Virus record (IMG/VR): IMGVR_UViG_3300026191_000001
Span: 1-64,000 of that record
Origin: an uncultured virus (IMG/VR IMGVR_UViG_3300026191_000001)
Taxonomy: Duplodnaviria > Heunggongvirae > Uroviricota > Caudoviricetes
DNA length: 64,000 bases
Direction: 5' to 3' (one strand)
A model generated the notes under the pieces. The model had not been told where the DNA came from and did not search any database. It was given only the letters and a program-made list of their open reading frames with translations. Positions 1 through 64,000 of the stretch are shown piece by piece (positions within the stretch are counted from its first letter, which is position 1; the number at the start of each line of letters is the position of its first letter). The position numbers were made by a program, and so were the translations under genes.

Positions 1-702
1 AATTTATCGCAGGGTTTTTACGGTATGAGTGCAGTGACATTTGAAAATCAGGCGGGTTCAGTGAACACCAAGCCTGTCGCAGCACTTGGCACAAATACGA
101 CTGGTACGGTAGGTAATGAGTTTGTAGCCAACGCTAGTAATTCATCTGATGCGGATAATGACACGTTAACCTATCAATCGACACTGCAAGTGCCAACTGG
201 CTCTAGTGCGACATTGTTAGATGCCAGTACCGTCAACCCAAGATTTACCATGGATGTGGCTGGAGAATATGTTTTAACTCTGATTGTCAATGATGGTACT
301 GAGGATAGCGACCCTGCAACTCAGACAATTACAGCGGTAGAGGCCGGCAATGTGGTTGCCAACGCAGGTAACGATTCTGTTCAATACGTAGGGCAATCGT
401 TCGTGTTATCCGGTGCAGCGTCTACTGGTGGCAGTACATACAGTTGGTCCATTGCACAAGCGCCAGCAGGTTCATCCCCATCAATTACTAATCCGACTCA
501 ACAGAATGCTAGTTACACAGCTGATGCAGTCGGCCTCTACGAATTTCAATTAACAGTTGACGGTGCTTCAACTAGCTCAGTGTTTGTACGTGTACGCAAT
601 GCTGTTGCAAACAAAACACCCACTACAGCAATACGAACCAGCGGTGAGTTTGAACTAGGGCGAACAGTAACGTTTATCGGTGAAGGAAAATACAATGCTT
701 AA
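1..702 (+). CDS. PKD/Ig-like repeat virion (tail) protein, probably 5'-truncated by the window edge
   Basis: Frame is open from base 1. PKD-type repeats (NTKPVA..DASxSxDADNDTLTYQ..GEYVLTLIVNDG; ANAGND..LSGAAS..YSW). Lies upstream of the lysis genes. Confidence 0.7.
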   Translation, partial: NLSQGFYGMSAVTFENQAGSVNTKPVAALGTNTTGTVGNEFVANASNSSDADNDTLTYQSTLQVPTGSSATLLDASTVNPRFTMDVAGEYVLTLIVNDGTEDSDPATQTITAVEAGNVVANAGNDSVQYVGQSFVLSGAASTGGSTYSWSIAQAPAGSSPSITNPTQQNASYTADAVGLYEFQLTVDGASTSSVFVRVRNAVANKTPTTAIRTSGEFELGRTVTFIGEGKYNA

Positions 703-3319
703 ATATCAATTTACAGACAGGGGTATTGTCGTTGAACGCCCTGCAAGTCAAGGATCTAATCGTGGATGCTTTTCGCCAACAATTATTCCAACGGCTAATA
801 TTACAGGCTGGCAAGCACCGTATGACTGGATTTTGTATTTCTCCACGGACCACGTAAGTGGCAGTGGTGGCACGTGGGTGGTGCTTGTTTCTGGTGATCC
901 GACAGATTCTAATAATTGGGTGGATTACGATACGGCTATCGCCAATGGTGATTTTGATTATTTGCCTAGCAAACCCAGTGGCAACCCCGTTTATATCGAT
1001 ACGGTTTCAGCAGGAACGCAGACAGAAACACCTTGTGCCCGCGTCATTGATGGGGTGGTCTATTTAACTACACATAACAACAGTGGCCCTGGTTATGATG
1101 GGGGGGATATAAGAGAGCAGACAACGTCAATAGCCACATCATCTGACGGTATTAATTTCACCAGACATGATTATGTGCTGACGTATGATCCTCGTTTTGG
1201 TACTGGTACCGGACACACGGGCTATTTCGAATGGGATGTTAATGACGGTAAACTCAATTACCCTCACACATACATCGGTTACAGTACTGCAGGTGACTAT
1301 TCAGCGTTATGGGGCACAGACGTTGTTACCAATCGATGGGAATTGCTACAAGTATGGAAGAAAGACGTTGGACGCGTAGTTGAAAATGTATCTGGCTACA
1401 CCAACCCAGAGTTAGTGATGACCCTAAGCCCCTCTAGCCTTGTAAAACAAGACGACGGTTCACTAATGGCGCTAGCGGAAATAAGAGAGCAAGGCGGAGG
1501 CGGTGCGCAACTTGTACCGCGTTTTTCTATTCCAGTGTTAATTGCCGACGATGGATTTACGCGTTTAAGTTACGCTGGTGAGCCTGCTCAAGGAGGGCCA
1601 GACGCAGTTAACCAAGTCGTATTAAGAGATACACTTGAATATCAAGGGCGCAAGTTTAAGGTTTACCGCGCTGTAGGTGCTGGAACATCTACTACTGCGG
1701 TTGGCGCTATTGGTCTGATGGAATTTGAATTGGTGGACGGTTCACTTCCACTGCTCGACCCGCCATACCCTGAACGAGAGGATATTTCGTTTATCGGCGC
1801 ATCGTCTTTGCCTGATAATGTAAAACGAATGACTGGACAGGGCTCTATTGCGTTTACTGCAAATGGTTTGGAATTAACTTTAGCAGCTGGTGAACGTGAG
1901 GGATTCTACTTGCCGGATGTATCAACCAGCATGAAAATGTTGGATGTAACCTGGTTAAATGCGCGACTGACTACGTTTGACTACTGGAAGCCGCACGCAG
2001 GTTTTGCCAAAGACTACATTCGCGGTTCAGCGCTGGACGTCCAAGATGTGGTTTACACCAGCTACGAAACTTCGAGTGATTTGGATAGACAGTTGACTGT
2101 TATTCAAAAAGTAGGTGGTGTGGAGAGTGCCACCAGTTACCCGTTTGACCGTATCGGTTATGGCGGCTCGTACACTAACGGCGAATCAGCCCAAGCACCC
2201 ACAAGCTACGGTTTACGCTGGATGCCAATAGAGGACCGTGTATCACTCTTAAGTAAAGACACCGAACGTGGATTTGTTGATGCTTCCGGCATGTTAAACG
2301 GTGAGTACGTGCCGTTCATTGAAATAGAAAATACCGAGGCTGCTGACCCCATAACCGTCATTATTGAAGGTATTGGTTTTGGTCAAGCGGGTGACATTCA
2401 GTATCAATGGGCAATAGATAATAAACCTGCAACTTCAAACGCTACTATATCTGAACCTACAGCTAAGAATTTCGACATTAATATCGATGTAGCGGGAAGC
2501 TATGAAATCGGACTAGTTACCAGTGATGAAGACGATTCTAGCACTAGAATTACACAAAGTTTCGACGTTGAAGGTCCAAACCAACCCCCAACCGTGGTTC
2601 TAGGGCCAAACCAGTCCGTCGAGTCTGGGCAAACTGTGTATTTAGATGCCACACAAAGTACGGCCGGTTCTCATCCGATTGCCAGCTATGAGTGGACGCA
2701 GACTGCAGGGGACACCGTAACGTTGGTTAATTCAACTACGGCCAGCCCAAGCTTTATCTCCCCAAGCGAGAATGATGCCCAGACGTTAACTTTTAGTGTT
2801 GTGGCCATCAACACTGAGGGAACCCGAAGCGCGGCTAAAACGGTTTCAATTGCCGTGGCCGCTTTCAACTTCGACGGTAGTATTTTGGAGTTAATCGACT
2901 CGGTAGCCTTTGAGTTGATCACAGATGGTAACTTAATGATTTACCCTGGCAGAGCGAACCGTGAGATTATCAAACTTCGTCCGAGTAGCGAGTTAGGTTT
3001 GGTAGTTGATGATGATGGTTGTATAGACTTCGAAGCCACCGCTAACACAATTAGCAAGCTAGAAGTAATCATATATAACACTTCTGAAAAAGCGCGAATC
3101 GACTCAGACACCACCGCTATTGTTTTTGAAGGGCCAGAAGCTCATTGCCGCTTCGGAGACTTCCAACCTAAGAGCGCGAGAGAACCTTTTGACGTTGCAG
3201 TAGTGCTTTATATTGAAGGGGATGGAAGAGGCGTTGTTGTCTACTCAACCAGTGAAGCGCTATCGACGCAAGGGGCCTCACCAATAAGCGCGTATGTACA
3301 AGCTAACTTAGGTGCATAA
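695..3319 (+). CDS. Putative receptor-binding/depolymerase tail protein: beta-propeller glycosidase-like N-terminus plus PKD domains
   Basis: ATG 695 with AAGGA upstream. Asp-box-like ATSSDGINF. PKD repeat NQPPTVVLGPNQSV..LDATQS..SYEWTQTAG. Confidence 0.6.
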   Translation: MLKYQFTDRGIVVERPASQGSNRGCFSPTIIPTANITGWQAPYDWILYFSTDHVSGSGGTWVVLVSGDPTDSNNWVDYDTAIANGDFDYLPSKPSGNPVYIDTVSAGTQTETPCARVIDGVVYLTTHNNSGPGYDGGDIREQTTSIATSSDGINFTRHDYVLTYDPRFGTGTGHTGYFEWDVNDGKLNYPHTYIGYSTAGDYSALWGTDVVTNRWELLQVWKKDVGRVVENVSGYTNPELVMTLSPSSLVKQDDGSLMALAEIREQGGGGAQLVPRFSIPVLIADDGFTRLSYAGEPAQGGPDAVNQVVLRDTLEYQGRKFKVYRAVGAGTSTTAVGAIGLMEFELVDGSLPLLDPPYPEREDISFIGASSLPDNVKRMTGQGSIAFTANGLELTLAAGEREGFYLPDVSTSMKMLDVTWLNARLTTFDYWKPHAGFAKDYIRGSALDVQDVVYTSYETSSDLDRQLTVIQKVGGVESATSYPFDRIGYGGSYTNGESAQAPTSYGLRWMPIEDRVSLLSKDTERGFVDASGMLNGEYVPFIEIENTEAADPITVIIEGIGFGQAGDIQYQWAIDNKPATSNATISEPTAKNFDINIDVAGSYEIGLVTSDEDDSSTRITQSFDVEGPNQPPTVVLGPNQSVESGQTVYLDATQSTAGSHPIASYEWTQTAGDTVTLVNSTTASPSFISPSENDAQTLTFSVVAINTEGTRSAAKTVSIAVAAFNFDGSILELIDSVAFELITDGNLMIYPGRANREIIKLRPSSELGLVVDDDGCIDFEATANTISKLEVIIYNTSEKARIDSDTTAIVFEGPEAHCRFGDFQPKSAREPFDVAVVLYIEGDGRGVVVYSTSEALSTQGASPISAYVQANLGA

Positions 3320-3418
3320 CTACAATGGCCAAGGATGGCTATTGTTCATTTACAGTCTTGCTTAAGGGTAGTATGCTTGATTGAAAATTAGGCTAATTGA
3401 CGATACTTAGGCGGCAAG

Positions 3419-3811
3419 ATGGGCATACTCGATCCCTCTAAGCTCAATATAAAAGTTGAGCAAATTCCTACCGAAAGTGAAGTTATTAAAATCTTCAATG
3501 AACGACAGAAACTTGTCGCTCTATTTATCTGTTCGCCTATGGCCGTTAAGAAAGGCCGATACACTTTTACTTCAGTGCTTCTAGACGTTAGTTATGAGGA
3601 TAGTGTCTGCCAGATACTCAACTCATTTCTAGCTGCGGAAAAGAGTGGAGATTATCGCAAGTTCTTAAACTTCAAAACGCGGTCCTCCGATGTATCTTAT
3701 TTTTCTATAAATACCCTTCGCTTAAAGCTCTCATACTTTGGCGTCTGGGTGCTAATTATCTTGAGTTCACTTGGTATTAATCTCGGTTTAATGAAGTATT
3801 TGGGGCACTAA
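3419..3811 (+). CDS. Hypothetical protein with C-terminal transmembrane helix
   Basis: 130-aa ORF with hydrophobic C-terminus; AATTGACGAT motif upstream at 3395. Confidence 0.55.
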   Translation: MGILDPSKLNIKVEQIPTESEVIKIFNERQKLVALFICSPMAVKKGRYTFTSVLLDVSYEDSVCQILNSFLAAEKSGDYRKFLNFKTRSSDVSYFSINTLRLKLSYFGVWVLIILSSLGINLGLMKYLGH

Positions 3812-3812
3812 G

Positions 3813-4271
3813 ATGGACTCAACAACCTTGCTAGCACTCTTGGGAGTGATGGCCACTATTAGTGGTGTAGCGGTAACAATCGCGCTATTTATCATATCGG
3901 GAATAAAATCTGATATGAAAAGCGCACATGAAAGTTTTTCACAAAGTAATAAAAACCTGTGGGAAACCGTAAATAAAAATCACGCCACAGCAAACGCCTT
4001 AGCCACAAAAATCGCGGGAGAACTCGCAGCATTTAAAGAACACGTAGCATTAGCTCACCCGAGGGAAGAACGCGTTAACGAAAAGCTTGAATTCAACAAG
4101 CAGCATATCGACCAAGCCCTCTCAGGCATAAACCACCGTCTTTCGAAACTGGAATCTGACCAAAGTATCGTCATTCAGCATATGACCCAGATCAGTAACC
4201 AGCAATCACAAACAATGTCCTATTTAAAAGAACTGGTTAAAAACAAAAATTTTGAGGCTAAAAATGGCTAA
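3813..4271 (+). CDS. Membrane-anchored coiled-coil protein, holin-like position
   Basis: N-terminal TM helix; immediately upstream of the endolysin. Confidence 0.5.
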   Translation: MDSTTLLALLGVMATISGVAVTIALFIISGIKSDMKSAHESFSQSNKNLWETVNKNHATANALATKIAGELAAFKEHVALAHPREERVNEKLEFNKQHIDQALSGINHRLSKLESDQSIVIQHMTQISNQQSQTMSYLKELVKNKNFEAKNG

Positions 4272-4833
4272 CTACTCCGCAGACCCAAGAGTCCAAGCTT
4301 ACGTCGCTCAAATTGTGAAACTAGAAGCGGGGTACGTAGATAACCCTCACGATAAAGGTGGGCCTACGAACTGGGGAATTACTGAAAAGGTTGCACGCGC
4401 TCACGGTTACACTGGCGCTATGAAAGATATGCCGCAATCCAAAGCCCGAGAAATCTACTTACAGACCTATTGGTTTGGCCCTCGTATCTCGGAGCTGGCT
4501 TCGGTAAGCCCTGATATAGCGTGGGAGGTGTTTGAAGCTGGGGTAAATCTTGGTACCGGCACAGGAATAAAGTTCCTGCAGCGTGCGTTGAATGCCTTTA
4601 ATAAGATGCAAACCATCTACATCGATATAAAGGTGGATGGGATATTTGGTAGCAAAACCCTTAAGGCCTTGCAGCTTTACTTTGCCCATCGTAAAGCCTT
4701 GGCCGAACCTGTTCTTTTAAAAGCGCTCAATTGTTTACAAGGTGCTTATTATTTAGAACTGGCCGAATCCAGAGAGACAGACGAAACATTTGTCTTTGGT
4801 TGGATAAATAAGCGCATAGCGCTAAGAGATTGA
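4264..4833 (+). CDS. Endolysin, glycoside hydrolase family 108 with peptidoglycan-binding C-terminus
   Basis: EAGYVDNPHDKGGPTNWGIT signature; LQRALN..VDGIFGSKT; FVFGWINKRI. Confidence 0.92.
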   Translation: MANYSADPRVQAYVAQIVKLEAGYVDNPHDKGGPTNWGITEKVARAHGYTGAMKDMPQSKAREIYLQTYWFGPRISELASVSPDIAWEVFEAGVNLGTGTGIKFLQRALNAFNKMQTIYIDIKVDGIFGSKTLKALQLYFAHRKALAEPVLLKALNCLQGAYYLELAESRETDETFVFGWINKRIALRD

Positions 4834-4852
4834 CGATAATTGGAGCTACAAC

Positions 4853-5173
4853 ATGAAAGCCGCATTAATACTTCTTTTTAGAAACTTTGGTGCCGCATTG
4901 CTGACACGACATATGATTTTGTTCTTGTTAAAGCTTGCGGCGAAATTTACTGAAAACAAAATCGACGACAATGTTGTTGGTTTGATCAACGCAGGGTTCA
5001 AAAGTGATATCGAATCTATGCAGTGGTATATCGAAGCGATATCAAACGAGGTTGAAATCGAACTGAGGAAAAGGCGAGAGGCGGAGCTTGCCGAAAGCGA
5101 GGTGATTGGTGAACCCTCAACCCCTACACCAGACCCCCGCCCAGAGCCACCAGAACCGACAAAACAAAAGTAA
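4853..5173 (+). CDS. Lysis-cassette accessory protein (hypothetical)
   Basis: GGAG RBS, hydrophobic N-terminus, follows the endolysin. Confidence 0.5.
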   Translation: MKAALILLFRNFGAALLTRHMILFLLKLAAKFTENKIDDNVVGLINAGFKSDIESMQWYIEAISNEVEIELRKRREAELAESEVIGEPSTPTPDPRPEPPEPTKQK

Positions 5174-5188
5174 CTAAACCCTAGAAAC

Positions 5189-5217
5189 AAAAAAGCCACT
5201 CTAAGAGTGGCTTTTTT
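5189..5217. terminator. Bidirectional intrinsic terminator
   Basis: AAAAAAGCCACTC-TAA-GAGTGGCTTTTTT between converging lysis and integrase genes. Confidence 0.85.
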
Positions 5218-5233
5218 ATGGGTTTCACTTAAT

Positions 5234-5456
5234 TTGTGTCACGAAACTAAACTCGTGTCGTACTCGTGTCATTTCGTGTCCCTTTCGTGTCACCTTTCGG
5301 TACTGGTAAAAGAGGTAAGTTGTTGATTTGTCCCCTCTTTGTACCTTCTTGTTTGGTGGAGCTGGCGGGATTTGAACCCGCGTCGATTATTTCCTAAATA
5401 GCTGATAAGCTTGGTTTTTTATTCGTGCCATTGGTGTCTCGTGCCGCACTCGTGTC
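5234..5456. repeat. Integrase arm-type repeats and IHF site of attP
   Basis: TCGTG(T/C)C at 5253, 5264, 5274, 5285, 5423, 5439 and 5450. IHF consensus WATCAANNNNTTR on the minus strand at 5316-5328. Confidence 0.7.
5354..5384 (-). mobile_element. attP core matching the 3' end of tmRNA (ssrA)
   Basis: Minus strand reads GACGCGGGTTCAAATCCCGCCAGCTCCACCA (T-arm plus acceptor end with CCA, as in tmRNA), directly downstream of the integrase. Confidence 0.85.
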
Positions 5457-6632
5457 ATTTTGGATTTTTTTCTCGTAATCCTCGATGAATTTACCATAGT
5501 GTCGAAATAGCATTTCTGGCGAAGAGTGGCCCATCCAATTTGCCAACTGCCACAAGTTAATTCCCTCACTAATATGTCGGGTCGCGAAAGTGTGACGCAT
5601 TTGGTAAGGGTATCGGTATCTTACTTTTGCAGCGGTAAGAATTCGACTCCATTTGTGTTTACGAAATGAGTCTGGGTTTATCCGGTTCAACTCCCCCTCT
5701 GGCAGTTCCATTCCAAACTTTAAGTTTTTAGGGAACACAAAACCACGACCCAGATAGGAAAGTTCTCTTTGCCGGTTAAGGGCATTCATCGCGCTTTCAT
5801 TTAAAGGTATGGCACGTTTACCGGCTTTTGATTTTGGACCCTTGATCTCGTTATGCACAATGGCCGCTTTTACGACTAAGGTGTTGTGAATGAAATCTAC
5901 TTCGTTCCATTTAAGCGCCGACCATTCACTAGGCCGCATCCCCGTATTGAAAACCAGCTCAACAATATTTAGCTCTTCCGGTCTGCAATGCTCATAGATT
6001 GCTTCGACTTCTTGTGGTGTGAACGGGTCGATATCATCGTGGCCACCGTCTAAATCTACCTTGTTATCTTTTTCTACGTAGTTAGAAAGCTTCACACCAT
6101 CAATCGGATTGGTTGGTACCAGTCCGTCAGTCACAGCTTCGGCCAGCGCGGTACGTAAAAAGCTGAATTTGTTTCGCAGGGTTTTAGGTGAGTTCCCAGA
6201 CTTGAGAACGAAGCTTTTCAAAACTTGCGGCGAGAGCTCGGTCACAGGAATAGGGTGGAGTTCCTTAACCGACGTCTTTAGTTTTTCGTAGCCTTTAATA
6301 GTGGAAGGTGAGAGCCCCCGTTTCTTGACGCTCTCAATATATTCCTCCAAGTACGCTTCAACAGTCTTGCCCCACGCTACAGCGCCACCGAATATTTTTA
6401 GCTTTGGTGAGCTGGGGAAGTAATCCGCATATCGGAAAGTTTCACGCTCAATCTTATTTAATATCTCACCGCGTAAGTTACCGGCGTATTTGATATTTGA
6501 TTTGTTGACTGGAACCTTAAGGAGTTCTCGGCAGCGAACCCCTTTATATTCGAAGTTAATTTGAATACGGTCTTCTTTGGCCCCAGGCCTAATAGTTACC
6601 CCGCGAGGGAGTTGCCCCCATTTCTTATCCAT
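5394..6632 (-). CDS. int: Tyrosine integrase with N-terminal arm-binding domain
   Basis: TGMRPSE, YQMRHTFAT, MGHSS..Y catalytic motifs; adjacent att core. Confidence 0.95.
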   Translation of the reverse strand: MDKKWGQLPRGVTIRPGAKEDRIQINFEYKGVRCRELLKVPVNKSNIKYAGNLRGEILNKIERETFRYADYFPSSPKLKIFGGAVAWGKTVEAYLEEYIESVKKRGLSPSTIKGYEKLKTSVKELHPIPVTELSPQVLKSFVLKSGNSPKTLRNKFSFLRTALAEAVTDGLVPTNPIDGVKLSNYVEKDNKVDLDGGHDDIDPFTPQEVEAIYEHCRPEELNIVELVFNTGMRPSEWSALKWNEVDFIHNTLVVKAAIVHNEIKGPKSKAGKRAIPLNESAMNALNRQRELSYLGRGFVFPKNLKFGMELPEGELNRINPDSFRKHKWSRILTAAKVRYRYPYQMRHTFATRHISEGINLWQLANWMGHSSPEMLFRHYGKFIEDYEKKIQNDTSAARDTNGTNKKPSLSAI

Positions 6633-6844
6633 CGTTCTACCGCTTCTAAGTCAATCCAAAGTTCGCGAACACCCTCAGTTTTAAAGGCATGAATACCTTT
6701 AACCCACGTTCCGCGTTTAATTCTTTTTCGTACCGATTCAATATCTTCACCAGATAGCTCACAGTATTTAGTGAGTGGTACGGTTCTTAGGCTAGTAGTC
6801 ACATTAATAGCAACAGGGTAGTTATCATTAGCTGAGTTCGTCAT
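6596..6844 (-). CDS. xis: Excisionase
   Basis: Small winged-helix-like protein (VPLTKYCELSG..RIKRGTW..LWIDLEAVERW) overlapping the int start. Confidence 0.8.
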   Translation of the reverse strand: MTNSANDNYPVAINVTTSLRTVPLTKYCELSGEDIESVRKRIKRGTWVKGIHAFKTEGVRELWIDLEAVERWIRNGGNSLAG

Positions 6845-6877
6845 ATCGTCAATTTCCAAATTGTAAAAGTTAGCTTA

Positions 6878-7066
6878 CTAAGGGAGTGGGTTCCGTTCGT
6901 GGTCTTTACACACAAGTTCCCTACATACAAACCCCCAAATTTTCGTTTTTTGAAGCTTCGCGGTTACTCCATCCTTTACCCAATCAACCGGAGCAGGTTG
7001 ACTTACCGTTGCATACTCATGACAGTATTTACAGTAGGGGACTTTAAAGCGTGGTTTCTCGTTCAT
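6878..7066 (-). CDS. Small Cys-containing hypothetical protein
   Basis: CKYC..C..C; variant start motif GGAAATTGATTTTATG. Confidence 0.55.
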   Translation of the reverse strand: MNEKPRFKVPYCKYCHEYATVSQPAPVDWVKDGVTAKLQKTKIWGFVCRELVCKDHERNPLP

Positions 7067-7113
7067 AAAATCAATTTCCAAATCAAAGGCTGGCTTTCAC
7101 CAGCCTATAAAAG

Positions 7114-9138
7114 TTAAACAGCTACGCGGTTCTCGGCATCTAGTTCTTTATGTGAGGCCTGTAAAACCTGTCCGATATGAGGCGTGATACGTTGGATACA
7201 TTGCCATGTGAAGCTGGCTCGTGTGTCGTCCATCGCGCTATCAATCTCGTCTAACATCATTAAAGGTAATACACGGTGAGTCAAAATACGACCTAAACCT
7301 ATGCGTAGCGTTAAATTAGCAAGGTCTTTACCCGAACCTGATAGCGTTCTTAGCGGCTGGCCATCAACAACAACCTCGAAATCCTGTCCCACTTCAACGG
7401 ACTGGAATTCGCCACCGGTCATTTCACTCATAAGCATCGAGGCCACTTTATTAAGTGAAGGCAATAGGTGACTCTGAACCTTAGCTTTCACCACTTTAAG
7501 TGCTTCACGAGCCCGAGACAGTTCCGATAAACGCTCTTCCTCTGCAGCTACACCCTCAATACTTTTATTATAGGTGGTCAAAGCCTGTTCGTACTGCCCA
7601 GAAAGGTGCTCGTAGTTCGCCCATTCTTGACGGGCCGACTCTAGCTGGCTAATGACATTACGTAAGGTCGCTTCAGTATTCTCAGGGAATTGTTGTGTAA
7701 TACTGTTAAGCGTTTCTTGCGCTTGATCATAATTCGCTTTAGCTTCACCGTAAGCTTGCTTCAAACCTTCAAAATGCGTTGCTTGACTGTCATACATCCG
7801 CATCTGGTTATCATACTGGTCTTTTATCCGCTTACAGGTACCTTCCCAGTTCTTAATTTGCTGGTCGTTCATCTGAGAAATATTCGATACATGGCTCTTA
7901 TAGTCCTTGTTCTCTTTCTCAAACTGCAGTATTGCAGACTTAGCCGTGCGAACTTCATGAAGCGCGGTTCTCAAATCATCAATATTTAAGCCCTGCAGCT
8001 CTTCTAATACCGTGTCATGCTTCTTGTTTATCGCCAATTGTGAATGGATATCAACCCATTCTTTTACTGTTAAGTTTGGAGCCTCTTCCCTAACTGGTAG
8101 TTTTTCCAGTTCTTCAATCTCTGCAGATAAATGGAAGTGGTGCTTACAGCTCGGGCACTCTATAGTGTGTGAAGCCTTAAGCTCTTGAATGCGATTATAA
8201 CGTTCGTGTTGAGCCCACGCTTCGGTAAGTGCCTCGACTTCTGGCCACTCGGCGTTAGGTTCACAAGGCTTGCATTGCGCTTCTAGACGCAAGAACTCAG
8301 CTTCAACCTTCACCGCTTTATCAAGGTTATTCTGAAGGTTCAGTTCCACGGTGGTTAACTGGGATACTGTACTTGGCATACCGTTAGTTAACGTCGGGAA
8401 CTCAGGGGCTTTCATCGTAGGCGATAAAAGCTGTGGTTTTTCTGGGTAAATCGGCTCTTCGGGTTGTACAGGTTTTGTTGGCTCCGTTGGTACCGAGACC
8501 GCTTTTGCCGTTAACCAGTTCTCAAGACTTGTTTTATACGTCGATAACGCATTCTCTATATCGGCCTTAGGAGTTTGAGGTTGAGTCGGCGCCACGGGTT
8601 CTACCAAGTTCTTTTTGTGAGTGTCGATAACCGCACGCAGTTCTCTAATCTCTCCGGCCATATTATTAGCAAGCCCATCCATCTGCGTAAGGCCAGCTAC
8701 CGAATCAATCATTTGTTTACGTTCAGTTGGGCGCATATCCGCAAGCGCTTGTATATCGCCTTGAGCGCACCAGTGAGCAATTCGGAACACATCAAAACCA
8801 TAACCCAGGGTTCTAACTACCCACTGATTTACAGGCTTGGTACCACTTACGATAGGCTCATTTTTATGAAAGACTTCAGACTTAGATTTGGTACGGCTGA
8901 TAGTGTACGTCTCGCCATTGATAGCAATAACAACCTCTACCTTCATTCGCTTGTAATCGCCAGCAATGCCGCGAAGTGCTTTGTTACCAAAGAGGGCAAA
9001 GCCTACCATTTCAAAGTTAAGTGATTTACCTTTGCCGTTCGCTCCGGTGATCAAGGTTGAACCTGCATTTAGTTCCAACTCGTTTTTAATTGTTTTGCCG
9101 TTCGAGAACGTTAAGTCATATTTAATTGAAGAAAGCAT
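7114..9138 (-). CDS. SbcC/Rad50-like ATPase
   Basis: Walker A GANGKGKS, zinc hook CPSC, signature LSGSG, Walker B MLDEID, long coiled coil. Confidence 0.9.
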   Translation of the reverse strand: MLSSIKYDLTFSNGKTIKNELELNAGSTLITGANGKGKSLNFEMVGFALFGNKALRGIAGDYKRMKVEVVIAINGETYTISRTKSKSEVFHKNEPIVSGTKPVNQWVVRTLGYGFDVFRIAHWCAQGDIQALADMRPTERKQMIDSVAGLTQMDGLANNMAGEIRELRAVIDTHKKNLVEPVAPTQPQTPKADIENALSTYKTSLENWLTAKAVSVPTEPTKPVQPEEPIYPEKPQLLSPTMKAPEFPTLTNGMPSTVSQLTTVELNLQNNLDKAVKVEAEFLRLEAQCKPCEPNAEWPEVEALTEAWAQHERYNRIQELKASHTIECPSCKHHFHLSAEIEELEKLPVREEAPNLTVKEWVDIHSQLAINKKHDTVLEELQGLNIDDLRTALHEVRTAKSAILQFEKENKDYKSHVSNISQMNDQQIKNWEGTCKRIKDQYDNQMRMYDSQATHFEGLKQAYGEAKANYDQAQETLNSITQQFPENTEATLRNVISQLESARQEWANYEHLSGQYEQALTTYNKSIEGVAAEEERLSELSRAREALKVVKAKVQSHLLPSLNKVASMLMSEMTGGEFQSVEVGQDFEVVVDGQPLRTLSGSGKDLANLTLRIGLGRILTHRVLPLMMLDEIDSAMDDTRASFTWQCIQRITPHIGQVLQASHKELDAENRVAV

Positions 9139-10163
9139 TATTCAGCCTCCGCGCTTAGGTCCATAAACTGGCCCCAAAGTTGATTCGTAGTTTCAGTTGA
9201 AACGTTGTGTTCCGCCATTGTCGATTTGAAGATACCTTCTAAGTCGAAGCTATCGAGATTAACTTCCAGTTCGTCGTCTTTATTTTCCGACACACGTTTG
9301 AAAGTCAGGCTCAAACAATCCACTTCAGCAATCGGGGCCTCCGTTGGTAGAAGCGTGATTCGAAGGTTCATGTTTTTGAACTTATCAGGGTCAGCTTCTA
9401 AGGCCGTGGTTGCTTCTTGAAGCGAGAGCGTTATGTAGAGCTGGTTGTTTGGGTCCTCGGCATGCGAGTAGGGTTGCATAGAGCCGGTAACCCAGACTGG
9501 CGTATCACCTTCCATAAAAATACGGGGGGTATGATAGTGGCCAGTGATAACCGCAAGTGCTGTTTGCATTTCTTCAAACGGGATCAAGTTATCTGTCGCT
9601 GAGCTATCTTCACTAAAAGCAAGAATGTCCCAATGACCAAAGGCGAAGAAACCTACCGGTGGCTTAATCTCTGCCGCAATTTCTTTCGCAGTTTTAAAAG
9701 GGTGCCACGGGTAGAAAACAAAGTGCTCTTTATCAATGGTTAGTTTGAGTGCGCTTTCTGAAACAACATGAATATTCGGAACGTGAGCCACAAGCTGTGT
9801 AAATACATCAAACGAGCTTTTGAACTGGGTATCTCTCGAAGCGTCATGGTTGCCGCGAATTATCACGAACTGACGGTCAGGATAATTACTGGCCGCGAGA
9901 CGATAAACGTCGGCCGCAAATAAAATATCTTCTTCAGGAACGCGAAACTTATCAAACAAGTCTCCCATACAAACGTGAAGCTTATACCCTGGCGAGTTAA
10001 CAATACCCGCAAAGGTATCTTTCACCATTTCTTCGCGCTCACCTTTGCGGTGTGTTGGTACGCCGGTATTAAATTTACGTGCTAGGTGAGGGTCACCTAA
10101 CGTCTGAACAAAAGAGGGGAGTTTAATTAAATCGTTTAGCGATTCGATTGGTTGCATTTGCAT
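9138..10163 (-). CDS. SbcD/Mre11-like metallophosphoesterase nuclease
   Basis: GDPH, GDLFD, GNHD, GHYH motifs; adjacent to the SbcC-like gene. Confidence 0.9.
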   Translation of the reverse strand: MQMQPIESLNDLIKLPSFVQTLGDPHLARKFNTGVPTHRKGEREEMVKDTFAGIVNSPGYKLHVCMGDLFDKFRVPEEDILFAADVYRLAASNYPDRQFVIIRGNHDASRDTQFKSSFDVFTQLVAHVPNIHVVSESALKLTIDKEHFVFYPWHPFKTAKEIAAEIKPPVGFFAFGHWDILAFSEDSSATDNLIPFEEMQTALAVITGHYHTPRIFMEGDTPVWVTGSMQPYSHAEDPNNQLYITLSLQEATTALEADPDKFKNMNLRITLLPTEAPIAEVDCLSLTFKRVSENKDDELEVNLDSFDLEGIFKSTMAEHNVSTETTNQLWGQFMDLSAEAE

Positions 10164-10190
10164 CGTCAATTTCCTAAATAAAAGTTTATA

Positions 10191-10679
10191 TTATGGTTTC
10201 ATAAAAACTAAAAAGTGAGTTAATCCTGAACGGCCTGAAACTTGCCCAAATAGTGGTTTAACTGGACATAGAGGAAGTATCTCTTTGAGTTTTATTTGAG
10301 TTTCATTCCATTTGAAAACAAGTGTTCCCCCAGGTTTCAAAACTCTTAAGCACTCATTGAATCCTTTGTTCAAATCTTCTCTCCAATCATTACCTAATTT
10401 ACCATATTTTGCGGCAAGCCAACTTTTAGGACCTGCTCTCTCTAAATGAGGTGGGTCGAAAGCTACAATGTTGAAAGTGTTATCAGCAAAAGGAAGTTCT
10501 CTAAAATCCATTAAAGTGTCGGGTTCAATTTTTATAGTTCGAGTCCCATCCGATTTATGCGTTCTATCTGTAACAGTTATAGTCTCGTTTCTAATATCAC
10601 CATATACTGCAGAGGGGTGAGCTTTATCCAACCACCACATTCGAGACCCTGAACAAGGGTCTAAAACTGTTTTTTGCAT
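10191..10679 (-). CDS. SAM-dependent (probably DNA amino) methyltransferase
   Basis: LDPCSGS, FDPPH, RVLKPGGTL. Confidence 0.85.
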   Translation of the reverse strand: MQKTVLDPCSGSRMWWLDKAHPSAVYGDIRNETITVTDRTHKSDGTRTIKIEPDTLMDFRELPFADNTFNIVAFDPPHLERAGPKSWLAAKYGKLGNDWREDLNKGFNECLRVLKPGGTLVFKWNETQIKLKEILPLCPVKPLFGQVSGRSGLTHFLVFMKP

Positions 10680-10689
10680 CGTCAATTTC

Positions 10690-11064
10690 CTAAATAATAA
10701 TTGAGGGGACTTGGCCCTCAGTAAAGTTAACTCTAATTTTCCAGTTTAAATCTGGGCTAAAATACGGCCAGTATTCGAGTACAAATCTTTTAATATCTGG
10801 ATAGACACCAACAGCGTGTCCCAGCACAGCAAAGCATAAAACTCGGTAAGCCGCATTAGGGTTCCTAAGTTCATTGAAGTCCTCAAACTCTTCGGATTCT
10901 TCATCTGGTTCCCAAGGTTGAACAATTCGGGGTAAAAAGTTCTGGTCTGTTATATGTCCTCTTCGCCACAACAAAACCAGCTTTGCCAGCCTAGCATTCC
11001 TCCAAATTAAAGTATTAATTTCAGTTTCAGCGTGTAAGGCCCATCCACAAGTAACCTCAAGCAT
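10690..11064 (-). CDS. Hypothetical protein
   Basis: ORF within operon; GGAG before ATG 11064. Confidence 0.55.
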   Translation of the reverse strand: MLEVTCGWALHAETEINTLIWRNARLAKLVLLWRRGHITDQNFLPRIVQPWEPDEESEEFEDFNELRNPNAAYRVLCFAVLGHAVGVYPDIKRFVLEYWPYFSPDLNWKIRVNFTEGQVPSIII

Positions 11065-11068
11065 AGGT

Positions 11069-11476
11069 TTATCTCCACGTAAATTGAAACTGCGTGAGTT
11101 CTTCAAAACGCATAGACTTCTTAGGCCAGCTTAGAATTAGGGATGCTGGGACTTTAAACCAGCCATCAATACTTATGAAATGGAGGTAGAAGTAGTAGAG
11201 GCCCCCAGCTTTGGTTACCTTGGTTGCTTCGCGCCATTGACGTTTCTCAATTCGAGAGAAATCAAAGCGGGAACTTTCAGCAATACTTTTTACTTCCGCG
11301 TAGGCCGTTAAACCTTTTTCGGTAACAAGATAGTCTGAGGGTTTTGATGAAACGATACGTTTGCGAACGCGAGACTTGTTTACATCAGCATGATCTTCGA
11401 AGCGATATACATGAGCGCCCAGCGCTTTCATATTCTCTTCGAAGATATCTTCGGAGGGTTTACCAGTGTTTTGCAT
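11069..11476 (-). CDS. PD-(D/E)XK nuclease, Holliday junction resolvase-like
   Basis: GKPSE..PSDYLV..YAEVKS..Q motif. Confidence 0.75.
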   Translation of the reverse strand: MQNTGKPSEDIFEENMKALGAHVYRFEDHADVNKSRVRKRIVSSKPSDYLVTEKGLTAYAEVKSIAESSRFDFSRIEKRQWREATKVTKAGGLYYFYLHFISIDGWFKVPASLILSWPKKSMRFEELTQFQFTWR

Positions 11477-11501
11477 CGTCAATTTCCTAATTGTATAAAA
11501 C

Positions 11502-12008
11502 TTATTTTGTTTTATTTAGAGTTAATACTCTTTTAGGTTTATCACCTTTATCATCTGATGTTGACTGGCGTGTGCCGCGTCCCACTTTCTGATTTATGAT
11601 AATCCCTTGCTTCTTGTTCTTACGTCGAGAGCGTAAGTACATAGAATGTAGTTCAACCATTCTCTTACGAGCATGGTCTGCTTCGGATTCGGTTACTCTA
11701 CCGTCAGGCTTTCCCCAGAGGTTAAAGCGCTGGGCACCAGTACGAATACGATTGAGGTATTTTATAGAATTAACGTGAAAGCCTATCGCATCGTATAGTT
11801 CTCTTGAGCTGACTTTCTTAGGAGAAATAACCGCACGAAGTTGCTCATAAATATCCCTACTTAACGGTTTGTTAGTTAAGATTCGGAATTTATTTTTACG
11901 ACAATAGGTGACCACCCAAAGCCAGCAATGGATAGGTTTTTCAAATTGTAATTTTTTAGAATTATATTTAAGGCTTACACCTTCAATTCCAAAAGTGGCG
12001 TTATCCAT
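11502..12008 (-). CDS. ProQ/FinO-domain RNA-binding protein
   Basis: KPLSRDIYEQL..SSRELYDAIGFHVNSIKYL..GAQRFNLWGKPDGRVTESEADHA follows the FinO-domain pattern (PLxxGI..YL..GxxRxDLxG..G.V...A); basic C-terminal tail. Confidence 0.8.
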   Translation of the reverse strand: MDNATFGIEGVSLKYNSKKLQFEKPIHCWLWVVTYCRKNKFRILTNKPLSRDIYEQLRAVISPKKVSSRELYDAIGFHVNSIKYLNRIRTGAQRFNLWGKPDGRVTESEADHARKRMVELHSMYLRSRRKNKKQGIIINQKVGRGTRQSTSDDKGDKPKRVLTLNKTK

Positions 12009-12033
12009 GCTCAACTCGTCAATTCATATTTTA

Positions 12034-12056
12034 AAAAGGCTCCTAGTGGAGCCTTT
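12034..12056 (-). terminator. Intrinsic terminator
   Basis: Minus strand AAAGGCTCC-ACTA-GGAGCCTTTTT. Confidence 0.7.
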
Positions 12057-12102
12057 ATAATTATTATCTAAATTAATAGGTATTATGCTTAATAATACCG
12101 TG

Positions 12103-15100
12103 TTATGCAACGTTAGTAGTAGCGACAAACAATTTATTATTAAGTAAGCTGATAAGCCGGTTTTGAATTTCTGGATGTAATTTAGAAATATATGGATGTA
12201 ATTCAGAAACTTGCGGAGAACCTGCCAAAGCTTGGAATACATAGGCTTTCAAATTTCCTGGTACTTCTTCAAGACCTGTGAACATCGTACTGTGGGAAAG
12301 CTCTTTAGCCCTTCTCACATCCTCAACCCAGCGATTAAAACGCTCATCATCTAAATAATATTTATAAACTGAACTGACACCTACACGTTTCTTTTCTCTA
12401 CGATATTTCATACCAAACGAAGTAAGAACACGGCGAACAAACTCATGACGCTTCTTGTCGGTATCACATAAGGGCATGCGGATACCTTGAAGAATTTCTA
12501 AATCCCTCGCGTGGGCTAATAGAAAATCAAAAGCGCGGTCTTTTTCTAAATCCGTTATTTCTCGGCCATCGTAGGTGGGGATATCATTTAGAAATATCAC
12601 ACCCAAATGGTAGAAGAAGCCACGGCCCAAGCCTTGGTGATCTGCAAACGCCGTTTTATCTTTATCGTGTCGCTTAGTATCAAAGCGGTTAATCATATCT
12701 ATAAGAAACAGGTCGTCATTGTTAGCACCCAGCATCAAACCCTTGCGTCTACCATTGAGAGCCTGTGTTGACATAGTAACTACATCGTTCAGTTCATCCC
12801 CAGCCTCGAGGCCAAAGAGTCGCGCTTGACGTTTCTTAAGTAGCTGTCGTTGTTCCTCTGCGTTTTTCAAAGTCTGGTTATCTAAAATTTCAAATTCTTC
12901 GTCTGTTAACAGCTCAGTATCCCTAAGCTTTTGTTTTTCAACTTCTCGAATCTGATCTGTTAGTTCATCCATTAGCATTTTCAAATTGTAGCCTTCTTCA
13001 GAGGCCAGCGTATAAAGCGTGTTGATGTTGTAACCTTCATTTTCTAAAGCGTTTATCAAATTTTTAGAAAAGTGATTGAGTTTATTATTTTCAAAACTCT
13101 TGAGTTGGCCATACCAGTCCGACCAACCATGGTCATTTATTTTCAAACGTTCGGTTGCATAATCATATTCAGAAATAAACTGCACACTTAGTTTGTTATC
13201 TATGGTGTTACGATTTCCGTATATCTCTTTTTGAACGATTTCTAAAGGCGCGGTAGGGTAACGTCTCGCATTATCAAGGTACATAATATGGTAGTCGGTA
13301 CACTCACGAACGCGGCTCATATGCTGCAAACAATCCGAAGGTAAATTACCCGCCATCTTTGTGAAAAACGCGAACGTCTTTTTAAACTTCGCACCCATTT
13401 CAGTCGCATCGATTGAGTGGCCGGTACCCATAGAAGGTGAAGACATAAAAATATCATCGTCTTTTAAGTTGCCATTCAAATCACGAATAAAGGCTTGTAC
13501 ATCCGGTGTCTGAGAATTGTTACTCGTTATGGTGATAACACGACGACCATTAATCTCCGTCATGAAGTGTTCATGCTCTAGCTGACTATCCCCACCCATT
13601 TCCTCAATAATCGTGGCCGCTTTCTTAAGTACATCGACTTTAGAGTTTGAAGCGTAGAATAGGCCTGTAGTCTTGGCCTCACACATCAAAGCTTCTACGA
13701 ACGCTGAAGTATCCCCCTTACCATCCGTATCTTGGTACAGCGTCACTTGGCGCTGTTGTTCCTTTGCCGGACGGTACTTATTAACGATAACGTTAATCGT
13801 GCGGTCTTCAGGGAGGATACCAAATTGCGGGTCTCTCATTAGGTCCACGAACTCTTTGTTTAAGTCAGCATCCATACAGATAACGAACTTGGCCCCAGCG
13901 ATAATCTCACGTAAGACTTTTAAACATGCTGCCGGTTTATCAACGGTTGTCGCTTTAATCGCACGAACAAGCTGACAAACCTCATCCATGATCACAATGT
14001 CGTAGTTCTGGCCTTGTAGCTTGTATATCGAGTTAAGACAAATACCTAAGCGCTTCTGCATACGTAAGGAGTGCAACCGTTCGCTTTCGATTTCGTTATA
14101 GTCTGCAAGATTGAACTGCTTAGAGAGTGAGTTAACCAACGAGATTAGCTGGCTGATAGCGATAACTCGACCATCAAAATCCTGAACCTGTTTCTTAAGC
14201 ATGTAGGTCTTACCCGTACCTTTCTCACTTTTAACAAGTGTAATACCTGGGCGTAGTCTTAGCTCTGGTAGATAGCGCTGGTCTATTACCATCGCTTTAT
14301 TATCAAATTCTTCCAGTCGAGATTCGGTGGCCTCGGTCTTACTCATAAAGGTTTCAATAGACTCACGCAGCTCAAAGTTTCGTTCACCTTCTACAAACGA
14401 GTGAATCGTAGGATTGTAGTCACCATAGCGGCCAGCGTTAGCGTAGAACTTGGCTTTTGAATAACCTTTCTCAGGGCGTAGTGGGTCTTGTAACTGAGCG
14501 CCATCATAAAGCGTTGGATTTAAGAACGCTTCAAGCACACTGGTAATACGACCGTCTTCAAACTCAAGAACATCGGCAGGGTGAAGTATTTTGTTCTCAT
14601 GCGCTTTAACAATCTTCATGGCCTCGTCACGAGAAAGCGGCATCTGAGTGTAATGCGTGGTGTTCACCATTCGCTGAACTTTGATTTCTCTGAATTCAGA
14701 GACACGGTTTATAACGTCCTCAGATTGCTTTTCTAGCTCAACCACACGACGGAATTCTTTATCTTGTGTTGGGGTGTAGTCTTTAAGTAGTGTAGTTTTT
14801 AACGAGCGCTTACCTCTTCGGTTAATCTCACCTTTTGGTAACTTCTGGTAGAACGATTCTTTTAGTTTGATGAAGGCACCGGCTTCGAAACATAGACGTT
14901 CAGGCTGGAAAACCGAGGTATCAAAAATCGTTCTTGGTAGTCGTCCACCGCTAGCACTTACTTTAATGTGGCCTAACCCAGCCATCCAGCAGCGCTTCTC
15001 AAGCATTTTACCAAACCGAGCAATATCTTCCCCTTTATCAACGAGCATATAAATATGGAAGCCATCCGCGGGGCGAATTACTTTATTGGTTTCTTTGTCA

Positions 15101-15606
15101 AACAATGACGTTGAAGTACTGTAAGTTCTGATATAGTCCGTGTTGTTTAGTTCTAATTCTGGAACCGCACTATTCAGATGAGTTAGGAAATCTTCAGGAT
15201 TGGTGATTTTTAGCTTAGCGTGCTCGTCTTTATCATAATCGAATAGGATTAGACTTGGACCTTTTGTGATCATAGATTTCGAAGAACGTGTGCCATACAC
15301 ACCGGTTTCATCTACGTGCACTGGATATTCATAGCCACGGCGCTCAAACTCGTTACTGGTTAGGACCTCTACAAACTCGTGGTCCGTATCCATAACGCCA
15401 GGGGTAAAACACTGGTTAGGCTCTAGGCTTTTTATAAAATCGGGTAACTGTGAGAGTGTTAGCTGCACTCGTTTTGCTGTACCTGTCACCATCTTAGGTG
15501 CATCACTTACAATTTTACCATGCTCCATTCGTAGCTCTTTGGTGAGCACTCCGGTGGAGTTCGTAAAAAGTGTCAGGTAAAACGGTTGTTCTACTTGGTT
15601 AGCCAT
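12103..15606 (-). CDS. Replication protein: AEP-like primase N-terminus fused to origin-binding SF2 helicase (UL9/CyRepA1-like)
   Basis: FDYD and GFHIY primase-like motifs; KSEKGTGKT, IMDEVCQ, CMDADL, SPSMGTGHSID, QHMSRVR helicase motifs. Confidence 0.75.
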   Translation of the reverse strand: MANQVEQPFYLTLFTNSTGVLTKELRMEHGKIVSDAPKMVTGTAKRVQLTLSQLPDFIKSLEPNQCFTPGVMDTDHEFVEVLTSNEFERRGYEYPVHVDETGVYGTRSSKSMITKGPSLILFDYDKDEHAKLKITNPEDFLTHLNSAVPELELNNTDYIRTYSTSTSLFDKETNKVIRPADGFHIYMLVDKGEDIARFGKMLEKRCWMAGLGHIKVSASGGRLPRTIFDTSVFQPERLCFEAGAFIKLKESFYQKLPKGEINRRGKRSLKTTLLKDYTPTQDKEFRRVVELEKQSEDVINRVSEFREIKVQRMVNTTHYTQMPLSRDEAMKIVKAHENKILHPADVLEFEDGRITSVLEAFLNPTLYDGAQLQDPLRPEKGYSKAKFYANAGRYGDYNPTIHSFVEGERNFELRESIETFMSKTEATESRLEEFDNKAMVIDQRYLPELRLRPGITLVKSEKGTGKTYMLKKQVQDFDGRVIAISQLISLVNSLSKQFNLADYNEIESERLHSLRMQKRLGICLNSIYKLQGQNYDIVIMDEVCQLVRAIKATTVDKPAACLKVLREIIAGAKFVICMDADLNKEFVDLMRDPQFGILPEDRTINVIVNKYRPAKEQQRQVTLYQDTDGKGDTSAFVEALMCEAKTTGLFYASNSKVDVLKKAATIIEEMGGDSQLEHEHFMTEINGRRVITITSNNSQTPDVQAFIRDLNGNLKDDDIFMSSPSMGTGHSIDATEMGAKFKKTFAFFTKMAGNLPSDCLQHMSRVRECTDYHIMYLDNARRYPTAPLEIVQKEIYGNRNTIDNKLSVQFISEYDYATERLKINDHGWSDWYGQLKSFENNKLNHFSKNLINALENEGYNINTLYTLASEEGYNLKMLMDELTDQIREVEKQKLRDTELLTDEEFEILDNQTLKNAEEQRQLLKKRQARLFGLEAGDELNDVVTMSTQALNGRRKGLMLGANNDDLFLIDMINRFDTKRHDKDKTAFADHQGLGRGFFYHLGVIFLNDIPTYDGREITDLEKDRAFDFLLAHARDLEILQGIRMPLCDTDKKRHEFVRRVLTSFGMKYRREKKRVGVSSVYKYYLDDERFNRWVEDVRRAKELSHSTMFTGLEEVPGNLKAYVFQALAGSPQVSELHPYISKLHPEIQNRLISLLNNKLFVATTNVA

Positions 15607-15656
15607 CGTCAATTCAATCCAAATTGTAGCGGCCCTCTAAGTGAGAGCCGACTTCA

Positions 15657-16265
15657 TCAAAGTTTACTTAGGTCTGCAGGGGTGTAATCAACAGACTTAA
15701 GCACTTTGCCAGCAGCATAGCTTTTACCATCTTTATCGGTACTAGCTTCTTTGACCTTAACGGCCCATAGCGCGGTACCTTCATTTTTATTTTTATTGGT
15801 AAGTGTTACAGGTTTTGCTTCAACACTAACACCCAATGCGGTGTAGTGGTCGAGTGTCGCTTGCACGTTATCATCGTTACATAGCTTACTCATATTCGAG
15901 TGATGAACAATATCCCAGGCTTTTAGGATATCGAAGTTTATTTCTTCGGAAGCTGATAGAAGTGTTTCTACAACGTTGAGTTCACAAGGTTCTTGTTCGT
16001 CTAGAACGATATCGAACTGAACATATTTACCAAACAACACATAGAGGCTATCCACAATAGCATCTATTTTATCTACTCGGGTTTCTGCGCTGAAAAGCTC
16101 CCGCATTTCTTCGCGATATAAGTCGAAGTGTAGTTGATAGTCTTGTGCGCTATCGGGCACACCTATTGGCAAGTCAAAAGCGGTTCTGAAGTCATTAATA
16201 TCGCTGAAAAACTTTTTAAAGATTTCAGGCGTTAAAAAGTTATATTTAATACCGTAAAATATCAT
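15657..16265 (-). CDS. MazG-like/all-alpha NTP pyrophosphohydrolase
   Basis: EEMREL..DAIVDSLYV..VHHSNMSK..GKVLKS. Confidence 0.85.
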   Translation of the reverse strand: MIFYGIKYNFLTPEIFKKFFSDINDFRTAFDLPIGVPDSAQDYQLHFDLYREEMRELFSAETRVDKIDAIVDSLYVLFGKYVQFDIVLDEQEPCELNVVETLLSASEEINFDILKAWDIVHHSNMSKLCNDDNVQATLDHYTALGVSVEAKPVTLTNKNKNEGTALWAVKVKEASTDKDGKSYAAGKVLKSVDYTPADLSKL

Positions 16266-16354
16266 CGTCAATTTCCTTTAATTTTTAAGTATGAGACCAG
16301 TATTATAAAAAGTAATCAAGTGAGTTGCTGGCAAACTAACTGGGTTTTTATTAA

Positions 16355-16576
16355 TCAGATTAGTCTTCCTGAATCGTTTTTCTCAATGGTTGTAAGGTCG
16401 TTCTCCGGCTTTGGTTCTTGAAACGGTTCATAAGGTTCTGAACCTAGAGCCATTTTCTTAGATTTAGCGATTCGCTCTCGTATATAGCGGGGGATAATAT
16501 ATAGCGCTGTAATTAACAGCGCTACCCATAAACCCCAAACGTAAAACTCTAGTTCGGTATTCAAAATTCTCTCCAA
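16355..16576 (-). CDS. Small single-TM hypothetical protein
   Basis: One hydrophobic helix, overlapping operon gene. Confidence 0.55.
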   Translation of the reverse strand: MERILNTELEFYVWGLWVALLITALYIIPRYIRERIAKSKKMALGSEPYEPFQEPKPENDLTTIEKNDSGRLI

Positions 16577-17247
16577 GGTTCTGCGTCCGGCATATCAACT
16601 TCTTCCCACTGCGGGTCGTCAAACTCCAGTCCTAGTTCCTCAAACTCGGGTTCGTTAGCGGAAACCACGAATTCAGACATTATCTTGTGCACCAAATCAT
16701 AAGTTAGGTCACAATCAGCAACGGCGCGATGTAGCGTTCCTTTGGGCGTAATACCTTCTAGTGCTGCGGCATCTACAAGCTTAAAGCTGCGGTTGCGGCC
16801 ATGAAGGTGATTGTAGATACGCGCTCGTCTCGAGTACTCTGTCATAGCACAGAAGTACTCTTTAGCACCAAAGTAACCGTTACAGTTAATATTCCACGCC
16901 GCATTGGTTTGCACCAGCATTTGGATATCGAAGTTCGCGTTATAAATGATCACGGTCTTTCCCTTTACCGCTTCCATCAGCTTATAGCGAACTTCTGGCC
17001 AAGTGGGAGCCAAAGCACAAGTCTGAAGGCTAATACCGTGAACAGCTTGTGCTTTAGGGTCGATATCTCTAGTAGGGCGTACCAGCGTATCGAGTAATAC
17101 TTTTCCGGTTAGACCATCTTTTACCGCAATTTCTACGATTTGATGGCCATGGCCTATACCTGTCGTTTCAGTATCTAGCGTGCACCAGTGTTTTCCAAGT
17201 AGATACGAAAACGGAGCTGGTAAGTTATTTCCGGTTGCTGGGGCCAT
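16561..17247 (-). CDS. DEDDh 3'-5' exonuclease (DnaQ-like)
   Basis: LDTETTG, YNANFD, HRAVAD. Confidence 0.92.
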   Translation of the reverse strand: MAPATGNNLPAPFSYLLGKHWCTLDTETTGIGHGHQIVEIAVKDGLTGKVLLDTLVRPTRDIDPKAQAVHGISLQTCALAPTWPEVRYKLMEAVKGKTVIIYNANFDIQMLVQTNAAWNINCNGYFGAKEYFCAMTEYSRRARIYNHLHGRNRSFKLVDAAALEGITPKGTLHRAVADCDLTYDLVHKIMSEFVVSANEPEFEELGLEFDDPQWEEVDMPDAEPWREF

Positions 17248-17428
17248 GTGTTTCTCTCAGTAAAGGATGTTGCGGGTTTAGTTCCCGCAACGCATGTTCA
17301 AGTAATAAGGCCCGTTCTATCTGGCTACTTATTTGTGTGATAAGCCGAGACTTATCACACAAAGAACCACAACAGAATTCAGCCTCAGGAGTGTGCTGTA
17401 CTATCACCCCAGGAATATGCGAACTCAT
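17225..17428 (-). CDS. Hypothetical protein
   Basis: Coupled by ATGA overlap to the polymerase stop. Confidence 0.5.
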   Translation of the reverse strand: MSSHIPGVIVQHTPEAEFCCGSLCDKSRLITQISSQIERALLLEHALRELNPQHPLLRETHGPSNRK

Positions 17429-20301
17429 GCGGCCACCTCCACAGGAACTACAGGTTCGTGTCCCATAAGATAAGCAACAACATTATGTCGGTATTCCGTG
17501 GTGAGCTTAGTATCTTTCAGTTCCTTTGGAATATACCCTTCAAGCTCCGGTGCTTCGTCTAGTTCGACTTGACCGAACGGGGCCTTGGTTGGGTGATACG
17601 GCTCGAGCGTGCGACCAACTGAAACGGTACCATCTAGTTTCAGCCAGCTCACTAAGTCAGGGTGACTACACATCACTTCGAGTATGCGTTGACCAAAATC
17701 AACAGCTTGGTCCCATCGTACACTAAATACTAATTCATCGTGAATAGGCATTACGATATCTGCGTCCCATTTTGTATCTGGGGAATTAATCTCGTGCCAT
17801 AGTTTGAGCATCGAGCGCTTCGCTAACGTTGCACAACCACCTTGAATCTTAGCGTTTACCGCTTGGTTCCCAGCTCTACGTTGGATCTTCTTCGCGATAA
17901 ACGCGCCGAACTGTGATAACACCGGATCGTTATACGCATCCCACTTAGCCGTGAAGTGATAGAACCAATCGTTGGTACCTTCATACTTGTAACGTCTGTG
18001 GCCATCAAAGATATCAACGTAACCTTGTACTTCAATCTCGCGCTGAGTGTTTATTCTCCATTGTTCAGCAACAGGGAAGGTATCTCGGTAATTGTCGGTA
18101 CCAGCCCACATTTCATCCGACGTCCAACCTAGTTTATCTTGCACCGTCATTAGAGAGCCCGAGTACCAATAACCAAAGTTAGAAGGCTTACCCGCTGAAC
18201 CACGCCACCACTTAGCAACTTCGTAAGGCTCAAGCGCTGCGTTTTTAACTGGGTCAATAAGCACTCGAGAGTACTGCAGTTTGAACGCTTCTAATTCTTG
18301 GCCCTCAAGATTCTTCACGCTGGCCAACATCCCCGAAGTAAAATCAGGGTAGAAAACCTTGATTGCTGAGGTTGCCGCGCCTAAATGCAAATCATCATAA
18401 GGTATCTGGCCATAAGCCTTCTGGAAGTTAGGGTCTTTACTTAACTCCCCAATCAACACAAGTTCTACCTGAGACCAATCCACAGCCACCAACAAATGGT
18501 CGTCACGATGTGGTAAGAAGAACCCCCGAATATAGGTAGATTCACCACGTTTACTTAGCTGCATCGGGTTAGGGTTCTCAGCGGCCATCCGGCGCGTGTT
18601 AAGTCGCGAACTAATAATCGGGTACATACGGTCTGTCTCAGGGTCCGTAAGTAGCAAATAGTTCGTGATATACAACTTCATTCGCTGTTCTATCTGAGCC
18701 AGCTTATTAATTGCTGTTATTACTTGCTTAGCTGTCTCAGTCGGATACTGATCACAACACTGTTGCGCAAGAACTTGTAACGTTTCTTCCGGCAGCTCAG
18801 CTAACTGGCCATAGCGTTTCCATTCCTTAACCCAAAGCGCGGGGTCAGAGCCTAAACGTTCAGCAAACTCAATCAGCTTACCGCGTGCCTCGGCATCCGT
18901 TTTGATATCACCTTTGATATAAACGAACGGCAGATACAGTAAGTCGTGAAATAACGTGCGCTGTACCATGTAATGCGAGAAGTTACCGCGTAAGTCGAGT
19001 TCCTTCTTCTTGAGCTTGAACTTTTCTTCTTCCATCCAGGGTATTGAAACCGGTCCTGAGGTTAGCGTGGCAAAATCGAAGTCTTCAACGGGGGCGTCGT
19101 GTACTTCGTGGGCTAACATAAAGTCCGCATAACCATCTTTTAGAAACAATATCTTGTCACGATAGCGCTGGTACGAAATACCTTCCTTTCCAACATACCA
19201 TTTAGGTTGTTTCTGATAGAGACGCGGGGCAGGGGCCTCGGGGAACTCTAAGGTTTGAAGTAGTTCGCCTAACTCCTTAATCACTTCGATATAGTTAGCG
19301 CGTTCCGTTTCACGGCGGGAAAGAACCGCGTCTTTGTTAACACGCCAACCTTTTACCCAGCAATCCGAGTAAACGTAACACATTGGGTTTTCTTGCTCGA
19401 AGAACGTGCGTAACACTCCAGGATTCGTGTTCTGCATGAACTGGCAAAGCCAATCGTAAAGACGTACACACCAGTAAGCATCGTCCGCACCGTAGTGAAG
19501 GACTTCTTCACCAGTGAGTAACCCCATATGAGCTTTACCTTGAAGCGCATCTTTAAATGACGTCTGTTTGTAGCCAAAGATACGCTCTGTGATCTGCTTT
19601 AGGTTGTACCCATAGTTAATCGACTTCACATACCCATTGTAGCTATGGTCTGCCTTCGACTCTTTGGCCAATACCTTTTGCATAAGTTCTTGCTGAGCGG
19701 TATCTAACTTTCTAAAGTCTTGGACCCCCGCGAAGGTACGGCGTATTTGAGGGATAAGTTTCTTAATCCCTAATAGGTCCGACTGGCGGAAAATTTCAAT
19801 ATCATACTGGTCCGAATTATAGGCCGATACCGCCATTTGAAGCGTGTCTACGTAGTTCCAACCTAAGTCGATATCTAAGCTTTTAAAACACATCGTCCGC
19901 TCAAAAGGATAGTTATGAATTATCTTCAGCGGATGATCAGCCATATATTGAACAAAGCTACGTATAACCTCAGGCGCTATACGGTTCTCTTCGTCAGCGT
20001 GAGCGGCGTTTGCATAATAAACGGTAGTATCCCCTCGGATATACAGAGAAAAGCCGGTCACCGTTGTTCTATTGATATCAAAGACCAGCTTCTTAGGGTT
20101 GCGATAGTCCTCATCATCTTTATTTAACTTCATGAATTGGTTCAGGCCTTCATGCCTGTCAGCATCATGGGTTTCAATATCGAAACCCACAGGCTGTCCC
20201 ATCTGGTTAATTTTGGCTTTGATTTCCTCGAGAACATGGACATTACGAGCATCAACCAATTGCTCGACTAGTCCAGTTCTCTCGTTAATTTGCGAGTACA
20301 T
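17425..20301 (-). CDS. Family A DNA polymerase with 3'-5' exonuclease domain
   Basis: FDIET, HNYPFE, YGADD; motif A DWSQVEL, motif B GKPSNFGYWY, IQGGCA, motif C IHDEL. Confidence 0.93.
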   Translation of the reverse strand: MYSQINERTGLVEQLVDARNVHVLEEIKAKINQMGQPVGFDIETHDADRHEGLNQFMKLNKDDEDYRNPKKLVFDINRTTVTGFSLYIRGDTTVYYANAAHADEENRIAPEVIRSFVQYMADHPLKIIHNYPFERTMCFKSLDIDLGWNYVDTLQMAVSAYNSDQYDIEIFRQSDLLGIKKLIPQIRRTFAGVQDFRKLDTAQQELMQKVLAKESKADHSYNGYVKSINYGYNLKQITERIFGYKQTSFKDALQGKAHMGLLTGEEVLHYGADDAYWCVRLYDWLCQFMQNTNPGVLRTFFEQENPMCYVYSDCWVKGWRVNKDAVLSRRETERANYIEVIKELGELLQTLEFPEAPAPRLYQKQPKWYVGKEGISYQRYRDKILFLKDGYADFMLAHEVHDAPVEDFDFATLTSGPVSIPWMEEEKFKLKKKELDLRGNFSHYMVQRTLFHDLLYLPFVYIKGDIKTDAEARGKLIEFAERLGSDPALWVKEWKRYGQLAELPEETLQVLAQQCCDQYPTETAKQVITAINKLAQIEQRMKLYITNYLLLTDPETDRMYPIISSRLNTRRMAAENPNPMQLSKRGESTYIRGFFLPHRDDHLLVAVDWSQVELVLIGELSKDPNFQKAYGQIPYDDLHLGAATSAIKVFYPDFTSGMLASVKNLEGQELEAFKLQYSRVLIDPVKNAALEPYEVAKWWRGSAGKPSNFGYWYSGSLMTVQDKLGWTSDEMWAGTDNYRDTFPVAEQWRINTQREIEVQGYVDIFDGHRRYKYEGTNDWFYHFTAKWDAYNDPVLSQFGAFIAKKIQRRAGNQAVNAKIQGGCATLAKRSMLKLWHEINSPDTKWDADIVMPIHDELVFSVRWDQAVDFGQRILEVMCSHPDLVSWLKLDGTVSVGRTLEPYHPTKAPFGQVELDEAPELEGYIPKELKDTKLTTEYRHNVVAYLMGHEPVVPVEVAA

Positions 20302-20696
20302 TACTTCTGCTCGGGCTTTTCAGAAGGTAGGGCGGGTTCTTGAAACAACCTACCTAACTCAGCCATAACGCGCTGAACACCCCCTTCGTTATGTTTCGCA
20401 GCGAAGTATGCTTCTTTGAGAGGTAAAAGCTGTTTAGGGCTAAGATAGCCCAGCTTATACAACGCTTGGTTAATCCCCTCATCTTGTAAGAAAACGATTT
20501 TCTTCGCGACTGCATCAAACATCGAGTCTTGTCTAGGGAAGTCTACCGACTGCTCAATAATATCTTCGTTGAACGCAGTTTTAACATTTATGTCCGGCTT
20601 ATATTCGAAAGGCTTTTTTACGTGAGGCATAGGTGTGCCTGAACTTGCTTCTGGTAAAACTTCATCAACTTTTTGCATTGGTGGAACAAATGGCAT
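20301..20696 (-). CDS. Hypothetical protein
   Basis: Start motif GGAGATTGACGATG. Confidence 0.65.
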   Translation of the reverse strand: MPFVPPMQKVDEVLPEASSGTPMPHVKKPFEYKPDINVKTAFNEDIIEQSVDFPRQDSMFDAVAKKIVFLQDEGINQALYKLGYLSPKQLLPLKEAYFAAKHNEGGVQRVMAELGRLFQEPALPSEKPEQK

Positions 20697-20707
20697 CGTC
20701 AATCTCC

Positions 20708-21595
20708 TTACTCTTCGTTATTCAAATTAAACGCCGCTTTAAGGTCCAGCGCTAACGATAGAAGTGCACTGGCCCCGAGATAGATTTCTGAATCGAGACG
20801 CGCTTCCTGTTGGTCCTTAGGAATATCGTCACTTTCTTCAATCAAGCGATCTGAGTACTTGATACGCTTAACAGAACCATCTTCACAAAGCATAGCAGTC
20901 AATTGGTCGTCATAACTGACAGCAAGTTTCTGAACGAGCTTGCCTGAGTCTAAACACAGTTGAATTTCTTCTGAGTCTAGTTCTTGATTTTTTGCACGGA
21001 TAACCGCTTTTGTCTCATCTGCGGCTTGAAGCTCAGTCTCTTCGAGCAATTCAAATTTGTCAGGGTGGCCATTAACAACCCAGCTTGTTAGGTCTGAAGC
21101 AAGAGAGCGTCTTGCGAATGGAACTAACGGTAAACTACCTAGCGCTTTGCGAAGTACCGCAAGGAAGATTTCTGCCTCACCATCTGAAGAGGCATTCACT
21201 AACACTAGTTTATGCTCTGGGATGATTGTGCCAATAGTCGAGGTTTGGTCTGTGAACGCACGCGGTGTTAGAAGTGTGACTATCTCTTCTTTTAAGTCTT
21301 GGCGCTGTTTTTTCCCAACCGGTGATCCCGTTTCCGCTTCAATAAGCTTAACCTTTGCTTCTAACTCTCGGTTGATAACACGGGCCGGTAGTATCTTGCT
21401 CTCTTTTAAAAGCTTAACCGTGTAAATACCTTGAACTTCGTGCGCCAGTAGCGAACCGATAATTGGTGCAAAGCCTAACGAGGCTAGGGTATGCGAACCG
21501 CAAGGGTGAAAGGGGATTGCCTCTAGCGCTGGCACTAGGTTAGACAAGTCTACATTTTGAGTAAGTGAATAAATCTTTGCGTTTTTAAAATACAT
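20708..21595 (-). CDS. rdgC: Recombination-associated protein RdgC
   Basis: MYFKNAKIY..FHPCGS..ESKILPARVI..LTPRAF..LRKALGSLP..GKLVQKLA. Confidence 0.92.
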   Translation of the reverse strand: MYFKNAKIYSLTQNVDLSNLVPALEAIPFHPCGSHTLASLGFAPIIGSLLAHEVQGIYTVKLLKESKILPARVINRELEAKVKLIEAETGSPVGKKQRQDLKEEIVTLLTPRAFTDQTSTIGTIIPEHKLVLVNASSDGEAEIFLAVLRKALGSLPLVPFARRSLASDLTSWVVNGHPDKFELLEETELQAADETKAVIRAKNQELDSEEIQLCLDSGKLVQKLAVSYDDQLTAMLCEDGSVKRIKYSDRLIEESDDIPKDQQEARLDSEIYLGASALLSLALDLKAAFNLNNEE

Positions 21596-21620
21596 CGTCA
21601 ATTTCCTGTTTTTTAGTTAG

Positions 21621-21833
21621 TTAAGCTGGTAGTTGGGGACTGTGTGTAGACACCTTACCTTCATACAGTCTCGCTATTTCGTTCCAGTTCTGAATGCTTC
21701 GTGCGCCGTAAATTGCTGGCAGCATCAAAATGCGGCCATCACAAACGTGACAGAAGCAAGCCCAGTTACTCGCGCCGCCAGCCCCGCAATCAGGGCACAC
21801 CACGCGAATCATTTTAAGTTCGGATATGCTCAT
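21621..21833 (-). CDS. Small Cys-rich (zinc-finger-like) protein
   Basis: CPDCG..CFCHVC. Confidence 0.55.
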   Translation of the reverse strand: MSISELKMIRVVCPDCGAGGASNWACFCHVCDGRILMLPAIYGARSIQNWNEIARLYEGKVSTHSPQLPA

Positions 21834-22257
21834 TCTTGAACCCCATTCGATAGAACTTATCTTTAATCGCAACCAGTGTTCGATTGGGGAACTCAGTTTC
21901 AAGCTCTTCGAACGTTGTTTTATTCCTGGCCATTTTAAATAGCTTGGTTTCTTCTTCCGAGGACCAAGCATTCTTTTTTGTTTTTCGGTTAATCGGCATA
22001 ATTAACCCCCCCTTACGAGTCAATTTCTTTTGCCACACGAAGGGATGCCAGTCTCTCGAGTAAGCAAAGTGGGTTCTCATGGGGTAACTAAACGGGTCTC
22101 GGATTGAAAACCGGCCCAGCGAATAAAGCTTCCAAGTGCCGTACTTACGCAACTTGTTTAAAAGCTGTACGTTAAAGCGCCAAAACTTACTCGTTTTATT
22201 GTCGATAATTCGAGGTCTAAACTTCATAACGTAAAAAATATAAATTGCTCTAACCAT
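21814..22257 (-). CDS. Hypothetical protein with C-terminal Myb/SANT-like HTH (alternative start at 21999)
   Basis: WSSEEETKL..FPNRTLVAIKDKF; G-rich RBS before ATG 21999. Confidence 0.5.
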   Translation of the reverse strand: MVRAIYIFYVMKFRPRIIDNKTSKFWRFNVQLLNKLRKYGTWKLYSLGRFSIRDPFSYPMRTHFAYSRDWHPFVWQKKLTRKGGLIMPINRKTKKNAWSSEEETKLFKMARNKTTFEELETEFPNRTLVAIKDKFYRMGFKNEHIRT

Positions 22258-22261
22258 AATC

Positions 22262-22468
22262 CTATACCCTCATCCAAGTTTGATAATCGGCTTCAGTAAG
22301 CCTTTGTTCTTGCTCTGCTTCTCGCTTCTCATGTTGAGCTAAAGCGCTCTTATGCTCTGAACAAGCGAACGTACTAGCAAAGCCATTCTCACGATAAACC
22401 GCTCTTGTCGTCTTGGGAGCGCAAAACGAGCACCAAGGGCCTAGCTGGTTAGCTTTTAGTTTTTTCAT
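22262..22468 (-). CDS. Small Cys-containing hypothetical protein
   Basis: WCSFC..ACSEH; GGAG RBS. Confidence 0.6.
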   Translation of the reverse strand: MKKLKANQLGPWCSFCAPKTTRAVYRENGFASTFACSEHKSALAQHEKREAEQEQRLTEADYQTWMRV

Positions 22469-22787
22469 CGTCTTGCTCCTGTTTTAGAAGGCCAAGCGCG
22501 AAGCTTTTAACCCTTTCAACTGCGTGAAAATCACCGACAAGCTCAACGCTGCTATCGCCTTTTGGATTTTGAGTAACGTTCACTTCTTTTATGCCTTGTA
22601 AGTTAAGGTTAGGCTCTGAAAGCTTACTTTCTTGCTCCTTTATTTTATTTTCAATCAACTTGCAAATCATCGCACCAATTGCTGCGGTGTGCGTGAACAG
22701 CAGGTATAAAGGGTCTAATTCCAACCCGTACCAAATCATAAAGAACAAGAAGCCACCGATAGAAAGTTGGGTGCTGTATTTCATCAC
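22449..22787 (-). CDS. Two-TM hypothetical protein
   Basis: Two N-terminal hydrophobic segments. Confidence 0.55.
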   Translation of the reverse strand: MMKYSTQLSIGGFLFFMIWYGLELDPLYLLFTHTAAIGAMICKLIENKIKEQESKLSEPNLNLQGIKEVNVTQNPKGDSSVELVGDFHAVERVKSFALGLLKQEQDDEKTKS

Positions 22788-22796
22788 TCTTGCTCC

Positions 22797-22934
22797 CTAC
22801 TTAAATAAACTTATTTCAACAAATGAAAACAACCACAAGATAAACTCAACAGCACACCAACCCAGTAACATAATTATGAAGACCATAATTAGAAGCTCTC
22901 CTTTTGTTGGTAAAATTCTCCCTATTGGTCCCAT
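22797..22934 (-). CDS. 45-aa membrane peptide (not in ORF track)
   Basis: MGPIGRILPTKGELLIMVFIIMLLGWCAVEFILWLFSFVEISLFK, TGATG-coupled to the upstream gene. Confidence 0.45.
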   Translation of the reverse strand: MGPIGRILPTKGELLIMVFIIMLLGWCAVEFILWLFSFVEISLFK

Positions 22935-23353
22935 CACTCTTGCTCATTGCGTAGTTGTTTTATGTAATAAACTATATGGTCTTTTACAACATGACTTACT
23001 GTCACAGGTTCAACTCTTCCAAGTATAAACTCAAGCGCTTCAATCTTCTTCTCTATGGCGAATTTGTTTAGCGCATCGACTGAAGACCCTTCTATAAAAG
23101 CTTCATAAATATCGTCTGCCAGATCACACCTTGTATAGTACTCGCCGTCTTCTTGCATATCCAAAAGCGGCTCAATTTGCTTTGTAAGTAATTGATGTTG
23201 AGACTCCAGTTCAGCAACACGCTCATTAGCCTTTGCAAGTAACGCATCAGCAAAGTCGTAAACATAAGGATTTAAGTCCATTTTTCCGCTTGGCTGCTCT
23301 TTCAGCTTGAAACCATTGGATAATGCTAAATCTTTTATTTGCTTCTTATTCAC
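22934..23353 (-). CDS. Hypothetical phage protein
   Basis: GTG start after AAGGAG; ALSNGFKLKEQPSGKMDLNPYVYDFA. Confidence 0.6.
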   Translation of the reverse strand: MNKKQIKDLALSNGFKLKEQPSGKMDLNPYVYDFADALLAKANERVAELESQHQLLTKQIEPLLDMQEDGEYYTRCDLADDIYEAFIEGSSVDALNKFAIEKKIEALEFILGRVEPVTVSHVVKDHIVYYIKQLRNEQE

Positions 23354-23888
23354 TGTCTTGCTCCTTGCGTAGTTGTTCGATGCTTGTTGTCTCAATTCTG
23401 TGCTCGTGACTTTTGAGCATGTAAAGAGGTATGTAGCAATCGCCAGCGGTGTCAGGGTAAAAAGAACCTTCTTCTGTTTTTGCGTAAGTAATTTGGTCGC
23501 CATTAGTAAAGCCAACATGCACAAGTTCGTTGTTTTTGGCGTCTTGCTCCAACCTCGCAACTTTAGTCACTAACTCCTTATTCGATTCAATTAAGGCCTC
23601 AGTCATACTTTTCCCTGGTTCAACCTTTACGTTCTCCCGACAGTAATCCCAGATAGGGGTTAGAACCTCTTTGTATTCTTTGTTTACTCGAGAGAGATTT
23701 TCCAAACGCTTATTCGCATCCCCTAAAACCTTTTGACCCTCCTCAAAGGCCTCAAATAAGTTCTTATAATCCTCTTTGCCCTTGCTTAGCTCCCCGTCCA
23801 TTTCATTCAGAGCTTCTACAACGCTAGTCATTAGCATCCTAAAACCGTTGCAATAAATGAAACCATTAAGAAATTTGTATTTGATCAC
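23346..23888 (-). CDS. Hypothetical coiled-coil protein
   Basis: Overlapping operon gene. Confidence 0.6.
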   Translation of the reverse strand: MIKYKFLNGFIYCNGFRMLMTSVVEALNEMDGELSKGKEDYKNLFEAFEEGQKVLGDANKRLENLSRVNKEYKEVLTPIWDYCRENVKVEPGKSMTEALIESNKELVTKVARLEQDAKNNELVHVGFTNGDQITYAKTEEGSFYPDTAGDCYIPLYMLKSHEHRIETTSIEQLRKEQDSE

Positions 23889-24403
23889 GCCACTTTCTCC
23901 TTCTCAAGCTGTTCGTTCTCCCACGTTGATAGGTAATCGAACGCACCAAGGTTTTCGTAAATCTTGCCAAGGGTCTCGAGGTCAAGGTTTTCCGTTTCAT
24001 CCATAACTGGAATAGCGACCCAGGCCATCGTGATAATATGAAGTGGGTTTTGTTTTTCTTTGAAGGCCACATGAACCTCGTTGAGGTACTTATTTAAGCG
24101 CTCATCGGACTGGCGGTAACGCGATTGGAAATAATGTGGTTCACTAACGACGTACTCTTTTCCGTTCTGATCACGACAAACCACAGAACATTCGTAATAC
24201 CAGTTGAAACAACCCTTCTCAACGCTCTCGGCCACATCCACCGTTACGTTAAGTTCCTCGCCCGTCTTATAGTCAATAAGCGTGCAATACTTCGTTTCAC
24301 CCAACACCATCGCGATAGCAAAGTTCTTAACTTTGTCGCGAACCACAAGGTCTAGATACTTTCGAGGGTTGTATTTCTTATTACGCTTGGCTTTCTTTTT
24401 CAT
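23885..24403 (-). CDS. Hypothetical protein
   Basis: Overlapping operon gene with basic N-terminus. Confidence 0.65.
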   Translation of the reverse strand: MKKKAKRNKKYNPRKYLDLVVRDKVKNFAIAMVLGETKYCTLIDYKTGEELNVTVDVAESVEKGCFNWYYECSVVCRDQNGKEYVVSEPHYFQSRYRQSDERLNKYLNEVHVAFKEKQNPLHIITMAWVAIPVMDETENLDLETLGKIYENLGAFDYLSTWENEQLEKEKVA

Positions 24404-25007
24404 CAGTCCATTTCCGGTTGTCTATCTTCTTGCTGCGACGCTTTTTAGGCTTATCCCAGTTAAGGCGCCCAACGTTCGAGTCTACGAGTAAAATCCCCGT
24501 AGGGTCCCAGCAGAACCACGCATACTCGCAGCTATCACCACCCCCACCACTAAAGTCAGGGCGAGGTACCGCGACAATAATTTTATCAGGCGGGTTATCC
24601 GCCCAGAACTGTTCACGCTTCTTTGTCCCTAAAGCGTTAATCCGCATTAAGAAGCATACAAACCCGTGGTCCGCGGCCTCACTGCGTGCTTTGGTGACAA
24701 ACTCTTCGAAAAGCGAGAATGGGGGATTAGTTACGATAATATCGAAGTGTAATGGGGTAAGGTCTGTCTCTAGGTAGTTCAAACCTTCCTGAATCTCGCA
24801 GTAATACTTTTCAAAGTCCTGTGGTACCAAGTCGTAGATATTTCTTTTCAGACCACGACACGGCTCTAGGAACCTAGCTGGCCGGTTGTCGTAGGACGCA
24901 AAGTGCCTAAGCGCATCCCAGTCAATATACTTGAATAAGGCTTCGACAAGTTCTCGCGGGGTAGGGTAGTCTTCGAACTCAGCGACCTTTTTATTTGTGC
25001 TACTCAT
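24381..25007 (-). CDS. DNA N6-adenine methyltransferase
   Basis: DYPTP, FLEPCRG, IVTNPPFS, EYAWFCW. Confidence 0.85.
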   Translation of the reverse strand: MSSTNKKVAEFEDYPTPRELVEALFKYIDWDALRHFASYDNRPARFLEPCRGLKRNIYDLVPQDFEKYYCEIQEGLNYLETDLTPLHFDIIVTNPPFSLFEEFVTKARSEAADHGFVCFLMRINALGTKKREQFWADNPPDKIIVAVPRPDFSGGGGDSCEYAWFCWDPTGILLVDSNVGRLNWDKPKKRRSKKIDNRKWTDEKESQA

Positions 25008-25038
25008 AATCGTTCTCGAGGGGCCGAAGCCCCAACCA

Positions 25039-25842
25039 CTATAAGTTGATAGGAATTGCTAAAGCGTCGAAGACAGCTTTGGCCGCTACGGTGTCTTGCT
25101 TACCGATAATCGTACCAGCGTTAATTTCGCTTTGTGGTACGTGGAAGAAACCGATGATCTTCCAGAACTTCTTCAGCTCATCACGACTCTCAACAAATCG
25201 AGTAGCCATCGCTTTAGTGAAACCCGCTTCAGCTTCAACTTGCTCCGCTGTGATAGGGTCGTCACTCTGCAGAGCATCTTCTAAGAAGCACTTGGCTGAG
25301 TCACTTAGCTTTTGGTATGTAGCGTGACCAAAGCGTGAGAGGCCGGTAATGGCATCCGATTTATCACCTACCAGGGTTTTGTAAAGGCGCATATCATCGG
25401 GCTTGAATTCTTTAAGCTTCTCACTAACGTATTCCATGGTTACCGTGTCGCTGAGTAGCTGGCGATAATCTTGGTCGTTACTATCAATAAAGATTTCAGT
25501 CTCAGGGGATTTGGTATTTACCAGCTCGGCAATAACATCATCAGCTTCTCGGCCCTCGCATCTAATCTGGATGCAGCCTGAGTGTGTAAGCAATTCACGG
25601 AACTTATCCATGAAGAGGTAAAATTCGTCGGTAGAATCGGAGCTGGCTTTGTATGCTGGGTGGATATCTTGGCGAGGCTTCTTAGCGTTCGCACCATCCC
25701 AAACCCATATTAACGAGCCATAAGGAGAGTTATTTGCACAGGCCTGAACATAGGCGTGAATAGCCCAGCTAGGACCATCGCTTTCAAACTTGCGGCGAAG
25801 AAGGTTATTACCATCACAAATGTGTAGTTTTAGCTTTGTCAT
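25039..25842 (-). CDS. 5'-3' exonuclease (FEN/T5 D15-like)
   Basis: ICDGNN, WDG..YKA, EADDVIA, SNDQD, LVGDKSDAITGL. Confidence 0.9.
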   Translation of the reverse strand: MTKLKLHICDGNNLLRRKFESDGPSWAIHAYVQACANNSPYGSLIWVWDGANAKKPRQDIHPAYKASSDSTDEFYLFMDKFRELLTHSGCIQIRCEGREADDVIAELVNTKSPETEIFIDSNDQDYRQLLSDTVTMEYVSEKLKEFKPDDMRLYKTLVGDKSDAITGLSRFGHATYQKLSDSAKCFLEDALQSDDPITAEQVEAEAGFTKAMATRFVESRDELKKFWKIIGFFHVPQSEINAGTIIGKQDTVAAKAVFDALAIPINL

Positions 25843-25904
25843 ATCGTCAATTTCCGAGAGTAAAAGGGCCGGACTAGCCGACCCTTTTTAAGTTAATTAA
25901 AAGG

Positions 25905-26987
25905 TTATTGTGCTGCGATTTGGCCTTGTGCTTGACCAATCAGTTTGAATTCCAAGGTACCCCACTTGTAAGTGATACCTTTAGGAGCAACCGGTTGGTT
26001 AGACACTTCAACAATCACTTTCTGACCTAATAAACCAGCTTGCTTACACGCATTGTGGAAGTTCTGCCAGTTCTGCCATCCCGTCTTAGCCGTAGTATGA
26101 CCAATCATAATACCTGCTTGAGCAATTACCTCGCCTTGTTGGTTAGCAATGTCGTTGATTGAACGCATTGGTAACTGAACGCTGGGGAACGGTACGTTAG
26201 GCTTTTTCGGGTCTGTGGTGGTGCCGTAGGCTGTCATTACCGCATTCGCCCAAGGTTGGCCATCTGAGCCAATCAAACCATCGTATGTGTGAACGTAGTT
26301 GGTTTGGTCACCTGTAGCCCCTGCTACGGTCCAGCGAACCATTTGGCACAACATATAGCCCACGTTCTCAGTCATATCAATCTCAACCTGGAAGGGGTTA
26401 AGAAGTGTTGACGGAGCACTACCTAAAACCATACCGTGGTAGCTTGGCTTCAGCCAATCTTGAACCAACAGGTCAGAGTTAGACATGGTATCCATCGACA
26501 TTTCGCGCTGACCAATAAACTTAGCCAACTCTGGCGGTAAGTTCGCTGGTAGGTCCATGCCGGTGTTTCCAACTGGGTTCACAGCCATAGGCGTTTGCTG
26601 AGCCTGAGCCGTTTGCTGCGCTTGCTGGGCTTGCGCTGCTTGCTGTGCTTGTAACTGTTGTTGTAAGTGCTGTGGAATAGCACTTGTTTGCTGCGTATTA
26701 ACCGGCGTGGTATTAGCTTGCTGGTTAACAACTTGGGGGTTAGCTTGGTTCGTGGTTTGTTGTGGTGTGGCTTCCGCAGTCTGAGTATAAGTCTCAGTCT
26801 GGTTAACAACCTGAGGGTTAGCTTGAGCCTGTGTAGCTTGCTGCTGCGTAGTCTCGGCTTGAGCGGTGTTAGCTTGCTGGTAGTCTTGACCTACGGCTTG
26901 CTGGGTAACTTGAGTTTCTTGCTGAGTAGTAGCGGCTTGAGCTGCGTTATTTTGAGCAGCGGCGATCATTTGTTCGATATTGTTCAT
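25905..26987 (-). CDS. Protein with long Gln/Ala/Thr-rich N-terminus; possible ssDNA-binding protein
   Basis: About 140-aa low-complexity region, then a globular domain; lies between helicase and exonuclease. Confidence 0.5.
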   Translation of the reverse strand: MNNIEQMIAAAQNNAAQAATTQQETQVTQQAVGQDYQQANTAQAETTQQQATQAQANPQVVNQTETYTQTAEATPQQTTNQANPQVVNQQANTTPVNTQQTSAIPQHLQQQLQAQQAAQAQQAQQTAQAQQTPMAVNPVGNTGMDLPANLPPELAKFIGQREMSMDTMSNSDLLVQDWLKPSYHGMVLGSAPSTLLNPFQVEIDMTENVGYMLCQMVRWTVAGATGDQTNYVHTYDGLIGSDGQPWANAVMTAYGTTTDPKKPNVPFPSVQLPMRSINDIANQQGEVIAQAGIMIGHTTAKTGWQNWQNFHNACKQAGLLGQKVIVEVSNQPVAPKGITYKWGTLEFKLIGQAQGQIAAQ

Positions 26988-27120
26988 CGTCAATTTCCTG
27001 ATTGTAGATTAATTACATTTTGATTAATTACTGTTTGTGCGGCTTTCGCCCTTCGCTTTTCTCCGAAGTTCAGCTATATCGCAGTTTAATGCGGTATAGA
27101 TGATAACCTTAGCTTATTAA

Positions 27121-27390
27121 TTAACCTTCGTCAACTAATGTGGCAATTTCTTTTTCCGCGGCATCTAAGAACGTTCTTAGTGTCGCTATATTTTTCTTTG
27201 ATTCCGCTAGGAAAGTCTCTAATTCTTTACCTTTAAGGTTCTGAAGTGCTTGCTGCATCTTGAGTAGAGTGTACTCCGCCTGATGCTCTGCTTGGTCCGA
27301 GGGATTATTCAACGCCTTAGAAAAAAAATCTAAGTTGGCTTTGAGCATAGCGGGAATAACTCTTATTTCAGTTGGCTTAAACTGTAGCAT
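27121..27390 (-). CDS. Hypothetical protein
   Basis: GGAG RBS, 89 aa. Confidence 0.6.
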   Translation of the reverse strand: MLQFKPTEIRVIPAMLKANLDFFSKALNNPSDQAEHQAEYTLLKMQQALQNLKGKELETFLAESKKNIATLRTFLDAAEKEIATLVDEG

Positions 27391-27480
27391 TTATATTCTC
27401 CGTAACGGTTTGATGAAACGCGTCTGTAGACAGCGCAATTTTTACAGCTAGTGCAACTTTTGTCATTTTCATAATGATCC

Positions 27481-28959
27481 TTAAGCGGCTTGCATTATTG
27501 GGGTTACAAGGTCAACCGTTACACCTTCTTCAACTTGTGTACGGTCATTCGATTTATTCAGCAGTTTCTTAGCTACGTGAAGCTCTAGGCCACCACGATA
27601 GACAAGCAAGGTAATTCGCACGGCTTTCTCTCTAACACCCCGAAGCGCTCTTCGATAGTTCTGGATGAATGTCGTGTCTTGCCAGTCGAAAGAGGTAAAT
27701 ATCATGTGGTCTACATGACCCCAGTTAAAACCAACACCAGCTACTTCAGGGCTACAAATCAACACATCAATTTCACCTTGGCGAAACTTGTGGTCTATTT
27801 CTCCGCGTCGGCTGGTTATGCTGCCGTTTATATACTCAGCACGTAGCCCCATTTTTTCGCATATCTTCTTATAGCGTGCATGGGCCGCAACAACCGTTTC
27901 GAAGATAATCAAAGGTTCTTCGTTGAACTTGTGCGTCTCAAGGTGCTGCATAAGGTGTGCGTCTTTACCATCAGAGTCGTTATGCTTTAAACCGTACTCT
28001 TCTGGGCACTGCATGATCTTAAAGCATCGCTGCAGCGTTACCGCTTCGTTCTCAGCTTCTAAGAAATCATCTTCTAGTTCAGTAATACCTTTTTGCTTAA
28101 TATCATTGAACGCTTTTGCCTGAGACGGTGACATAGTGCACATTTCGGCAACGATGATTTTCTTTTCCTTGCCGTAAGCTTGCTCATATGTAACCCGACG
28201 ACTGTGCTTATCAATAAGCGCTTGCAACCTGTCATGGTTCTTCCACATGAAAGGCTTTCCATACTCATCCAACATGGCGTGCCACATCATGAAGTTGTTG
28301 TACGTTGGATAGTACAGGGGATTAATTAACTTCAAACCTGGATACGCTGAGCACAGCCGGCCATTGATAAAGGTTCCCGTCATGATCAACAAGTCACCCC
28401 CGCGCTTCATGTACTGGTACATTTTGTGGGTGCGCTGGGGGCCAATGAACGTATTGGGTTTTCTGTAATGCGGTTCGCCATGAGTGCTGAAACCCAAATG
28501 CCACTCATCACCACAGAGGTGATAGGTGTCAGGGTATCGCTCAACAATTTCTTTGTGATTGTTGGCAAAGGCATCGAACCCCATCATAAATACTTTGGTT
28601 TCTTTGTTCGCGAACTGTTTAGCGCGTTGAGCTGGCGTACCATCTATCACCATAATTTGGTGAGGCTCTAAGTCTGACCACAACAATAATTCATGGTAGT
28701 TCTTTACGAGCAGAGATTTAGGCATCGTCCAAATAACTCGGCCATCTTTAGAGTGATGATAAACCCAGAGGCAACCTGCCGGAGTTTTACCGGTACCGGC
28801 CTCGGATAAATCCATTGAACGAGAGTTCGCCAGTGAAAAACCTAAGTGCTCGATTTGATAGGGGCGCAATGACAGTGAATCTCTTCTGTCATACACATCA
28901 TTCATATCGAACCAGATTTCGTTAGCTGGCTGCTTTGGTATCTTTTGAATGCTGGTCAT
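27481..28959 (-). CDS. SNF2-family SF2 helicase
   Basis: LRPYQ, EAGTGKT, GDEWH, MTGT, AGVGFN, QNYRRALR. Confidence 0.88.
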   Translation of the reverse strand: MTSIQKIPKQPANEIWFDMNDVYDRRDSLSLRPYQIEHLGFSLANSRSMDLSEAGTGKTPAGCLWVYHHSKDGRVIWTMPKSLLVKNYHELLLWSDLEPHQIMVIDGTPAQRAKQFANKETKVFMMGFDAFANNHKEIVERYPDTYHLCGDEWHLGFSTHGEPHYRKPNTFIGPQRTHKMYQYMKRGGDLLIMTGTFINGRLCSAYPGLKLINPLYYPTYNNFMMWHAMLDEYGKPFMWKNHDRLQALIDKHSRRVTYEQAYGKEKKIIVAEMCTMSPSQAKAFNDIKQKGITELEDDFLEAENEAVTLQRCFKIMQCPEEYGLKHNDSDGKDAHLMQHLETHKFNEEPLIIFETVVAAHARYKKICEKMGLRAEYINGSITSRRGEIDHKFRQGEIDVLICSPEVAGVGFNWGHVDHMIFTSFDWQDTTFIQNYRRALRGVREKAVRITLLVYRGGLELHVAKKLLNKSNDRTQVEEGVTVDLVTPIMQAA

Positions 28960-29263
28960 AATGGTTAGTTAATTTCATCAAATTAAGTAAATTAGTCGTG
29001 GCCTGTTGACTGGCCCCTTTCTCAAGCAACGTCACAATCGCTTGTAAATCGTTTTTCAAGTCGGGGAACACTCTTTCGATTGGGAACTCAGATTGAAGAA
29101 GTATCTCGAGTAAAAATTCCATGGGGACCTCTTTAGTCCCAGAAAGAGCCAAAGAAACTTTGGCTTGATTGCAGCCTAGCGCGTCTGCAAGGTCTTTCTG
29201 CTTAAGGTCTTTTTCTCGTATCGCATTCTTCAAAAGCGCGAGTCTTTCTGAAAATTTCAACAT
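28922..29263 (-). CDS. XRE/Cro-CI HTH regulator
   Basis: LKQKDLADALGCNQAKVSLALSG. Confidence 0.85.
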   Translation of the reverse strand: MLKFSERLALLKNAIREKDLKQKDLADALGCNQAKVSLALSGTKEVPMEFLLEILLQSEFPIERVFPDLKNDLQAIVTLLEKGASQQATTNLLNLMKLTNHYDQHSKDTKAAS

Positions 29264-29293
29264 GGCTATCGTGTCTCTTATCGTCAATTATTC

Positions 29294-29986
29294 TTATGCT
29301 ACTTTGTCAAACGAACGAATACCTTTGCAGTACTCAGATAATACGTAACTCCCCAAGTGTTCTAGGGGCAAGCTGATTAAGTCTTGTAGCGGCATAAGTT
29401 CACTAAGTTTCGTTTCTAAACGCTGAACGTGCTTTGGAAGCACAATAGAAGAGTCACCACAAAAGATAACCGTTCTTGGAGACGTCTTTGCAGCCGTGGC
29501 CAACTTCATTACGGATTCGTTGTCTGTGTTCTTCAAATCAACAAACACCATTGGGTGGATGTTTGTTTTATCAATATGCTTGATAGCGTGGTTCATGCCC
29601 ACAGCGAACAAAGGCTTTACCCATGTATGAAGAGGAGAGTTCAACCGCTCTAAGCATGCAAGCCATACCGCGGCCTCTGGGAGCTGTTCTTCGTCTAAGA
29701 AATAAACCTTCCCATTCGGTACGGGTAACATCGCTTGAACCAGTGGGTCCGCCACAATGTTGTTGAATTTACTTAAGTGGATCTTGCTTAGCTTACGTGT
29801 GGCTAAATTCACATTGATATTATGTGAGCACTGGTTTCTCAGTTGTTTAACCGTAAGATTTGATTTGGTGCCTAGGCCGATAAAGTTCCAGCCATGCGGA
29901 CAAGTATCTTGGTAGATATAGCTAACACCATCGTCCTCGTGAATACCATAGTGCCCGAGGGGTGCGGGTTCTTTTTGCAGTTGCAT
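29294..29986 (-). CDS. Hypothetical protein
   Basis: Start motif; 230 aa. Confidence 0.65.
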   Translation of the reverse strand: MQLQKEPAPLGHYGIHEDDGVSYIYQDTCPHGWNFIGLGTKSNLTVKQLRNQCSHNINVNLATRKLSKIHLSKFNNIVADPLVQAMLPVPNGKVYFLDEEQLPEAAVWLACLERLNSPLHTWVKPLFAVGMNHAIKHIDKTNIHPMVFVDLKNTDNESVMKLATAAKTSPRTVIFCGDSSIVLPKHVQRLETKLSELMPLQDLISLPLEHLGSYVLSEYCKGIRSFDKVA

Positions 29987-30012
29987 CGTCAATTTCCTGA
30001 TTGTCTGAGTAA

Positions 30013-30291
30013 TTAAAAATTAGATTTGATAATATTTATTACCCCAGTGTTAAAGAATTCTGCCAGATTTTGTAAGTCTGTCAAAGTTATTTCTTTGGTC
30101 CCTCGTCTTAAGCGACTGAAACTACTTCCAGCCATCCCGAGTTTCTTCCTCAGCGCCTCGCCATCATCATCAAACGTAAACGTTGTGTGGAAATCTATTC
30201 GCATCCCAATAGCCTTGTGCAGGGGGGATACAACCTCAAGTTGGAGCGATACTGGCTCCAACTTGGGTCGGGACTTAGTGTTTAACGACAT
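30013..30291 (-). CDS. XRE-like HTH protein
   Basis: LRKKLGMAGSSFSRLRRGTKEITLTDLQNLAEFF. Confidence 0.75.
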   Translation of the reverse strand: MSLNTKSRPKLEPVSLQLEVVSPLHKAIGMRIDFHTTFTFDDDGEALRKKLGMAGSSFSRLRRGTKEITLTDLQNLAEFFNTGVINIIKSNF

Positions 30292-30562
30292 TAGAAAGAT
30301 TCGGGATATCTAACCCCGTCTGCTGATAACGTGTTAAACGGTCTTGCATGGCCTCAATTTCACTCACTAATGAGTCGGGATAAGGTTGCTTGATCCCAAG
30401 CGTATCGGCCATTTTGTTAGCGGACTCAATATCCTTCAGCAAAGCTTTAAAGTTAGCGCTCGAACCCAGGTTACGTAGCTGGGACAACTCAGCTTGCACT
30501 TTCCTTAGCTTTACAAAGTAATCCGCCTGTAAGTTTTGTGGCATATTGTTTAGGTCCTCCAA
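30275..30562 (-). CDS. Hypothetical protein
   Basis: Operon ORF. Confidence 0.55.
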   Translation of the reverse strand: MEDLNNMPQNLQADYFVKLRKVQAELSQLRNLGSSANFKALLKDIESANKMADTLGIKQPYPDSLVSEIEAMQDRLTRYQQTGLDIPNLSNVVKH

Positions 30563-30563
30563 G

Positions 30564-31199
30564 TCAATAAAGCGCTAGGATAGTTTTTAAATCGTGGTGT
30601 CTTGCCTGAACTCTCGTTCCTGTTACCGCTTCAAAATGATTTAAGGGTAAACGGTACTTCCTAGCAAAGTACTGGCAATATTCACTACGCTTAACAAGAT
30701 ACTTTTGGTAACGGTCACCTTTAATCTCTTCAGGCCTACGCTCTCCATAGACACTTTCAAAGTAACTATAAACGTGTGCCGGAAGATGCCAATATCTTGA
30801 GGGGTAGTGAAACATAGGGTTCGCCCAATTCAGCGTTTCACTATCCATCGTCTTTTGTTTTCCTAGTGGCCAGAGCGGATAAGTTATCAATAAGTAATCA
30901 GGATAAAGTAAACACCACATCATTTTACTTACCTGAATATTTATCTTTTGGCCTTTCACATCGATAACTAGACGAGACTTTTCAAGTCCCGTCTCTAGGT
31001 TCCCCCAAGTCTTCACATGCCAGAAGTCTTCTCGCGCTAACTTAAGTTCCTCATCCCAGTCTAAATCAGGGAACTTATTCTCAACATACGCTTTCAGCTT
31101 TTTGTAAATAAGGTGAACGAAAGGCGCATCGAAAGACTTATCCCAGTAGAACAAGCTACGCTGTAATCGAAAAACATTATCACGACGTAGCTGGGCCAT
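30564..31199 (-). CDS. Hypothetical protein
   Basis: TAATG-coupled to the ligase stop. Confidence 0.6.
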   Translation of the reverse strand: MAQLRRDNVFRLQRSLFYWDKSFDAPFVHLIYKKLKAYVENKFPDLDWDEELKLAREDFWHVKTWGNLETGLEKSRLVIDVKGQKINIQVSKMMWCLLYPDYLLITYPLWPLGKQKTMDSETLNWANPMFHYPSRYWHLPAHVYSYFESVYGERRPEEIKGDRYQKYLVKRSEYCQYFARKYRLPLNHFEAVTGTRVQARHHDLKTILALY

Positions 31200-32374
31200 T
31201 ACAGGTCCTCACGAATACGGGAATTAGTAACATGACAAGGCTTACCTTCTTTGGTGTAGCCAAACGAGAACACCGTGAGTTTCTTACCGATATTCTTATG
31301 ACCGTTCATGGCGTGTTCATGCTTTTCGTGAGCATCCCCAGGCGCCGTAACATCAAAGGTTTTACCGTCTTCTGTCTGACATACATAAATACCTACTTCG
31401 GTACCTAGGCGCTTATTAGGCTTACCTTTACGGACCCCAATAATTTCAAACTCTGCGTCTTCTTCGTCCTTACGCTTCATCAAAGATGCACTGCGTTTAT
31501 CCGTTTCGTAGGATGCGTCACCTTGGCGAACCATCGTGCCTTCATAGCCGTTAGAGGTCCAAAAATCATGATATTTGTCGATACCAGCTTGATCATCGAC
31601 TTTGTAACACGCCGTTAAGCATAGGGTAGGGTAAGAGCTTTCGGTTATACGAGCGTCCAAGTAATTAAATCTATCAGCGTAAGGAAGACCAAGAACAACA
31701 TCATAAATATTGTACGAAAGGTATTTACTGTCTTCTTGTGGCTTCTTGATAAGACTAGAAATATTTTCAAAGGCTTTACCGTGTGCATAGAGCTCACCAT
31801 CCAACGTTGTACCATCCCAAATGCCTCTATCATAAAGAAACTGTAAACGTTCCATAACGTGAACAACCGTGATTGGCTTTCCGCCACGAGAGTAAAGGAA
31901 CACCTTTTCATCTTGTATGGTTGCTAAGCAACGGTGGCCATCCATTTTAGGCTGAACAAATACAGGGAATTCCCAGTCTTTTACTTTATCAATCGGTTGG
32001 GCCAACATCGGTTTAACCAAGCCTAAGGCATTGGTGACCGCTGCACCTTCCTCCGGTTGGTCTTCAACATAGCCTTTATCCAGTTGTTTTTTGACTTTGC
32101 TTTGCGCTTCAAACACGGCTTGCATAATTGGCGTGGTTTCATTGCTGCGACCAATATTCTTGCCTTCAGTGTAATCCGTAGGTGTTTCGACACCTTTGCC
32201 ACCTAAGACCTTGCGAGAGGTTACAAGTGTGGTGGCCGTATCGTCTGGGTTAAGCGTAACCTTGATATGCCACGAACCTACTTTTCCGCCCGAATGGACT
32301 TTATAAAGGGTTTGTTCAAAGCGAACGTCGGCATCTAAAGAGGTGGTGCTAGAGGTATTAGCGGGGATATTCAT
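31199..32374 (-). CDS. ATP-dependent DNA ligase
   Basis: QPKMDGHR, LDGELY, YEGTMVR, LMKRK. Confidence 0.93.
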   Translation of the reverse strand: MNIPANTSSTTSLDADVRFEQTLYKVHSGGKVGSWHIKVTLNPDDTATTLVTSRKVLGGKGVETPTDYTEGKNIGRSNETTPIMQAVFEAQSKVKKQLDKGYVEDQPEEGAAVTNALGLVKPMLAQPIDKVKDWEFPVFVQPKMDGHRCLATIQDEKVFLYSRGGKPITVVHVMERLQFLYDRGIWDGTTLDGELYAHGKAFENISSLIKKPQEDSKYLSYNIYDVVLGLPYADRFNYLDARITESSYPTLCLTACYKVDDQAGIDKYHDFWTSNGYEGTMVRQGDASYETDKRSASLMKRKDEEDAEFEIIGVRKGKPNKRLGTEVGIYVCQTEDGKTFDVTAPGDAHEKHEHAMNGHKNIGKKLTVFSFGYTKEGKPCHVTNSRIREDL

Positions 32375-32419
32375 ATCGTCAATTTCCAAATTTTAAAGTT
32401 AAGCCCGTAGGCGGAGTTA

Positions 32420-32448
32420 AAACTACGCTTTCAACTTTGGTATATCAA
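32420..32448 (-). promoter_or_regulatory. Sigma70-type promoter for the replication arm
   Basis: TTGATA-17-TAGTTT upstream of the ligase. Confidence 0.5.
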
Positions 32449-32470
32449 GTTAAAAACGAAGTTACGCTGC

Positions 32471-32495
32471 AAAAACACAATTTATTTGTGTTTTT
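32471..32495. promoter_or_regulatory. Palindromic operator AAAAACACAA-N5-TTGTGTTTTT
   Basis: Perfect 10-bp arms; related sites at 46421-46443 and 49526-49550. Confidence 0.65.
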
Positions 32496-32603
32496 AATAT
32501 TTATTAAAAAATTCTGCTTTCTTTAATTTATTTAATTGGTTAGAATTTGTTCGTTTTGTTTTGTAGTAAAAGATTTACAGTATGGCCTTGATGGAGTACA
32601 GCC

Positions 32604-32924
32604 GTGTCTAAGAAAATTGACGATAATATAGAACCACCCTGGGAGCTAGAGCGTCGTAGGCGAATAGCTCGAAAGTTTAAAAACATGCGCCAGAATTATC
32701 GATTGACGCAAGAAGAACTCGCTATTGCTGCGGACGTTCACAAGAATACTATTTCAAATGCCGAGCGATACGGCAAAATTTCCACAGAAGAATTCTACAA
32801 ATACCAACAAATTGCAAAACGCGCTCACATGAAGAAGGGACTCGGTGCGGTAGTGAGTAAAATTACCTTATCGGATATCCCATTCTCGGATTTTAAAAGA
32901 TTCTTAGCGACGTTTTGGGAGTAA
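32604..32924 (+). CDS. XRE HTH regulator, repressor candidate
   Basis: LTQEELAIAADVHKNTISNAERYG; divergent from the replication arm; GGAG RBS. Confidence 0.85.
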   Translation: MSKKIDDNIEPPWELERRRRIARKFKNMRQNYRLTQEELAIAADVHKNTISNAERYGKISTEEFYKYQQIAKRAHMKKGLGAVVSKITLSDIPFSDFKRFLATFWE

Positions 32925-32928
32925 TTTT

Positions 32929-33687
32929 ATGTACCGTCACTTCTTTAAAACCTACGGCTTACGGTTCGCGCTTTTCGTTACGGCCCTACTTATCTTTACG
33001 GCTGTTTTAAACAACTTCCTTGTGGAAGGGAAATGGCAACTAAACTCACTGTCCGATATGCTCAGCTACTACGCGGTGATGTTTTCATGCGTTATCTTAG
33101 CTGGCGTAATGGTTAAGGGTTTCAATAATCGTATCGTTTTGGCTTTGATCATAATTGCTTCAATCTCTGAACAGGCGATTGCCAGCCTAATGTTTACGCT
33201 AAGTCCTACACTCCATACCGCTATTGCCATGATTTATGTGCCAGGTATTCTAACCATGGTGATGTACCAGTATCGGGTTAAGTTCCAGTTTTGGGTAGCG
33301 AACCAACTTATTAGGTCTGAAAGATTTAGAGAAGCTGGATTCAAATTGCTGGATAAAACTGAAGACACAAACCTAGGTACATGGTTATGTATGGTGTATA
33401 AGTTGTGCTGGTTTATCTGTTTTGCTATTGCGGTTTACTACCACATATTCACGATACATTTTGGTATTCATGAGACAGGCCCACTACTTTATGGTTATCG
33501 TCTCGTTGATATTGAGTACGCGCTACACTTACCTAGCTTCTATTTCCTGTTTAATATCGTCTTTATTACCCAGACTATTATGTTGCTTATGTTGTTGTTC
33601 CACGCGAGTATTCAAGAGTTCTACGTCAAGGACCTCGCAGGGTCCATACCTAGAAAATTGGAAGTACTATTTAAAAGAGCGGCTTAG
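32929..33687 (+). CDS. Polytopic (~6 TM) membrane protein
   Basis: About six hydrophobic segments; starts 4 nt after the HTH stop, with GGGAG RBS. Confidence 0.75.
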   Translation: MYRHFFKTYGLRFALFVTALLIFTAVLNNFLVEGKWQLNSLSDMLSYYAVMFSCVILAGVMVKGFNNRIVLALIIIASISEQAIASLMFTLSPTLHTAIAMIYVPGILTMVMYQYRVKFQFWVANQLIRSERFREAGFKLLDKTEDTNLGTWLCMVYKLCWFICFAIAVYYHIFTIHFGIHETGPLLYGYRLVDIEYALHLPSFYFLFNIVFITQTIMLLMLLFHASIQEFYVKDLAGSIPRKLEVLFKRAA

Positions 33688-33699
33688 CCGCTCTTTTAA
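33671..33699. terminator. Bidirectional terminator
   Basis: TTAAAAGAGCGGC-TTA-GCCGCTCTTTTAA. Confidence 0.8.
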
Positions 33700-33708
33700 T
33701 TTCTAGAC

Positions 33709-33861
33709 TTAAAAACCAACCGTAGGCTTTTTAGGCTTGAGTGATTCTGTTTTAGGGTTGTCCGCTGGTTTTGGGACAACAACATTACTATCAACATCAG
33801 CCATAGCCATTGTTGAACCCATACCAAGTACTAGCGCGATTGCGAATCCTAATTTTTTCAT
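33709..33861 (-). CDS. 50-aa secreted pre-peptide (not in ORF track)
   Basis: MKKLGFAIALVLGMGSTMAMA|DVDSNVVVPKPADNPKTESLKPKKPTVGF; GGAG RBS; classic Sec signal with AMA cleavage site. Confidence 0.8.
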   Translation of the reverse strand: MKKLGFAIALVLGMGSTMAMADVDSNVVVPKPADNPKTESLKPKKPTVGF

Positions 33862-33904
33862 TGTGTTTCTCCATAAGAGGTTTGGTTGTTTCTATGGAGT
33901 TAAT

Positions 33905-33920
33905 TGCAAAGCATGTGCCT
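33905..33920 (-). promoter_or_regulatory. Sigma54-type -24/-12 promoter for the peptide gene
   Basis: AGGCACATGCTTTGCA versus consensus TGGCAC-N5-TTGCW, with exact GG-N10-GC spacing. Confidence 0.6.
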
Positions 33921-34013
33921 AAACGAAAGTCTAAGAGTTTTAGACCGTTTCAAGCTATAAGGAGTGATATAAGAGGCGAAATGTTGCCTAACTGCGGCAA
34001 CATTTCGATATCA

Positions 34014-34853
34014 CTATAACAGTATTGGTAGTTCTGTTGCCAGTTCCCGACGTTTTAGCAGTGGGACTTGGTTTTTTATCCAAATCTTAATTTTTTGAAT
34101 CCGACTGCCAGCACGCTCTTTTTTATGGTTCTCTACTATCGATAAAGCTTCTAATAACGCCCATCCTTCACCGTCAGGGCCAACGTAACCCCAGCAAGAA
34201 TCATCAATGTCGTTACCTTCGATAACATAACCATACACATCCCCTTCTAAATAGGCGGCGTAGGTTTTAACTTCGCTATCCAAGAATTCAAAGACCTTTT
34301 GAATACGTTCTTTTGTTAACCGCTTAAAACCATACTCTTCACGAGCTTTTTCTTTGGTAACGTAGATAAAACCGACTTGGCCAGAGTCCCAAGAACACGA
34401 GAAACCCCCTGTATTCATCGTTATTCCAGAATGGTCGTACAGGTAGAGTGGGAGGATGAAGTAGTATTTATCAAGTCGCGCTTCAATCTTCGCCTCAACC
34501 AGTTCTTGGTAATCTTTAGTCCCTTGGGCATCCCAATTTGTTGAAGGCCAGTTATGTTCTAGTCTTTCCAACATCGCCTCAAATCCTGGCTCAACTTCTT
34601 CTACCATACCGATACGATAGTCTTGGTAGCTTACTGAAGGTTGTTCGTCACCTAAATTGTATCTACTATGCCAGCACACCATTGTGCCCACGTTATCCCA
34701 CTCACGAGGGCTTTCAGCATCCCCATCACGCTCGATTTTAATTGTTATATCTTTTATTTGAGTCTCAGACTCACCAATTAGATCAAGGGTGTTAAAGTCT
34801 AGGCTTAACTTCTGGCAGTTTGCCTTTAGTTGTTTTGATAGTTCAGGGTGCAT
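34014..34853 (-). CDS. Hypothetical phage protein
   Basis: YLYDHSG..WDSGQVGFIY..DSCWGY; start motif. Confidence 0.7.
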   Translation of the reverse strand: MHPELSKQLKANCQKLSLDFNTLDLIGESETQIKDITIKIERDGDAESPREWDNVGTMVCWHSRYNLGDEQPSVSYQDYRIGMVEEVEPGFEAMLERLEHNWPSTNWDAQGTKDYQELVEAKIEARLDKYYFILPLYLYDHSGITMNTGGFSCSWDSGQVGFIYVTKEKAREEYGFKRLTKERIQKVFEFLDSEVKTYAAYLEGDVYGYVIEGNDIDDSCWGYVGPDGEGWALLEALSIVENHKKERAGSRIQKIKIWIKNQVPLLKRRELATELPILL

Positions 34854-34910
34854 CGTCAATCTCCAACAAGTTAATTTCAAGAGGGGGAGAACATTCCCCC
34901 TTTCAGGGTT

Positions 34911-35261
34911 TTAAATTTCGCAACTGGGCTGGGCGTCATGCCAAGCTTCAAAAACTCGTAAACGAATCGCTTCAGGTATTTCTACCTTGTCTGCACAGCT
35001 CGTTATATATGAGTCTGCTCTCATGTTTTCAGTGAACACGAACAAGGTAGGCTTCAACGAGTTTCGGGCTCTAGACGCTGCCCCCATATCAATATTGTTA
35101 TCAATAAAAACCACTTGGGGGTCTATTTCGTTGAGGTGAGCTTCAATGAACTCTTTCAGGCTAGGGTTAATCAAGCTCATGTAAGCTCGAACGCAATAGC
35201 CTATGAAAGCACTGTTGATCTCTTCAAGAATTGCTTTAGTGTCCGCGGTACTAATTTGCAT
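34911..35261 (-). CDS. Hypothetical protein
   Basis: Start motif. Confidence 0.6.
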   Translation of the reverse strand: MQISTADTKAILEEINSAFIGYCVRAYMSLINPSLKEFIEAHLNEIDPQVVFIDNNIDMGAASRARNSLKPTLFVFTENMRADSYITSCADKVEIPEAIRLRVFEAWHDAQPSCEI

Positions 35262-35463
35262 CGTCAATTTCCTTCTGTGAACTAGTGAAGAACTCTTCAC
35301 TAGTTAAATTACGGATATCTACAATTTGTTGTTGTAGTCTCTGTATTGCTTCGTTCTTAGCACGGTTTAGTGTTTTCTCCCCCGTCTCATAAGGTCGAGG
35401 AATAAAGTAACCAGCAAGAATTTCTTTTGTCCGAAGCAGGGTGCCTAGGTCTTTACCACTCAT
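35251..35463 (-). CDS. Hypothetical protein
   Basis: ATGA overlap. Confidence 0.55.
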   Translation of the reverse strand: MSGKDLGTLLRTKEILAGYFIPRPYETGEKTLNRAKNEAIQRLQQQIVDIRNLTSEEFFTSSQKEIDDAN

Positions 35464-35897
35464 TCGCTGTCCCATCCCCAGTTACGCGCTTCAGGGCAGA
35501 CTTCTTCTCGGGTTACTGCGCTGTCCGTGTAATTATTGAACCACTCCGCTAAAGCCGTTTCGTCGAGTTCGGCTAACGTGTCCCACTCATAGACAGTGGT
35601 GCTTTCCTGCTCGAGGTAGAAACCGTTCTCTTTGATATACTCTTTGCAGTGTTCAATCCATTCGTCCCAGTCTGAAATCCAGTCCATTTCTTCGAAATCT
35701 AGGCACCAATCCCCCATAACGTTACCGTTAGAGTCTAAAAACGCTCCGGAGCAGCCTTCAATTGGCGCATCATCACCGATACTATCTATTACTTTCTGTA
35801 GGGCTTTCTTTATTTCACTCGCTGCCCCTTCGGTGGTAGATAGCGCGTCGTCCCCGCTTTCAATGTTTATTTCTAATTTTGTGTTTGATACTCGCAT
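35460..35897 (-). CDS. Acidic hypothetical protein
   Basis: Start motif; strongly D/E-rich. Confidence 0.65.
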   Translation of the reverse strand: MRVSNTKLEINIESGDDALSTTEGAASEIKKALQKVIDSIGDDAPIEGCSGAFLDSNGNVMGDWCLDFEEMDWISDWDEWIEHCKEYIKENGFYLEQESTTVYEWDTLAELDETALAEWFNNYTDSAVTREEVCPEARNWGWDSE

Positions 35898-35952
35898 CGT
35901 CAATTTCCTAAGTTAATTTCAAGAAGGGGGGGAGAACATTCCCCCCTAAGAT

Positions 35953-36144
35953 TTAAACCAATACCCAGTGGCCGTAATAGAGTTCGTCACCAAATTCCGT
36001 TTCTACTCGGCCCTCCATGTGCTCATCACAAATGTAATTTGTGATTTCGGGTAAGCATCGGCATGTGAGTAGTCGGTCAACATCCGCAGCTACCTTTCGT
36101 TTAGGATGCTTCTTCATCACCCACTCAACTTTTAAAATAGCCAT
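35953..36144 (-). CDS. Hypothetical protein
   Basis: Operon ORF with GAGG RBS. Confidence 0.5.
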   Translation of the reverse strand: MAILKVEWVMKKHPKRKVAADVDRLLTCRCLPEITNYICDEHMEGRVETEFGDELYYGHWVLV

Positions 36145-36146
36145 GG

Positions 36147-36764
36147 CTAACCCTCATACCGCACGATTTTCGTGAACACCTTACAGGTGCTAAACGTGTC
36201 GCTGGGTAACGTCTCGACTTCCTCGTAACTGGGGTGGTCGAACGACGTTGGTACCACCGCAATAAGTACCCCCGTGAAGCGGAGTAACTTGCGTGCGGCC
36301 TCCATATGCTTTTTTACCTGTTTGAACGGGGGGTTCATTATGATCTTTTCATAACGATACCCCGCGTTGTAACGAGCCTCGGCCCAGCTAAGAAAGTCTT
36401 CATGATGCACCAAGGGGACAGCCCCCTCGCAATCGGTACTACAAAAACGCTGTAACAAAGCTTCAACCAACGAGTATTCACGCTCAACAATCGTAATAAG
36501 GTCAGCATCATGCCCCTCGGCTTTAACAGCCTGAACCAAATTACCGGTACCCCCCGAAGGTTCTAGAACATGATCGTCGGATTCCAACTCCAACAGCTCG
36601 ACCATACGCTCCGCCACATCATAGGGCGTAACGTGGCATTCCGTTGAGGCATGAACAACGACAGGCTTTGGGGCCTCGGAGAACTCGATAGGCTCGAGTT
36701 CTACTTTTTCCGGTGCCGTAACATGCTTGGGTTTATTGGGTCTTACATACACTGATGAATCCAT
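36147..36764 (-). CDS. Amino-methyltransferase (N6-adenine type)
   Basis: VLEPSGGTGNL, IIMNPPF. Confidence 0.85.
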   Translation of the reverse strand: MDSSVYVRPNKPKHVTAPEKVELEPIEFSEAPKPVVVHASTECHVTPYDVAERMVELLELESDDHVLEPSGGTGNLVQAVKAEGHDADLITIVEREYSLVEALLQRFCSTDCEGAVPLVHHEDFLSWAEARYNAGYRYEKIIMNPPFKQVKKHMEAARKLLRFTGVLIAVVPTSFDHPSYEEVETLPSDTFSTCKVFTKIVRYEG

Positions 36765-38149
36765 TAGGCTGTCTCCACTTCCACATACTCAAGAGCCGTT
36801 GAATTCGGCGCGGCGTGCGTCTTTGAGTCCGTTAGGTAAACCACAGCCCAGTTAGAGTTCCAATGGTCACCTCCTGCAGGAACCTGCTTACATACCTTGA
36901 CTCTGAACAGACCACAGGTACTCGGCTTAACCCCACGGTAATCACTATAAATAGCGCTGTACTCCGCTTTCGTCATTGAGACGATAGGGTACTTGTGTGC
37001 GCTGCCCCACATTTTCACCGTCACGCTTTTTACTTCTTCCGGTGACAGGTTAACAATTGGGGGAGCCTTCGGCTTAGGGACCGGTACTTCATAGCCCACC
37101 TCATACATCAGGTCGCGCCATTCCAATTCTTCCAGTTCCAGTGTCGAACCTGTACCAATGTGGATAGGTAAGTCGTTGTCACACTCCACAATCCAACCAA
37201 CGTCAGATTTGGTCGCTTTAGGTTTATCCGCGCCGTGTGTTCTAAGGAACGTTTGCAATACAGGGGCGGTAAGCTTACCGGTAAAATATTCAACTTCCCC
37301 CAACTGAGCCCGTTCGTAAGTAAGACGGTTCAAGATATGGTTTATCTTGCGGTGTAAGTTCTGGTCGTTCTTACGCTTGGTACCTAGCTCAATATTGGCG
37401 TCGATAATTTCCGATAAAGGTTTCTTATCTTCCTTAATGTCGCGGTAACTATCTGAGATACAGATATCCCAACGGTAATTCGCAATCATCAAAGCAAACT
37501 CTTTTTGCTTATCGGCATCCTCCATCCCTTTGCAGCGTTCCCAAAGAGATAAGCAATCCCCTGCAGCGTGCAAATAGCGTTGTTGCTTTCGCAAGTCCGT
37601 GAGTAACGTTTTAATACGTCTATAAATAACGTCAGGGCGATTTTTGTGGTTAGCATGAGCAATGGTGCCCATCATGCGCCAGTTCCAATATCGGACCGCT
37701 GAGCTGGCTTCTTTGGCGCGTTCTTCGTTACGCTCTTGGGCTTCTTGCGCTTTCTGCATTTTACGCTGGCTGTGATGGCCCATTAGAATAGGTTGATCAC
37801 CAAATTGCATATTGTTAGCCGCAGCACTAAAACCTCGTGCTTGGTCAGCACGCTTTTCAGCAAGAGCCCTTAATCGCTCAGCCTTAGCTTCTGCACGCTC
37901 GGCCATCGTCGTGTCTTCAGGTTCAATAGTGCCGGCCAAGCGAATACATAAATCTTCCGCTTGAGGCGACCAAGAAGGTTTCACGAAAAGTTCTTGTTTT
38001 GGTGCCCAACCAAAGCCCAGTTCCTTAAGCTCGTTGTAAAGGTCTGTATCTAGGCGATTTAGGGGGTAGATACGCAACTTGTTATCTTCTGGTGAGTAAG
38101 TAGCGCGTTCGATATCTTCGTGTTTTGTAGCAATAGTTTGATTAGTCAT
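36764..38149 (-). CDS. DUF3560-like protein
   Basis: ATYSPEDNKLR..ERAEAKAER..GDQPILMGHHS. Confidence 0.7.
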   Translation of the reverse strand: MTNQTIATKHEDIERATYSPEDNKLRIYPLNRLDTDLYNELKELGFGWAPKQELFVKPSWSPQAEDLCIRLAGTIEPEDTTMAERAEAKAERLRALAEKRADQARGFSAAANNMQFGDQPILMGHHSQRKMQKAQEAQERNEERAKEASSAVRYWNWRMMGTIAHANHKNRPDVIYRRIKTLLTDLRKQQRYLHAAGDCLSLWERCKGMEDADKQKEFALMIANYRWDICISDSYRDIKEDKKPLSEIIDANIELGTKRKNDQNLHRKINHILNRLTYERAQLGEVEYFTGKLTAPVLQTFLRTHGADKPKATKSDVGWIVECDNDLPIHIGTGSTLELEELEWRDLMYEVGYEVPVPKPKAPPIVNLSPEEVKSVTVKMWGSAHKYPIVSMTKAEYSAIYSDYRGVKPSTCGLFRVKVCKQVPAGGDHWNSNWAVVYLTDSKTHAAPNSTALEYVEVETA

Positions 38150-38281
38150 AATCGTCAATTTCCAAATTGTAAAAGTTAATTTAAAGAGGGGAATTCCCCC
38201 TCGGGTTAAACGGCTGCAACAATCGCTTTTGCTTCAGCCAGGACTTTTTCTTCTTCCGCTAGTTCTTCTTCCGCTGGTTCT

Positions 38282-39085
38282 TCATGCGGCCACCTGTTTA
38301 GTTCGGCCATACGTTTTATGGCGAAGTTCTCGATAACCGTGACTGCTCAAGATATTTTTAGTCTCGGAAGTGATAGACCACGTAGAACAGAACTCAGTGC
38401 GTAGCCCGATACCTTGATAGTCTTTGCGCTGATCACCCGTATTTATCATTCGGTCAACAACCAATAAGTCGTGTGGATACCCCTTCACGAACCATTCGAT
38501 TTTATTGCCGAACTCGGTTAATACGTCTTCAAAAAACATCATGCCTGTGTCGTAGGCCAGCGTGTCTTTGGCAATAACGAAACTATATAGCGCGGCCAGA
38601 AAGATATCGGCATTGGCAATATCGCCACCCCAACGCCAGTCATGGTCTGGATGAGTAAGGGCTCGAGACTGACTTAGAATTATTCGGTGAGGCTGGGCAC
38701 TTAACATCAAGTCAGTTAAAGCTTTCGATAAACTCACACCGCGAGGGACAATAAATTTCTTACTGCTTTGGTGTAGCTTTACACGCCACTTGTGAGCCGT
38801 GCGGTTGCCTAAGTTGATAAGTTTTTCACTCATCATTTGTAACTTTTCTTCCCAGCTCAAAACTGAATACTGCTCGGAATACACACTTACCGCTTGCTTA
38901 AGCTGAAAATCAAATAACTGGCGTAACTTGTCGTGAAGCTCTTCAACGGTACCGGTACCATCTGAGCCAAATCGAGAGGTGTTATCTTCTAAGAACTTTA
39001 CGAAGCGTGGTTGTGTAATCGCGTCGGCAATTACAAACAGCATCGTGGCCGTGGCCTGTTTATTGATACGTTTAACATCAGTCAT
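38282..39085 (-). CDS. Hypothetical protein
   Basis: Start motif. Confidence 0.65.
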   Translation of the reverse strand: MTDVKRINKQATATMLFVIADAITQPRFVKFLEDNTSRFGSDGTGTVEELHDKLRQLFDFQLKQAVSVYSEQYSVLSWEEKLQMMSEKLINLGNRTAHKWRVKLHQSSKKFIVPRGVSLSKALTDLMLSAQPHRIILSQSRALTHPDHDWRWGGDIANADIFLAALYSFVIAKDTLAYDTGMMFFEDVLTEFGNKIEWFVKGYPHDLLVVDRMINTGDQRKDYQGIGLRTEFCSTWSITSETKNILSSHGYRELRHKTYGRTKQVAA

Positions 39086-39144
39086 GATCGTCAATTTCCA
39101 ATTTTAAAAGTTAATTAAGAGGGGGGAATATTCTCCCCCGAGCG

Positions 39145-39423
39145 TTACGACTTTTCAGGTCGTTCGAACTTCTCACCACAATAGCAGCAATGGCTTGCTA
39201 GTATCGTTATTGAATCTTTCTTAAGATTCTTTTGCGGGGTACCGTCTCGCTTCATAGGCCGATACTCGTAGTCAATTTTAGGATTGGTTGGAGCATACTG
39301 ACCTTCCGCAAGCATATAAGCTCGGCCCTGCCATTCGGCTTTAAATTCTTCCACGTTGTCCGGCAATTGCTCTTTAATATGCTCGGTTACTTTTTCCATC
39401 GTTTCTTCAAAACAATTACACAT
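39145..39423 (-). CDS. Small Cys-containing hypothetical protein
   Basis: MCNC..HCCYCG; start motif. Confidence 0.7.
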   Translation of the reverse strand: MCNCFEETMEKVTEHIKEQLPDNVEEFKAEWQGRAYMLAEGQYAPTNPKIDYEYRPMKRDGTPQKNLKKDSITILASHCCYCGEKFERPEKS

Positions 39424-39434
39424 CGTCAATTTCC

Positions 39435-39677
39435 TTAGCTAGCAGCCCGTATCGGGCTATGGGTTGTTACTTCATACCAATCATAGAGCTTCATAGTCTC
39501 TCGACTATAATCTCGCTCCCACGTTCGGCCATTTGCATCTACTAAACAGTAAGGCACTTTACGTCGCTCACACATGCTGTCTGCGTGCTCTTTTGCTTTC
39601 TCAGGATTCGGAGCAAAGAACTCTTGCATACGGCGCTCATGCGTAAACCTGTCGTGATACACCAGTTCGTACTTCAC
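39435..39677 (-). CDS. Hypothetical protein
   Basis: Operon ORF. Confidence 0.55.
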   Translation of the reverse strand: MKYELVYHDRFTHERRMQEFFAPNPEKAKEHADSMCERRKVPYCLVDANGRTWERDYSRETMKLYDWYEVTTHSPIRAAS

Positions 39678-40577
39678 TTAAGCCACCTTGTCTAATTTTT
39701 TACTTTGTTGAAAATAGCGGAACAACTCGCCGCCTGCCCATTCACCTTTCGGCACTGACACACCATTACCAATCTGGCGATATGCCGACGTAGCCGAGAC
39801 AGGGAACGTAAACCATTCTGGTACACCCTGCAGCCTCGCATACTCACGCACTGAGTAAGGACGAACACCCATTGGGAATCGCTTGTCAGCAACCAAGCGC
39901 GTCGATTTATCCTTGGCGTAGTGAGCAACACAAGTCGGCGCTATATCTCCTTTGCTGGGGTCGCTGATTATTGGGAGGTCACGGTACTTACCCGACATTC
40001 GCGCTTTAATAGCGCTGGGCAAGGTTACTTCTGGGTCATGCTCGACAATTTCAGCCAGCGTCACAGGACGACAACTCTTCGGGGGGCGAACTTCAAAAGG
40101 TCGGCGGGTACCAAAAATAATCAGACGATCTCTTCGCTGGGGTAACCAATGCTGAGATTGGACCGGACAAAAAACGTGAACGTAGTAATCCGGCAACTTT
40201 GTCATAGCTTCCATTACCAGCGGAAACGCTCTCATTCCTGGCACATTTTCCACCACGTAGGCATCGGGCTTGCGAATGGCTAAGTGACGCAAAGCATGAA
40301 GGAATAAATCGTCACCAGTTCTTACGCCGTGAATATCACCTATCGTGGAATACTTGGTGCAAGGGTAGGTAAAAACCATCGCATCGCATTCTTCTTGGTT
40401 TAACACGAGCTCTTCAGTCAAATCGCACTGTTGAACATGGTGGCCAATATTCTCGCGATACGTCTTAACCGCGTCGGTATCAATTTCAAAAGACTGGTTA
40501 ATAGTTAATCCCGCATTTATCAGCCCAATATCCATCAGGCCAGCACCACAAAAATAACTGTTTACGTTTATTTGCAT
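39678..40577 (-). CDS. DNA cytosine-C5 methyltransferase
   Basis: FCGAG, YPC, VENV, QRRDR, RLQG, IGNGV. Confidence 0.93.
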   Translation of the reverse strand: MQINVNSYFCGAGLMDIGLINAGLTINQSFEIDTDAVKTYRENIGHHVQQCDLTEELVLNQEECDAMVFTYPCTKYSTIGDIHGVRTGDDLFLHALRHLAIRKPDAYVVENVPGMRAFPLVMEAMTKLPDYYVHVFCPVQSQHWLPQRRDRLIIFGTRRPFEVRPPKSCRPVTLAEIVEHDPEVTLPSAIKARMSGKYRDLPIISDPSKGDIAPTCVAHYAKDKSTRLVADKRFPMGVRPYSVREYARLQGVPEWFTFPVSATSAYRQIGNGVSVPKGEWAGGELFRYFQQSKKLDKVA

Positions 40578-40603
40578 CGTCAATTTCCAATTTAAAAAGT
40601 TAA

Positions 40604-41530
40604 TTACTCTTGTCTAAATAAATCAGAACCCCTTTTCACCGATCCCTTATGGCTGGCACTGTGCTCAAGACTTGGGGCCGGTTCAATCGGCTCAAGTGAC
40701 ATTACCTCGGCCAAGGCGTCGCTATTTTCTCGAAGCCAGTCCAAAAGAACCTCACGTTTTCGAGCATCCGCCTCGGCCTTTGATATCATTGGAGACCCTG
40801 CGATAGGTAAATCATCTACGTTAAGCTTTTCTAATACGCTATTCGCTCTCGCTATACTCATAACGTGTCCCAGTGAGTTAGCAATAGCCCCCTCACTATC
40901 TTCATCTAAGGGGCCGACCTTGAATTGCGGGGTAACACGGTATTCACCATCAGGTATTAACCAACGGAACTCATCCCAAATTTCGAGGAACTGCTTATCT
41001 AGCAGAGCTACACGCTCATCGGTAGTTAACGCTCTGGCAGGTTGAGGCCCCGCTTCCTGAGGGTATTGCTTTGGTTCAGGACGACGTTTGTGAAAACTAA
41101 TACCCTTACCGTTAATCACAAATATCTCACTACGGACCATTGAAAGAATATCTGAATAAGGTTCGGCAAAATCATATCCGCTAAAGGCTACAGGTATCGC
41201 GTCCTCGTGTGTTTGGTGGGCGTGGTAAATATAGTAACCTAGCGTAACGTCTGTCTCGTTGGTGACTGCGGTTAATATTGCATTCGCGGTCTCGGGGCAA
41301 ATTAGTGGGATAGTGGTAGAGAAACTATTCTGTGTTATTTCTTCCACGGCAACCAGAGTTTCATAGTTGTTATTCGAAGCGGGTGTTTTCATTTTGACTA
41401 ACTTATTGTGAACTTGTCTTTCTTCGTAATCCGTCAAGTTACTCAGCGCTTCGCCCAGTTTCTCTTTATTCCAAACAATCATTTTGGCCTGTACTACAGC
41501 GCCATTACCTAATTTCAAACCTTTTTTCAT
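40604..41530 (-). CDS. Hypothetical protein
   Basis: Start motif. Confidence 0.65.
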   Translation of the reverse strand: MKKGLKLGNGAVVQAKMIVWNKEKLGEALSNLTDYEERQVHNKLVKMKTPASNNNYETLVAVEEITQNSFSTTIPLICPETANAILTAVTNETDVTLGYYIYHAHQTHEDAIPVAFSGYDFAEPYSDILSMVRSEIFVINGKGISFHKRRPEPKQYPQEAGPQPARALTTDERVALLDKQFLEIWDEFRWLIPDGEYRVTPQFKVGPLDEDSEGAIANSLGHVMSIARANSVLEKLNVDDLPIAGSPMISKAEADARKREVLLDWLRENSDALAEVMSLEPIEPAPSLEHSASHKGSVKRGSDLFRQE

Positions 41531-41574
41531 CGTCAATTTCCTAAGTTAATTCCAAAAGGGGAGAACATTCCCCC

Positions 41575-41766
41575 CTAAATCACGCTAATTATTACTGCTT
41601 CACGGTTAAAACATTCCGAGCAGATATTCTTGCTCGAACCCATCAACTCAAGTTCCATTTCTATTGCACGGCGTCTCGAGTCACTTATCTTTGACTGGCA
41701 CTTTGAACAGTGCGCGTCAGCCTTTGCCGGAACAAGGCCCTTAAATAGGTTGGGGATACTACTCAC
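41575..41766 (-). CDS. Small zinc-finger-like protein
   Basis: CSKC..RRRA..CSEC. Confidence 0.55.
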   Translation of the reverse strand: MSSIPNLFKGLVPAKADAHCSKCQSKISDSRRRAIEMELELMGSSKNICSECFNREAVIISVI

Positions 41767-42679
41767 CGTGTAAATCCCTATGGGTGCTTAAGCGTCCCAA
41801 GCGAATTTCAACTTCTACCGTAACCGCAAACTTCTCCGCTAAAGAGTTACCAAAGTTTGCCGCTTGGTGAATATTAGCCGATAAGCACGCGGCTTTACCC
41901 GCACCACCACAATCGGCATCGAGCGCTCGACTCAATTCATCGGCACACGAGATAGTGAGAACCGCAACTTGGTATTCCGCTTCAGGATCATCAGGGTCCA
42001 CCCAAGTTAGATTTTCCATGATGTAGTCGTGAATGGTGTATTTACCTTCAACGAACTCCATCCAGCCCCATTCGGAATCGGTCAAGATATAATGAATAGG
42101 CATACCTGAACTGACTCTTTCGGGGATGTTGTAGAATGCAATATCTTTATCCGCCAAAATCTCTTCAGAGGTGTAACGGTGTGGATGCGGCTGTTTTCTT
42201 TCTTCCACTCCCACACGGCCATTTAATAACAAACTCAGCACATGCTTCATAAACTCCAACGCTTCAGACGCGGTAGGTTCCTCGGATTCAATATGTTTGA
42301 ATCGGAGGCAATCCCACGGGAGATAAACTTCGGCTGCTAGGCGTCGAAGATAAAGTGATCCTGAGACAATTGCCTCCGCGACATTGCCTATTTCATGGTG
42401 TAAAGCCCAAAGAACTTGTTCGGCCGCGATAGAGCTTCGAAAATCCTCCGTATCAATAGCTATGAATTTCTGAATTTCAGGTGTTACCGCCCCATAGCCA
42501 GCGACACAAGCAGGAGTACCACAGGTGTGAATATCTTTCGCTTCGTTAGCCACCATCTCATTTTCAAAGTAAGAAATCATTTTCAAAGGCAACTCAGCCT
42601 TAACGACTTCTTCCATCGTCGCAATTAACATGCGGAGTAGGGGGAAACGTGGTTTTACTTTTGGTGGTTGGTTATTCAT
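41759..42679 (-). CDS. Hypothetical protein (HTCGT paralogue family, C-terminally extended)
   Basis: DIHTCGTPACVAGYGAV shared with 44055-44543. Confidence 0.65.
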   Translation of the reverse strand: MNNQPPKVKPRFPLLRMLIATMEEVVKAELPLKMISYFENEMVANEAKDIHTCGTPACVAGYGAVTPEIQKFIAIDTEDFRSSIAAEQVLWALHHEIGNVAEAIVSGSLYLRRLAAEVYLPWDCLRFKHIESEEPTASEALEFMKHVLSLLLNGRVGVEERKQPHPHRYTSEEILADKDIAFYNIPERVSSGMPIHYILTDSEWGWMEFVEGKYTIHDYIMENLTWVDPDDPEAEYQVAVLTISCADELSRALDADCGGAGKAACLSANIHQAANFGNSLAEKFAVTVEVEIRLGRLSTHRDLHGE

Positions 42680-42893
42680 CGTCAATTTCCTCCGCAATTT
42701 TTCCCGCTTCTAGTAACTTGCGGTACTCAACTACGTTATCGGGAGAGTAGTCCATAAGCCCAAACGACTTCGCACCCGTTTCTAAACAAAGGGCAGAGCC
42801 ATACACATTTAGGTTTATCGACTCAAGGTAAGTGATAACTTCAATAAGCGTCTTGTTTCTGGGACGCTTTATCTTCGGCGTGTCTTCACTCAT
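42672..42893 (-). CDS. Hypothetical protein
   Basis: Overlapping operon ORF. Confidence 0.55.
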   Translation of the reverse strand: MSEDTPKIKRPRNKTLIEVITYLESINLNVYGSALCLETGAKSFGLMDYSPDNVVEYRKLLEAGKIAEEIDDE

Positions 42894-43378
42894 ACGTCTT
42901 CGGCCTCCGCCCAGGCTTTTTCGAACTCGGCTTTTGAATAGGGGCTAAGGCCACCAAATTCGTAACGATGTAAGACCGCAGCTTGAGTGAACTCGCAATC
43001 GTTGATTTGATAGCAAATCCGACGAGTAACGTCATACATCAACACACCTCTTCGCGCCCCGCCGGATAGAGCAATATACTCATACTCAACCGCACGAATA
43101 ATCTGGCCCTCTGGACCATAGTGACGACCCGTGTTCCACTCCATACGCCGCATTTTTTCAGGTTCTGGTTTCACTTCTTCAGGGTAACAAGACCACGACG
43201 TTTCACTCAGGCCAAAGCCTTGTTGTCGGTCAATTTCAGAAACCGGTAGGTCCGCCGCAACATGGTTGCCATAAGCTTCAGCAACGTCATAATCGCTTGC
43301 CATAACGTTAGGTAAAACAAGCTGTCGGCCGGTATCGCTCTCTTCTAGCACTATTTTGAATTCTTTTAAGTCGCTCAT
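42890..43378 (-). CDS. Hypothetical protein
   Basis: Overlapping operon ORF. Confidence 0.6.
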   Translation of the reverse strand: MSDLKEFKIVLEESDTGRQLVLPNVMASDYDVAEAYGNHVAADLPVSEIDRQQGFGLSETSWSCYPEEVKPEPEKMRRMEWNTGRHYGPEGQIIRAVEYEYIALSGGARRGVLMYDVTRRICYQINDCEFTQAAVLHRYEFGGLSPYSKAEFEKAWAEAEDV

Positions 43379-43866
43379 TACTCGTCCCCTACCGGTAGGG
43401 TTGCAAGATAGGCTAGAACATCATCTGACAGAGTAAGAATGTTACGTATCATCTGCTCGTTCGCTTCGACAAATCCCGTTAGGTCGTTAGCTGTTTCGCC
43501 ACCAAAGTCCACGCGGCCATCGCCCATACGGTCCTCGATGTTCAGTTGCTTGCAGTAGCGTTCCGCGTCTTTGAGTGTTAGACAGTCTGCCACATGGGTT
43601 TCAGTCTCGGTGCATACGTCAAACACCACTCTTGGGCGAATAAAGTGCGGCCCTACTTGTGTGCAGTCAATTCGGTGATCTTTGACTTCACCATGCACCA
43701 CACCTGAGAAGAACTGTTCACTTTCGTAGATTCGCTGGCACTCTTGCTTTAGGGTATTTATCGATTGCTTAGAGTCCTCTAGTTTCTTTTGCAACGACTC
43801 TATAACATCCACTAGTTCGTCGTTACGGAAGTTTTCTAAATAATTTTTTCTGTTAATTTCACTCAT
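43378..43866 (-). CDS. Hypothetical protein
   Basis: Start motif. Confidence 0.6.
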   Translation of the reverse strand: MSEINRKNYLENFRNDELVDVIESLQKKLEDSKQSINTLKQECQRIYESEQFFSGVVHGEVKDHRIDCTQVGPHFIRPRVVFDVCTETETHVADCLTLKDAERYCKQLNIEDRMGDGRVDFGGETANDLTGFVEANEQMIRNILTLSDDVLAYLATLPVGDE

Positions 43867-44014
43867 CGTCAATTTCCTTAAAGTTACAATAAACTGGCCC
43901 TTCATCAGGGGCCATAAAGTCAATTTCTGGGTCGGTAGCAAACTCGCAGTGCTCAACCGTTTTGTACCCCTCACCTAGCATGGTGCCACCACACTTTTTG
44001 CACACTTGGCGCAT
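43859..44014 (-). CDS. Small Cys-rich protein
   Basis: CKKCGG..HC..PDEGPVYC; variant start motif. Confidence 0.6.
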   Translation of the reverse strand: MRQVCKKCGGTMLGEGYKTVEHCEFATDPEIDFMAPDEGPVYCNFKEIDDE

Positions 44015-44054
44015 CGTCAACCTCCAAAAGAGGGGGGGGGGAATGTTCCCACCC

Positions 44055-44543
44055 TTATTCTTCTTCCTGTTCCGCTTCCTCACGTTCCCAGCGTTTTAGT
44101 TCACGCTCTTTGAAGGCCAGCACATACTTCATGTACTTCAAGGTTTCCTTAGCCTCGGGCTCATCTTTGTGTAGGTGCTCAAACTCAAGGTCGGTTTCTG
44201 GTAGATATTGCGCGGCGTGGTCATATCTTCCCTCGGCTTTGCTGACAAAAACCGAATATCCTAAGTCTCCGATTTCTTCCAACAAATAGTCCGCAATATT
44301 CTCAGCGGTTTCCGACGCTCGAAAAAGGGGCATATCCACCTCAAGGAATTTCTGAATTTTAGGGTTAACCGCACCATAACCCGCGACACAAGCTGCAGTA
44401 CCACAAGTGTGAATATCTGTAGCTTGGTCTGCGGTATCCCTATCCAAATAGTAATCGTCCATCCGAAAATCTAAATCAGACGCAACCACTTGTTCCATGG
44501 TCTCGATTAACAGTTCTAACAGCGGAAAATTACCGGTACTCAT
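44055..44543 (-). CDS. Hypothetical protein (HTCGT paralogue family)
   Basis: DIHTCGTAACVAGYGAV. Confidence 0.65.
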   Translation of the reverse strand: MSTGNFPLLELLIETMEQVVASDLDFRMDDYYLDRDTADQATDIHTCGTAACVAGYGAVNPKIQKFLEVDMPLFRASETAENIADYLLEEIGDLGYSVFVSKAEGRYDHAAQYLPETDLEFEHLHKDEPEAKETLKYMKYVLAFKERELKRWEREEAEQEEE

Positions 44544-45028
44544 AATTCACCTCGTTGTGAAAGAGAAATGGCGGGACAGCCTTGGCCGTTACCTACGATG
44601 ATGTGATCGAGTAACGGCACGTCAATAGTCGACAGGGCTTGTTTAATCTCTTGCGTCAAACTAATGTCCGCTCGGCTTGGTTCAGGATGGCCCGAAGGAT
44701 GGTTATGCGCGATTATTACCGCCGCAGCATTCAGCTCTAAAACACGACGAATAATCTCACGAGGGAAAACCGAGGCCGCGTTTATCGTGCCCTCAAACAT
44801 AATTTCACCCACAATCAAACCGTGTTGAGCATCAAGGAACAGGCAAAGAAAACGTTCGCGAGAACCCTCGCATAGCTGCAAGGCACAATAGTCTTTACAT
44901 GCGCCAACGTCGGTTATCTTAGAGCGGCCATAATGGTTAGGCTGTTTCTCACGAATGATGTTTAGCGCTCGAGTGATAGCGCGTTTCTCAGTAGGGGTGT
45001 AAGGACCACAATCAGTTAGTCTAGTCAT
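44540..45028 (-). CDS. RadC-like JAB domain protein
   Basis: ERFLCLFLD..GTINAASVFPREI..AHNHPSG..PSRAD..LLDHIIVG. Confidence 0.92.
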   Translation of the reverse strand: MTRLTDCGPYTPTEKRAITRALNIIREKQPNHYGRSKITDVGACKDYCALQLCEGSRERFLCLFLDAQHGLIVGEIMFEGTINAASVFPREIIRRVLELNAAAVIIAHNHPSGHPEPSRADISLTQEIKQALSTIDVPLLDHIIVGNGQGCPAISLSQRGEL

Positions 45029-45096
45029 AACGTCAATTTCCAATTTTTAAAAAGTTAATTACCAAATCAGGGGGGAACATTCTCCCCCTTCAAACC

Positions 45097-45591
45097 TTAC
45101 GCAGCGTCTTGGGCTCTCACCTCAAGCATGGCCAGAAGGTAATCGGCATAGCTGATAAAATCATCAAGGTATTCACTGCCCAGATACAACCACGCAAAGC
45201 TTTTGATTTTATCGCGGTCAATCCCTATACCTTCAGCCGAATACCGGCGAATGTGGATATTCACCCCCAAGAGCGAGTCAATCAGCAACGACCCCGCTTC
45301 AAAATCATCCAGCGCGATACTCACTTCTTCCACCAAGGCACAGATAAACGCGGACTCAATCAACATCCAGTGCGAATACTCCCAGCCCATCAAGGCCCGA
45401 ATCTTCGCGTCACGGACACAGTAACCCTCGATTGTCGTGTGTGGTGTGTTTTGGGTTATCGGCTTGAGGTTATCAATCGAGACCCGAGAGCCTTCGTCTT
45501 CACCCTCGATTGTCATAGCCAAACGACCACAGTTTCTCGCGGTATGTGCAACCGCAATCATACGCCGGAAAATGGGTAGATTTTTACTCAT
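45097..45591 (-). CDS. Hypothetical protein (possible distant HTCGT-family paralogue)
   Basis: LPIFRRMI..TTIEGYCVRDAKIR resembles FPLLxxLI..ACVAGYGAVNPKIQ. Confidence 0.55.
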   Translation of the reverse strand: MSKNLPIFRRMIAVAHTARNCGRLAMTIEGEDEGSRVSIDNLKPITQNTPHTTIEGYCVRDAKIRALMGWEYSHWMLIESAFICALVEEVSIALDDFEAGSLLIDSLLGVNIHIRRYSAEGIGIDRDKIKSFAWLYLGSEYLDDFISYADYLLAMLEVRAQDAA

Positions 45592-45889
45592 CGTCCTCGT
45601 CCTTAGGCTCTTCGAAAGCCGTGAGGTCATACCCCATATCGAAGAGCTCATCGATAATTTCGGCTTTACGACGGGCGATAATTTCTTGAAACCATCCACC
45701 ACTTACATTGAAAGGACCAACACAAGTTTTATCCGTCCCGTGAATAGCCAACGGATGATCTTCGTCAAGATGAACCGTACCTTGTAAATCGCACAACTTT
45801 TTCAATTCATCCAAAAGAGAAATAACCCGCACACAATGTCTCATAAGCATCGAATTTAGCTTCGAACTTTTAGTCACTTTTTTACTCAT
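45584..45889 (-). CDS. Hypothetical protein
   Basis: Start motif. Confidence 0.6.
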   Translation of the reverse strand: MSKKVTKSSKLNSMLMRHCVRVISLLDELKKLCDLQGTVHLDEDHPLAIHGTDKTCVGPFNVSGGWFQEIIARRKAEIIDELFDMGYDLTAFEEPKDEDDE

Positions 45890-45920
45890 AATCGTCAATC
45901 TCACTAATTGTCGGGGTAAA

Positions 45921-46307
45921 CTATGCCGATTCTCGGGCCGCAGCGTCACCACGAGAAGACTTCTCGGGGAATTCGTCCTTACCTAGCACCTTTTCCATTG
46001 CACCCGCTGAGGATGCGATAGAGGCCGCGCATTCAACACCGCAGTTAAAGCCAAAATCGACCAGTTTTTCGACAACCGAAAAGTCCAGGCCGAGTTCTTG
46101 ACTCAGCGCTTGGGTACGACGATACATTTCGCCGAGGTCATTCGTGCCCTTCAGAGCATCAGATTTTCGGTAGAGACCAATGAGACATTCGATTTGCTTG
46201 GCTTTCATCTGCATGACAGCTTCAGCAATCTCGCGCTGGGTTTGGCGCATGAGTTCGTGAGGGGAGGGAGCAGTCTGGTTTACAGGTTGGGGAATGGATT
46301 TAGTCAT
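45921..46307 (-). CDS. Hypothetical protein
   Basis: Start motif; first gene after a sigma70 promoter. Confidence 0.65.
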   Translation of the reverse strand: MTKSIPQPVNQTAPSPHELMRQTQREIAEAVMQMKAKQIECLIGLYRKSDALKGTNDLGEMYRRTQALSQELGLDFSVVEKLVDFGFNCGVECAASIASSAGAMEKVLGKDEFPEKSSRGDAAARESA

Positions 46308-46368
46308 ATCGTCAATTTCCTAGTTAATTAATCGGCTCACGCCGTAACACCCCGAAGGGCGGATTTCA

Positions 46369-46397
46369 GTTATACAAGGGCAAAATGCCCTAGTCAA
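46369..46397 (-). promoter_or_regulatory. Sigma70 promoter for the accessory arm
   Basis: TTGACT-17-TATAAC; spacer contains inverted repeat AGGGCA-TTT-TGCCCT. Confidence 0.7.
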
Positions 46398-46619
46398 TTG
46401 CAATGGTCTGATTAAGACCAAAAAACACAATTTGGGTGTGATTCACTCCCACGGTGGTTTGTTGCACGTTGCGACAGTGAGGACCACAAGCGAATTCAAA
46501 TTCCAAGACGCGCAAAGGTTACAGGTCGTCACACAAAGGTCGTTGGGTAGATCACTGCGACTTGCAGCAAGTCACAAGGAGTAACGAGGACATTGTGTGT
46601 AAATAAACCTCAGGTACGA

Positions 46620-46971
46620 ATTAAATCGAAAGCGAAGTTTTTAAAAGTATACTTCTTAAAAAATGTTCCCAGTAAAATATATAAATGTACATTTAATAAC
46701 GAAAGTTTGTGGGAACATTTTTGTCACCGGCTCTGAAGCCCTTGTTACCCACGGCATTGCGAGTAATAATTACCCTCACCGAAGTTACGCGTAACTGGTC
46801 AAAATTCGCACAGCTACAGGCCGCATTCTACCGTTTTGAGAAATCGCAAAAATGGCCTAGAAAGTTTATGGGAACACAAAACCTAAGTTATTGTATCTAG
46901 GCACTTAAGCTGGGCTTTTGTGTGACTTTTGAGGGTTCTACACCAGTTTCGTCAAAAAGTTTACGGGAACA
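46620..46971. other. Putative replication origin with iterons
   Basis: AAAGTTTRYGGGAACA at 46702, 46861 and 46956, an inverted copy near 46659-46671, and an AT-rich core. Confidence 0.55.
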
Positions 46972-47205
46972 GGTGTTAACTGGCTCTGGAATGTCCGTTT
47001 GCGCCAGTCTGATTGTTGTGCTCATTTCGCAAATCAACAACATTTGGTGATGCTTGGCTACGTGTTCTGGGTCCAAATTTCCCAATTCCATGAGTGTCAC
47101 ACCTTTCAATTCTAGCGTGCCAATCTCGTATTGCAGCGTGCCATATTGGAGGACAACCACTGGCTTATGCCAGCCAAATCGTATCGAAACGTTGTTAAAT
47201 TCCAT
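46897..47205 (-). CDS. Hypothetical protein
   Basis: Start motif. Confidence 0.55.
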   Translation of the reverse strand: MEFNNVSIRFGWHKPVVVLQYGTLQYEIGTLELKGVTLMELGNLDPEHVAKHHQMLLICEMSTTIRLAQTDIPEPVNTCSRKLFDETGVEPSKVTQKPSLSA

Positions 47206-47480
47206 CGTCAATTTCCTGTCAAAATGTGCTCAAATATGGGGGGGAATGTTCCCCCCTGAAGCCCTTAAATTGGGCTTGGTCTTGAGGTTAAGGCAAATAC
47301 CTGTGGCCTTAAAATACTTTACACGACCCTTGTATAGGTCCTATATTCTCATGCGAGAAGCTTGGAAAGAGGCTTGAGGGTCGGAATCGGCGCTGCTCCT
47401 ATTTCCGCGCTGTCAACCCTCAATTCGAATTTTTTGATTCTTTTTCTCGAACCAAAAACCACCAGCCTCGATTCTAGATT

Positions 47481-47714
47481 CTATTTTTTAGAATGAAAGC
47501 GCAGTTCCACCAGCCGAAAATTACTTCTTCTGTCTAGAGTTTCCGCTTTGAGGGTCGCTACTGAGATCAAAAACAATGGCACACTGGCGTAACTCGATAC
47601 CTCAATTAAGCCCAGGCCATCGGCACTCGTAATGAGTACCGTGAACCCAGCCACCAACAGCATAAAATGCACCATAAACGCGATAAATAAAGCAATATCT
47701 GTACGTGTAATCAT
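47481..47714 (-). CDS. Small two-TM protein
   Basis: Variant motif GGAAATTGATGATG; hydrophobic. Confidence 0.55.
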   Translation of the reverse strand: MITRTDIALFIAFMVHFMLLVAGFTVLITSADGLGLIEVSSYASVPLFLISVATLKAETLDRRSNFRLVELRFHSKK

Positions 47715-47727
47715 CATCAATTTCCTT

Positions 47728-47910
47728 TTAGTTGAACAAGTGTGTTTCGGTAAAATATAAATCCTTAATATTCTCTTCAGTTAAGACTTTAAGGTGCTTT
47801 TTTAATCTAGAAAGTAGAATGGTTCGGGTATACGGGCCATCGTTAATAACAAACCCTTCGCGCTGCTTACCATGAGGACCCACCAGCCATGTATTTTTAA
47901 CGGTAATCAT
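47728..47910 (-). CDS. Hypothetical protein
   Basis: Variant motif GGAAATTGATGATG. Confidence 0.55.
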   Translation of the reverse strand: MITVKNTWLVGPHGKQREGFVINDGPYTRTILLSRLKKHLKVLTEENIKDLYFTETHLFN

Positions 47911-48192
47911 CATCAATTTCCTTGTATCTGGGGGAGAATGTTCCCCCCCCTTAAATCGCCGCGACAGTCACGGCCCTGTAGTTGCCAAATTCCCTTCACG
48001 CGAATTGCTATCACAATCCACCAGCCAAGCCCCTAGACACGAGAGCCTAGGCACTGGCACACACCACCAGCATAGGTAGGCACGCGCTTAATAGCCTCGT
48101 GAAAAATAAAAAACCGATTAGCACTAGCCGTGCTAATCGGTTTTTCGTTTCTCGAATTGAGGGGGGGGAATGTTCCCCCCGTCCCGCTGGGC

Positions 48193-48909
48193 TTACTTGT
48201 TAAGTTGCTTTTCAAGATCCTTTTGAATCTCAAGCGATAGAGCAAGCATTGCTTTGCTAACCTTGGCGCGGTGAGCCTTAGGTAAACCGGCCGCGTCTAG
48301 CGCTTCAAGTTGGTTATTGATTAGCGCTTGTGTGTGATCCTCAAGCTTAGAAACAAGAGCCATAACCGCGCTAGATACATTATCATCAGCAGCACGCTTT
48401 GCCGCGCCGCCTTCTTTATCCTTGCCCTTTACAGGTGCGCTTTTCGCGTCTTTGCTTGGCTTTTCTTCTTTCGCTTCTTTAGGCAAGTATTCACCTAAAA
48501 AGTTAAGCCATTCAACGCGCCCTTGAGGAGCACCGTTTTCGCCGTAAATATCCGCGTTTAATACCTTGTCACCGATTTGCGCGAATGTGCCGTTTAACTC
48601 GATCGTTTTGATTGAGTCGAAAAACTTGGTTAGATATTGACGGTTATCATTTACGAATTTCACGTAAGTTTTCCAGTAACCTTTTGCTTGGTTGTATAGG
48701 CGTGAGCTGTCGCGGTTGGCTTTTGTACGTTGGTTAGCTGGCACGCCGTACAAGTCACAACAAAGCGCGATGTTTGCACCTTGTTCCATGTTGTGTGCTA
48801 CGGCATAGCACGCAATAGCCATTTTAACGGCTGGCACACGTAGATCATTCTTATCAGCAGTAACAAGAGCAGAAGCAAAAACAGAAGCGTTAAAAGTGGT
48901 AGTAGTCAT
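48193..48909 (-). CDS. Hypothetical Ala/Lys-rich early protein
   Basis: Own promoter and start motif; first gene of the leftward arm. Confidence 0.7.
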   Translation of the reverse strand: MTTTTFNASVFASALVTADKNDLRVPAVKMAIACYAVAHNMEQGANIALCCDLYGVPANQRTKANRDSSRLYNQAKGYWKTYVKFVNDNRQYLTKFFDSIKTIELNGTFAQIGDKVLNADIYGENGAPQGRVEWLNFLGEYLPKEAKEEKPSKDAKSAPVKGKDKEGGAAKRAADDNVSSAVMALVSKLEDHTQALINNQLEALDAAGLPKAHRAKVSKAMLALSLEIQKDLEKQLNK

Positions 48910-49000
48910 AATCGTCAATCCTTAAAAGTTAATTTGTTGGTGGGGGAATGTTCCCCCCCCCTCGATGCGAGTAATTCGGTACTTGCGTCGAGTTGCATTC

Positions 49001-49030
49001 ACTATAAAAGGGGGGGTGGATTTTATGCAA
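49001..49030 (-). promoter_or_regulatory. Sigma70 promoter
   Basis: TTGCAT-18-TATAGT. Confidence 0.55.
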
Positions 49031-49109
49031 GAAAATGGGGTGATATAGTGGGGTGGCCCTCTCACTCCACCTGAAAAATTTTTGGAATTTTGGAAGGTTA
49101 TAGATACTA

Positions 49110-49207
49110 CCCTCGACCCTCAAACCTAGAACCGCGACCCTAGACCCAAGAACCTCGACCCGGGAAACTAGAAACTTTACCCTAGAACCGCGACCCGAGA
49201 ACCTAGG
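49110..49207. repeat. Array of 14 degenerate heptamers, consensus (A/C)CCTAGA
   Basis: ccctcga ccctcaa acctaga accgcga ccctaga cccaaga acctcga cccggga aactaga aacttta ccctaga accgcga cccgaga acctagg. Confidence 0.85.
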
Positions 49208-49209
49208 CC

Positions 49210-49413
49210 AAAAAGAAAACCCCGAGGGATTATGGCCACTCGGGGTTTGAGACGTTCAACGTAATCAGAGGTCGTTGTTCGTAGGATAAGCTTGAAACTA
49301 GGTATGCGGACGGGCACAAAGATTAGAACAGGCTTTATCGTCAATTTCCAAATTGTAAGGAGCGCTGGGCTCCCGCGGTTGAGGCATGTAAGCTGTTTGC
49401 TGTCAACGCCAAC
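49210..49413 (-). ncRNA. Candidate ~200-nt small RNA carrying the start-associated motif
   Basis: TTGACC-15-TATACT upstream; two 5' hairpins; UUACAAUUUGGAAAUUGACGAUA with no following AUG; terminator AAACCCCGAG..CTCGGGGTTTTCTTTTT. Confidence 0.5.
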
Positions 49414-49614
49414 TAAAGTATAAAAATCTCCTCGATTGGTCAAGTAAGTAAACCGGTGGCAAACCTTATATTATGTTATATAAGTGTTAAATCACGAGGG
49501 CTTTTGTTGTCGTATTTCTGAAATAAAAGACACAATTAAATTGTGTTTTTGTAGCTGGAAAAGTTCATCACTTGAAAGCACTTACACACATTGTCAGTGT
49601 GTGCAAAGAAACGT

Positions 49615-49651
49615 AAAAAAGGCGAAAAAATTTTTAAAAATTTTTTCGCCT
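49615..49651 (-). terminator. 32-bp perfect palindrome plus U-tract; probable terminator of the primase gene
   Basis: AGGCGAAAAAATTTTT|AAAAATTTTTTCGCCT followed by TTTTT on the minus strand. Confidence 0.6.
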
Positions 49652-49669
49652 AAGGTTATGCTTGATTAA

Positions 49670-52177
49670 TTATTGAGCGTTTAATTGAATGTTCAGTCCG
49701 TAATACTGAATAACTAATCGGTTTTTCGAATCGCGTCCTACGACTTGGAGAAACTGATAAAGCGTACTGAGCTCTTTGGTTCGACGATAGAATTCACCTT
49801 CATCCACGACAGCCCCGTTTTTAAATTCGCGAACAGATGCGGCGTAGAGTGTATATAAATCCCTACCGGCTATAGAGGGTAGCGACTTAAGCTCATCAAT
49901 CAACTCGTCTTTTGGTAGGGATTTAAGCACCGCTATCATAGAATCATCAGATAATTCAATATACCCAGAGGCTTCGAAGAAGTATCGAACGTTATTATTC
50001 ATCTGTCCGAGCTGGCGCACGAGCTCATGATGTGAGTCGGGTAAGGTGTAGTCGCGATTGTTGACCAGTCTCGGATAAGCGCGTAAGGCCCACGAGATAA
50101 TCTTGTCCTTTTCTTCGGCAACAATTTTGTTACCAATATCCAGCTCTCGATTTTCAGGGGGAATAGGTCTTTCCGTATTGAGTATCAACCAGCGTCGAGT
50201 AAATCCTTCCGAGAAATCTTTAGTTTTTGGCAGATGGTTTGAGGCGAACCAATGTGTAGCCATCGGTTGCAGGGTGTTATGTTGGTTGATGTTTCGCTTA
50301 AGCGTGACTTCTTGGCCATCAACAATATCTTTGAAGCGCTGGCTGTTGATAGGTTCGTTTTCAGAGAGTTCGCCACACAGGTTTAGTAGTTTATTCGATA
50401 GCGCGGCCAGCGCGTCATTATCTCCCCACTTGTTGGGCGGGAGTGAAACGCGCTTTTGAGGTGGTACCAGACCGCGAATGATATTGAGTATCTGACTCTT
50501 TCCTGATTTTGGCGTGCCGTGAAGTAGGATGGCCCGTTGAAAAAGTGTACCTGTGTTGAAGAACGTTGCGGCCATCGCTTCTTGCAAAGCCATTATGTTA
50601 TCGCTCTCGTCGTCGGTCTCCCAAATCTGGGTAATAAATTTATATAGCTTTTCTGGCGGGTAAACTTGGTCTGGGTTGAAGGTGAATGGCAACGTATAGG
50701 TTAACCCCATATCTGGGTCATGGGGTAATAGCTGAAGTTGGGAATTCACGAACCCGTTGTTGAAGTTCACACCCACAGAATTGACGCGTCGAAGGGGCAG
50801 GGCCAGTTTGTTTTTGATAGCCGTAATAATCGTATTGGTGTTACGCGTACCCTTGTCTGTGAAGTTCGACGGAAAGTAGGTGTTGATGATATGGCTTATC
50901 TCATGGTCTTCTACGGGTTCCCAATGCGTGCCTAGCCAACGGCATAATCTCTGGGCGTCGATGGCCGCATCATAGCGATGCTCGGTTTGGCTTGAGAGAA
51001 ATTGAGTAACAATAATAACGATAGCCGGAAGGTCTATCACGCCCCGCGCTTGCTTCCTTAGGTTTGCTATCTGACTATCCATCTTCGTCATGTTTAGCTT
51101 CATCCCAGACTGACGCGAGATATATCGCTTGAGCTGGTCTACTTCGAGTTTGGTTACTGTGAATGAGCGTGCGATTTCTTCCATGGCCGACTGGCATGCA
51201 CTCAACATTTGGGTTTCGTTGCCTATGGCGTCGGACATTTTATCGTAAACGTACTTCTGAAGGCCTTGATAGGTGTATTGCGCGTCCTTCGAAGTGAAGG
51301 GAATCGCGTATCTGTCCCTTAGATTAGAGCCAATATTGACGTCCCAGTGGGGCGGAAGGCGAAGGTTGTAGTACATACGCACTTGGTGGATAAGTGAGTA
51401 GAAGGTCTGGAAATAGGCGTCTTTTTGATGATTTGGGGGTATTTTGGCAAAATTTTGCGAAAAACTATCATAAAGCGCGTCAATTTCTTGCAAAACGGGC
51501 AAAAGGTGCGTGTTTTGGTCGCAATTCAGTAAAAAATCGTAGCAAAAATGCGTCAGGTAAGAGCGCATAGTTACGTCCAATTGTCCTAGAGTGTGTAATT
51601 TTGTCCTTGCTTCGTGCGGGTATGGCTCTTTTTGAAACTCCACATCCGGCATAATCTCCTGCAACACATCCATGATATGGTGTGGTTCAAATACCGGTAA
51701 GTTATCTACGACGTCTTTGGTAGGTACCTGAGTCGGTGAACTTAGTACTACGAACGTATCTTCCGCTAAGAACGAAAGTAAACTTCCCTCGAGGCCCGAG
51801 CCAAGAACCGTGAACGATTTTAGTGACTCACTACAAGGCGAAGGTGCCGGCGCTTTAAAAATCATGTAATGGCTATTTGATTCAGAGACCAGCCAAAAGC
51901 TTGAAGGAAGCTTATGAGAGAGTGAAAGCTTTAAATCGGATTGTTTATGATCGAGCCTTACCGCAACAAGACAATACTCACTCTCGTCTTTGAGCGCCTG
52001 ACCCAAGGCCACGCCGCAAAGCTTATCCGCATGTGTTGCTTGCCAATTCTTTTGATGTAACTCCTGGGTCGCATGAAGTATTTTATCACTGGGGATAGCA
52101 GGGAGCTTTGAAGTTTTAAACAGCGGAATGGTTGGGATACCTACAGCAAATAAGGCTTTCGATAATAAACTATACAT
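49670..52177 (-). CDS. D5/P4-type primase-SF3 helicase
   Basis: VNFNNG, HGTPKSGKS, LCGEL, FASNHLP, GFTRRW; N-terminal primase part divergent. Confidence 0.85.
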   Translation of the reverse strand: MYSLLSKALFAVGIPTIPLFKTSKLPAIPSDKILHATQELHQKNWQATHADKLCGVALGQALKDESEYCLVAVRLDHKQSDLKLSLSHKLPSSFWLVSESNSHYMIFKAPAPSPCSESLKSFTVLGSGLEGSLLSFLAEDTFVVLSSPTQVPTKDVVDNLPVFEPHHIMDVLQEIMPDVEFQKEPYPHEARTKLHTLGQLDVTMRSYLTHFCYDFLLNCDQNTHLLPVLQEIDALYDSFSQNFAKIPPNHQKDAYFQTFYSLIHQVRMYYNLRLPPHWDVNIGSNLRDRYAIPFTSKDAQYTYQGLQKYVYDKMSDAIGNETQMLSACQSAMEEIARSFTVTKLEVDQLKRYISRQSGMKLNMTKMDSQIANLRKQARGVIDLPAIVIIVTQFLSSQTEHRYDAAIDAQRLCRWLGTHWEPVEDHEISHIINTYFPSNFTDKGTRNTNTIITAIKNKLALPLRRVNSVGVNFNNGFVNSQLQLLPHDPDMGLTYTLPFTFNPDQVYPPEKLYKFITQIWETDDESDNIMALQEAMAATFFNTGTLFQRAILLHGTPKSGKSQILNIIRGLVPPQKRVSLPPNKWGDNDALAALSNKLLNLCGELSENEPINSQRFKDIVDGQEVTLKRNINQHNTLQPMATHWFASNHLPKTKDFSEGFTRRWLILNTERPIPPENRELDIGNKIVAEEKDKIISWALRAYPRLVNNRDYTLPDSHHELVRQLGQMNNNVRYFFEASGYIELSDDSMIAVLKSLPKDELIDELKSLPSIAGRDLYTLYAASVREFKNGAVVDEGEFYRRTKELSTLYQFLQVVGRDSKNRLVIQYYGLNIQLNAQ

Positions 52178-52181
52178 GCGG

Positions 52182-52670
52182 TTACTCCTGATTAAGTACG
52201 AGTTTCATTTCTTCGATAAACTCAGTTTTTTGCTGCGGTGTTAGATAGCGCTCCATGCTATCGAGGATAAACGTTTTGAATACACCAAATTGTTTTATAC
52301 CTGAGGCTCGTTCTTGAACATCGAGGATTTTTTCCATCAGTGACACCATGGTACGAAACGTACTGGTCATTTCGCTTGTGTCACTTTTGTTCAGTGCCGT
52401 TTTAAATGTTTTCATATCACGGTAAAGCTGAAGGGCTTCCGTCTCGAAATCAGGAACCGCATCTGAATCCTCTATTTCTGAGTCTGCAACGGTTATGCCA
52501 GCGTCGGTTTGGATGCTAAAAATAGCGGTAAGGAATTCTATCTCGTTGGGCTCGTAAGGGCAGTCTTCATCGTCGAGGTAGGTTGGGTCGTCTTGAATTA
52601 GTTTTTTCCACGTATTCAGCGTTGTGAAAAGGTTCGGGGTGAACTCAGGATAGAACTTGGGTGTTTTCAT
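52182..52670 (-). CDS. Hypothetical protein, possible small terminase subunit
   Basis: Helical 162-aa protein divergent from terL; start motif. Confidence 0.45.
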   Translation of the reverse strand: MKTPKFYPEFTPNLFTTLNTWKKLIQDDPTYLDDEDCPYEPNEIEFLTAIFSIQTDAGITVADSEIEDSDAVPDFETEALQLYRDMKTFKTALNKSDTSEMTSTFRTMVSLMEKILDVQERASGIKQFGVFKTFILDSMERYLTPQQKTEFIEEMKLVLNQE

Positions 52671-52782
52671 CGTCAATCTCCGCTTTGTTATAGGTTAAAT
52701 ATCATACCGCAAGATTGCCTGTATAGTCAGTAACGCGTAATCTATTCGGAAAATAGACTAATTGACGATAATTGAGGTAGCT

Positions 52783-54564
52783 GTGGCTAATCAGTTTTTA
52801 ATGGATTTGTACTCGACTGCAGAAGGCCGGTACAACAAAGATTCGAAAGATATGACGCATGGTGATTGGATGTGTGCCAACACTTCACTCAACAAGCGGC
52901 CTTTTAGTTTCGAGCGCTATCCCTTCCAAAAACAGATTGCCGATGATATGCACCCCAGCCTCGATTGTATAAAGCCCTCTCAGGTTGGTCTTACCGAAAT
53001 ACAGATTCGTAAAGCGCTGGCGATATTAAGCCGGACGCCCAACACCTCTTTGATTTACACCATGCCGAATGAGCGGATGTTTAAGCGTATTTCAAAAGCG
53101 CGTATCCAGCCGTTGATTAATTTTGATAAAGCTTTCAGGCAAGAGAGTGGGGACAAGACCAAACAGTCTATGGACCTAATGCGGATTGGTACCAGTTTCC
53201 TTTACGTTACCGGTTCTGCAGAGGCCGACGCCACGAGTATCAACGCGGACTTTGTATTTAACGATGAGATTGACTTAACAGACCCGTCAATGTTGTCACT
53301 CTTTAACTCTCGTCTACAAGGTTCCGATCACCGTGTTAACCAGCGTTTCAGTACCCCAACTTATGAAGGGGTAGGCGTAGACAGAGGATACCGAAGAAGT
53401 GACCAGCATGAGTACGTGATTAAGTGCCGTTGCTGCAACCATTACCAAATACCCGTATTTAGCCGAGCGTTCGTCGAAGTCGATGGCCTACCAGATGATT
53501 TGGAAAAATTTGAAGATATCTCAGATAACCTTATCGACTCTGGCCAGCTCGATATTCAATCCGCACGCGTGGTTTGTGAAAAATGCCGGAAGCCCCTAAA
53601 CCTTGCTGACTATGAAAACCGTGAATGGGTGGCTAAATACCCGAGTCGGGTGCTCAACCGCGGGTACCGTATCCGCACGTTCTCTACCCACAGACTAGAC
53701 CCTCAATATTGTTTCGCTCAGTTATTTGATTACAAATCGAATGATAACCTGAAGGGCTTTTACAACACGGTTAAGGGTGAGCCCTACAACAACGAAGACC
53801 AGAAGCTTTCGTTAAGCCAGATAAAACTAGCCATGGGAAGCCCAGCTATCCCAGAGCCAAGACAAGGTGAACCACACTTCATTGGTATCGATATGGGGGT
53901 AACGTGCTACATCGTTGTAGGTTGTGGTACCGACCCTAGAAAGATGCGTATTATTTTAGCCACTTACTGCCATATAGACCAATTACGGGGACTGGTTAAT
54001 AAGCTAGATGAGCAATATCATTTTGTTGGGGGAGGCTTGGATAGGTACCCTTATACTCCTACCAGTAATGATATCCGTAACGGTAGCCTCGGGCGAATTA
54101 TGCCGGTGCACTACACGAAAAGTAAGGAAGTTGCTGAAGAGAAGAATGCACTCGGGGAAGTGGACTATATCAAGGTAAACCGTACCGATATGTTAGACCA
54201 TGTGGCCACAGGTATAAGAAACTTAACGTGGTCGATTGAAGGTTACACCAGCAACCAAGACAAAATAGAGTCTCATCTTCAGGATATGATCAGAGAAGAA
54301 GTCGAAGAGGAACAAGCCGTTTGGGTTAAGCTTTCGGGTAAAGACCACTTCTTCCACGCAATGGCCTATCTCGCCGCAGGGGTCTCGTATAAAATTATAA
54401 AAGACGGTCTTGAGGGCTGGGTGAATGTGAATACCGATTTCTCTAACGCTGGCCACGGCGGAGGTATCCTTCTAGGCCAACAAGATAATGATATCTTTGG
54501 CACAACCGACTTAATCGGTTATTCTTCCAGCAATAACCCGACAAAAATAATTCGTCGGTACTAA
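52783..54564 (+). CDS. Terminase large subunit (lambda GpA-like)
   Basis: KPSQVGLTE, FNDEID, FSTPT, CRCC/CEKC, IGIDMG, DHFFHA. Confidence 0.9.
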   Translation: MANQFLMDLYSTAEGRYNKDSKDMTHGDWMCANTSLNKRPFSFERYPFQKQIADDMHPSLDCIKPSQVGLTEIQIRKALAILSRTPNTSLIYTMPNERMFKRISKARIQPLINFDKAFRQESGDKTKQSMDLMRIGTSFLYVTGSAEADATSINADFVFNDEIDLTDPSMLSLFNSRLQGSDHRVNQRFSTPTYEGVGVDRGYRRSDQHEYVIKCRCCNHYQIPVFSRAFVEVDGLPDDLEKFEDISDNLIDSGQLDIQSARVVCEKCRKPLNLADYENREWVAKYPSRVLNRGYRIRTFSTHRLDPQYCFAQLFDYKSNDNLKGFYNTVKGEPYNNEDQKLSLSQIKLAMGSPAIPEPRQGEPHFIGIDMGVTCYIVVGCGTDPRKMRIILATYCHIDQLRGLVNKLDEQYHFVGGGLDRYPYTPTSNDIRNGSLGRIMPVHYTKSKEVAEEKNALGEVDYIKVNRTDMLDHVATGIRNLTWSIEGYTSNQDKIESHLQDMIREEVEEEQAVWVKLSGKDHFFHAMAYLAAGVSYKIIKDGLEGWVNVNTDFSNAGHGGGILLGQQDNDIFGTTDLIGYSSSNNPTKIIRRY

Positions 54565-54582
54565 CAATTTGGGAAATTGACG

Positions 54583-56043
54583 ATGGCCGTAACAATACTT
54601 AGCAAGCTCAAGGTAATTGTGCCTAATCGGTTTAAGCCGAAAGGGAGTACACAAACTGCGACCTATAACGCAGAGAACAACACAGAAGTCCTATCGCTCC
54701 CAGATTATCGGGAACACCTAGAAGATATCTATTCAAGTCGAGTTTCGGATAATTCACAAACACTCATTATGAAGCTTGTTAAGTCCGACCCTGATGCGTC
54801 AGCCGCATTAGGCGCATATCTTACTACGGCGGGGAGCTCTATCCCGTATATCGTTGTAAAAGACCCCGACGGGGCGATTGACCGCGATGGCGCCAAGATA
54901 GTTAATGAACTTATTGAAGCCTTAGAGACCCGCCGCGACTACTCTAAAGGTTATTTAAGACCTAAGACTCTGCGAGAACTATCAGAAGAATTCCGCTACA
55001 TGCTATTAGCCCGAGGTGGTATAGGCTGTGAAACGGTATTTGGGGATCAACTTCAATTAACTGAGCTTCGCAATATCGATATGGCCAGTATTCGATGGCA
55101 AGAAAAAGAGCCTGGGAAAATGGTGCCATGGCAAGACCAAGGGGGCGGGGACCCAATTAAAATGGATATCCCTTCTTTCTTCGTAGCTTGGTACCGAAAA
55201 TCACCTATTGAAGCTTACGGCCATAGCCCCTTCGTTAGTGCAATTAATACCATGGCAGCAAGGCAACAGGTGATTAATGACTTGTATCGAATCATGCAAG
55301 TTACAGGGTTCCCGCGAATCGCTATCAAGGTACTTGAAGAAGTCTTGGTGAAAAATGCCCCTGCGGATGTTAAGGTCGATCCACAAAAACTAAGAACCTA
55401 TATTTCTCAACGCCGCCAAGATATTGGAGGCGCGTTTGCTTCGCTGCGCCCAGACCAAGCGATGGTTCACACCGACAGTGCTGAAGTTTCAATGCTTAAT
55501 GAAAAGAACCCAGCGACGGGTATTAAAATTCAGGAAGTGATTGATACGCTTAACGCCCAAAACCAAGCAGGGTTAAAGACGATGGCCACTGTACTTGGTC
55601 GGGGTGAATCTGGTGTAAATACCGCTACAGTTGAAGCGAACTTGTTTGCCAAAGCTGCCGATAGCTTGAATGAACCTATCGGAGAAATCTTAGGCAGCAT
55701 GCTTACGATGGCTTTACGTATGCAAGGCTCCGAGAGTCGAGTTATTGTCAGATTCCCTAATATTGATTTGCGTTCGGAGCTTGAGCTAGAGGCCCAATTG
55801 AACTTGAAGTCAAACCGCTTGCGAACCGACCTAAGTGATGGGTTGATAACCGACGATGATTACCATATTGCCATGTACCGTCGCATTAGACCGGACTCCG
55901 TAGCTGAGCTAAGTGGAACGGGGTTTATTGGCGGCGCTATGGAAGTAGAAGCAGAAAAAGTAAGCCCTAATTCTGACCCACAAGGACGTTCTGTTAGTCG
56001 TGCTTCAGACAAAAGTGCAAAGTCTAACGCTAACCAGTCTTAA
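54583..56043 (+). CDS. Portal protein
   Basis: 486 aa directly after terL; YGHSP motif. Confidence 0.75.
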   Translation: MAVTILSKLKVIVPNRFKPKGSTQTATYNAENNTEVLSLPDYREHLEDIYSSRVSDNSQTLIMKLVKSDPDASAALGAYLTTAGSSIPYIVVKDPDGAIDRDGAKIVNELIEALETRRDYSKGYLRPKTLRELSEEFRYMLLARGGIGCETVFGDQLQLTELRNIDMASIRWQEKEPGKMVPWQDQGGGDPIKMDIPSFFVAWYRKSPIEAYGHSPFVSAINTMAARQQVINDLYRIMQVTGFPRIAIKVLEEVLVKNAPADVKVDPQKLRTYISQRRQDIGGAFASLRPDQAMVHTDSAEVSMLNEKNPATGIKIQEVIDTLNAQNQAGLKTMATVLGRGESGVNTATVEANLFAKAADSLNEPIGEILGSMLTMALRMQGSESRVIVRFPNIDLRSELELEAQLNLKSNRLRTDLSDGLITDDDYHIAMYRRIRPDSVAELSGTGFIGGAMEVEAEKVSPNSDPQGRSVSRASDKSAKSNANQS

Positions 56044-56118
56044 GGTTAATTTTTAATCGGGCTTGGCAACGCGATTGAAAAGCCCTAAGATAATCGAAAA
56101 TTTGGATGGAAATTGACG

Positions 56119-57285
56119 ATGGCTAAACGGCTAACCCTCACTGAGCGTATCAAATCGCTTATCACCGCAGCCGCGGGTGATGAAATAGACTTTTCGCAGA
56201 TTGCAGCGTATGAGAGCGTTGCGGCATCTACTCGTCCAATCAATCAACCAAGCACAGCCTACCATGGCGCACAAATGACAGAAGGCTTTCTGTCACAGAT
56301 GGCGGCGTACTACAAAGAAGAAAGTGTCCCTATTCAGGTCATGCACAATGGTCAGATGCTACCAGTAGGTAAGGTGTTTGCCGCAGATACCTATAGCGCG
56401 GATGAAGGACACACGGACTTAAACGTTCTTTTCTATGTCGATGCTGAAGGCCCTTACGCCCGAGATATTGACCTTTCTATTCTAGATGAGGTTTCTGTCG
56501 GGGCAGCTCCCAATCACGCGTACTGTTCTGAATGTAGTTTCGACTACATGGCCGAAGGCAACGAAATGAGTTTCTGGTTTCGTGAATGTGATAACGGCCA
56601 TCGAATCGGTGAGAACGGAACCCACCTTCGCTTAACCGACCTCCGTGCTTGGAAAGAATTATCACTCGTGAACAAAGGCGCGAGTAATAAACCGAAGATA
56701 CTTGGCTCTGCCAAGCAACGTCTGGGCAAAGACGCATATAACCAGCTTGCCGCTTCAAGTTCTCCTGAAGCCGTACAGTACAGTTATATGACTTGCTCCC
56801 CCACTCAAAGTGAAACAACAGGTGAAACTATGGATTTATCAGCTTTAACAAACCAAGTTTCTACGTTGTCCGCAGCTAACGGCAAGCTAGAAGTTAAACT
56901 CGAATCGGCAGAGGCAGCGCTTACCGCTTCTCAGTCGGAAGTTGCCGCGCTGAAAGGACAAGTAGAAGAACTAAATACGAAGATTGAAAATGGTTCTGAG
57001 ACCAAACTTCAATCTGATCTTTCAGCCGCTCAAGCGCAACTTGAAACGGCGAACAAAATTGTCGGTGTGTTTGATGAACAACTAAAACTGGCTGCGGTTG
57101 CAGCGGGTTTGACGTTGGCTGAAGACGCCAGCGCTGACGAGAAAATTGAGCTGTTAAAACAAGCTCAAATTAAACTGGCAGCAATCCCAAGGGGTGGTGT
57201 TGGCAAAGGTGCGGATACACCGGAAGCTGACGACGTTCTGGTGCTTACTGCCGCGCATAACAGTGCGTTTGTTTCTAATCGATAA
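56119..57285 (+). CDS. Prohead protease/scaffold
   Basis: VMH..PVGK, EVSVG, ELSLVNKGA; coiled-coil C-terminus. Confidence 0.75.
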   Translation: MAKRLTLTERIKSLITAAAGDEIDFSQIAAYESVAASTRPINQPSTAYHGAQMTEGFLSQMAAYYKEESVPIQVMHNGQMLPVGKVFAADTYSADEGHTDLNVLFYVDAEGPYARDIDLSILDEVSVGAAPNHAYCSECSFDYMAEGNEMSFWFRECDNGHRIGENGTHLRLTDLRAWKELSLVNKGASNKPKILGSAKQRLGKDAYNQLAASSSPEAVQYSYMTCSPTQSETTGETMDLSALTNQVSTLSAANGKLEVKLESAEAALTASQSEVAALKGQVEELNTKIENGSETKLQSDLSAAQAQLETANKIVGVFDEQLKLAAVAAGLTLAEDASADEKIELLKQAQIKLAAIPRGGVGKGADTPEADDVLVLTAAHNSAFVSNR

Positions 57286-57296
57286 GGGGAAGAGTC

Positions 57297-57689
57297 ATGC
57301 AAATTGGCGATTTACAACATAAGGGTATCCGCACTGAATCCGCGGCAGCATCATTCTATCTAGATGCCTCAATCACGGGTTTTGCGGACGTTGGTAAACC
57401 GGTTTCGGTAACCGGAGATTTTACGGTGGGCTTTGGTGCTGCAGATGATGAGATTCTAGGTTACCTAGAGTCTTATGAAAACCGTGAAGTTGAAGGCGTA
57501 AAAATGGGTGCTGTGTCATGGCATATGTGTGCCGAGTTTGAATACGCGGGTACAGCTCCGACAGTGGGTGGCCACGTAGTATCAAACGGTGACGGTAAAG
57601 TAAAAGCTGCCGGAGCCAACGCGGGTCGCAACGTGGTTGTTGCCGCCGTTGATACCACTAACAATATGGTATCTGTAATCTTCCGTTAA
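57297..57689 (+). CDS. Head decoration protein
   Basis: Small Gly/Val-rich protein between scaffold and capsid genes. Confidence 0.6.
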   Translation: MQIGDLQHKGIRTESAAASFYLDASITGFADVGKPVSVTGDFTVGFGAADDEILGYLESYENREVEGVKMGAVSWHMCAEFEYAGTAPTVGGHVVSNGDGKVKAAGANAGRNVVVAAVDTTNNMVSVIFR

Positions 57690-57731
57690 TTCGGAAGATT
57701 CGCACCACAAATAAAAATTTGGAGATTGACG

Positions 57732-58937
57732 ATGCAAGCAGCAAATCTTAGTCAGATTAAACGCGCCCCACTTAACGTGGTTTTAGCGGGTATTAATAGT
57801 GAGCACAGCGACGAATCTATTCGCGCTGGCGTAAAGCTGGTACAAGCAGCAAAACAATACGGTATTAACGTTCGTGATTACCTAAACCTAGCCGTTGATG
57901 TTCGTGCGTCAAACGATGCTGAGTCTGGTAAAAACTTCCGCTTGGATAATGGTAACTTTATGACCGGCTACCAAGCGGCTATCTTAGAGTTGAACCTTCC
58001 GTTCAAAAACGCTTTTGAGCAAGGCATTACCCTTCAAGCTGCAGCGGATACTTTCAGTGCACGCCCTGGCTCTCGCGCACTTTTCCCTGAAGTTATTGAT
58101 GATATGCTTCAGTGGAATACGCGCCAAGATATGTTCGAATCAACGGCACCTATGGTGGCACAGACCCGAACTATCACAGGTAACGAACTTATTACCACCG
58201 CAATTTTTGACGATCAAGGCCAGCTAAATACTTCGCCTATCGCTGAACTTGCGAACATTCCGATGCAGACTATCAAAAGCTCTGATAAGTCGGTTAAGTT
58301 CTTCAAGCATGGTTCAGGTATCCGTACCTCATACGAATTTGAACGTCGTGTGAGCCTAGATATCCTAACTCCATATGCGGCCCGTATTGCTCGTAACAAA
58401 GAAATCAGCAAAGTGAAGATGGCAACCTCGCTATTGATTAACGGTGATGGTGTTCACGAAGCTGCAGAAGTGGTTCCAGCTTCTAATTATAAAGATTGGG
58501 ATGAGGCTAAAGGCCTTAAAGGTAACTATGTTGCCTTAGCGGACTTCTTGGCGCAACGTGCGCGTAAAGGCGTACCGGTTGATACTATCGTAGGTAACTA
58601 CGATATGTGGCTAGAACTGTTCCTAATGTTCTTACCAACTCAACCTAACGGTAAGTCTACCTCTGAAATTCTTCAGGAGAACGGTGGGCCTCGCGTGGCT
58701 CTGGCCATGGACTTCTTAAGCGGTGTCAACTTCCATATTTCAAGCTCAGCCCCTACGGGTAAGCTGATTTGTTATTCGAAGGCTGACACGCTGGAAGAAC
58801 TTATCGAAGCCGGTTCGGTACTGTCTGAGTCTGAGACAGCAATCAAGAACCAGTCGATTACTTACGTGAAAACTGAGAACTCAGGCTATCGCCTAGTTTA
58901 CGGTGATACCCGCGTAATCTTCGATACTGAGGCCTAA
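57732..58937 (+). CDS. Major capsid protein
   Basis: 401 aa; LFPEVI, IAELANIP, KHGSGI, LINGDG; followed by a hairpin. Confidence 0.8.
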   Translation: MQAANLSQIKRAPLNVVLAGINSEHSDESIRAGVKLVQAAKQYGINVRDYLNLAVDVRASNDAESGKNFRLDNGNFMTGYQAAILELNLPFKNAFEQGITLQAAADTFSARPGSRALFPEVIDDMLQWNTRQDMFESTAPMVAQTRTITGNELITTAIFDDQGQLNTSPIAELANIPMQTIKSSDKSVKFFKHGSGIRTSYEFERRVSLDILTPYAARIARNKEISKVKMATSLLINGDGVHEAAEVVPASNYKDWDEAKGLKGNYVALADFLAQRARKGVPVDTIVGNYDMWLELFLMFLPTQPNGKSTSEILQENGGPRVALAMDFLSGVNFHISSSAPTGKLICYSKADTLEELIEAGSVLSESETAIKNQSITYVKTENSGYRLVYGDTRVIFDTEA

Positions 58938-58944
58938 CCAACAA

Positions 58945-58968
58945 TAGCCCCCTTATCTAAGGGGGCTA
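58945..58968 (+). terminator. Hairpin after the capsid gene
   Basis: TAGCCCCCTT-ATCT-AAGGGGGCTA. Confidence 0.55.
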
Positions 58969-58984
58969 CTTGGAGAATCAACTA

Positions 58985-59416
58985 ATGAAAATGATCTTAG
59001 CTAAAACCACTAAAAATTTTATGCTAATGACGCGTTTCGGAATTATTGAAGCGTTCCGCCCTTCGGTAATTGGCCATTGCACGGAAGTGGACCAGTTTGT
59101 TTCACAGCAGCAAATAAAGGTGCTGGATAACGACTTGCCAGATAACGCCACGGATGAAGAGTTCAAAAAGTTCTTTGACGATCACGATGGTGACTGGGAA
59201 ACCGCACTGGAAAATTTCAAGCTGAGTCTTGAAGGTATTGAAGAGAGTAAGGAAGACTCTGGCGAAGGTGATAAGGAAGACTCTGGCGAAGGTGATAAGG
59301 AAGACTCTGGCGAAGGTGATAAGGAAGACTCTGGCGAAGGTGATAAGGAAGACTCACCAGAACCAGCACCAACCCCTAAGAAAACCACGACTCGCACGAC
59401 TAAAGCGAAGTCTTAA
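58985..59416 (+). CDS. Hypothetical protein with acidic repeats
   Basis: (KEDSGEGD)x4. Confidence 0.7.
   Translation: MKMILAKTTKNFMLMTRFGIIEAFRPSVIGHCTEVDQFVSQQQIKVLDNDLPDNATDEEFKKFFDDHDGDWETALENFKLSLEGIEESKEDSGEGDKEDSGEGDKEDSGEGDKEDSGEGDKEDSPEPAPTPKKTTTRTTKAKS
59248..59355 (+). repeat. 24-bp perfect tandem repeat, 4.5 copies
   Basis: TAAGGAAGACTCTGGCGAAGGTGA. Confidence 0.95.
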
Positions 59417-59425
59417 GGAACAACC

Positions 59426-60112
59426 ATGTTAAGCGTCCCAAATAACGAAATGTTAATGCTGACCGAGTTTCAAATAGGTGACTACACCTATTTGCCGGAC
59501 TTTGGGACCGTAAGTGTCTCCCTCAAGGACCAAGAGGGCGTTGAGGTACATTCGGTGGATGTACCTTTTGATGCTGATTACAGCATCCCTCAAGATATCC
59601 TGAAAGTCAGCAGCAGTGATATCTTGAGCTTTTTTAAGTTGACGGTTAAGTTCACTAGCGAAAATCGCCAACGTATTTATACGGATATTGTTCGGGTTCA
59701 TATGGATTTTATGTTTACATCCACACCTTCTAATCTAAGGACCCTTATCGGGCTATACGAAGAAGAACTCCATGATAGTGAGATTGATTTTATTTACTCG
59801 TTCAATGAGCTGGTAAATGAACTTGGCCAAGGCCTACTTGAAGATACAAACGCTCGTATCAACAAGTTAATTTTGCTACATGAAGCTGTGCGCCACCTTC
59901 CTGCGTTAGGACTGAAAACGCTAAAGTCTAATGAAATTGACGACACTAAGAAGTCTCGACTATCAAATATTGATATAAAAGCCGTGCAGGACTCTATTAC
60001 CTCTCAGTACTGGGCTCACAAATTAACGTTTGAGTCCGTGGCTGAATTCCCTCAAGCCCCACTACTTGAGTTTGTGAGCCGAACCGACCCATTCACAGGT
60101 GAGGACGCATGA
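59426..60112 (+). CDS. Putative head-tail adaptor
   Basis: Position after the capsid gene. Confidence 0.5.
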   Translation: MLSVPNNEMLMLTEFQIGDYTYLPDFGTVSVSLKDQEGVEVHSVDVPFDADYSIPQDILKVSSSDILSFFKLTVKFTSENRQRIYTDIVRVHMDFMFTSTPSNLRTLIGLYEEELHDSEIDFIYSFNELVNELGQGLLEDTNARINKLILLHEAVRHLPALGLKTLKSNEIDDTKKSRLSNIDIKAVQDSITSQYWAHKLTFESVAEFPQAPLLEFVSRTDPFTGEDA

Positions 60113-60591
60113 ATATCTTCACCCGATATACTTCGGGGAATCTTAATTTGGTTGCACGTACTACGCAGCCGAATGAGAGTTTTAGAAGTCTGGTACCCGT
60201 TAGGTCCTTGGTGCATATACCAAAGCGCTTCAGGGTTAAAGCAGGGGATATTATTCGTAAGAATGAACACACAGCCTTCCTACTGGCCGAACACCATGCC
60301 TACGGCCTAAATAACGTTTTCCTTGGATTGGCTATTAACGCTGAGGTTAATGTTACCTATTCTATTCGCGTCCGCCATCCTGTAACGGGGTTGGAGACCA
60401 ATGGCTTTAGTACTGAAAGTGAAACCCTTTCCTGTGTACAGGAAATTGAAACCCCCACTGAGGTAAAAGGTCTTACGGTCTCACAGGAGGTCTTTTACTT
60501 TGGTTCTAAAATCCCCAAGGATGCCAAGATAAATGGCCGAACCGTAACTAAGGTTATGCCTGTTTCAGGAATTTACCGCGTAGAGGTGTAG
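60109..60591 (+). CDS. Putative head closure protein
   Basis: Synteny. Confidence 0.45.
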   Translation: MNIFTRYTSGNLNLVARTTQPNESFRSLVPVRSLVHIPKRFRVKAGDIIRKNEHTAFLLAEHHAYGLNNVFLGLAINAEVNVTYSIRVRHPVTGLETNGFSTESETLSCVQEIETPTEVKGLTVSQEVFYFGSKIPKDAKINGRTVTKVMPVSGIYRVEV

Positions 60592-60594
60592 GCC

Positions 60595-61503
60595 GTGTCG
60601 GTTACCGCTGATTTTCAAGCCCAGTTCGAAGCTCTAGTTACAGGTTTAACCGAAGGGGAAACCGCTTTTGTTCGAAGTGAGATAGAGTCGGCCACCGTTG
60701 CTTTTCTGAATAATGTTTTTACTTCTCTTGCTGCAATGATAAGCGCTATGTCGAAGGAGGCGGAGGTAATTGGCTACGCGCCGAATGCTTTTGGCTATGA
60801 GGGAACAAGTAAACGAATAACCTCACGATGGCAAATTCGCAAAAATATAGGCCTAGGTAAGAAGCCTTTAACTCAAGAGCCGATGTTGTTTAGGGGGCTC
60901 AGTGAGAAAAAAGGTAAGACTTCTCTAGTTCAGTTGCTAAGACGATTAGGCAGCAATAATGATGTTGGTGCAAAGCTTTATACGGGACTGGGGGGGCTTT
61001 CTTTGTCTCCGGTTGCTACGGGTTCCTCCGCTTTAAAGCCTGGGCTCAAGTTTTCAAAATGGGCGGGTAAAGCTTATAACCCTAGAACCCGAGAGTATGT
61101 GGCGTGGAAAGATGCCGTGATCCCTGCGGTAAATCATTACTTAAGACAAGGCGCGGTTAGAACCAATACAGGTGCAAGATTAGGTCCCAACTCTAGAGTC
61201 TCGGTTGAAGGAAGACGAGGCCAGATATCCGTACAACGTGCCTTGGTCGAGGGGTTGGCCAGTGCAGGTATCAACGTGAGTTTTCTATCTAAACTCAACA
61301 GCTTTCTAGGTGCTAAATCGGACTTTGATGAACTGGCCGATATACTTGAAACGTTAGGCTTAATTGACCAAAAGGAACGAAACAAGATAGGTAATTTGCA
61401 TAAGTACAAGCATGCTATTTTGTTACCTTACTTTGGCGCCTTACTTTCTAGTACAGGAAAAAATTCTTTAACCTCTTACCTACAACGAGAAGGTGTCCTT
61501 TAA
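60595..61503 (+). CDS. Putative neck/tail completion protein
   Basis: Synteny; basic. Confidence 0.4.
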   Translation: MSVTADFQAQFEALVTGLTEGETAFVRSEIESATVAFLNNVFTSLAAMISAMSKEAEVIGYAPNAFGYEGTSKRITSRWQIRKNIGLGKKPLTQEPMLFRGLSEKKGKTSLVQLLRRLGSNNDVGAKLYTGLGGLSLSPVATGSSALKPGLKFSKWAGKAYNPRTREYVAWKDAVIPAVNHYLRQGAVRTNTGARLGPNSRVSVEGRRGQISVQRALVEGLASAGINVSFLSKLNSFLGAKSDFDELADILETLGLIDQKERNKIGNLHKYKHAILLPYFGALLSSTGKNSLTSYLQREGVL

Positions 61504-61962
61504 ATGGCCCAGTATATAAATATCCAAGCCTCTCTACTTCGCTTCTGCAGTGATAATGCAAAGCTATTGCGTGCGCTTGTCGGAACTGAATTTAAGAGCC
61601 TCAACCTCGATGCCTTTTCCAATGAAGATGAGTTACCAGAAGGGGACTTTATTGGTATTGAGGATTTAGCAGTACAGTCGGGCACGGACGATATTCCGCT
61701 AGACACGCTTTCTGCGGCAGTAACAATTAGCACGGTATCTGACAGTAACAATATGCGACTAACCAAAGTCGTAGATCATATTTTTGAGTGTTTAAGGCCA
61801 ACGAAAACCTTTACGCTTTTTGATGAAACTACAGGGGCTAGAAGGGGAAATATTACGTGTATGAATATGACCCAGATTCTTCCAGTTCAAGACGGAAAAA
61901 ATTCTCGGGTTATTCAGTCGATAATTTTTCAAGCCTCAGCTTTAGATGAATCGACAAAATGA
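61504..61962 (+). CDS. Putative tail terminator
   Basis: About 150 aa, acidic, before the tail tube gene. Confidence 0.5.
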   Translation: MAQYINIQASLLRFCSDNAKLLRALVGTEFKSLNLDAFSNEDELPEGDFIGIEDLAVQSGTDDIPLDTLSAAVTISTVSDSNNMRLTKVVDHIFECLRPTKTFTLFDETTGARRGNITCMNMTQILPVQDGKNSRVIQSIIFQASALDESTK

Positions 61963-62270
61963 GTAAGTCCTAAGTCCTTCAAGCTTGCGCAAACAGCGAT
62001 TTGAAAAGCTTGTTGACGGGTGTATAGTGTTCGTTGGCAGTACTGATCAAGACGATTCAAAACTTTTTTGGGTAGTCTTAAGGTAAAGCTTTTTGATGAT
62101 GCCGACTTAGGAACAACACGCATATCGATTGGACTTAAGTTATTGTGTAAAAAGTGGTCTAATAAGACGCGCAACTTGTCCGCATCCGATTCACCTTCAA
62201 TAGGTGCTCTGGCTGCGGTCACAAAAATGTTCGTGGGTGTGATGATTGAAATTGGTGTAAGTTTTGCCAT
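61929..62270 (-). CDS. Ribbon-helix-helix DNA-binding protein, antisense to the late operon
   Basis: GGAGGA RBS; SFTLRLPKKVLNRLDQYC..TRQQAFQIAV. Confidence 0.65.
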   Translation of the reverse strand: MAKLTPISIITPTNIFVTAARAPIEGESDADKLRVLLDHFLHNNLSPIDMRVVPKSASSKSFTLRLPKKVLNRLDQYCQRTLYTRQQAFQIAVCASLKDLGLTHFVDSSKAEA

Positions 62271-62325
62271 GTTTCATCCTCCTTCAGCAAGGTATCAATA
62301 ATAACCTAAAATTTGGAGATTGACG

Positions 62326-63156
62326 ATGGCTGGTGAAGCTAAAACAACTGATTTTATGTTGGGTACTGCCACTGTAATGATTGGTAACCCAGAAGACCTC
62401 TATAAACTAAACCCAGAACAACATTCTGTGGGCCTAGTTAAGAATTTCACAATCGAAGCAACCAAGGAACGTTCTGACCTTACCCAAGGCCGAACTAACG
62501 ATGTTGTTTTCACACTAACAACCGGTGCCACGACTCGAGGCACATTCGAAATGTACGAATACACTGAAAAGAACCTTGCTTACGCGTTGGGTCTAGACGG
62601 TGGGGAGTTGGTATCTCCTGAAGGTGATGCTCACGTAGTTAAGACTGCAGCTTCTTTCTCATCCGGTGCGGTATCCCTAGAACTCAATGATGGTACAGGA
62701 CAGGATATTAAGGTAGGTAGCTGGGTTAGTGTTCGCGACCCTATCTCAGAAAATATTGTTTTAGGTACCGTAACAAATGTTTCAGGGCTTACAACGGGTA
62801 CGGCAGAAACCGCTACTATAGAAGTAGAAGTACCTGACAGCACTATGGCTTGGGAAGTTCCGGCTGGCGCATATGTATCCCTAGTAACGGTACTTGATGT
62901 GGGCTCAACGGATGTTGACCGAGACTTTGCCGCTAAGGTTCAAGGCCAGCTAGCTAACGGTAAGTGGATCACACTTCTTATTCCTAAGATGCGTGTTTCT
63001 TCAGGTCTTACTATGGCATTTGGTACCGACAACTTCGGTAATACACCATTTGAGTTTACGCCACTTAAAGTTACACCTTCCGATACTTACTATGCACCTT
63101 TCAAAGGTACCTCTGGTAAGTTGGTTCATGACTCAGTACAAAGCGCATTGTCGTAA
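62326..63156 (+). CDS. Major tail tube protein
   Basis: Position, start motif, terminator; FGNTPFEFTP. Confidence 0.75.
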   Translation: MAGEAKTTDFMLGTATVMIGNPEDLYKLNPEQHSVGLVKNFTIEATKERSDLTQGRTNDVVFTLTTGATTRGTFEMYEYTEKNLAYALGLDGGELVSPEGDAHVVKTAASFSSGAVSLELNDGTGQDIKVGSWVSVRDPISENIVLGTVTNVSGLTTGTAETATIEVEVPDSTMAWEVPAGAYVSLVTVLDVGSTDVDRDFAAKVQGQLANGKWITLLIPKMRVSSGLTMAFGTDNFGNTPFEFTPLKVTPSDTYYAPFKGTSGKLVHDSVQSALS

Positions 63157-63181
63157 AAACCCTGGGTTTAAAAACTGTTTA

Positions 63182-63206
63182 GAAGGCCTCTTCGGAGGCC
63201 TTTTTT
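63182..63206 (+). terminator. Intrinsic terminator
   Basis: AAGGCCTC-TTCG-GAGGCCTTTTTT. Confidence 0.85.
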
Positions 63207-63219
63207 AAGGAAATTGACG

Positions 63220-63567
63220 ATGAGTGATAACCCTTCTGTAACCTTTAACATCAGCGTTAACGGCGAAGATAAAGAAGTTTTCATGAGTTTTGCGCTACTC
63301 AATACCATCACAGGGTACTTTAGAAATGCGGAAGAACTCGAACAAATCCTCTTAAATTCCGACGTTCGAGCGAGTGTAATTACTGAACTCCTATCTGAAA
63401 GAAATGAGACGGGCCGAATAACCCAGAATTTCGATATTAATACAATGAAGGCAGACCCAGACCAAATACTGGACTTGCTGGAATGGGTATCGGAGCACGT
63501 TGAGACTTTTTTTATGAAGGCTCTACAAAGAGCCAAGCAACGAATGAAGAAGAAGCAGACCACTTAG
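63220..63567 (+). CDS. Tail assembly chaperone (gpG-like)
   Basis: Between tail tube and tape measure; contains slippery T-TTT-TTT at 63507-63513. Confidence 0.75.
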   Translation: MSDNPSVTFNISVNGEDKEVFMSFALLNTITGYFRNAEELEQILLNSDVRASVITELLSERNETGRITQNFDINTMKADPDQILDLLEWVSEHVETFFMKALQRAKQRMKKKQTT

Positions 63568-63878
63568 AAGTCTTCAATTCTTGGTACCTAAAACTGTCGT
63601 TTGAAGAGCAGTTGTGTTTTGTTTTCGAAACGGTACCCAGCCAGCTACAGAAGATATTTTGGTCACATAGTAACCAAGATATCAAAGTTAAAACCAAGCT
63701 AACACTTGGATTAAAGACTGTCACAATGACCCAAGAGTATGTGACGTTATTGAATGCCGCAGGGACTATCTTCGGTAAAAAAGAAAGTGGTTCAGGCAAG
63801 CCCAGACGTAAAACTACGAGCACGGTACCAAAAGATGAAATAGAAGCTGAGGCCCGAGCAAGAGCCGTTTTTGGGTAA
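63510..63878 (+). CDS. -1 frameshift extension of the tail chaperone (gpGT-like)
   Basis: -1 frame is open from the slippery site to the stop at 63878. Confidence 0.65.
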   Translation, partial: FYEGSTKSQATNEEEADHLEVFNSWYLKLSFEEQLCFVFETVPSQLQKIFWSHSNQDIKVKTKLTLGLKTVTMTQEYVTLLNAAGTIFGKKESGSGKPRRKTTSTVPKDEIEAEARARAVFG

Positions 63879-63897
63879 CAATTAGGGGAAATTGACG

Positions 63898-64000
63898 ATG
63901 GCCGGCAGCAATGCATCCAATACAATTAGAAATACCTTACTTAATTTTACCGTCGATCCTAAATCCAAAAAGGTAATCGAGGAACTAACTCGCGAGTTTG
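63898..64000 (+). CDS. Probable tape measure protein, 5' end only
   Basis: Start motif ATG; follows the chaperone pair; runs off the window. Confidence 0.6.
   Translation, partial: MAGSNASNTIRNTLLNFTVDPKSKKVIEELTREF

What the first reader, a model, noticed from the sequence alone, without database searches (positions are those of the whole stretch)
3395..63900. Genome-wide, strand-oriented start motif GGAAATTGACGAT(G) at about 45 sites
Seen: about 41 copies with the ATTGACGA core plus about 5 variants (manual count). Every gene-associated copy is in the sense orientation, in early, accessory and structural genes alike. Usually the motif's AT(G) is the start codon or lies 3-4 nt before it. 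Some copies are displaced from the start and have a separate RBS (4826, 52760), others lie further upstream (3395, 12016, 29280), and one lies inside the first codons of the repressor candidate (32613). So it is more than a Shine-Dalgarno: the normally free RBS spacer is fixed. Known analogues: start-associated sequences of cluster K mycobacteriophages, L5 stoperators, and the RocR box of Legionella. Inference: a single trans-acting factor (protein or RNA) addresses most phage genes at their starts.
Basis: partly seen in the sequence, partly recalled or inferred. Interest (0 to 1): 0.85.

Follow-up and report, generated by a model that had tools for sequence, protein, structure and literature searches.

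The report
Phage start motif matched by antisense RNA
About 45 genes of this marine temperate phage begin with the same 13-letter sequence, and the phage also carries one small RNA gene whose exposed middle is the exact complement of it, so a single RNA could switch most of the phage's protein synthesis on or off.

Summary
ATTGACGA occurs 41 times in the window (2.2 expected) and 46 times in the 81.4-kb phage genome. All 41 window copies point the way their genes are transcribed. In 34 of the 46, a start codon follows within 0-3 nt.

The motif is phage-specific. Alteromonadaceae genomes hold the 13-mer 0-3 times each. Eleven relatives (terminase 59-100% identical) keep it. Pseudoalteromonas phage KB12-38 carries a variant, GGATTGACA.

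The only antisense-oriented copy lies outside the window, at genome 69,706-69,718. Read on the + strand, it sits inside a candidate ~78-nt sRNA gene. The gene has a sigma-70-like promoter, a 5' stem-loop, an unpaired anti-motif (AUCGUCAAUUUCC) and a terminator with a U-tail.

This module is found in 21 of 21 related loci and in KB12-38, with compensatory stem changes and no Rfam match. Motif and anti-motif co-vary. In KB12-38 both are the variant. In two independent lineages the sRNA has G instead of A, and only there does the motif carry C as well as T at the paired position.

The phage encodes a ProQ/FinO-domain protein. Best reading (about 0.65): a RocC/RocR-like, genome-wide antisense control of translation starts. 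Transcription of the sRNA and its effect remain untested.

The parts
3392..3404 (+). Motif copy GCTAATTGACGAT, upstream type. ATG 3419 follows 14 nt later behind its own purine-rich site.
   Evidence: predicted duplex with sRNA seed -21.4 kcal/mol
4825..4837 (+). Motif copy AGAGATTGACGAT followed by TAATTGGAGC (separate SD) and ATG 4853.
6845..6857 (-). Exact 13-mer; ATG directly after it.
   Evidence: duplex -24.8
10162..10174 (-). Exact 13-mer; its AT is the start ATG (Mre11-like phosphoesterase gene).
10678..10690 (-). Exact 13-mer; AT = start ATG.
11475..11487 (-). Exact 13-mer; AT = start ATG (RecU-like resolvase gene).
12015..12027 (-). Variant TGAATTGACGAG; the ATG of the ProQ/FinO gene lies 7 nt after the core.
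   Evidence: weak predicted duplex -12.7
11502..12008 (-). Gene for a ProQ/FinO-domain RNA-binding protein with a basic C-terminal tail. It is the candidate chaperone of the sRNA. NOTE: the sRNA gene itself lies OUTSIDE the window, at genome 69,679-69,757 on the + strand (window = genome 1-64000; equals L009 5679-5757). Its parts are a promoter TTGACA-N17-TAGTAT at 69,643-69,671, a 5' stem-loop, an unpaired AUCGUCAAUUUCC (the genome's only antisense motif copy, 69,706-69,718), a terminator hairpin and a U-tail.
   Evidence: Protein: Pfam PF04352 E 7.5e-13; E. coli ProQ N-terminal domain 5nb9 E 1.6e-6; homologues in G001, G002, G004, G161 and KB12-38; KB12-38 is the only hit among 50,697 phage records. 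sRNA gene: fold z -3.44, 0 of 200 shuffles as good; no Rfam match; covariance model 98.5 bits, one strong hit per genome
15605..15617 (-). Copy TTGAATTGACGAT; AT = start ATG (1169-aa helicase gene).
16264..16276 (-). Exact 13-mer; AT = start ATG.
20695..20707 (-). GGAGATTGACGAT; AT = start ATG.
21594..21606 (-). Exact 13-mer; AT = start ATG (RdgC gene).
25843..25855 (-). Exact 13-mer; ATG directly after it (5'-3' exonuclease gene).
26986..26998 (-). Exact 13-mer; AT = start ATG.
29280..29292 (-). Copy GAATAATTGACGAT, upstream type; the next ATG is about 23 nt after the core.
   Evidence: duplex -17.6
29985..29997 (-). Exact 13-mer; AT = start ATG.
32375..32387 (-). Exact 13-mer; ATG directly after it (DNA ligase gene). 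One side of a divergent junction.
32612..32624 (+). GAAAATTGACGAT inside codons 4-7 of the HTH_3 gene (GTG 32604).
34852..34864 (-). GGAGATTGACGAT; AT = start ATG. Preceded by a GC hairpin and an AATTAACT box.
35260..35272 (-). Exact 13-mer; AT = start ATG.
35896..35908 (-). Exact 13-mer; AT = start ATG. Hairpin and AATTAACT box upstream.
38151..38163 (-). Exact 13-mer; ATG 1 nt after it (GATTATG).
39087..39099 (-). Exact 13-mer; ATG 1 nt after it (GATCATG).
39422..39434 (-). Exact 13-mer; AT = start ATG.
40576..40588 (-). Exact 13-mer; AT = start ATG (C5 DNA methylase gene).
41529..41541 (-). Exact 13-mer; AT = start ATG. Relatives' contigs break off exactly here.
42678..42690 (-). Exact 13-mer; AT = start ATG.
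43865..43877 (-). Exact 13-mer; AT = start ATG.
44013..44025 (-). Variant GGAGGTTGACGAT followed by G of ATG.
45029..45041 (-). Variant GGAAATTGACGTT; ATG directly after it (RadC gene).
   Evidence: duplex -20.9
45891..45903 (-). TGAGATTGACGAT; ATG 1 nt after it.
46308..46320 (-). Exact 13-mer; ATG directly after it.
47204..47216 (-). Exact 13-mer; AT = start ATG.
47713..47725 (-). Variant GGAAATTGATGAT at a gene start. The C-to-U change still pairs with the seed by G-U.
   Evidence: duplex -23.5
47909..47921 (-). Variant GGAAATTGATGAT at a gene start.
   Evidence: duplex -23.5
48911..48923 (-). Copy TAAGGATTGACGAT; ATG 1 nt after it.
49337..49349 (-). Exact 13-mer with no convincing start behind it (GATAAAGCC).
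52669..52681 (-). GGAGATTGACGAT; AT = start ATG. Left side of the early/late divergent junction.
52757..52769 (+). Copy GACTAATTGACGAT, upstream type. Followed by TAATTGAGG (SD) and the GTG of the large terminase gene.
   Evidence: duplex -20.8
54572..54584 (+). Exact 13-mer; AT = start ATG (structural region).
56108..56120 (+). Exact 13-mer; AT = start ATG (structural region).
57721..57733 (+). GGAGATTGACGAT; AT = start ATG (structural region).
   Evidence: duplex -24.5
59932..59944 (+). TGAAATTGACGAC inside a gene, sense strand, not at a start. Probably a chance coding match.
62315..62327 (+). GGAGATTGACGAT; AT = start ATG (tail region).
   Evidence: duplex -27.0, the strongest
63209..63221 (+). 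Exact 13-mer; AT = start ATG.
63887..63899 (+). Exact 13-mer; AT = start ATG (tape-measure gene).

Best explanation
The motif is the shared target box of one phage-encoded, trans-acting antisense small RNA.

The RNA gene lies between two tail genes at genome 69,679-69,757, outside the window. It has its own sigma-70-type promoter and an intrinsic terminator. The predicted ~78-nt RNA folds as a 5' stem-loop, an unpaired stretch of about 18 nt, and a terminator hairpin with a U-tail. The unpaired stretch contains AUCGUCAAUUUCC, the exact complement of GGAAAUUGACGAU.

Pairing would cover the GGA Shine-Dalgarno element, the spacer and often the AUG of about 33-45 cistrons: early, replication, lysis and structural genes. 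A duplex there should block 30S binding and so repress translation (inferred from geometry). It may also expose the mRNAs to decay (inferred).

The phage's ProQ/FinO-domain protein is the likely chaperone, binding the terminator end of the RNA as RocC binds RocR (inferred from family knowledge). The fixed spacer between SD and start is therefore fixed because it must stay complementary to the RNA.

Shown by sequence: the motif statistics, its phage specificity, the RNA gene's conserved architecture, the complementarity and the co-variation. Inferred: transcription of the RNA, the direction of the effect, ProQ's role and the timing. My guess on timing is a threshold-setting silencer in lysogens that also acts on superinfecting relatives.
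For: 1. The motif is real, sense-oriented and start-linked.

2. It is not a host signal. The exact 13-mer occurs 0-3 times per genome in 150 other Alteromonadaceae genomes: 42 matches in all, against 15 for the reversed control by my count of the table. The 6 matches in the metagenome-assembled genome (MAG) that holds an identical terminase lie on four small contigs.

3. It is kept across deep divergence. All 11 relatives' records examined (terminase 59-100% identical) carry 7-46 strand-biased ATTGACGA copies, although G001 and G161 align with only 12% and 8.5% of the genome at DNA level.

4. The genome has a single antisense copy. It sits between a TTGACA-N17-TAGTAT promoter and a hairpin plus U-run.

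5. The same module lies upstream of the minor-tail gene in 21 of 21 related loci (13 distinct sequences) and in KB12-38.

6. Ten distinct sequences each fold as stem-loop, unpaired seed and terminator, with z from -3.3 to -5.3 and 0-1 of 200 shuffles as good.

7. The consensus fold of 7 sequences has 21 pairs, 6 of them with compensatory double changes. The seed columns are unpaired and nearly invariant.

8. Promoter hexamers match 7-10 of 12 positions with a 16-17 nt spacer in 11 of 11 lineages.

9. A covariance model finds one strong hit per genome, only weak hits in the window (E 0.2-0.4) and none in phage JWF.

10. Predicted seed-start-region duplexes are bimodal. Of 88 start regions, 33 are at -17.6 kcal/mol or lower (mostly -20 to -27) and the rest are -15 or weaker. 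For 100 shuffled seeds the mean count is 2.2 and the maximum 16; the reversed seed gives 2.

11. Co-variation in KB12-38: its motif is GGATTGAC(A) (27 copies) and its RNA seed is UUGUCAAUCC.

12. Co-variation at one paired position. In G004, G005 and G164 the RNA has G where the others have A. Those records hold 19, 19 and 8 ATCGACGAT copies. The nine A-type genomes counted hold 0-2 each. G pairs with both U and C, while A pairs only with U.

13. Ten of the 19 C sites in G004 are orthologous to T sites in this genome.

14. The tree of the adjacent gene needs two independent A-to-G changes; 0 of 200 bootstrap trees allow one.

15. A ProQ/FinO protein is encoded. Homologues are present in all five other sufficiently complete motif-bearing genomes tested. 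Among 50,697 phage records it is found only in KB12-38.

16. JWF, a relative without the motif, has overlapping genes at the syntenic place.

17. No conserved ORF lies on the other strand of the RNA gene: 3 codons here, 3 in G001, none in G160, 10 in KB12-38 (read).
Against: Nothing shows that the RNA is transcribed. The promoter and terminator are predictions, and the one read-laying run covered 32-52 kb, not this locus.

The co-variation could in principle come from gene conversion among all motif copies, the inverted one included. Only two or three independent lineages carry a changed seed.

Co-variation is not uniform. For G160 the genome's own 13-nt seed fits fewer sites (2 exact, 8 with one mismatch) than this genome's seed does (3 and 16). 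For G161 the own seed gains only with one mismatch allowed (28 against 24). In those lineages only about 11-12 nt around UUGACGAU(G) are complementary.

The KB12-38 RNA was not found by the covariance model at E up to 1. Its homology rests on synteny and architecture.

A repressor target on nearly every transcription unit, late genes and the HTH gene included, is paradoxical, and I found no relief mechanism.

Mosaic breakpoints between relatives are enriched at the motif. Recombination therefore also acts on these sites and could help to homogenise them.
Confidence: 0.65

Rival explanations
1. The motif is a purely cis-acting, standardised ribosome-binding cassette: a weak GGA Shine-Dalgarno element, an unstructured A/U-rich spacer and the ATG. 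It spreads and is homogenised by recombination between gene cassettes. The inverted copy and its hairpins are just another cassette that landed backwards.
For: The motif marks genes that must initiate on their own after a gap, while coupled genes lack it.

In the 34-49 kb region it is part of a longer repeated cassette: a GC hairpin, an AATTAACT box, then the motif.

Homology breakpoints with five relatives fall within 20 nt of a motif at 12 of 48 unique sites, against a random mean of 1.26 and maximum of 7 in 5000 trials. They hit 17 of 41 motif-bearing junctions against 9 of 46 others (odds ratio 2.9, p 0.035).

Contigs of relatives join different genes exactly at motif copies.
Against: Host genomes do not use the sequence.

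Nine to thirteen positions stay invariant at 20-46 sites per genome across phages that share only about 10% alignable DNA. That is far more than an RBS needs.

The inverted copy keeps a syntenic place, its own promoter, an unpaired presentation and compensatory stems in 21 of 21 loci.

The T/C mixture appears only where the inverted copy would give G in RNA.

The junction enrichment is modest. It is not significant once restricted to true gaps in the 5-48.5 kb region: 11 of 22 against 1 of 7, p 0.19.
Confidence: 0.12
2. The motif is a DNA site of the L5 stoperator kind. These are asymmetric sites, oriented with transcription, bound by a phage repressor or other DNA-binding protein that blocks or pauses RNA polymerase at each gene. 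It sits at starts only because that is the only non-coding DNA available.
For: The phage is temperate: it has an integrase, some relatives are proviruses, and it has HTH genes.

The sites are asymmetric and oriented, and they also flank the divergent junctions at 32.4/32.6 kb and 52.68/52.76 kb.

TTGAC resembles a -35 hexamer.
Against: The motif abuts the start even where the gap exceeds 100 nt, for example at 38,159. Lack of space is therefore not the reason.

GGA is present when the ATG abuts and mostly absent (5 of 7) when a separate SD follows. The 5' part therefore works in the mRNA.

The core is identical in phages from 59 to 100% terminase identity, which is unlike immunity operators.

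The U/C freedom tied to G in a complementary RNA follows wobble rules, not protein-DNA recognition.

The promoter scan shows no enrichment: 16 found against 25.3 expected.
Confidence: 0.08
3. The small RNA exists and pairs with the motif, but the effect is not repression. It could protect the start regions from cleavage, since the motif contains an A/U site of the kind RNase E prefers (a point recalled, not tested). It could direct RNase III processing. Or it could act mainly in cis as a leader or attenuator for the downstream tail operon.
For: The RNA gene lies directly upstream of a motif-bearing tail gene, with a second conserved TATACT promoter-like element between them.

Universal self-repression is hard to rationalise.
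Against: A duplex that covers the SD and the AUG leaves no access for the 30S subunit, whereas known activating sRNAs pair upstream of the SD (recalled).

A purely cis role does not explain conservation of about 45 distant sites.
Confidence: 0.08
4. A protein reads the motif directly in the mRNA, as T4 RegA does. The reader could be the phage ProQ/FinO protein or another phage protein. The complementary RNA would then be a decoy or irrelevant.
For: A phage RNA-binding protein co-occurs with the motif.
Against: FinO/ProQ domains recognise terminator hairpins and 3' tails, not single-stranded sequence (review passages).

A protein reader does not predict the complementary RNA gene or the wobble-type co-variation.
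Confidence: 0.05

Closest known systems
RocC/RocR of Legionella pneumophila: a FinO-domain chaperone plus a trans sRNA that pairs with a conserved box in competence mRNAs (review passages seen)
   Same: A FinO/ProQ-domain protein is encoded beside a terminator-ended sRNA. The sRNA's exposed region is complementary to a conserved box at the translation starts of several mRNAs encoded elsewhere.
   Different: RocR has four mRNA targets in a cellular regulon. Here there are about 33-45 targets covering most of a phage genome. There is no sequence or Rfam relationship. Binding of the phage protein to the RNA is untested.
Start-associated sequences (SAS) of cluster K mycobacteriophages (Pope 2011, passages seen; role still called unknown in 2024)
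   Same: Both are 13-nt asymmetric motifs that include the SD core and lie within a few nt of ATG starts. Both are found at genes that follow gaps, are absent from the host and are conserved across subclusters. In both, a single copy lies in the opposite orientation, not at a gene start.
   Different: The sequence differs (GGGATAGGAGCCC) and so does the host phylum. SAS are limited to 13-19 non-structural genes, whereas here early and structural genes alike carry the motif. No reader of the SAS is known. In Adephagia I found the reverse copy in the loop of a strong hairpin. That is a lead, not a demonstration.
L5 / cluster A stoperators (mentioned in the Pope 2011 passage; details recalled)
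   Same: Dozens of 13-bp asymmetric sites, oriented with transcription, spread over a temperate phage genome and read by one factor that silences it.
   Different: Stoperators are DNA sites for the immunity repressor and are not tied to start codons. Here the evidence points to RNA-RNA pairing at the ribosome-binding site.
Antisense-RNA immunity and exclusion in phages: c4 RNA of P1/P7 and STnc6030 of prophage BTP1 (review passages); CI RNA of P4 (recalled)
   Same: A small phage RNA acts as a repressor by base pairing with phage transcripts. Specificity is set by a few paired nucleotides. STnc6030 lies in the tail region and acts in lysogens.
   Different: Those RNAs have one or two target sites or are cis-antisense. 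None addresses a standard box at most gene starts. There is no Rfam match.
PeSL mobile regulatory cassettes of T4-type phages
   Same: Repeated intergenic cassettes of stem-loop plus expression signals flank small genes and serve as recombination junctions.
   Different: PeSLs are promoter cassettes in hyperplastic regions. No complementary RNA is known, and they are not found at structural genes.

Membership tests
Trans-acting base-pairing sRNA (terminator-ended, chaperone class) | Independent transcription unit: own promoter and intrinsic terminator in an intergenic gap | tested here: met
   Sigma-70-like hexamers match 7-10 of 12 positions with a 16-17 nt spacer in 11 of 11 lineages. A hairpin plus U-run is present in all folds. 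This is prediction only; no transcript data.
Trans-acting base-pairing sRNA (terminator-ended, chaperone class) | Conserved single-stranded seed, with flanking helices kept by compensatory change | tested here: met
   The seed is unpaired in 10 of 10 folds. Six of 21 consensus pairs carry double changes, as do 5 of 8 terminator pairs in the 12-sequence alignment.
Trans-acting base-pairing sRNA (terminator-ended, chaperone class) | Complementarity to target mRNAs at the translation start, co-varying with them | tested here: met
   Of 88 start regions, 33 pair at -17 kcal/mol or lower, against a mean of 2.2 for shuffled seeds. Co-variation is seen in KB12-38, G004/G005 and G164. It is weaker in G160 and G161.
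Trans-acting base-pairing sRNA (terminator-ended, chaperone class) | The RNA is expressed and changes target expression in trans | not testable with these tools
   The single read-laying run (34) covered 32-52 kb, and it laid assembled contigs, which cannot show RNA ends.
RocC/RocR-type FinO-domain system | FinO/ProQ-domain protein encoded by the same genome | tested here: met
   PF04352 E 7.5e-13; 5nb9 E 1.6e-6 over residues 47-124.
RocC/RocR-type FinO-domain system | The protein binds the sRNA's terminator and is needed for regulation | not testable with these tools
   Only co-occurrence is shown.
RocC/RocR-type FinO-domain system | Sequence or structure homology of the sRNA to RocR or another curated family | tested here: not met
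   No Rfam match at E up to 10 on 401 nt around the gene. It is an analogue, not a member.
Cluster K start-associated sequences | Consensus GGGATAGGAGCCC 3-9 bp upstream of starts in cluster K mycobacteriophages | tested here: not met
   The sequence and the phage group are different. The resemblance is functional only.
L5-type stoperators | Sites bound on DNA by the immunity repressor, one of them an operator at the early promoter | tested here: inconclusive
   Copies flank the divergent junctions, but no promoter overlap was seen and promoter-like sites are not enriched. Protein binding is not testable here.
Ordinary Shine-Dalgarno site | Only the purine core is conserved, the spacer is free, and the host uses the same signal | tested here: not met
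   The spacer is invariant. Coupled genes of the same phage use GGAG/GAGG with free spacers. Host genomes lack the 13-mer.

The most novel reading that the evidence does not exclude
This is an RNA version of stoperators. One ~78-nt phage sRNA, with a phage ProQ/FinO chaperone, holds a standard address box on nearly every independently translated gene of a temperate phage. It thereby silences the whole prophage after transcription, and also any superinfecting relative that shares the box, until transcription outruns it. The same logic, a lone reverse copy of the start motif presented in an RNA loop, would then also explain the start-associated sequences of cluster K mycobacteriophages, whose role has been unknown since 2011.
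Probability: 0.35. Interest if true: 0.9.

Novelty: new variant of a known kind. Interest (0 to 1): 0.85.

Why it matters
Antisense sRNAs and FinO/ProQ chaperones are known. So are phage RNAs that repress one or two phage transcripts. What is not described in the papers I could search is a phage that writes one standard target box into the ribosome-binding sites of most of its genes and carries a single RNA complementary to it.

If true, it is a new design for global control of a viral genome. It would be a natural one-RNA master switch for about 45 cistrons. It would also be the first proposed function for a phage-encoded ProQ/FinO protein.

It turns a puzzle of phage genomics, conserved start-associated motifs, into a directly testable hypothesis. 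The test is to look for the lone reverse copy and ask whether it is an RNA.

The system is also found in a cultured phage-host pair (Pseudoalteromonas phage KB12-38) and in proviruses of isolates, so experiments are feasible.

Tried and rejected
Sigma-70 promoter reading of TTGACG. There is no conserved -10 element at any fixed distance (information profile). Promoter-like sites are not enriched: 16 against 25.3 expected.

Extension of the SD-anti-SD helix, or pairing to other 16S rRNA regions. I considered this by eye only, from recalled rRNA sequence. I saw no convincing match and ran no test.

Host start signal. Rejected.

Chi, KOPS, uptake or packaging signals. Rejected, because orientation follows gene direction and the position is tied to starts.

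An upstream inverted repeat (CAATTT..AAATTG) as a CsrA-type hairpin or a dimer operator. It is present in only about a third of copies, so I did not pursue it.

A tiny ORF on the minus strand of the RNA gene. It is not conserved.

A broad pattern scan for the anti-motif in viral contigs. It gave 41 loci, but most were unrelated coding sequence and only the six known types were real.

A 14-mer scan of viral contigs.

Megablast of the structural region against isolated phages: no match.

A search for an equivalent start motif in Achromobacter phage JWF. None was found, only a palindromic 13-mer upstream of early genes.

RNA-library contigs. They were contigs only and came from related strains, so they give no information on transcript ends or expression.

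Earlier notes of this scan: none for this genome.

One search failed on a frame slip in my coordinates, which I corrected. Searches failed on a search term that was too short; I rephrased them. It was turned back because one listed part (the sRNA gene) lies beyond the window's last base. That gene is now described under the ProQ part and in the text.

Full report
WHAT THE WINDOW IS

The window is bases 1-64,000 of an 81,404-bp virus record with 69-bp end repeats, rated complete. Pfam marks it as a temperate tailed phage. The hits include:
- an integrase (5397-6632, -);
- a replication and recombination block on the minus strand (SMC-like, Mre11-like, RecU-like, helicase, PolA, RdgC, ligase, methylases);
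- an HTH_3 gene (32604-32921, +);
- a gpA-type large terminase (52762-54561, +);
- a tape-measure gene (from 63892), tail genes and an endolysin.

A contig of an Alteromonadaceae MAG carries an identical terminase fragment. Some relatives are classed as proviruses. The nearest isolate is Pseudoalteromonas phage KB12-38, with 50.6% terminase identity and the same gene order.

ATTGACGA occurs 41 times in the window against 2.2 expected and 46 times in the genome. The 13-mer with up to two mismatches occurs 42 times against 1.9 expected. It occurs 28 times exactly in the genome, and the reversed control gives 0.

All 41 window copies run in the direction of their gene block. For the 46 genome copies:
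- in 26 the motif's AT is the AT of the start ATG;
- in 8 the start is 2-3 nt further on;
- in 8 the motif lies 8-41 nt upstream, several of them followed by a separate GGAG/GAGG;
- 4 are not at a start.

Two refinements follow. First, the motif marks genes that follow an intergenic gap. Genes whose start overlaps the upstream stop lack it and have ordinary, variable GGAG/GAGG sites. Second, GGA is present when the ATG abuts the motif, but it is missing in 5 of 7 copies that are followed by their own SD. GGA is therefore the working Shine-Dalgarno element, and ATTGACGAT is a separate conserved core.

IT IS PHAGE-SPECIFIC AND OLD

In 150 other Alteromonadaceae genomes the exact 13-mer occurs 0-3 times each. 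That is 42 matches in all, against 15 for the reversed control by my count. The six matches in the MAG lie on four small contigs.

Every relative's record examined carries the core at high density with strand bias. This covers 11 of 11 records, with terminase identity 59-100% and 7-46 copies each. G001 and G161 align with only 12% and 8.5% of this genome at the DNA level.

KB12-38 has a variant: GGATTGAC(A) followed by 0-5 nt and ATG, in 27 copies. It also has its own repeated hairpin and A/T box. Achromobacter phage JWF, at 46% terminase identity, has no such motif.

THE KEY FINDING

The only antisense-oriented copy in the genome lies outside the window, at 69,706-69,718. It sits in the 214-nt gap between two plus-strand tail genes. 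Read on the plus strand, the gap contains, in order:
- TTGACA-N17-TAGTAT;
- seven bases later, a stretch that folds into a 5' stem-loop;
- about 18 unpaired nucleotides;
- an 11-bp GC-rich hairpin followed by UGUUCUGUUUUU.
The fold has z -3.44, and 0 of 200 shuffles fold as well.

The unpaired part reads UUAUCGUCAAUUUCCAAAUC. It is the complement of the motif and of its common flanks.

The same module stands upstream of the orthologous minor-tail gene in 21 of 21 related loci (13 distinct sequences) and in KB12-38. Further support:
- Ten distinct versions fold the same way, with z from -3.3 to -5.3.
- The stems differ in sequence between lineages. Six of 21 consensus pairs show compensatory double changes, while the seed is nearly invariant and unpaired.
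- Promoter-like hexamers with 16-17 nt spacing are present in 11 of 11 lineages.
- Among close relatives the transcribed part differs at one or two positions, against about 91% identity for the surrounding DNA.
- No Rfam family matches.
- A covariance model finds one strong hit per genome, none in JWF, and only weak seed-only hits in the window.
- The opposite strand has no conserved ORF.

PAIRING AND CO-VARIATION

Predicted duplexes between the 30-nt seed region and 88 start regions fall into two groups. Thirty-three lie between -17.6 and -27 kcal/mol, and the rest are -15 or weaker. Shuffled seeds give a mean of 2.2 such sites and a maximum of 16; the reversed seed gives 2. A few motif-bearing genes were missed because my crude gene calls chose the wrong start.

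Three changes tie the motif to the RNA.

(a) KB12-38. Its box GGAUUGACA faces the seed UUGUCAAUCC. This genome's seed fits 0 sites there exactly and 4 with one mismatch. KB12-38's own seed fits 4 exactly and 19 with one mismatch.

(b) G004 and G005. The RNA has G where the others have A, opposite the motif's seventh base. Each of those records holds 19 ATCGACGAT copies beside 21 and 17 ATTGACGA(T) copies. The A-type genomes hold 0-2. Ten of the 19 C sites of G004 are orthologous to T sites here.

(c) G164. This distant lineage also has G in the RNA, and 8 of its 9 sites are of the C type.

The tree of the adjacent gene requires two independent A-to-G changes. G pairs with U and C, while A pairs only with U. 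So the pattern is what RNA-RNA pairing predicts, and it is hard to derive from protein recognition of DNA.

There are limits. In G160 and G161 the lineage's own seed does not fit the 13-mer clearly better than this genome's seed does, and only about 11-12 nt are complementary there. Gene conversion that included the inverted copy could also mimic part of the signal.

THE ProQ/FinO PROTEIN

Gene 11502-12008 (-) encodes a FinO/ProQ domain (Pfam E 7.5e-13; E. coli ProQ 5nb9 E 1.6e-6) with a basic tail. Homologues are present in G001, G002, G004, G161 and KB12-38; G160 is a 47% fragment. Among 50,697 phage records the only hit is KB12-38.

According to the review passages I read, FinO-family proteins bind terminator hairpins and 3' tails of sRNAs. 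RocC with RocR represses four mRNAs through base pairing. The link between the phage protein and this RNA rests on co-occurrence only.

MECHANISM PROPOSED

One sRNA, probably with the ProQ-like chaperone, pairs across the SD, the spacer and the AUG of about 33-45 cistrons and blocks initiation. The spacer is fixed because it must remain complementary.

I infer repression from the geometry of the duplex. I guess that the RNA, which has a host-type promoter and lies in the tail region like lysogen-expressed accessory genes, sets a threshold that silences leaky prophage transcripts and related superinfecting phages. The timing, and how repression is relieved, are unknown.

RIVALS

A cis-only RBS cassette spread by recombination has real support. 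Breakpoints between relatives are enriched at the motif: 12 of 48 within 20 nt against 1.26 expected, and 17 of 41 motif junctions against 9 of 46 others, p 0.035. Contigs of relatives in RNA libraries join different genes exactly at motif copies. This reading does not explain the host-independent invariance or the RNA gene.

A DNA stoperator reading fits the orientation and the temperate lifestyle. It does not fit the tie to the ATG across long gaps, the SD logic, or the wobble pattern.

Direct protein reading, and an activating or cis role of the RNA, remain possible.

COMPARISON WITH THE KNOWN

The system works like RocC/RocR, like the c4 RNA of P1/P7 and like STnc6030 of BTP1. In genome-wide logic it also resembles L5 stoperators. 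It is not a member of any curated RNA family.

The closest phenomenon is the start-associated sequence (SAS) of cluster K mycobacteriophages. Its authors left open whether an RNA or a protein reads it, and they noted a single copy in the opposite orientation, not at a gene start. The role was still called unknown in 2024.

In Adephagia I found 16 forward copies and one reverse copy. The reverse copy lies in the 432-nt gp92-gp93 gap. On the plus strand its complement, CCUCCUAUCC, is the loop of a 19-bp hairpin with z -4.7. This suggests, without showing, that the same principle applies there.

Four literature searches and the passages read turned up no report of a genome-wide start box paired with a complementary phage sRNA. 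I did not see any supplementary files.

VERDICT

The likely reader of the motif has been located in the same genome, outside the window. Confidence in the antisense-sRNA explanation is about 0.65. Transcription of the RNA and its effect are the open steps.

Noticed in passing
window 34,883-48,961 (9 copies, e.g. 34,883-34,900, 35,926-35,946, 39,121-39,139, 41,558-41,575, 45,070-45,088, 47,238-47,256, 47,930-47,950, 48,161-48,180, 48,942-48,961): A repeated GC-rich palindromic hairpin (GGGGGGAATGTTCTCCCCCC type) lies behind small early genes. It is usually followed by an AATTAACT box (15 copies on the minus strand against 4 on the plus strand) and then the start motif. KB12-38 has its own version (CGGGGTAACGTTACCCCG, about 18 copies, with ATTAAACTAAAA). 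These could be terminators, or 3'-end elements for the ProQ-like protein.
   Followed up: partly
window 32,371; 35,254-35,256; 40,607/41,557; 41,544; 42,675/42,890; 47,706/47,903: Relatives' contigs diverge from the window, or lack single genes, exactly at motif copies. The foreign sequence at 41,544 equals the upstream flank of the motif at 11,483. Those at 35,254/6 equal the gene starts at 10,170 and 29,993. The motif therefore also serves as a recombination junction.
   Followed up: yes
L259 48,683-48,695 (Mycobacterium phage Adephagia, record 58,682-58,694): The single reverse-oriented start-associated sequence of this cluster K phage lies in a 432-nt gap between gp92 and gp93. On the plus strand its complement forms the 10-nt loop of a 19-bp hairpin, z -4.7. 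It is a possible anti-SAS RNA.
   Followed up: partly
L009 5,760-5,810 (genome 69,760-69,810) and the same place in relatives: A second promoter-like element with a conserved TATACT hexamer lies between the sRNA terminator and the minor-tail start motif. It is kept in most lineages.
   Followed up: no
window 49,120-49,200: A run of GGTTCT(A/T)GGGTC-like units lies upstream of the small ORF 48,929-49,123, near the primase gene (49,670-52,177). They look like iterons and may mark an origin of replication (seen).
   Followed up: no
L185/L186 (Achromobacter phage JWF), e.g. record 69,008, 71,214, 75,033, 76,953, 77,591, 78,613: A palindromic 13-mer, GTTCGTAACGAAC, occurs 11 times. Most copies lie about 15 nt upstream of the starts of early genes and in the terminal repeats. 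It looks like an operator set rather than a start motif.
   Followed up: no
window 52,677-52,761 and 32,390-32,603: At both divergent junctions, motif copies face outward on both strands, 86 and 235 nt apart. A leftward transcript that begins right of 52,770 would carry the complement of the terminase start region. A weak covariance-model hit lies there (52,749-52,796, minus strand, E 0.21).
   Followed up: no

Follow-up and report, generated by a model that had tools for sequence, protein, structure and literature searches.

A two-gene accessory cassette behind an XRE-type regulator gene in a temperate marine phage, encoding a putative inner-membrane protein and a predicted exported peptide

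The phage studied here, which is temperate and marine, carries an accessory cassette directly behind the gene for an XRE-type helix-turn-helix (HTH) regulator. It contains two genes, one for a protein with six predicted transmembrane (TM) segments and one for a small peptide with a predicted Sec-type signal. Two sister records keep the HTH gene and lack both of the others, thus the pair is an accessory cassette of 1.09 kb, and there is little doubt that it is one add-on unit inserted exactly behind the HTH stop codon. By analogy with known prophage genes, we tentatively read it, at somewhat less than even confidence, as a moron-type, prophage-expressed envelope function, i.e. superinfection exclusion or defence.

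The window, i.e. the whole stretch of 64,000 nucleotides that was analysed, is part of an 81.4-kb phage. The first-pass annotation had called the phage temperate, and rightly so, because an integrase (5394-6632) and an excisionase (6596-6859) are encoded in the window and relatives of the phage are classed as proviruses. The lineage is common in marine data, where a single peptide variant is found on 453 contigs from several public collections. The features of the locus are as follows.

31199..32389, minus strand: ATP-dependent DNA ligase, backbone neighbour (PF01068, E 7.5e-18; phrog_114, E 1.3e-73)
32390..32603, no strand: AT-rich divergent control region between ligase and HTH genes (GC 0.36-0.37)
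32604-32924, plus strand: XRE-type HTH regulator, 106 aa, GTG start with GGAG-N7, backbone gene (profile matches and conservation)
32925..34013, no strand: accessory cassette, about 1.09 kb, between the HTH stop and the stop of the convergent 288-aa gene
32929-33687, plus strand: orphan inner-membrane protein, 252 aa, six TM segments, predicted N-in/C-in (hydrophobicity, AlphaFold2)
33672-33698, no strand: bidirectional intrinsic terminator common to the TM and peptide genes, AAAAGAGCGGC-TTA-GCCGCTCTTTT
33709-33861, minus strand: gene for a 50-aa pre-peptide, predicted Sec-type signal and 29-aa mature part (codon positions of variable sites, conservation)
33905..33920, minus strand: sigma-54-like -24/-12 element AGGCAC-N5-TTGCA (AGGCACATGCTTTGCA), one mismatch to the consensus
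33977..34007, minus strand: 12-bp inverted repeat CGAAATGTTGCC-N7-GGCAACATTTCG directly after the 288-aa gene (dG -20.8, z -6.25)
34014..34880, minus strand: 288-aa early protein, backbone neighbour, function not assigned (phrog_6186, E 3.6e-28)

The regulator gene and the boundaries of the cassette

By its profile matches, the 106-aa HTH protein is of the XRE or Cro/CI type. It matches Pfam HTH_3 (PF01381) with E 9.2e-5 and 22.8 bits, marginally under the cut-off of 23, as well as eight PHROG regulator or repressor families (best E 2.7e-5), HTH_VI and Control_protein in PADLOC, and the C.BclI controller protein in PDB (E 0.0037). The variable sites of the gene are distributed 18:6:72 over the three codon positions. 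It is the sole opposite-strand HTH gene, its direction being opposite to that of the early and replication genes, and a search of the window for rival candidates with a CI-like or S24 domain found none. We consider it fairly probable that the regulator is the maintenance repressor made in the lysogen, or a close equivalent. A cleavable repressor of the lambda CI/LexA type was also considered and rejected, as such proteins have a C-terminal S24 domain and no second Pfam domain (S24 peptidase/dimerisation or TPR) was found in the 106 residues. The AlphaFold2 model (pLDDT 53) is too weak for judging the C-terminal part.

The control region in front of the HTH gene holds a perfect palindrome, AAAAACACAA-N5-TTGTGTTTTT (32471-32495), and is conserved across the seven cassette-bearing genomes but different in the sister locus L020. 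On its other side, the ligase is the first gene of the divergent leftward operon; its start is likely the ATG at 32374, which a repeated leader, GGAAATTGACGAT, precedes. The HTH and TM genes had been described as the only plus-strand island between 5.4 and 52 kb. This is a reasonable description rather than a proven one: four other plus-strand ORFs of at least 70 aa lie in this region (6899-7117, 17235-17468, 30026-30313 and 47054-47377), none of them with a family match and two of the four overlapping minus-strand ORFs.

Homology to the sister loci L020 and L021 ends at window position 32914 and restarts at 34035, and the gap between the two blocks is 33 bp in L020 versus 1,120 bp in this phage. 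Both sisters contain the ligase, the HTH gene (69% identity, with the C-terminal half conserved there too) and a 281-aa gene in unchanged order, and the convergent stops are separated by 2 bp; the L020 homologue of the 288-aa gene is directly convergent on the HTH gene. No match to the TM protein or the peptide was found anywhere in the L020 and L021 records at E<=10, while the same peptide search recovered it in all four cassette-bearing records. L020 is the provirus G005, whose integrase is 82% identical. Because the HTH gene is the only one of the three in this sister provirus, which does carry an integrase, the cassette does not form, as judged from gene content, the core circuit that decides between lysis and lysogeny, the role for which the module had originally been put forward.

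The TM and peptide genes are both present in seven of seven loci and both absent from the two sister loci that have no TM gene, a co-occurrence that goes back to just one indel in a narrow lineage of phages. Besides the window's own record, the two are found in the same four IMG/VR records, and they are adjacent in the NCBI annotation (KUL113_04080 and KUL113_04070, the latter being the peptide gene as already called by other annotators). The expectation that a small signal-peptide ORF would accompany the TM homologues thus holds for all seven TM loci, which are close relatives. Contigs from RNA libraries of separate studies also contain the region: X17 record 9 covers 32611-33834 with no differences, X19 record 20 covers the HTH/TM junction (32766-33533) and X18 record 14 covers 33703-34058. 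These contigs document presence in RNA libraries and are not a proof of transcription.

The two cassette products and their control signals

The ATG of the TM gene lies 4 nt past the HTH stop and a GGGAG is located within the final HTH codons. These signals support the earlier view of HTH and TM as a coupled pair in a single unit. The TM gene lacks its own promoter and is carried along by the HTH gene. Its product has six hydrophobic segments, and since the N-terminus, the 113-150 loop and the C-tail are all K/R-rich, an N-in/C-in topology is predicted; the AlphaFold2 helices are consistent with the six segments. The largest and best-conserved cytoplasmic loop is found between TM4 and TM5, and the conserved motifs on the cytoplasmic side are GFNNR (64-68), EKTEDTN (143-148 region) and IQEFYVKDLxGxIP (228-241). 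Among 30 invariant residues, 19 are cytoplasmic and three periplasmic, a distribution that suits a cytoplasmic partner, for example the HTH protein, no less than it suits action in the periplasm. Among related phages the protein diverges down to 75-77% identity (variable sites by codon position 86:33:192), and three distant homologues, P0010, P0012 and P0013, share 29-39% identity.

The absence of a recognisable domain in the TM protein, noted from the sequence before, was borne out by Pfam, PHROG and PADLOC, which all returned no family. An hmmscan of nine TM homologues left Pfam empty for all nine except for one OppC_N match at E 1.1. Neither the TM protein nor the peptide matched any PADLOC or PHROG family at E<=0.01, and Foldseek and VIA-align found only generic helical bundles and no informative fold match for the cassette proteins. 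By these searches, neither of the two proteins can be placed in a described family.

The peptide gene had been missed by the ORF track and was proposed in the first-pass annotation. It is a real coding gene, because 31 of its 36 variable sites in seven genomes are in the third position (3:2:31 for codon positions 1:2:3, binomial p 8.7e-11) and its dN/dS is as low as about 0.03 (0.03-0.045). The start is GGAG-N7-ATG. The predicted signal covers residues 1-21, with an MKK n-region, a hydrophobic core and A-M-A before D22 (AMA/D), and the mature peptide would be a hydrophilic, Pro/Lys-rich chain of 29 aa that ends in SLKPKKPTVGF. Sec export in Gram-negative cells ends in the periplasm. The peptide would thus reach the periplasm and not the medium, which speaks against the extracellular one of the two proposed sites of sensing.

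Both cassette products are under purifying selection (dN/dS 0.03-0.06). With a dN relative to L007 of 0.049, versus 0.082 for the HTH protein and 0.175 for the TM protein, the peptide has changed least among the three products and ranks among the most strongly conserved of the region. Its variation is confined to residues 22-39, and all 20 variants agree in the last 11 residues. Such an invariant C-terminus is more in keeping with a conserved target in host or phage than with a receptor specific to the phage. In a communication system, the C-terminus is the part that one would expect to differ between phages, but here it stays the same while the TM protein diverges. The proposed co-variation of peptide C-termini with the receptor was not established. 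No peptide homologue was found beyond close relatives by a word-based search, which is blind to distant short peptides.

A bidirectional terminator shared by the two genes had been postulated, and the hairpin agrees with this. Its dG is -20.6 and -21.2 kcal/mol on the two strands (z -4.9 and -4.7), it is flanked on both sides by A and T runs, and it is invariant in seven of seven genomes; the TM stop and the peptide stop are 21 nt apart.

On the other side of the peptide gene, the sigma-54-like element lies about 45-60 nt upstream of the ATG. The sigma-54 consensus is TGGCAC-N5-TTGCA, with GG-N10-GC. GG-N10-GC and TTGCA are retained in all seven genomes against variable flanks, which in L006 include a deletion of 11 nt immediately upstream of the element. 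A sigma-70-like site was not found on the peptide-gene strand. Genome-wide, the pattern is not enriched (2 matches versus 0.95 expected), and no PF00158 protein of the enhancer-binding type was found in the phage. The element, which fits the consensus, may act as an RpoN-dependent promoter. A promoter of the sigma-54 type would be unusual for a constitutive prophage exclusion gene, and it suggests conditional expression.

The 12-bp inverted repeat is located about 100 nt upstream of the sigma-54-like element, and hairpins are found on both sides of the peptide gene. The arms of the repeat are conserved in all seven genomes, its loop is variable and its T-run is weak. It is a candidate terminator of the 288-aa gene and/or a candidate upstream activator site.

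A possible envelope function

We suggest that the locus consists of two layers. The first would be the backbone XRE-type HTH gene, transcribed against the early and replication genes, and the second the cassette inserted behind its stop codon. As the final codons of the HTH gene also provide the ribosome site for TM, the membrane protein would be made together with the regulator. The peptide gene would be separately promoted, converging on the shared bidirectional terminator, and its 29-aa product would be exported by Sec to the periplasm. Membrane protein and peptide may then act at the inner membrane and in the periplasm of the lysogen. Their conserved target would be the machinery with which incoming phages deliver their DNA, or else a component of the host envelope. 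PADLOC, PHROGs, Foldseek and VIA-align gave no sequence or fold tie between the cassette proteins and known exclusion or defence proteins.

A different reading, which we consider unlikely, is that two unrelated accessory genes lie side by side, the TM gene being a moron that rides on the repressor transcript and the peptide gene an independent moron with its own promoter and host target. The opposite strands, the separate promoters and the terminator in between are consistent with this, and so are the very different rates (the dN of 0.049 against 0.175) and the three distant homologues that only the TM protein has. One indel event can also explain both the co-presence and the co-absence. However, all seven loci and the four further IMG/VR records that have one gene have the other, the genes share a single hairpin with no spare DNA around it, and the word-based search could have overlooked distant relatives of the peptide.

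If the cassette is an exclusion device, it would extend the means by which prophages protect their host by a new combination, an inner-membrane protein with a periplasmic peptide. If the peptide signal feeds the repressor, this would be the first case in which a phage of a Gram-negative host has a peptide-responsive input to its lysis-lysogeny decision, working via a membrane receptor and not an RRNPP protein. The natural sister prophages with and without the cassette offer a ready comparison, and the module can be put to the test because the likely host is a culturable Alteromonas.

Comparison with known systems

The closest architectural parallel, without homology, is SdpC/SdpI/SdpR of Bacillus subtilis. 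In this system (PMC2910880), an autorepressor gene is followed by the gene of a 6-TMS protein in one operon, sdpRI, next to the convergent operon sdpABC of the exported peptide. SdpI senses this peptide and sequesters the HTH autorepressor, and repressor capture is ascribed to a cytoplasmic motif located between TMS 4 and 5. The phage locus has the same layout, an HTH gene and then a 6-TM gene in one operon with an adjacent convergent gene for a Sec-exported peptide, and it also has a conserved cytoplasmic region between TM4 and TM5. The layout, which counts against the exclusion reading as well, is the part of the original peptide-signalling proposal that has a precedent there; the invariant C-terminus, the lack of co-variation and the cytoplasmic conservation speak against the proposal.

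In an Sdp-like mechanism of three proteins, the periplasmic peptide would bind the outer face of the 6-TM protein, whose cytoplasmic loops and tail would capture the HTH regulator. Capture would de-repress the HTH-TM operon and possibly early lytic promoters, so that the cassette adds an input (host state via sigma-54, or peptide load) to an existing repressor. The size and conservation of the TM4-TM5 loop, the predominance of cytoplasmic invariant residues, the translational coupling to the HTH gene and the joint gain or loss of TM and peptide all agree with this. We nevertheless find it quite unlikely. At E<=10 nothing in the 81.4-kb phage matches the SdpI family (PF13630), to which nine of 14 control genomes, including Bacillus subtilis, respond, and the family was equally missing from the hmmscan of the nine TM homologues at this threshold. 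The regulator is of the XRE and not the ArsR type, and it functions in a sister phage, as a provirus, without the other two genes and with its C-terminal half conserved. The peptide is a hydrophilic chain, whereas the Sdp peptide is a processed membrane-active toxin, and the host is Gram-negative, which leaves the peptide in the periplasm, and the module is phage-borne. Finally, the periplasmic loops hold few of the invariant residues, and co-variation of peptide and receptor was looked for and not found.

As a further and very unlikely speculation, the cassette would be a plug-in sensory input to the phage repressor, a phage-borne Gram-negative counterpart of SdpC-SdpI-SdpR made from unrelated proteins. 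In this scenario a host sigma-54 activator would turn on the small periplasmic peptide, the 6-TM protein would read it, and the conserved cytoplasmic loop and tail of this protein would capture the co-translated HTH repressor. The prophage would in this way be pushed into induction by host physiology, or by the amount of peptide in dense populations of lysogens.

The peptide alone could also be a periplasmic ligand of a DegS/AlgW-type PDZ protease, tuning a sigma-E-type response of the host through its C-terminal TVGF, with another role for the TM protein. According to PMC12780092, DimA is a Sec-exported microprotein of 92 aa that acts only via its last three residues, Trp90 and Phe92 both being required, and its gene is activated by AlgB bound to inverted repeats. 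Like DimA and MucE, activators of AlgW in the DegS family, the phage peptide is small and predicted to be exported by Sec, and Phe is the last residue of its free C-terminus. Its small mature part is disordered and its C-terminus, Phe included, is the same in all 20 variants, and the inverted repeat and sigma-54-like element here resemble the activator-dependent promoter with inverted repeats described for DimA. At the C-terminus itself, the terminal Phe agrees with the earlier suggestion of a DegS/AlgW ligand, but these termini have the form aromatic-x-Phe (WVF in MucE, WTF, YxF), while the phage peptide ends in V-G-F in 20 of 20 variants, with Val and not Trp or Tyr at the third-last position. 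The mature part is also much shorter (29 aa), phage-borne and tightly paired with a membrane protein, a pairing that is left without explanation, and we regard this role as highly improbable.

Communication as in arbitrium (AimR-AimP-AimX of Bacillus phages), in which the peptide or a C-terminal fragment would leave the producer, build up in the medium and be sensed by the TM protein on other cells to set lysis versus lysogeny, is barely conceivable: a short signal-bearing pre-peptide of AimP-like size is encoded beside a DNA-binding regulator in a temperate phage here too, but the Gram-negative envelope would hold the peptide in the periplasm, there is no TPR/RRNPP receptor and no further domain in the HTH protein, the peptide gene is convergent and not co-oriented with the regulator, the C-terminus is invariant, with no phage-specific "dialect", although the TM protein differs by up to 25%, and the system is dispensable in the temperate sister prophage. 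In a literature search on arbitrium with Gram-negative, prophage and signal peptide, titles and the beginnings of abstracts described no such system.

The preferred reading, a moron-type envelope function, is best compared with known exclusion systems. T4 has Imm and Sp, a membrane protein paired with a small periplasm-facing one, and the comparison systems also include lambda cI-rexA-rexB. P22 SieA is a prophage-expressed inner-membrane exclusion protein (PMC10883804) and morons are independent transcription units (PMC3594210). The cassette has no sequence or fold similarity to SieA, Rex or Imm and Sp, and unlike in morons and SieA-type systems the peptide gene apparently has a sigma-54-type promoter, the conserved element being the only promoter-like site of its own. 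In common with them, it is accessory DNA absent from close relatives at the same site, it has terminators at its borders, it lies beside or behind a repressor gene and it encodes a predicted inner-membrane product.

The regulator gene and its accessory cassette

The genes of the locus are the following.

31199-32389, minus strand: ligase gene
32604-32924, plus strand: HTH, XRE-type regulator gene (106 aa)
32929-33687, plus strand: TM, gene of a six-span membrane protein (252 aa)
33709-33861, minus strand: peptide gene, ORF of a 50-aa pre-peptide
34014-34880, minus strand: 288-aa gene, convergent on HTH

Both the HTH gene and its coupling to TM are as the first-pass annotation had described them. 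HTH fits XRE-type models and starts with a GTG preceded by GGAG-N7, and TM starts 4 nt past the HTH stop, with a GGGAG built from the final HTH codons.

A search with the HTH protein returned a 69%-identical form, P0051, in two more IMG/VR records, whose loci (L020 and L021) have the order ligase, HTH and 288-aa gene homologue, with convergent stops 2 bp apart. Neither a membrane protein gene nor a peptide gene is present at these sister loci, and no match to TM or the peptide was found elsewhere in the two records at E<=10; as a control, the same peptide search recovers the peptide in 4/4 cassette-bearing records. Of the two sister records, one is 94% complete and a provirus; its integrase and that of the window are 82% identical. 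DNA homology to L020 stops at 32914 and restarts at 34035, leaving a gap of 33 bp in L020 versus 1,120 bp here. Since the sister loci keep the ligase-HTH-288-aa order without TM and the peptide, HTH is a gene of the phage backbone, and TM, the shared terminator, the peptide gene, the promoter region of that gene and the hairpin upstream of it make up one accessory cassette of 1.09 kb.

The TM scan and the peptide scan return the identical four IMG/VR records. The two genes are inseparable in the present data, which cover a single insertion or deletion event in one lineage. The cassette is an orphan: a membrane protein tightly paired with a peptide predicted to be exported, set behind a phage regulator gene as an add-on.

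The window covers the opening 64 kb of a virus record 81,404 bp long, which is bounded by direct terminal repeats of 69 bp. Genes for replication, recombination and a methylase form a long minus-strand block, and packaging and head genes lie on the plus strand from 52.7 kb onward. Two genes for integration and excision are found within the window:

5394-6632: integrase
6596-6859: excisionase

Given these genes, and because two relatives are classed as proviruses, we consider the phage temperate. Its closest isolate is Pseudoalteromonas phage KB12-38 (50.6% identity in a comparison of large terminases), and the phage collection gave zero DNA or protein matches to the region, TM or HTH. The GC content of the region is 41-45%. 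The NCBI homologues (P0003 and P0005) are labelled Tenacibaculum sp. KUL118 and KUL113. Table 1 of PMC10112130 gives 7.6-7.9 Mb and 38.6-39.1% GC for these assemblies, and 4.5 Mb and 44% GC for Alteromonas strains of the same study. The host label is doubtful because the assemblies look like mixtures, apparently of Alteromonas and Tenacibaculum. We infer that the host would be an Alteromonas-like gammaproteobacterium, and do not count this as a result.

The peptide and the membrane protein

The predicted small secreted-peptide gene stands up well. Its 50-aa ORF has a GGAG-N7-ATG start and encodes an MKK n-region followed by a hydrophobic core, with AMA preceding Asp22. The 3-kb region was aligned between the window and six distinct relatives (L004-L009) at 78-98% DNA identity. 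Over these seven genomes the small ORF has 36 variable sites, of which 3, 2 and 31 are at codon positions 1, 2 and 3 (binomial p 8.7e-11), and its dN/dS is 0.03-0.045. The peptide gene is clearly a true coding gene. It is also the most constrained of the three, as dN to the most distant relative is 0.049 for the peptide, 0.082 for HTH and 0.175 for TM. Twenty variants of the peptide occur in public collections, and one of these is on 453 contigs. All 20 end in SLKPKKPTVGF, and they differ only within residues 22-39 and at a few positions of the signal peptide.

In the comparison with L006, dS of the signal-peptide half (33799-33861) is 0.071, far below the 1.876 of the mature half. This may reflect an RNA or DNA constraint near the start, or a local recombination patch.

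The membrane protein is predicted to have six spans with both ends in the cytoplasm, as hydropathy, the positive-inside rule and the AlphaFold2 helices agree with the roughly six spans first proposed. It matches zero families in Pfam, PHROG and PADLOC. The AlphaFold2 model (pLDDT 71.7, pTM 0.62), built on the homologue P0001, which differs by one residue from the protein of the window, gave no informative fold match in Foldseek (best E 0.54 in PDB and 0.11 in BFVD) or VIA-align, where the wide comparison gave a best Z of 8.7 to designed helical proteins, inside the noise range for helical models. The best ESM Atlas scores, 0.84 for TM and 0.78 for the peptide, are both under the level of a lead. 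Among 1.84 billion representatives there are only three distant homologues, P0010 (39% identity), P0012 and P0013 (29-31%), and searches of viral, genome and metagenome collections gave no locus that encodes them. We found no description of these proteins in the literature searched.

Under the predicted topology, the 30 invariant columns of a nine-sequence TM alignment are divided into 19 cytoplasmic, 3 periplasmic and 8 membrane positions. The cytoplasmic ones are found at the N-terminus, in GFNN, at the end of the 113-150 loop and in the tail E230-P241. This distribution suggests that the conserved working surface faces the cytoplasm.

Two further homologues are unusual. P0007 (264 aa) comes from a contig of 2.5 kb; it shares 97% identity with the first 59% of TM, followed by SMC/AAA Pfam hits, and may be a chimeric assembly. 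In P0014 (1,698 aa), TM residues 31-75 are matched in 25 repeated stretches.

Co-variation between peptide and TM, which the first-pass annotation had suggested looking for, was not found. Residues E39/K39 of the peptide seemed paired with K35/Q35 of TM in seven genomes; however, this pairing is broken by P0035 (K35) and P0018 (K39), which presumably share one contig (3,817 nt). When TM (alignment A1) was co-folded, without controls, with residues 21-50 as the mature peptide (A2), the score was 0.01 against a mark of 0.32, which carries no weight either way.

Terminators, promoter-like elements and repeats

The proposed bidirectional terminator between TM and the peptide gene is borne out by a hairpin (33672-33698) that is stable on both strands and flanked by A/T runs. 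Rfam returned only a sub-threshold match to STnc540, an enterobacterial sRNA (33615-33748, 31.6 bits against a cut-off of 38, E 2.3e-4). It spans the 3' end of TM, the terminator and the 3' end of the peptide gene, and the most likely cause of the match is the hairpin.

No promoter resembling a sigma-70 site was found ahead of the peptide gene. The sigma-54 consensus is TGGCAC-N5-TTGCA, and one element resembles it:

33920-33905, minus strand: sigma-54-like element AGGCACATGCTTTGCA, one mismatch to the consensus

Its GG-N10-GC and TTGCA are retained in 7/7 genomes with variable flanks, and in one genome a deletion of 11 nt lies immediately upstream. Position and conservation make it a candidate sigma-54 promoter of the peptide gene, a reading with about an even chance of being right. 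Across the genome the pattern shows no enrichment (2 matches versus 0.95 expected), and the phage encodes no sigma-54 activator. The second match, TGGCATAACCGTTGCA (52485-52500, minus strand), is within a 164-aa gene adjoining terminase and is probably due to chance. About 100 nt upstream of the sigma-54-like element, directly after the 288-aa gene, there is a perfect 12-bp inverted repeat with a weak T-run, which may serve as a terminator, as an activator site or in both roles.

Both the HTH-TM unit and the peptide gene are covered by RNA-library contigs from different studies, which does not prove transcription, strand or level. The HTH-TM contigs have a depth of 21.6 against 0-6 in the flanks (library X17) and 121.6 against 2-8 (X19); this is not taken as evidence, because contig depth cannot rank genes and RNA libraries may contain DNA, and no conclusion is drawn from uncovered parts. 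A contig of library X18 fuses 34058 to 34936 with 12 other letters in between, and therefore represents a natural variant that lacks the 288-aa gene and keeps the peptide gene.

Two repeated elements are found in the window. The 16-mer GGAAATTGACGATATG has 11 copies at <=2 mismatches, versus 0.03 expected, 10 of them on the minus strand; the palindrome ACACAA-N5-TTGTGT has five matches, versus 0.64 expected, three of them intergenic.

Copies of GGAAATTGACGATATG and intergenic sites of the palindrome
6842-6857, 21591-21606, 25840-25855, 32372-32387, 35893-35908, minus strand: GGAAATTGACGATATG
39419-39434, 43862-43877, 45026-45041, 46305-46320, 49334-49349, minus strand: GGAAATTGACGATATG
63209-63224, plus strand: GGAAATTGACGATATG
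32473-32493, 46423-46443, 49528-49548: palindrome, each about 85-115 nt 5' of the first gene of a minus-strand operon

At the four copies compared with ORF starts (6842, 25840, 32372 and 46305), GGAAATTGACGATATG ends in the start codon of the gene. It is a leader or translation-start element common to the early gene modules, and none of the genes for HTH, TM and the peptide has it. Longer repeats around it (32370-32402, 34851-34900 and 35896-35947) also show up as junctions within RNA and DNA contigs and may mark places where modules are shuffled.

The palindrome was considered as the operator of HTH. It occurs at two sites in each of the relatives G001 and G004. However, the cassette-free sister provirus G005 has no such site despite an identical HTH recognition helix, so the assignment was rejected and the palindrome is probably the site of another regulator. 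The HTH structure model (pLDDT 53) is too weak to search folds with.

Possible functions of the cassette

We rank first, tentatively and at somewhat less than an even chance, that the cassette would serve envelope exclusion or defence. Exclusion of incoming phages is the commonest role of inner-membrane-protein cassettes behind repressor genes (P22 SieA, PMC10883804; morons, PMC3594210), and the invariant peptide suits a conserved target; the ranking follows from these two points. That TM and the peptide would be morons unlinked in function is ranked second and is rather unlikely.

Third, and more doubtful still, comes the idea of the first-pass annotation that TM would act as a membrane receptor, sensing the peptide and controlling HTH. 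For such a receptor SdpI of Bacillus subtilis offers a true precedent by analogy. According to PMC2910880, this protein of six TMS binds SdpC, once exported, on the outer side and captures the autorepressor SdpR on the inner side via its TMS4-5 region, and the sdpRI operon and the peptide operon converge. However, the regulator here is XRE-type and SdpR is ArsR-type, and there is no match to the SdpI family. Several findings argue against signalling at the core of the switch: the sister prophage copes without the cassette, the C-terminus of the peptide is invariant against 25% divergence of TM, and the two do not co-vary. Moreover, Sec export in a Gram-negative cell leads to the periplasm and stops there.

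The alternative of a DegS/AlgW ligand agrees with the invariant terminal Phe, but the third-last residue is not the aromatic one that DimA requires (PMC12780092). A bacteriocin with its immunity protein was set aside because there is no exporter, and a hydrophilic peptide exported by Sec would stay in the periplasm.

The first-pass annotation is thus confirmed in what it observed and supported only in part in how it interpreted this. There is a small chance that the cassette is a novel peptide-responsive switch. Compared with known systems, the cassette reads as a moron beside an immunity gene, i.e., a member of that known kind, but a fresh form of it.

What the first reader, a model, noticed from the sequence alone, without database searches (positions are those of the whole stretch)
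49205..49445. Orphan, extended copy of the start motif inside a candidate ~200-nt sRNA
Seen: 49337-49358 carries TTACAATTTGGAAATTGACGAT (minus strand), identical over 22 nt to the leaders of xis (6845) and the DUF3560 gene (38151). Here it is followed by AAAG rather than a start codon, in a non-coding gap. On the minus strand it has a promoter-like TTGACC-15-TATACT (short spacer), two 5' hairpins, and a strong terminator with a U-tract. One hairpin has a G-U pair that would be an A-C mismatch on the plus strand. Inference: a minus-strand RNA would be a decoy or guide for the motif-recognising factor. A plus-strand RNA would be an antisense able to occlude about 45 start regions at once, that is RNA-based immunity in the spirit of P4 CI or P1 C4 RNAs. 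Sequence features favour the minus strand.
Basis: partly seen in the sequence, partly recalled or inferred. Interest (0 to 1): 0.8.

Follow-up and report, generated by a model that had tools for sequence, protein, structure and literature searches.

The report
Phage decoy RNA carrying gene-start box
A marine temperate phage keeps a roughly 200-base non-coding RNA gene whose conserved core is a copy, without a start codon, of the box that precedes most of its genes; it is probably a decoy or target for the phage's own small antisense RNA that matches that box.

Summary
The 22-mer at 49358-49337 (-) is an exact third copy of two gene leaders, has no start codon, and lies between a TTGACC-15-TATACT promoter and a strong terminator. 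It is a real non-coding transcription unit on the minus strand ("sRNA-49", about 49411-49210). It is syntenic in all relatives examined. Frame-breaking indels exclude coding. Terminator changes are compensatory or G-U only on this strand. One metatranscriptome holds a separate 166-nt contig lying exactly inside it.

Across two diverged lineages only the promoter, the motif core and the terminator survive.

The "motif-recognising factor" is most likely an RNA. Outside the window (genome 69643-69756, + strand) lies a roughly 78-nt sRNA ("RNA-69") with promoter, 5' hairpin, single-stranded anti-motif and terminator. It is conserved in 6 of 6 genomes. A positional analogue in Pseudoalteromonas phage KB12-38 carries an anti-motif that tracks that phage's own, different start box.

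Best reading (about 0.5): sRNA-49 is a target mimic or sponge for RNA-69, which occludes about 35 gene starts, perhaps aided by a phage ProQ/FinO-like protein. All of this is untested experimentally.

The scan reached the same reading earlier on another genome (e1-6061508).

The parts
49438..49443 (-). -35 box TTGACC of sRNA-49
   Evidence: Invariant in the 6 sequences of alignment A1 and present in type B.
49417..49422 (-). -10 box TATACT (15-nt spacer; TACTTT 49420-49415 with a 17-nt spacer is an alternative)
   Evidence: TTTTATACTTTAGT is invariant in A1. The same TATACTTTAGT occurs in type B.
49210..49411 (-). Predicted sRNA-49 transcript, about 200 nt, non-coding
   Evidence: Bounded by the promoter and terminator. 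1-nt indels in L010 and L008 break any reading frame. A 166-nt contig in metatranscriptome X15 covers 49241-49407 and is not joined to its flanks. An nhmmer profile finds a single full-length copy in the genome.
49383..49410 (-). 5' hairpin 1 (variable region)
   Evidence: Seen in the MFE fold. The region carries large indels in L010 and L008.
49358..49374 (-). Hairpin 2, GGGAGC-loop-GCUCCU, with a closing G-U pair
   Evidence: Seen in the fold. L039 and L033 have a different hairpin (GAGUGG...CCACUC) that ends at the same place, just before the motif.
49337..49358 (-). Orphan start-motif copy (core GGAAAUUGACGAU), followed by AAAG and no start codon
   Evidence: It is 91-95% identical in type A relatives. 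In type B it is the best-kept inner segment (16/22), while the rest of the RNA body is 32-40% identical. It is complementary to RNA-69 over 18-19 nt.
49249..49336 (-). Middle/3' body of the sRNA; GAUAAAGC may pair with GCUUAUC
   Evidence: 90-95% identical among type A relatives but only 40% to type B. No convincing complementary target was found in the phage genome.
49210..49248 (-). Intrinsic terminator (10-bp stem extended by A-U pairs) and U-tract
   Evidence: Inverted repeat I7. Alignment pair 210-227 is GC in 8 sequences and CG in 2. Pair 209-228 is CG in 7, UG in 2 and UA in 1. The UG variants would be A-C mismatches on the plus strand.
49109..49203 (.). Tandem array with 7-nt period (GGKTCNN, about 13 units) directly after the terminator; a possible origin or regulator-binding array
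   Evidence: TRF periods of 7, 14 and 21 and repeat family D1. A comparable array is present in type B.
49620..49651 (-). Terminator of the upstream primase/helicase gene, which separates it from sRNA-49
   Evidence: Scanner hit with 14 pairs and a T-tract. The primase contig in X15 ends at 49640.
49001..49030 (-). Promoter-like TTGCAT-17-TATAGT of the next operon (241-aa gene)
   Evidence: Coordinates. The region is 73-94% conserved. The 5' end of the X15 contig for that gene lies near 48987.
11502..12011 (-). ProQ/FinO-family protein gene, candidate chaperone of the two sRNAs
   Evidence: Pfam PF04352, E = 7.4e-13, 48.9 bits against a cut-off of 27. Its only match among 50,697 phage records is KB12-38. 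It is present in 4 of 5 relatives; the missing one is an 81%-complete fragment.

Best explanation
sRNA-49 is an independently transcribed, non-coding RNA of about 200 nt on the minus strand. Its functional core is a start-codon-less copy of the phage's 13-nt gene-start box GGAAAUUGACGAU, extended here to 19-22 nt.

The box is the binding site of a second phage sRNA, RNA-69. RNA-69 lies on the + strand at genome 69678-69756, outside the window. It is about 78 nt long and consists of a 5' hairpin, a single-stranded anti-box UUAUCGUCAAUUUCCAAAU and a terminator.

RNA-69 can cover the Shine-Dalgarno GGA, the spacer and the AU(G) of about 35 phage genes, and so most likely represses their translation. 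sRNA-49 pairs with the same seed and therefore acts as a target mimic (sponge or anti-sRNA). In that role it would set or relieve the threshold of this phage-wide repression. A phage ProQ/FinO-like protein may assist both RNAs.

What is shown: the transcription unit and its strand, its non-coding nature, the existence and conservation of the complementary sRNA gene, and the co-variation of anti-box and box. What is inferred: that the two RNAs meet in the cell, that RNA-69 represses, that sRNA-49 titrates it, and that ProQ is involved.
For: The unit and its strand:
- The promoter, motif and terminator are conserved in 6 of 6 aligned type A sequences and in the diverged type B.
- 1-nt indels exclude coding.
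- Terminator pairs change by compensation or to G-U on this strand only.
- The X15 metatranscriptome has a 166-nt contig at 49241-49407, with no cover in bins 49110-49211 and 49416-49517. The neighbouring gene contigs stop at 49640 and near 48987.

The motif as functional core:
- Against type B the motif keeps 16/22 positions, while the rest of the RNA body keeps 32-40%.

The partner RNA:
- The scanner finds TTGACA-17-TAGTAT (10/12) and a terminator on the + strand at genome 69643-69748.
- The fold has z = -3.9 and leaves the anti-box unpaired.
- Across 6 genomes, 21 of 21 predicted pairs are kept: one CG->UA double change, three wobble-compatible changes and none broken.

Co-variation of box and anti-box:
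- Type A RNA-69 has A opposite the box U, and four type A genomes have 0 TCGAC among 110 pattern matches.
- Type B RNA-69 has G there, and type B genomes use both variants (18 C among 43).
- Pseudoalteromonas phage KB12-38 (terminase 50.6% identical) uses a shorter box, GGAUUGAC. In the syntenic tail-gene gap it has a promoter, the anti-box UUGUCAAUCCAAAU and a terminator.
- Achromobacter phage JWF has neither an extended box nor that gap. Acinetobacter phage EAb13 lacks the gap.

Pairing:
- In 6 of 6 genomes the MFE dimer of the two sRNAs uses box:anti-box pairing (12-18 bp in five; in A4, 21 intermolecular pairs spanning a wider region), with a net gain of -17.7 to -22.1 kcal/mol. Sixty shuffled controls give -5.4 +/- 2.7, with a minimum of -12.6.
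- In a scan of 32,546 genome windows (median -7.1, 1st percentile -19.1), sRNA-49 ranks 5th at -25.9, and the top of the list is dominated by motif-bearing gene starts.

ProQ/FinO-like gene:
-. KB12-38 also encodes one.
Against: - No strand-specific or end-mapped RNA data exist. Contigs show neither strand nor level, and the sRNA-49 contig has lower depth (7.6) than the neighbouring gene contigs (141 and 52).
- Expression of RNA-69 was not examined.
- sRNA-49 is not the strongest predicted partner of RNA-69. Four sites score better. In type B it offers only 12 bp, no more than ordinary gene starts.
- KB12-38 has the anti-box RNA but no detectable sRNA-49 homologue, so the decoy is not an obligatory part of the system.
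- Both promoters look constitutive, and no regulatory input is identified.
- The high identity of the 3' body among type A phages (90-95%) is matched by the adjacent coding gene (93-100%). It may therefore partly reflect a shared recent module rather than special constraint.
- Only two to three lineages underlie the co-variation.
Confidence: 0.5

Rival explanations
1. sRNA-49 is a regulated target of RNA-69 rather than a sponge. It would be a leader, attenuator or origin-linked transcript. RNA-69 pairing at the box would remodel the downstream helix (GAUAAAGC/GCUUAUC). That would change termination, processing, or priming or activation of the adjacent 7-nt repeat array next to the P4-type primase/helicase gene.
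For: It sits directly between a primase/helicase gene (DUF5906; annotated P4-family in the JWF homologue) and a conserved tandem array, and is co-oriented with the next operon. The fold pairs the 3' end of the motif with GCUUAUC downstream. The KB12-38 early leader also carries an orphan box upstream of a real one.
Against: A strong terminator and a separate downstream promoter (TTGCAT-17-TATAGT) make the unit self-contained. The X15 contigs are not joined across 49110-49211. The body between box and terminator is not conserved between types A and B (40%), so no alternative terminator/antiterminator structure is conserved. No origin function has been shown for the repeats.
Confidence: 0.17
2. 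sRNA-49 is a decoy for a protein or for the 30S subunit that recognises the start box (a CsrA-like, ProQ-like or phage translational regulator), not for an RNA.
For: The extended box can form CAAUU-UGGA-AAUUG, which presents GGA in a loop. The phage encodes a ProQ/FinO-like RNA-binding protein.
Against: sRNA-49 holds only 2 GGA triplets (sequence), whereas CsrB-type sponges carry many. The small hairpin is not conserved in type B. A perfectly matching antisense RNA exists and co-varies with the box. ProQ/FinO proteins recognise terminator structure rather than sequence (review PMC9977716, passages seen).
Confidence: 0.1
3. The locus is the decayed start of a lost gene, or a tiny ORF with a non-ATG start.
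For: An 88-aa ORF (49177-49443) and a TTG/ATA-initiated frame run through the region. The box is otherwise a gene-start signal.
Against: 1-nt indels in L010 and L008 shift the frame. Neither type A (GAUAAAG) nor type B (GACGAACG) has a start codon. The frame would run through the terminator. The dedicated promoter and terminator are conserved in both lineages.
Confidence: 0.04
4. A plus-strand antisense RNA is made at this locus.
For: The plus-strand fold is slightly more stable in absolute terms (-62.2 kcal/mol, z = -1.4).
Against: No plus-strand promoter or terminator was found. On the plus strand the hairpin at 49217-49248 precedes the motif. The terminator wobble variants would be A-C mismatches on that strand. 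The -35 and -10 conservation is oriented for the minus strand.
Confidence: 0.03

Closest known systems
Prophage-encoded anti-sRNA AgvB (and AsxR) of enterohaemorrhagic E. coli (Tree et al. 2014, PMC4104026; abstract and outline seen)
   Same: A phage-borne small RNA that antagonises a base-pairing sRNA by mimicking its mRNA target sequence.
   Different: AgvB targets a host core-genome sRNA (GcvB) and depends on Hfq. Here both the sRNA and its mimic are phage-encoded, the mimicked site is a box shared by about 35 phage gene starts, and there is no sequence similarity to AgvB (no Rfam match).
FinP antisense RNA / FinO / traJ of F-like plasmids (review PMC9977716, passages seen)
   Same: An antisense RNA pairs with a ribosome-binding site with the help of a FinO-family protein encoded by the same mobile element. 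The ligands are recognised through terminator hairpins. An A-rich flank 5' of the terminator is present in both RNAs here (sequences).
   Different: FinP is cis-encoded against one mRNA. RNA-69 is trans-encoded against a standardised box at many genes, and no FinP decoy RNA is described in the passages I read. Binding by the ProQ-like protein is untested here.
c4 RNA of phages P1/P7 (review PMC12197685, passages seen) and CI RNA of satellite phage P4 (recalled from memory, not seen in any call)
   Same: Phage immunity-type antisense RNAs that pair with sites around a ribosome-binding site or in a leader. Single-base differences define heteroimmunity, which may parallel the A/G difference between type A and type B RNA-69.
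   Different: c4 and CI are processed from the leader of the operon they control and act on one or two sites. sRNA-49 carries the sense copy, so it is a mimic, not the antisense.
CsrB/RsmZ-type protein sponges
   Same: A non-coding RNA that carries SD-like GGA sites without an ORF and acts by titration.
   Different: Those carry many GGA hairpins and bind the CsrA protein. sRNA-49 has one box (2 GGA triplets) and a matching RNA partner.

Membership tests
sRNA sponge / anti-sRNA (target mimic) | Independent, non-coding transcript | tested here: met
   The promoter and terminator are conserved. Indels break any frame. A separate 166-nt metatranscriptome contig covers the unit. Strand and ends have not been mapped experimentally.
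sRNA sponge / anti-sRNA (target mimic) | Carries a sequence that mimics the mRNA target site of a cognate sRNA | tested here: met
   Complementarity to the RNA-69 seed is 18-19 nt (type A) or 12 nt (type B). The MFE dimer uses this pairing in 6 of 6 genomes.
sRNA sponge / anti-sRNA (target mimic) | The cognate sRNA exists and regulates the mimicked targets | tested here: inconclusive
   The RNA-69 gene is predicted from promoter, terminator, covariation and box/anti-box co-variation. Its expression and its regulatory effect have not been tested.
sRNA sponge / anti-sRNA (target mimic) | Titration relieves regulation in vivo | not testable with these tools
   This needs reporter assays or genetics.
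P1 c4 / P4 CI type immunity antisense RNA | The RNA is antisense to the regulated ribosome-binding or leader site | tested here: not met
   sRNA-49 carries the sense copy of the box. RNA-69, not sRNA-49, fits this feature.
CsrB/RsmZ protein sponge | Multiple GGA-loop hairpins | tested here: not met
   There are 2 GGA triplets in about 200 nt (sequence). The one GGA-loop hairpin in the fold is not conserved in type B.
Any Rfam family / tRNA / tmRNA | Covariance-model or ARAGORN match | tested here: not met
   0 matches at gathering score over the window. Only sub-threshold matches appear at E <= 5 (best: rnk_leader, 34 bits against 50, on the type B terminator region). ARAGORN finds 0 genes.
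ProQ/FinO-dependent sRNA | Terminator hairpin with an A-rich 5' flank able to pair with the U-tail; bound by a FinO-domain protein | tested here: inconclusive
   The sequence feature is present in both RNAs (CAAACCCCGAG...CUCGGGGUUUU; AACGCC...GGUGUU). A FinO-domain gene is present and co-distributed with the system. Binding is untested.

The most novel reading that the evidence does not exclude
The phage runs an RNA-only master switch. About 35 early and late gene starts have been standardised to one 13-nt box so that a single antisense sRNA (RNA-69), chaperoned by a phage ProQ/FinO protein, can silence the whole genome. That silencing would serve prophage quiescence and immunity to related phages. 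sRNA-49 is the trans-acting antagonist that flips the system on. A single A/G difference in the antisense RNA would define asymmetric heteroimmunity classes: type B RNA-69 pairs with both box variants, whereas type A pairs with only one (cross-dimer energies -21.3 against -11.7 kcal/mol).
Probability: 0.28. Interest if true: 0.9.

Novelty: new variant of a known kind. Interest (0 to 1): 0.72.

Why it matters
If correct, this is a compact, testable example of genome-wide post-transcriptional control in a phage. It would have three parts: one antisense RNA addressing dozens of genes through a shared start box, a dedicated decoy RNA, and possibly a dedicated chaperone.

It would explain why a 13-nt box is held invariant at so many gene starts. 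It would also add an RNA-sponge layer to lysis-lysogeny or immunity control.

The elements are short, and a cultured relative exists (Pseudoalteromonas phage KB12-38). Reporter and compensatory-mutation tests are therefore straightforward.

Tried and rejected
**Database and homologue searches**
- blastn of the gap against 50,697 phage records gave no match.
- Rfam at gathering score and at E <= 5 gave nothing meaningful, and ARAGORN found nothing.
- A promoter-pattern scan of viral contigs returned 16 loci. Nine came from already known relatives, and seven (L029, L030, L032, L036, L040, L042, L043) were unrelated chance matches.
- Primase-based scans gave no new sRNA-49 type. The genome collection gave 1 locus, a 3-kb MAG contig. 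The viral collection gave 10 loci. The metagenome collection gave 10 loci, 9 of them with the gap. The 62% and 49% relatives (L056, L070) are truncated before the gap.
- nhmmer profiles of sRNA-49 and RNA-69 found no homologue in KB12-38, or in the first 50 kb of JWF, which was all of JWF that was searched. The KB12-38 anti-box RNA was found by position and architecture only.

**Ideas considered and dropped**
- I looked for antisense targets of the conserved 3' body in the phage genome. Only 11-12-nt matches at chance level turned up.
- I considered a second pairing segment: the sRNA-49 5' end GGCGUUGA against RNA-69 UCAACGCC. It has a mismatch in the A4 variant and is absent in type B, so I dropped it.
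- I had read the type A 3' body as exceptionally constrained. I weakened this after finding that the neighbouring coding gene is equally similar.
- duplexfold on the full-length RNAs gave unrealistically extended duplexes. I replaced it with cofold and with a seed-window scan.

**Read data**
- Runs X18 and X19 gave no useful cover of the locus.
- Parts without contig cover are not evidence of absence.

Full report
**Context.** The window is the first 64 kb of an 81,404-bp IMG/VR virus record with direct terminal repeats.
- It encodes an integrase and an excisionase-sized protein. A long minus-strand block carries replication and DNA-metabolism genes, and a plus-strand block carries structural and lysis genes.
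- IMG/VR classes three relatives as proviruses, so the phage is temperate.
- There are two host hints. A 3-kb contig binned in an Alteromonadaceae MAG is 95% identical over the primase N-terminus. The nearest cultured phage infects Pseudoalteromonas (terminase 50.6% identical).

**Observation.**
- The 22-mer TTACAATTTGGAAATTGACGAT occurs exactly at 6845, 38151 and 49337, all on the minus strand. With up to 3 mismatches there are 11 matches, against 0 expected in 100 shuffles.
- At 49337-49358 it is followed by AAAG.
- Upstream lie TTGACC (49443-49438) and TATACT (49422-49417). Downstream lie a 10-bp GC-rich stem (49248-49239 / 49226-49217) and a U-tract to 49210.
- The generic scanner missed both signals, because the spacer (15 nt) and the loop (12 nt) fall outside its limits.
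- Two 5' hairpins, one closed by a G-U pair, appear in the fold. The overall fold is unremarkable (z = -1.2).

**It is a minus-strand, non-coding transcription unit.** The gap lies between a primase/helicase gene (49670-52177) and a 241-aa gene (48193-48918), both on the minus strand.
- Relatives with 99, 96, 91, 83 and 72% identical primases all carry the element in the same place.
- In the six-sequence alignment the -35 box, TTTTATACTTTAGT, the motif and the terminator are invariant. L010 and L008 each have a 1-nt indel inside the body, and the 5' hairpin region has large indels. No reading frame is therefore conserved.
- In the ten-sequence alignment, terminator pair 210-227 is GC in 8 sequences and CG in 2. 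Pair 209-228 is CG in 7, UG in 2 and UA in 1. The UG variants would be A-C mismatches on the plus strand.
- In L039 and L033 a different hairpin (GAGUGG...CCACUC) replaces GGGAGC...GCUCC but ends at the same position, just before the motif.
- RNA evidence is modest. In metatranscriptome X15 a 166-nt contig (depth 7.6) covers 49241-49407 with no mismatch and one 1-nt gap known from a close relative.
- In the same run, bins 49110-49211 and 49416-49517 have no cover. The primase contig ends at 49640, inside its own terminator. The contig of the 241-aa gene starts near 48987, just downstream of a TTGCAT-17-TATAGT promoter-like site.
- Contigs show neither strand nor level, and DNA carry-over cannot be excluded.

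**What is conserved**.
- Against type A relatives L010 and L008, identity runs as follows:

| Segment | Identity |
|---|---|
| Gap upstream of the -35 box | 57% and 54% |
| sRNA 5' part | 60% and 66% |
| Motif | 91% and 95% |
| sRNA 3' body | 90% and 92% |
| Following 7-nt repeat array | 75% and 57% |

- The adjacent 241-aa gene is also 94% and 93% identical, so part of this reflects a shared module.
- Against type B (L013), the motif keeps 16/22 positions while the rest of the body keeps 32-40%. The promoter and terminator architecture is retained.
- The only deeply conserved inner element is therefore the box.

**The box at gene starts.**
- Of 42 exact TTGACGAT in the window, 34 abut a start codon, as GGA(A/G)ATTGACG-ATG or with 1-3 extra bases.
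- Information content is high only over the 13 nt GGAAATTGACGAT.
- This reads as SD-like GGA, a fixed 8-nt spacer and the AUG. The fixed spacer is not explained by ribosome binding alone.

**The partner RNA.**
- A blastn-short search of sRNA-49 against the whole genome found a 19-nt identity on the minus strand at 69704-69722, in a gap of the plus-strand tail-gene block outside the window.
- Read on the plus strand, this gap has five elements in order:
  - TTGACA-17-TAGTAT (69643-69671; scanner score 10/12);
  - a 5' hairpin;
  - the single-stranded anti-box UUAUCGUCAAUUUCCAAAU;
  - a terminator (69724-69748);
  - a U-tract.
- The fold has z = -3.9.
- The element is present in 6 of 6 genomes. 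All 21 predicted pairs are kept, with one CG->UA double change and three wobble-compatible changes. The G-U pairs are specific to the plus strand.
- I call it RNA-69.

**Co-variation of box and anti-box.**
- Type A RNA-69 has A opposite the box U, and type B has G.
- For the pattern GGAAATYGACRA, four type A genomes give 0 C-variants among 110 matches (28 + 29 + 29 + 24). The two type B genomes give 18 C among 43. A G can pair with U or C, whereas an A pairs only with U.
- Phage KB12-38 uses a shorter box, (A)TTTGGATTGAC(A/T), at many starts.
- In the syntenic gap after the gene that follows its tape-measure gene, KB12-38 has TTGACT-17-TACTAT, the anti-box UUGUCAAUCCAAAU and a 13-bp terminator. 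The two-base difference in the box is mirrored in the anti-box.
- Achromobacter phage JWF shares the primase, terminase and tail synteny. It has ordinary variable SD regions and no gap at that position. Acinetobacter phage EAb13 also lacks the gap.
- The ProQ/FinO-like protein (11502-12011; Pfam E = 7.4e-13) has a single match among 50,697 phage records, namely KB12-38. It is found in 4 of 5 relatives, the exception being an 81%-complete fragment.

**Pairing energetics.**
- The RNA-69 seed was scanned against 32,546 40-nt genome windows. The median is -7.1 and the 1st percentile -19.1 kcal/mol.
- Motif-bearing gene starts dominate the top of the ranked list, mostly at -20 to -28. sRNA-49 gives -25.9 and ranks 5th after RNA-69's own complement.
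- With intramolecular structure allowed, the MFE dimer of sRNA-49 and RNA-69 uses box:anti-box pairing in 6 of 6 genomes. It is 12-18 bp in five; in A4 the dimer has 21 intermolecular pairs spanning a wider region. The net gain is -17.7 to -22.1 kcal/mol. Sixty mononucleotide shuffles give -5.4 +/- 2.7, with a minimum of -12.6.
- Cross-type dimers are asymmetric, at -21.3 and -11.7 kcal/mol.

**Mechanism.**
- Shown: two conserved sRNA genes with complementary cores, and a box shared by about 35 gene starts that co-varies with the antisense RNA.
- Inferred: RNA-69 occludes the SD and start codon and represses translation. sRNA-49 lacks a start codon in both lineages and competes for RNA-69 as a target mimic. 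A ProQ/FinO-like protein may stabilise or match the RNAs.
- Both terminators have A-rich 5' flanks that extend the stem into the U-tail. The review PMC9977716 (passages) associates this trait with ProQ ligands.
- The main rival is that sRNA-49 is itself a regulated target, acting as a leader or as an origin-linked transcript beside the repeat array.
- A protein decoy, a relic gene start and a plus-strand RNA at this locus are less likely, for the reasons given under the rivals.

**Points against the sponge reading.**
- sRNA-49 is not the best predicted partner of RNA-69.
- Type B offers only 12 bp.
- KB12-38 lacks a detectable homologue.
- The contig depth of sRNA-49 is lower than that of its neighbours.
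- No regulatory input is known.

**Comparison and novelty.**
- The closest described principle is the prophage anti-sRNA AgvB, which mimics the mRNA target of GcvB (PMC4104026, abstract).
- RNA-69 resembles FinP/FinO acting on the traJ ribosome-binding site (PMC9977716, passages). It also resembles the c4 RNA of P1/P7 (PMC12197685, passages). P4 CI RNA is recalled from memory only.
- I found no description of a phage-wide start box matched by one antisense RNA plus a decoy in four full-text searches or in the phage-sRNA review passages. These searches cover only the held library, and no supplements were consulted.
- The scan itself reached the same reading on another genome (note e1-6061508, seen, after I had found RNA-69).
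- I class it as a new variant of a known kind.

Noticed in passing
outside the window: own genome 69643-69756 (+), locus L050 194-307: Candidate antisense sRNA of about 78 nt (RNA-69) whose single-stranded seed is complementary to the gene-start box. It has promoter TTGACA-17-TAGTAT and a terminator, is conserved in 6 of 6 genomes, and shows one compensatory pair.
   Followed up: yes
window 49109-49203: Tandem array of about 13 heptamers (GGKTCNN) directly after the sRNA terminator and downstream of the P4-type primase/helicase gene. A comparable array occurs in type B. It may be an origin or a regulator-binding array.
   Followed up: partly
window 11502-12011 (-): Phage-encoded ProQ/FinO-family protein. 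Its only match among 50,697 phage records is Pseudoalteromonas phage KB12-38, the one cultured phage that also has a start box and an anti-box RNA.
   Followed up: partly
window 7065-7104 (-), gap upstream of the xis-like gene: A hairpin followed by TTGATTTGGAAATTGA. This degenerate box lacks CGAT but has 16 nt complementary to RNA-69, including its 5' extension. Predicted duplex energy is -23.5 kcal/mol.
   Followed up: no
window 3397, 4830, 32617, 52762 (+) and 29287 (-): A second class of TTGACGAT copies, followed by ATAA or ATAC. In four of the five (not 32617) a separate SD-like GGAG/GAGG and a start codon follow 15-25 nt downstream; one of these is the terminase gene. RNA-69's own complement has the same TTGACGATAATTAGGAG arrangement.
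   Followed up: no
window 48961, 48180, 47256, 44050 (-) and 15 minus-strand AATTAACT sites: Recurrent intergenic cassette: a GGGGGGAACATTCCCCCC hairpin, then AATTAACTT, then the start box. KB12-38 has the same architecture with different sequence (ACGGGGTAACGTTACCCCGT, AATTAAACTAAAACT, GGATTGAC).
   Followed up: partly
locus L071 (KB12-38) 41440-41570: The leader of an early gene next to a divergent small gene carries two box copies in tandem. The first has no start codon, making it an orphan box inside an mRNA leader.
   Followed up: no
own genome 69760-69800 (+), locus L050: Invariant palindrome ATTGAAAAATATTCAAT and a TATACT -10-like box between the RNA-69 terminator and the next tail gene. 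This is a possible protein-regulated internal late promoter.
   Followed up: no
window 32604-32924 (+): HTH (Pfam HTH_3) gene on the opposite strand inside the early block, divergent from the ligase-gene operon. This is a likely repressor or immunity region. Its relation to the two sRNA promoters was not examined.
   Followed up: no
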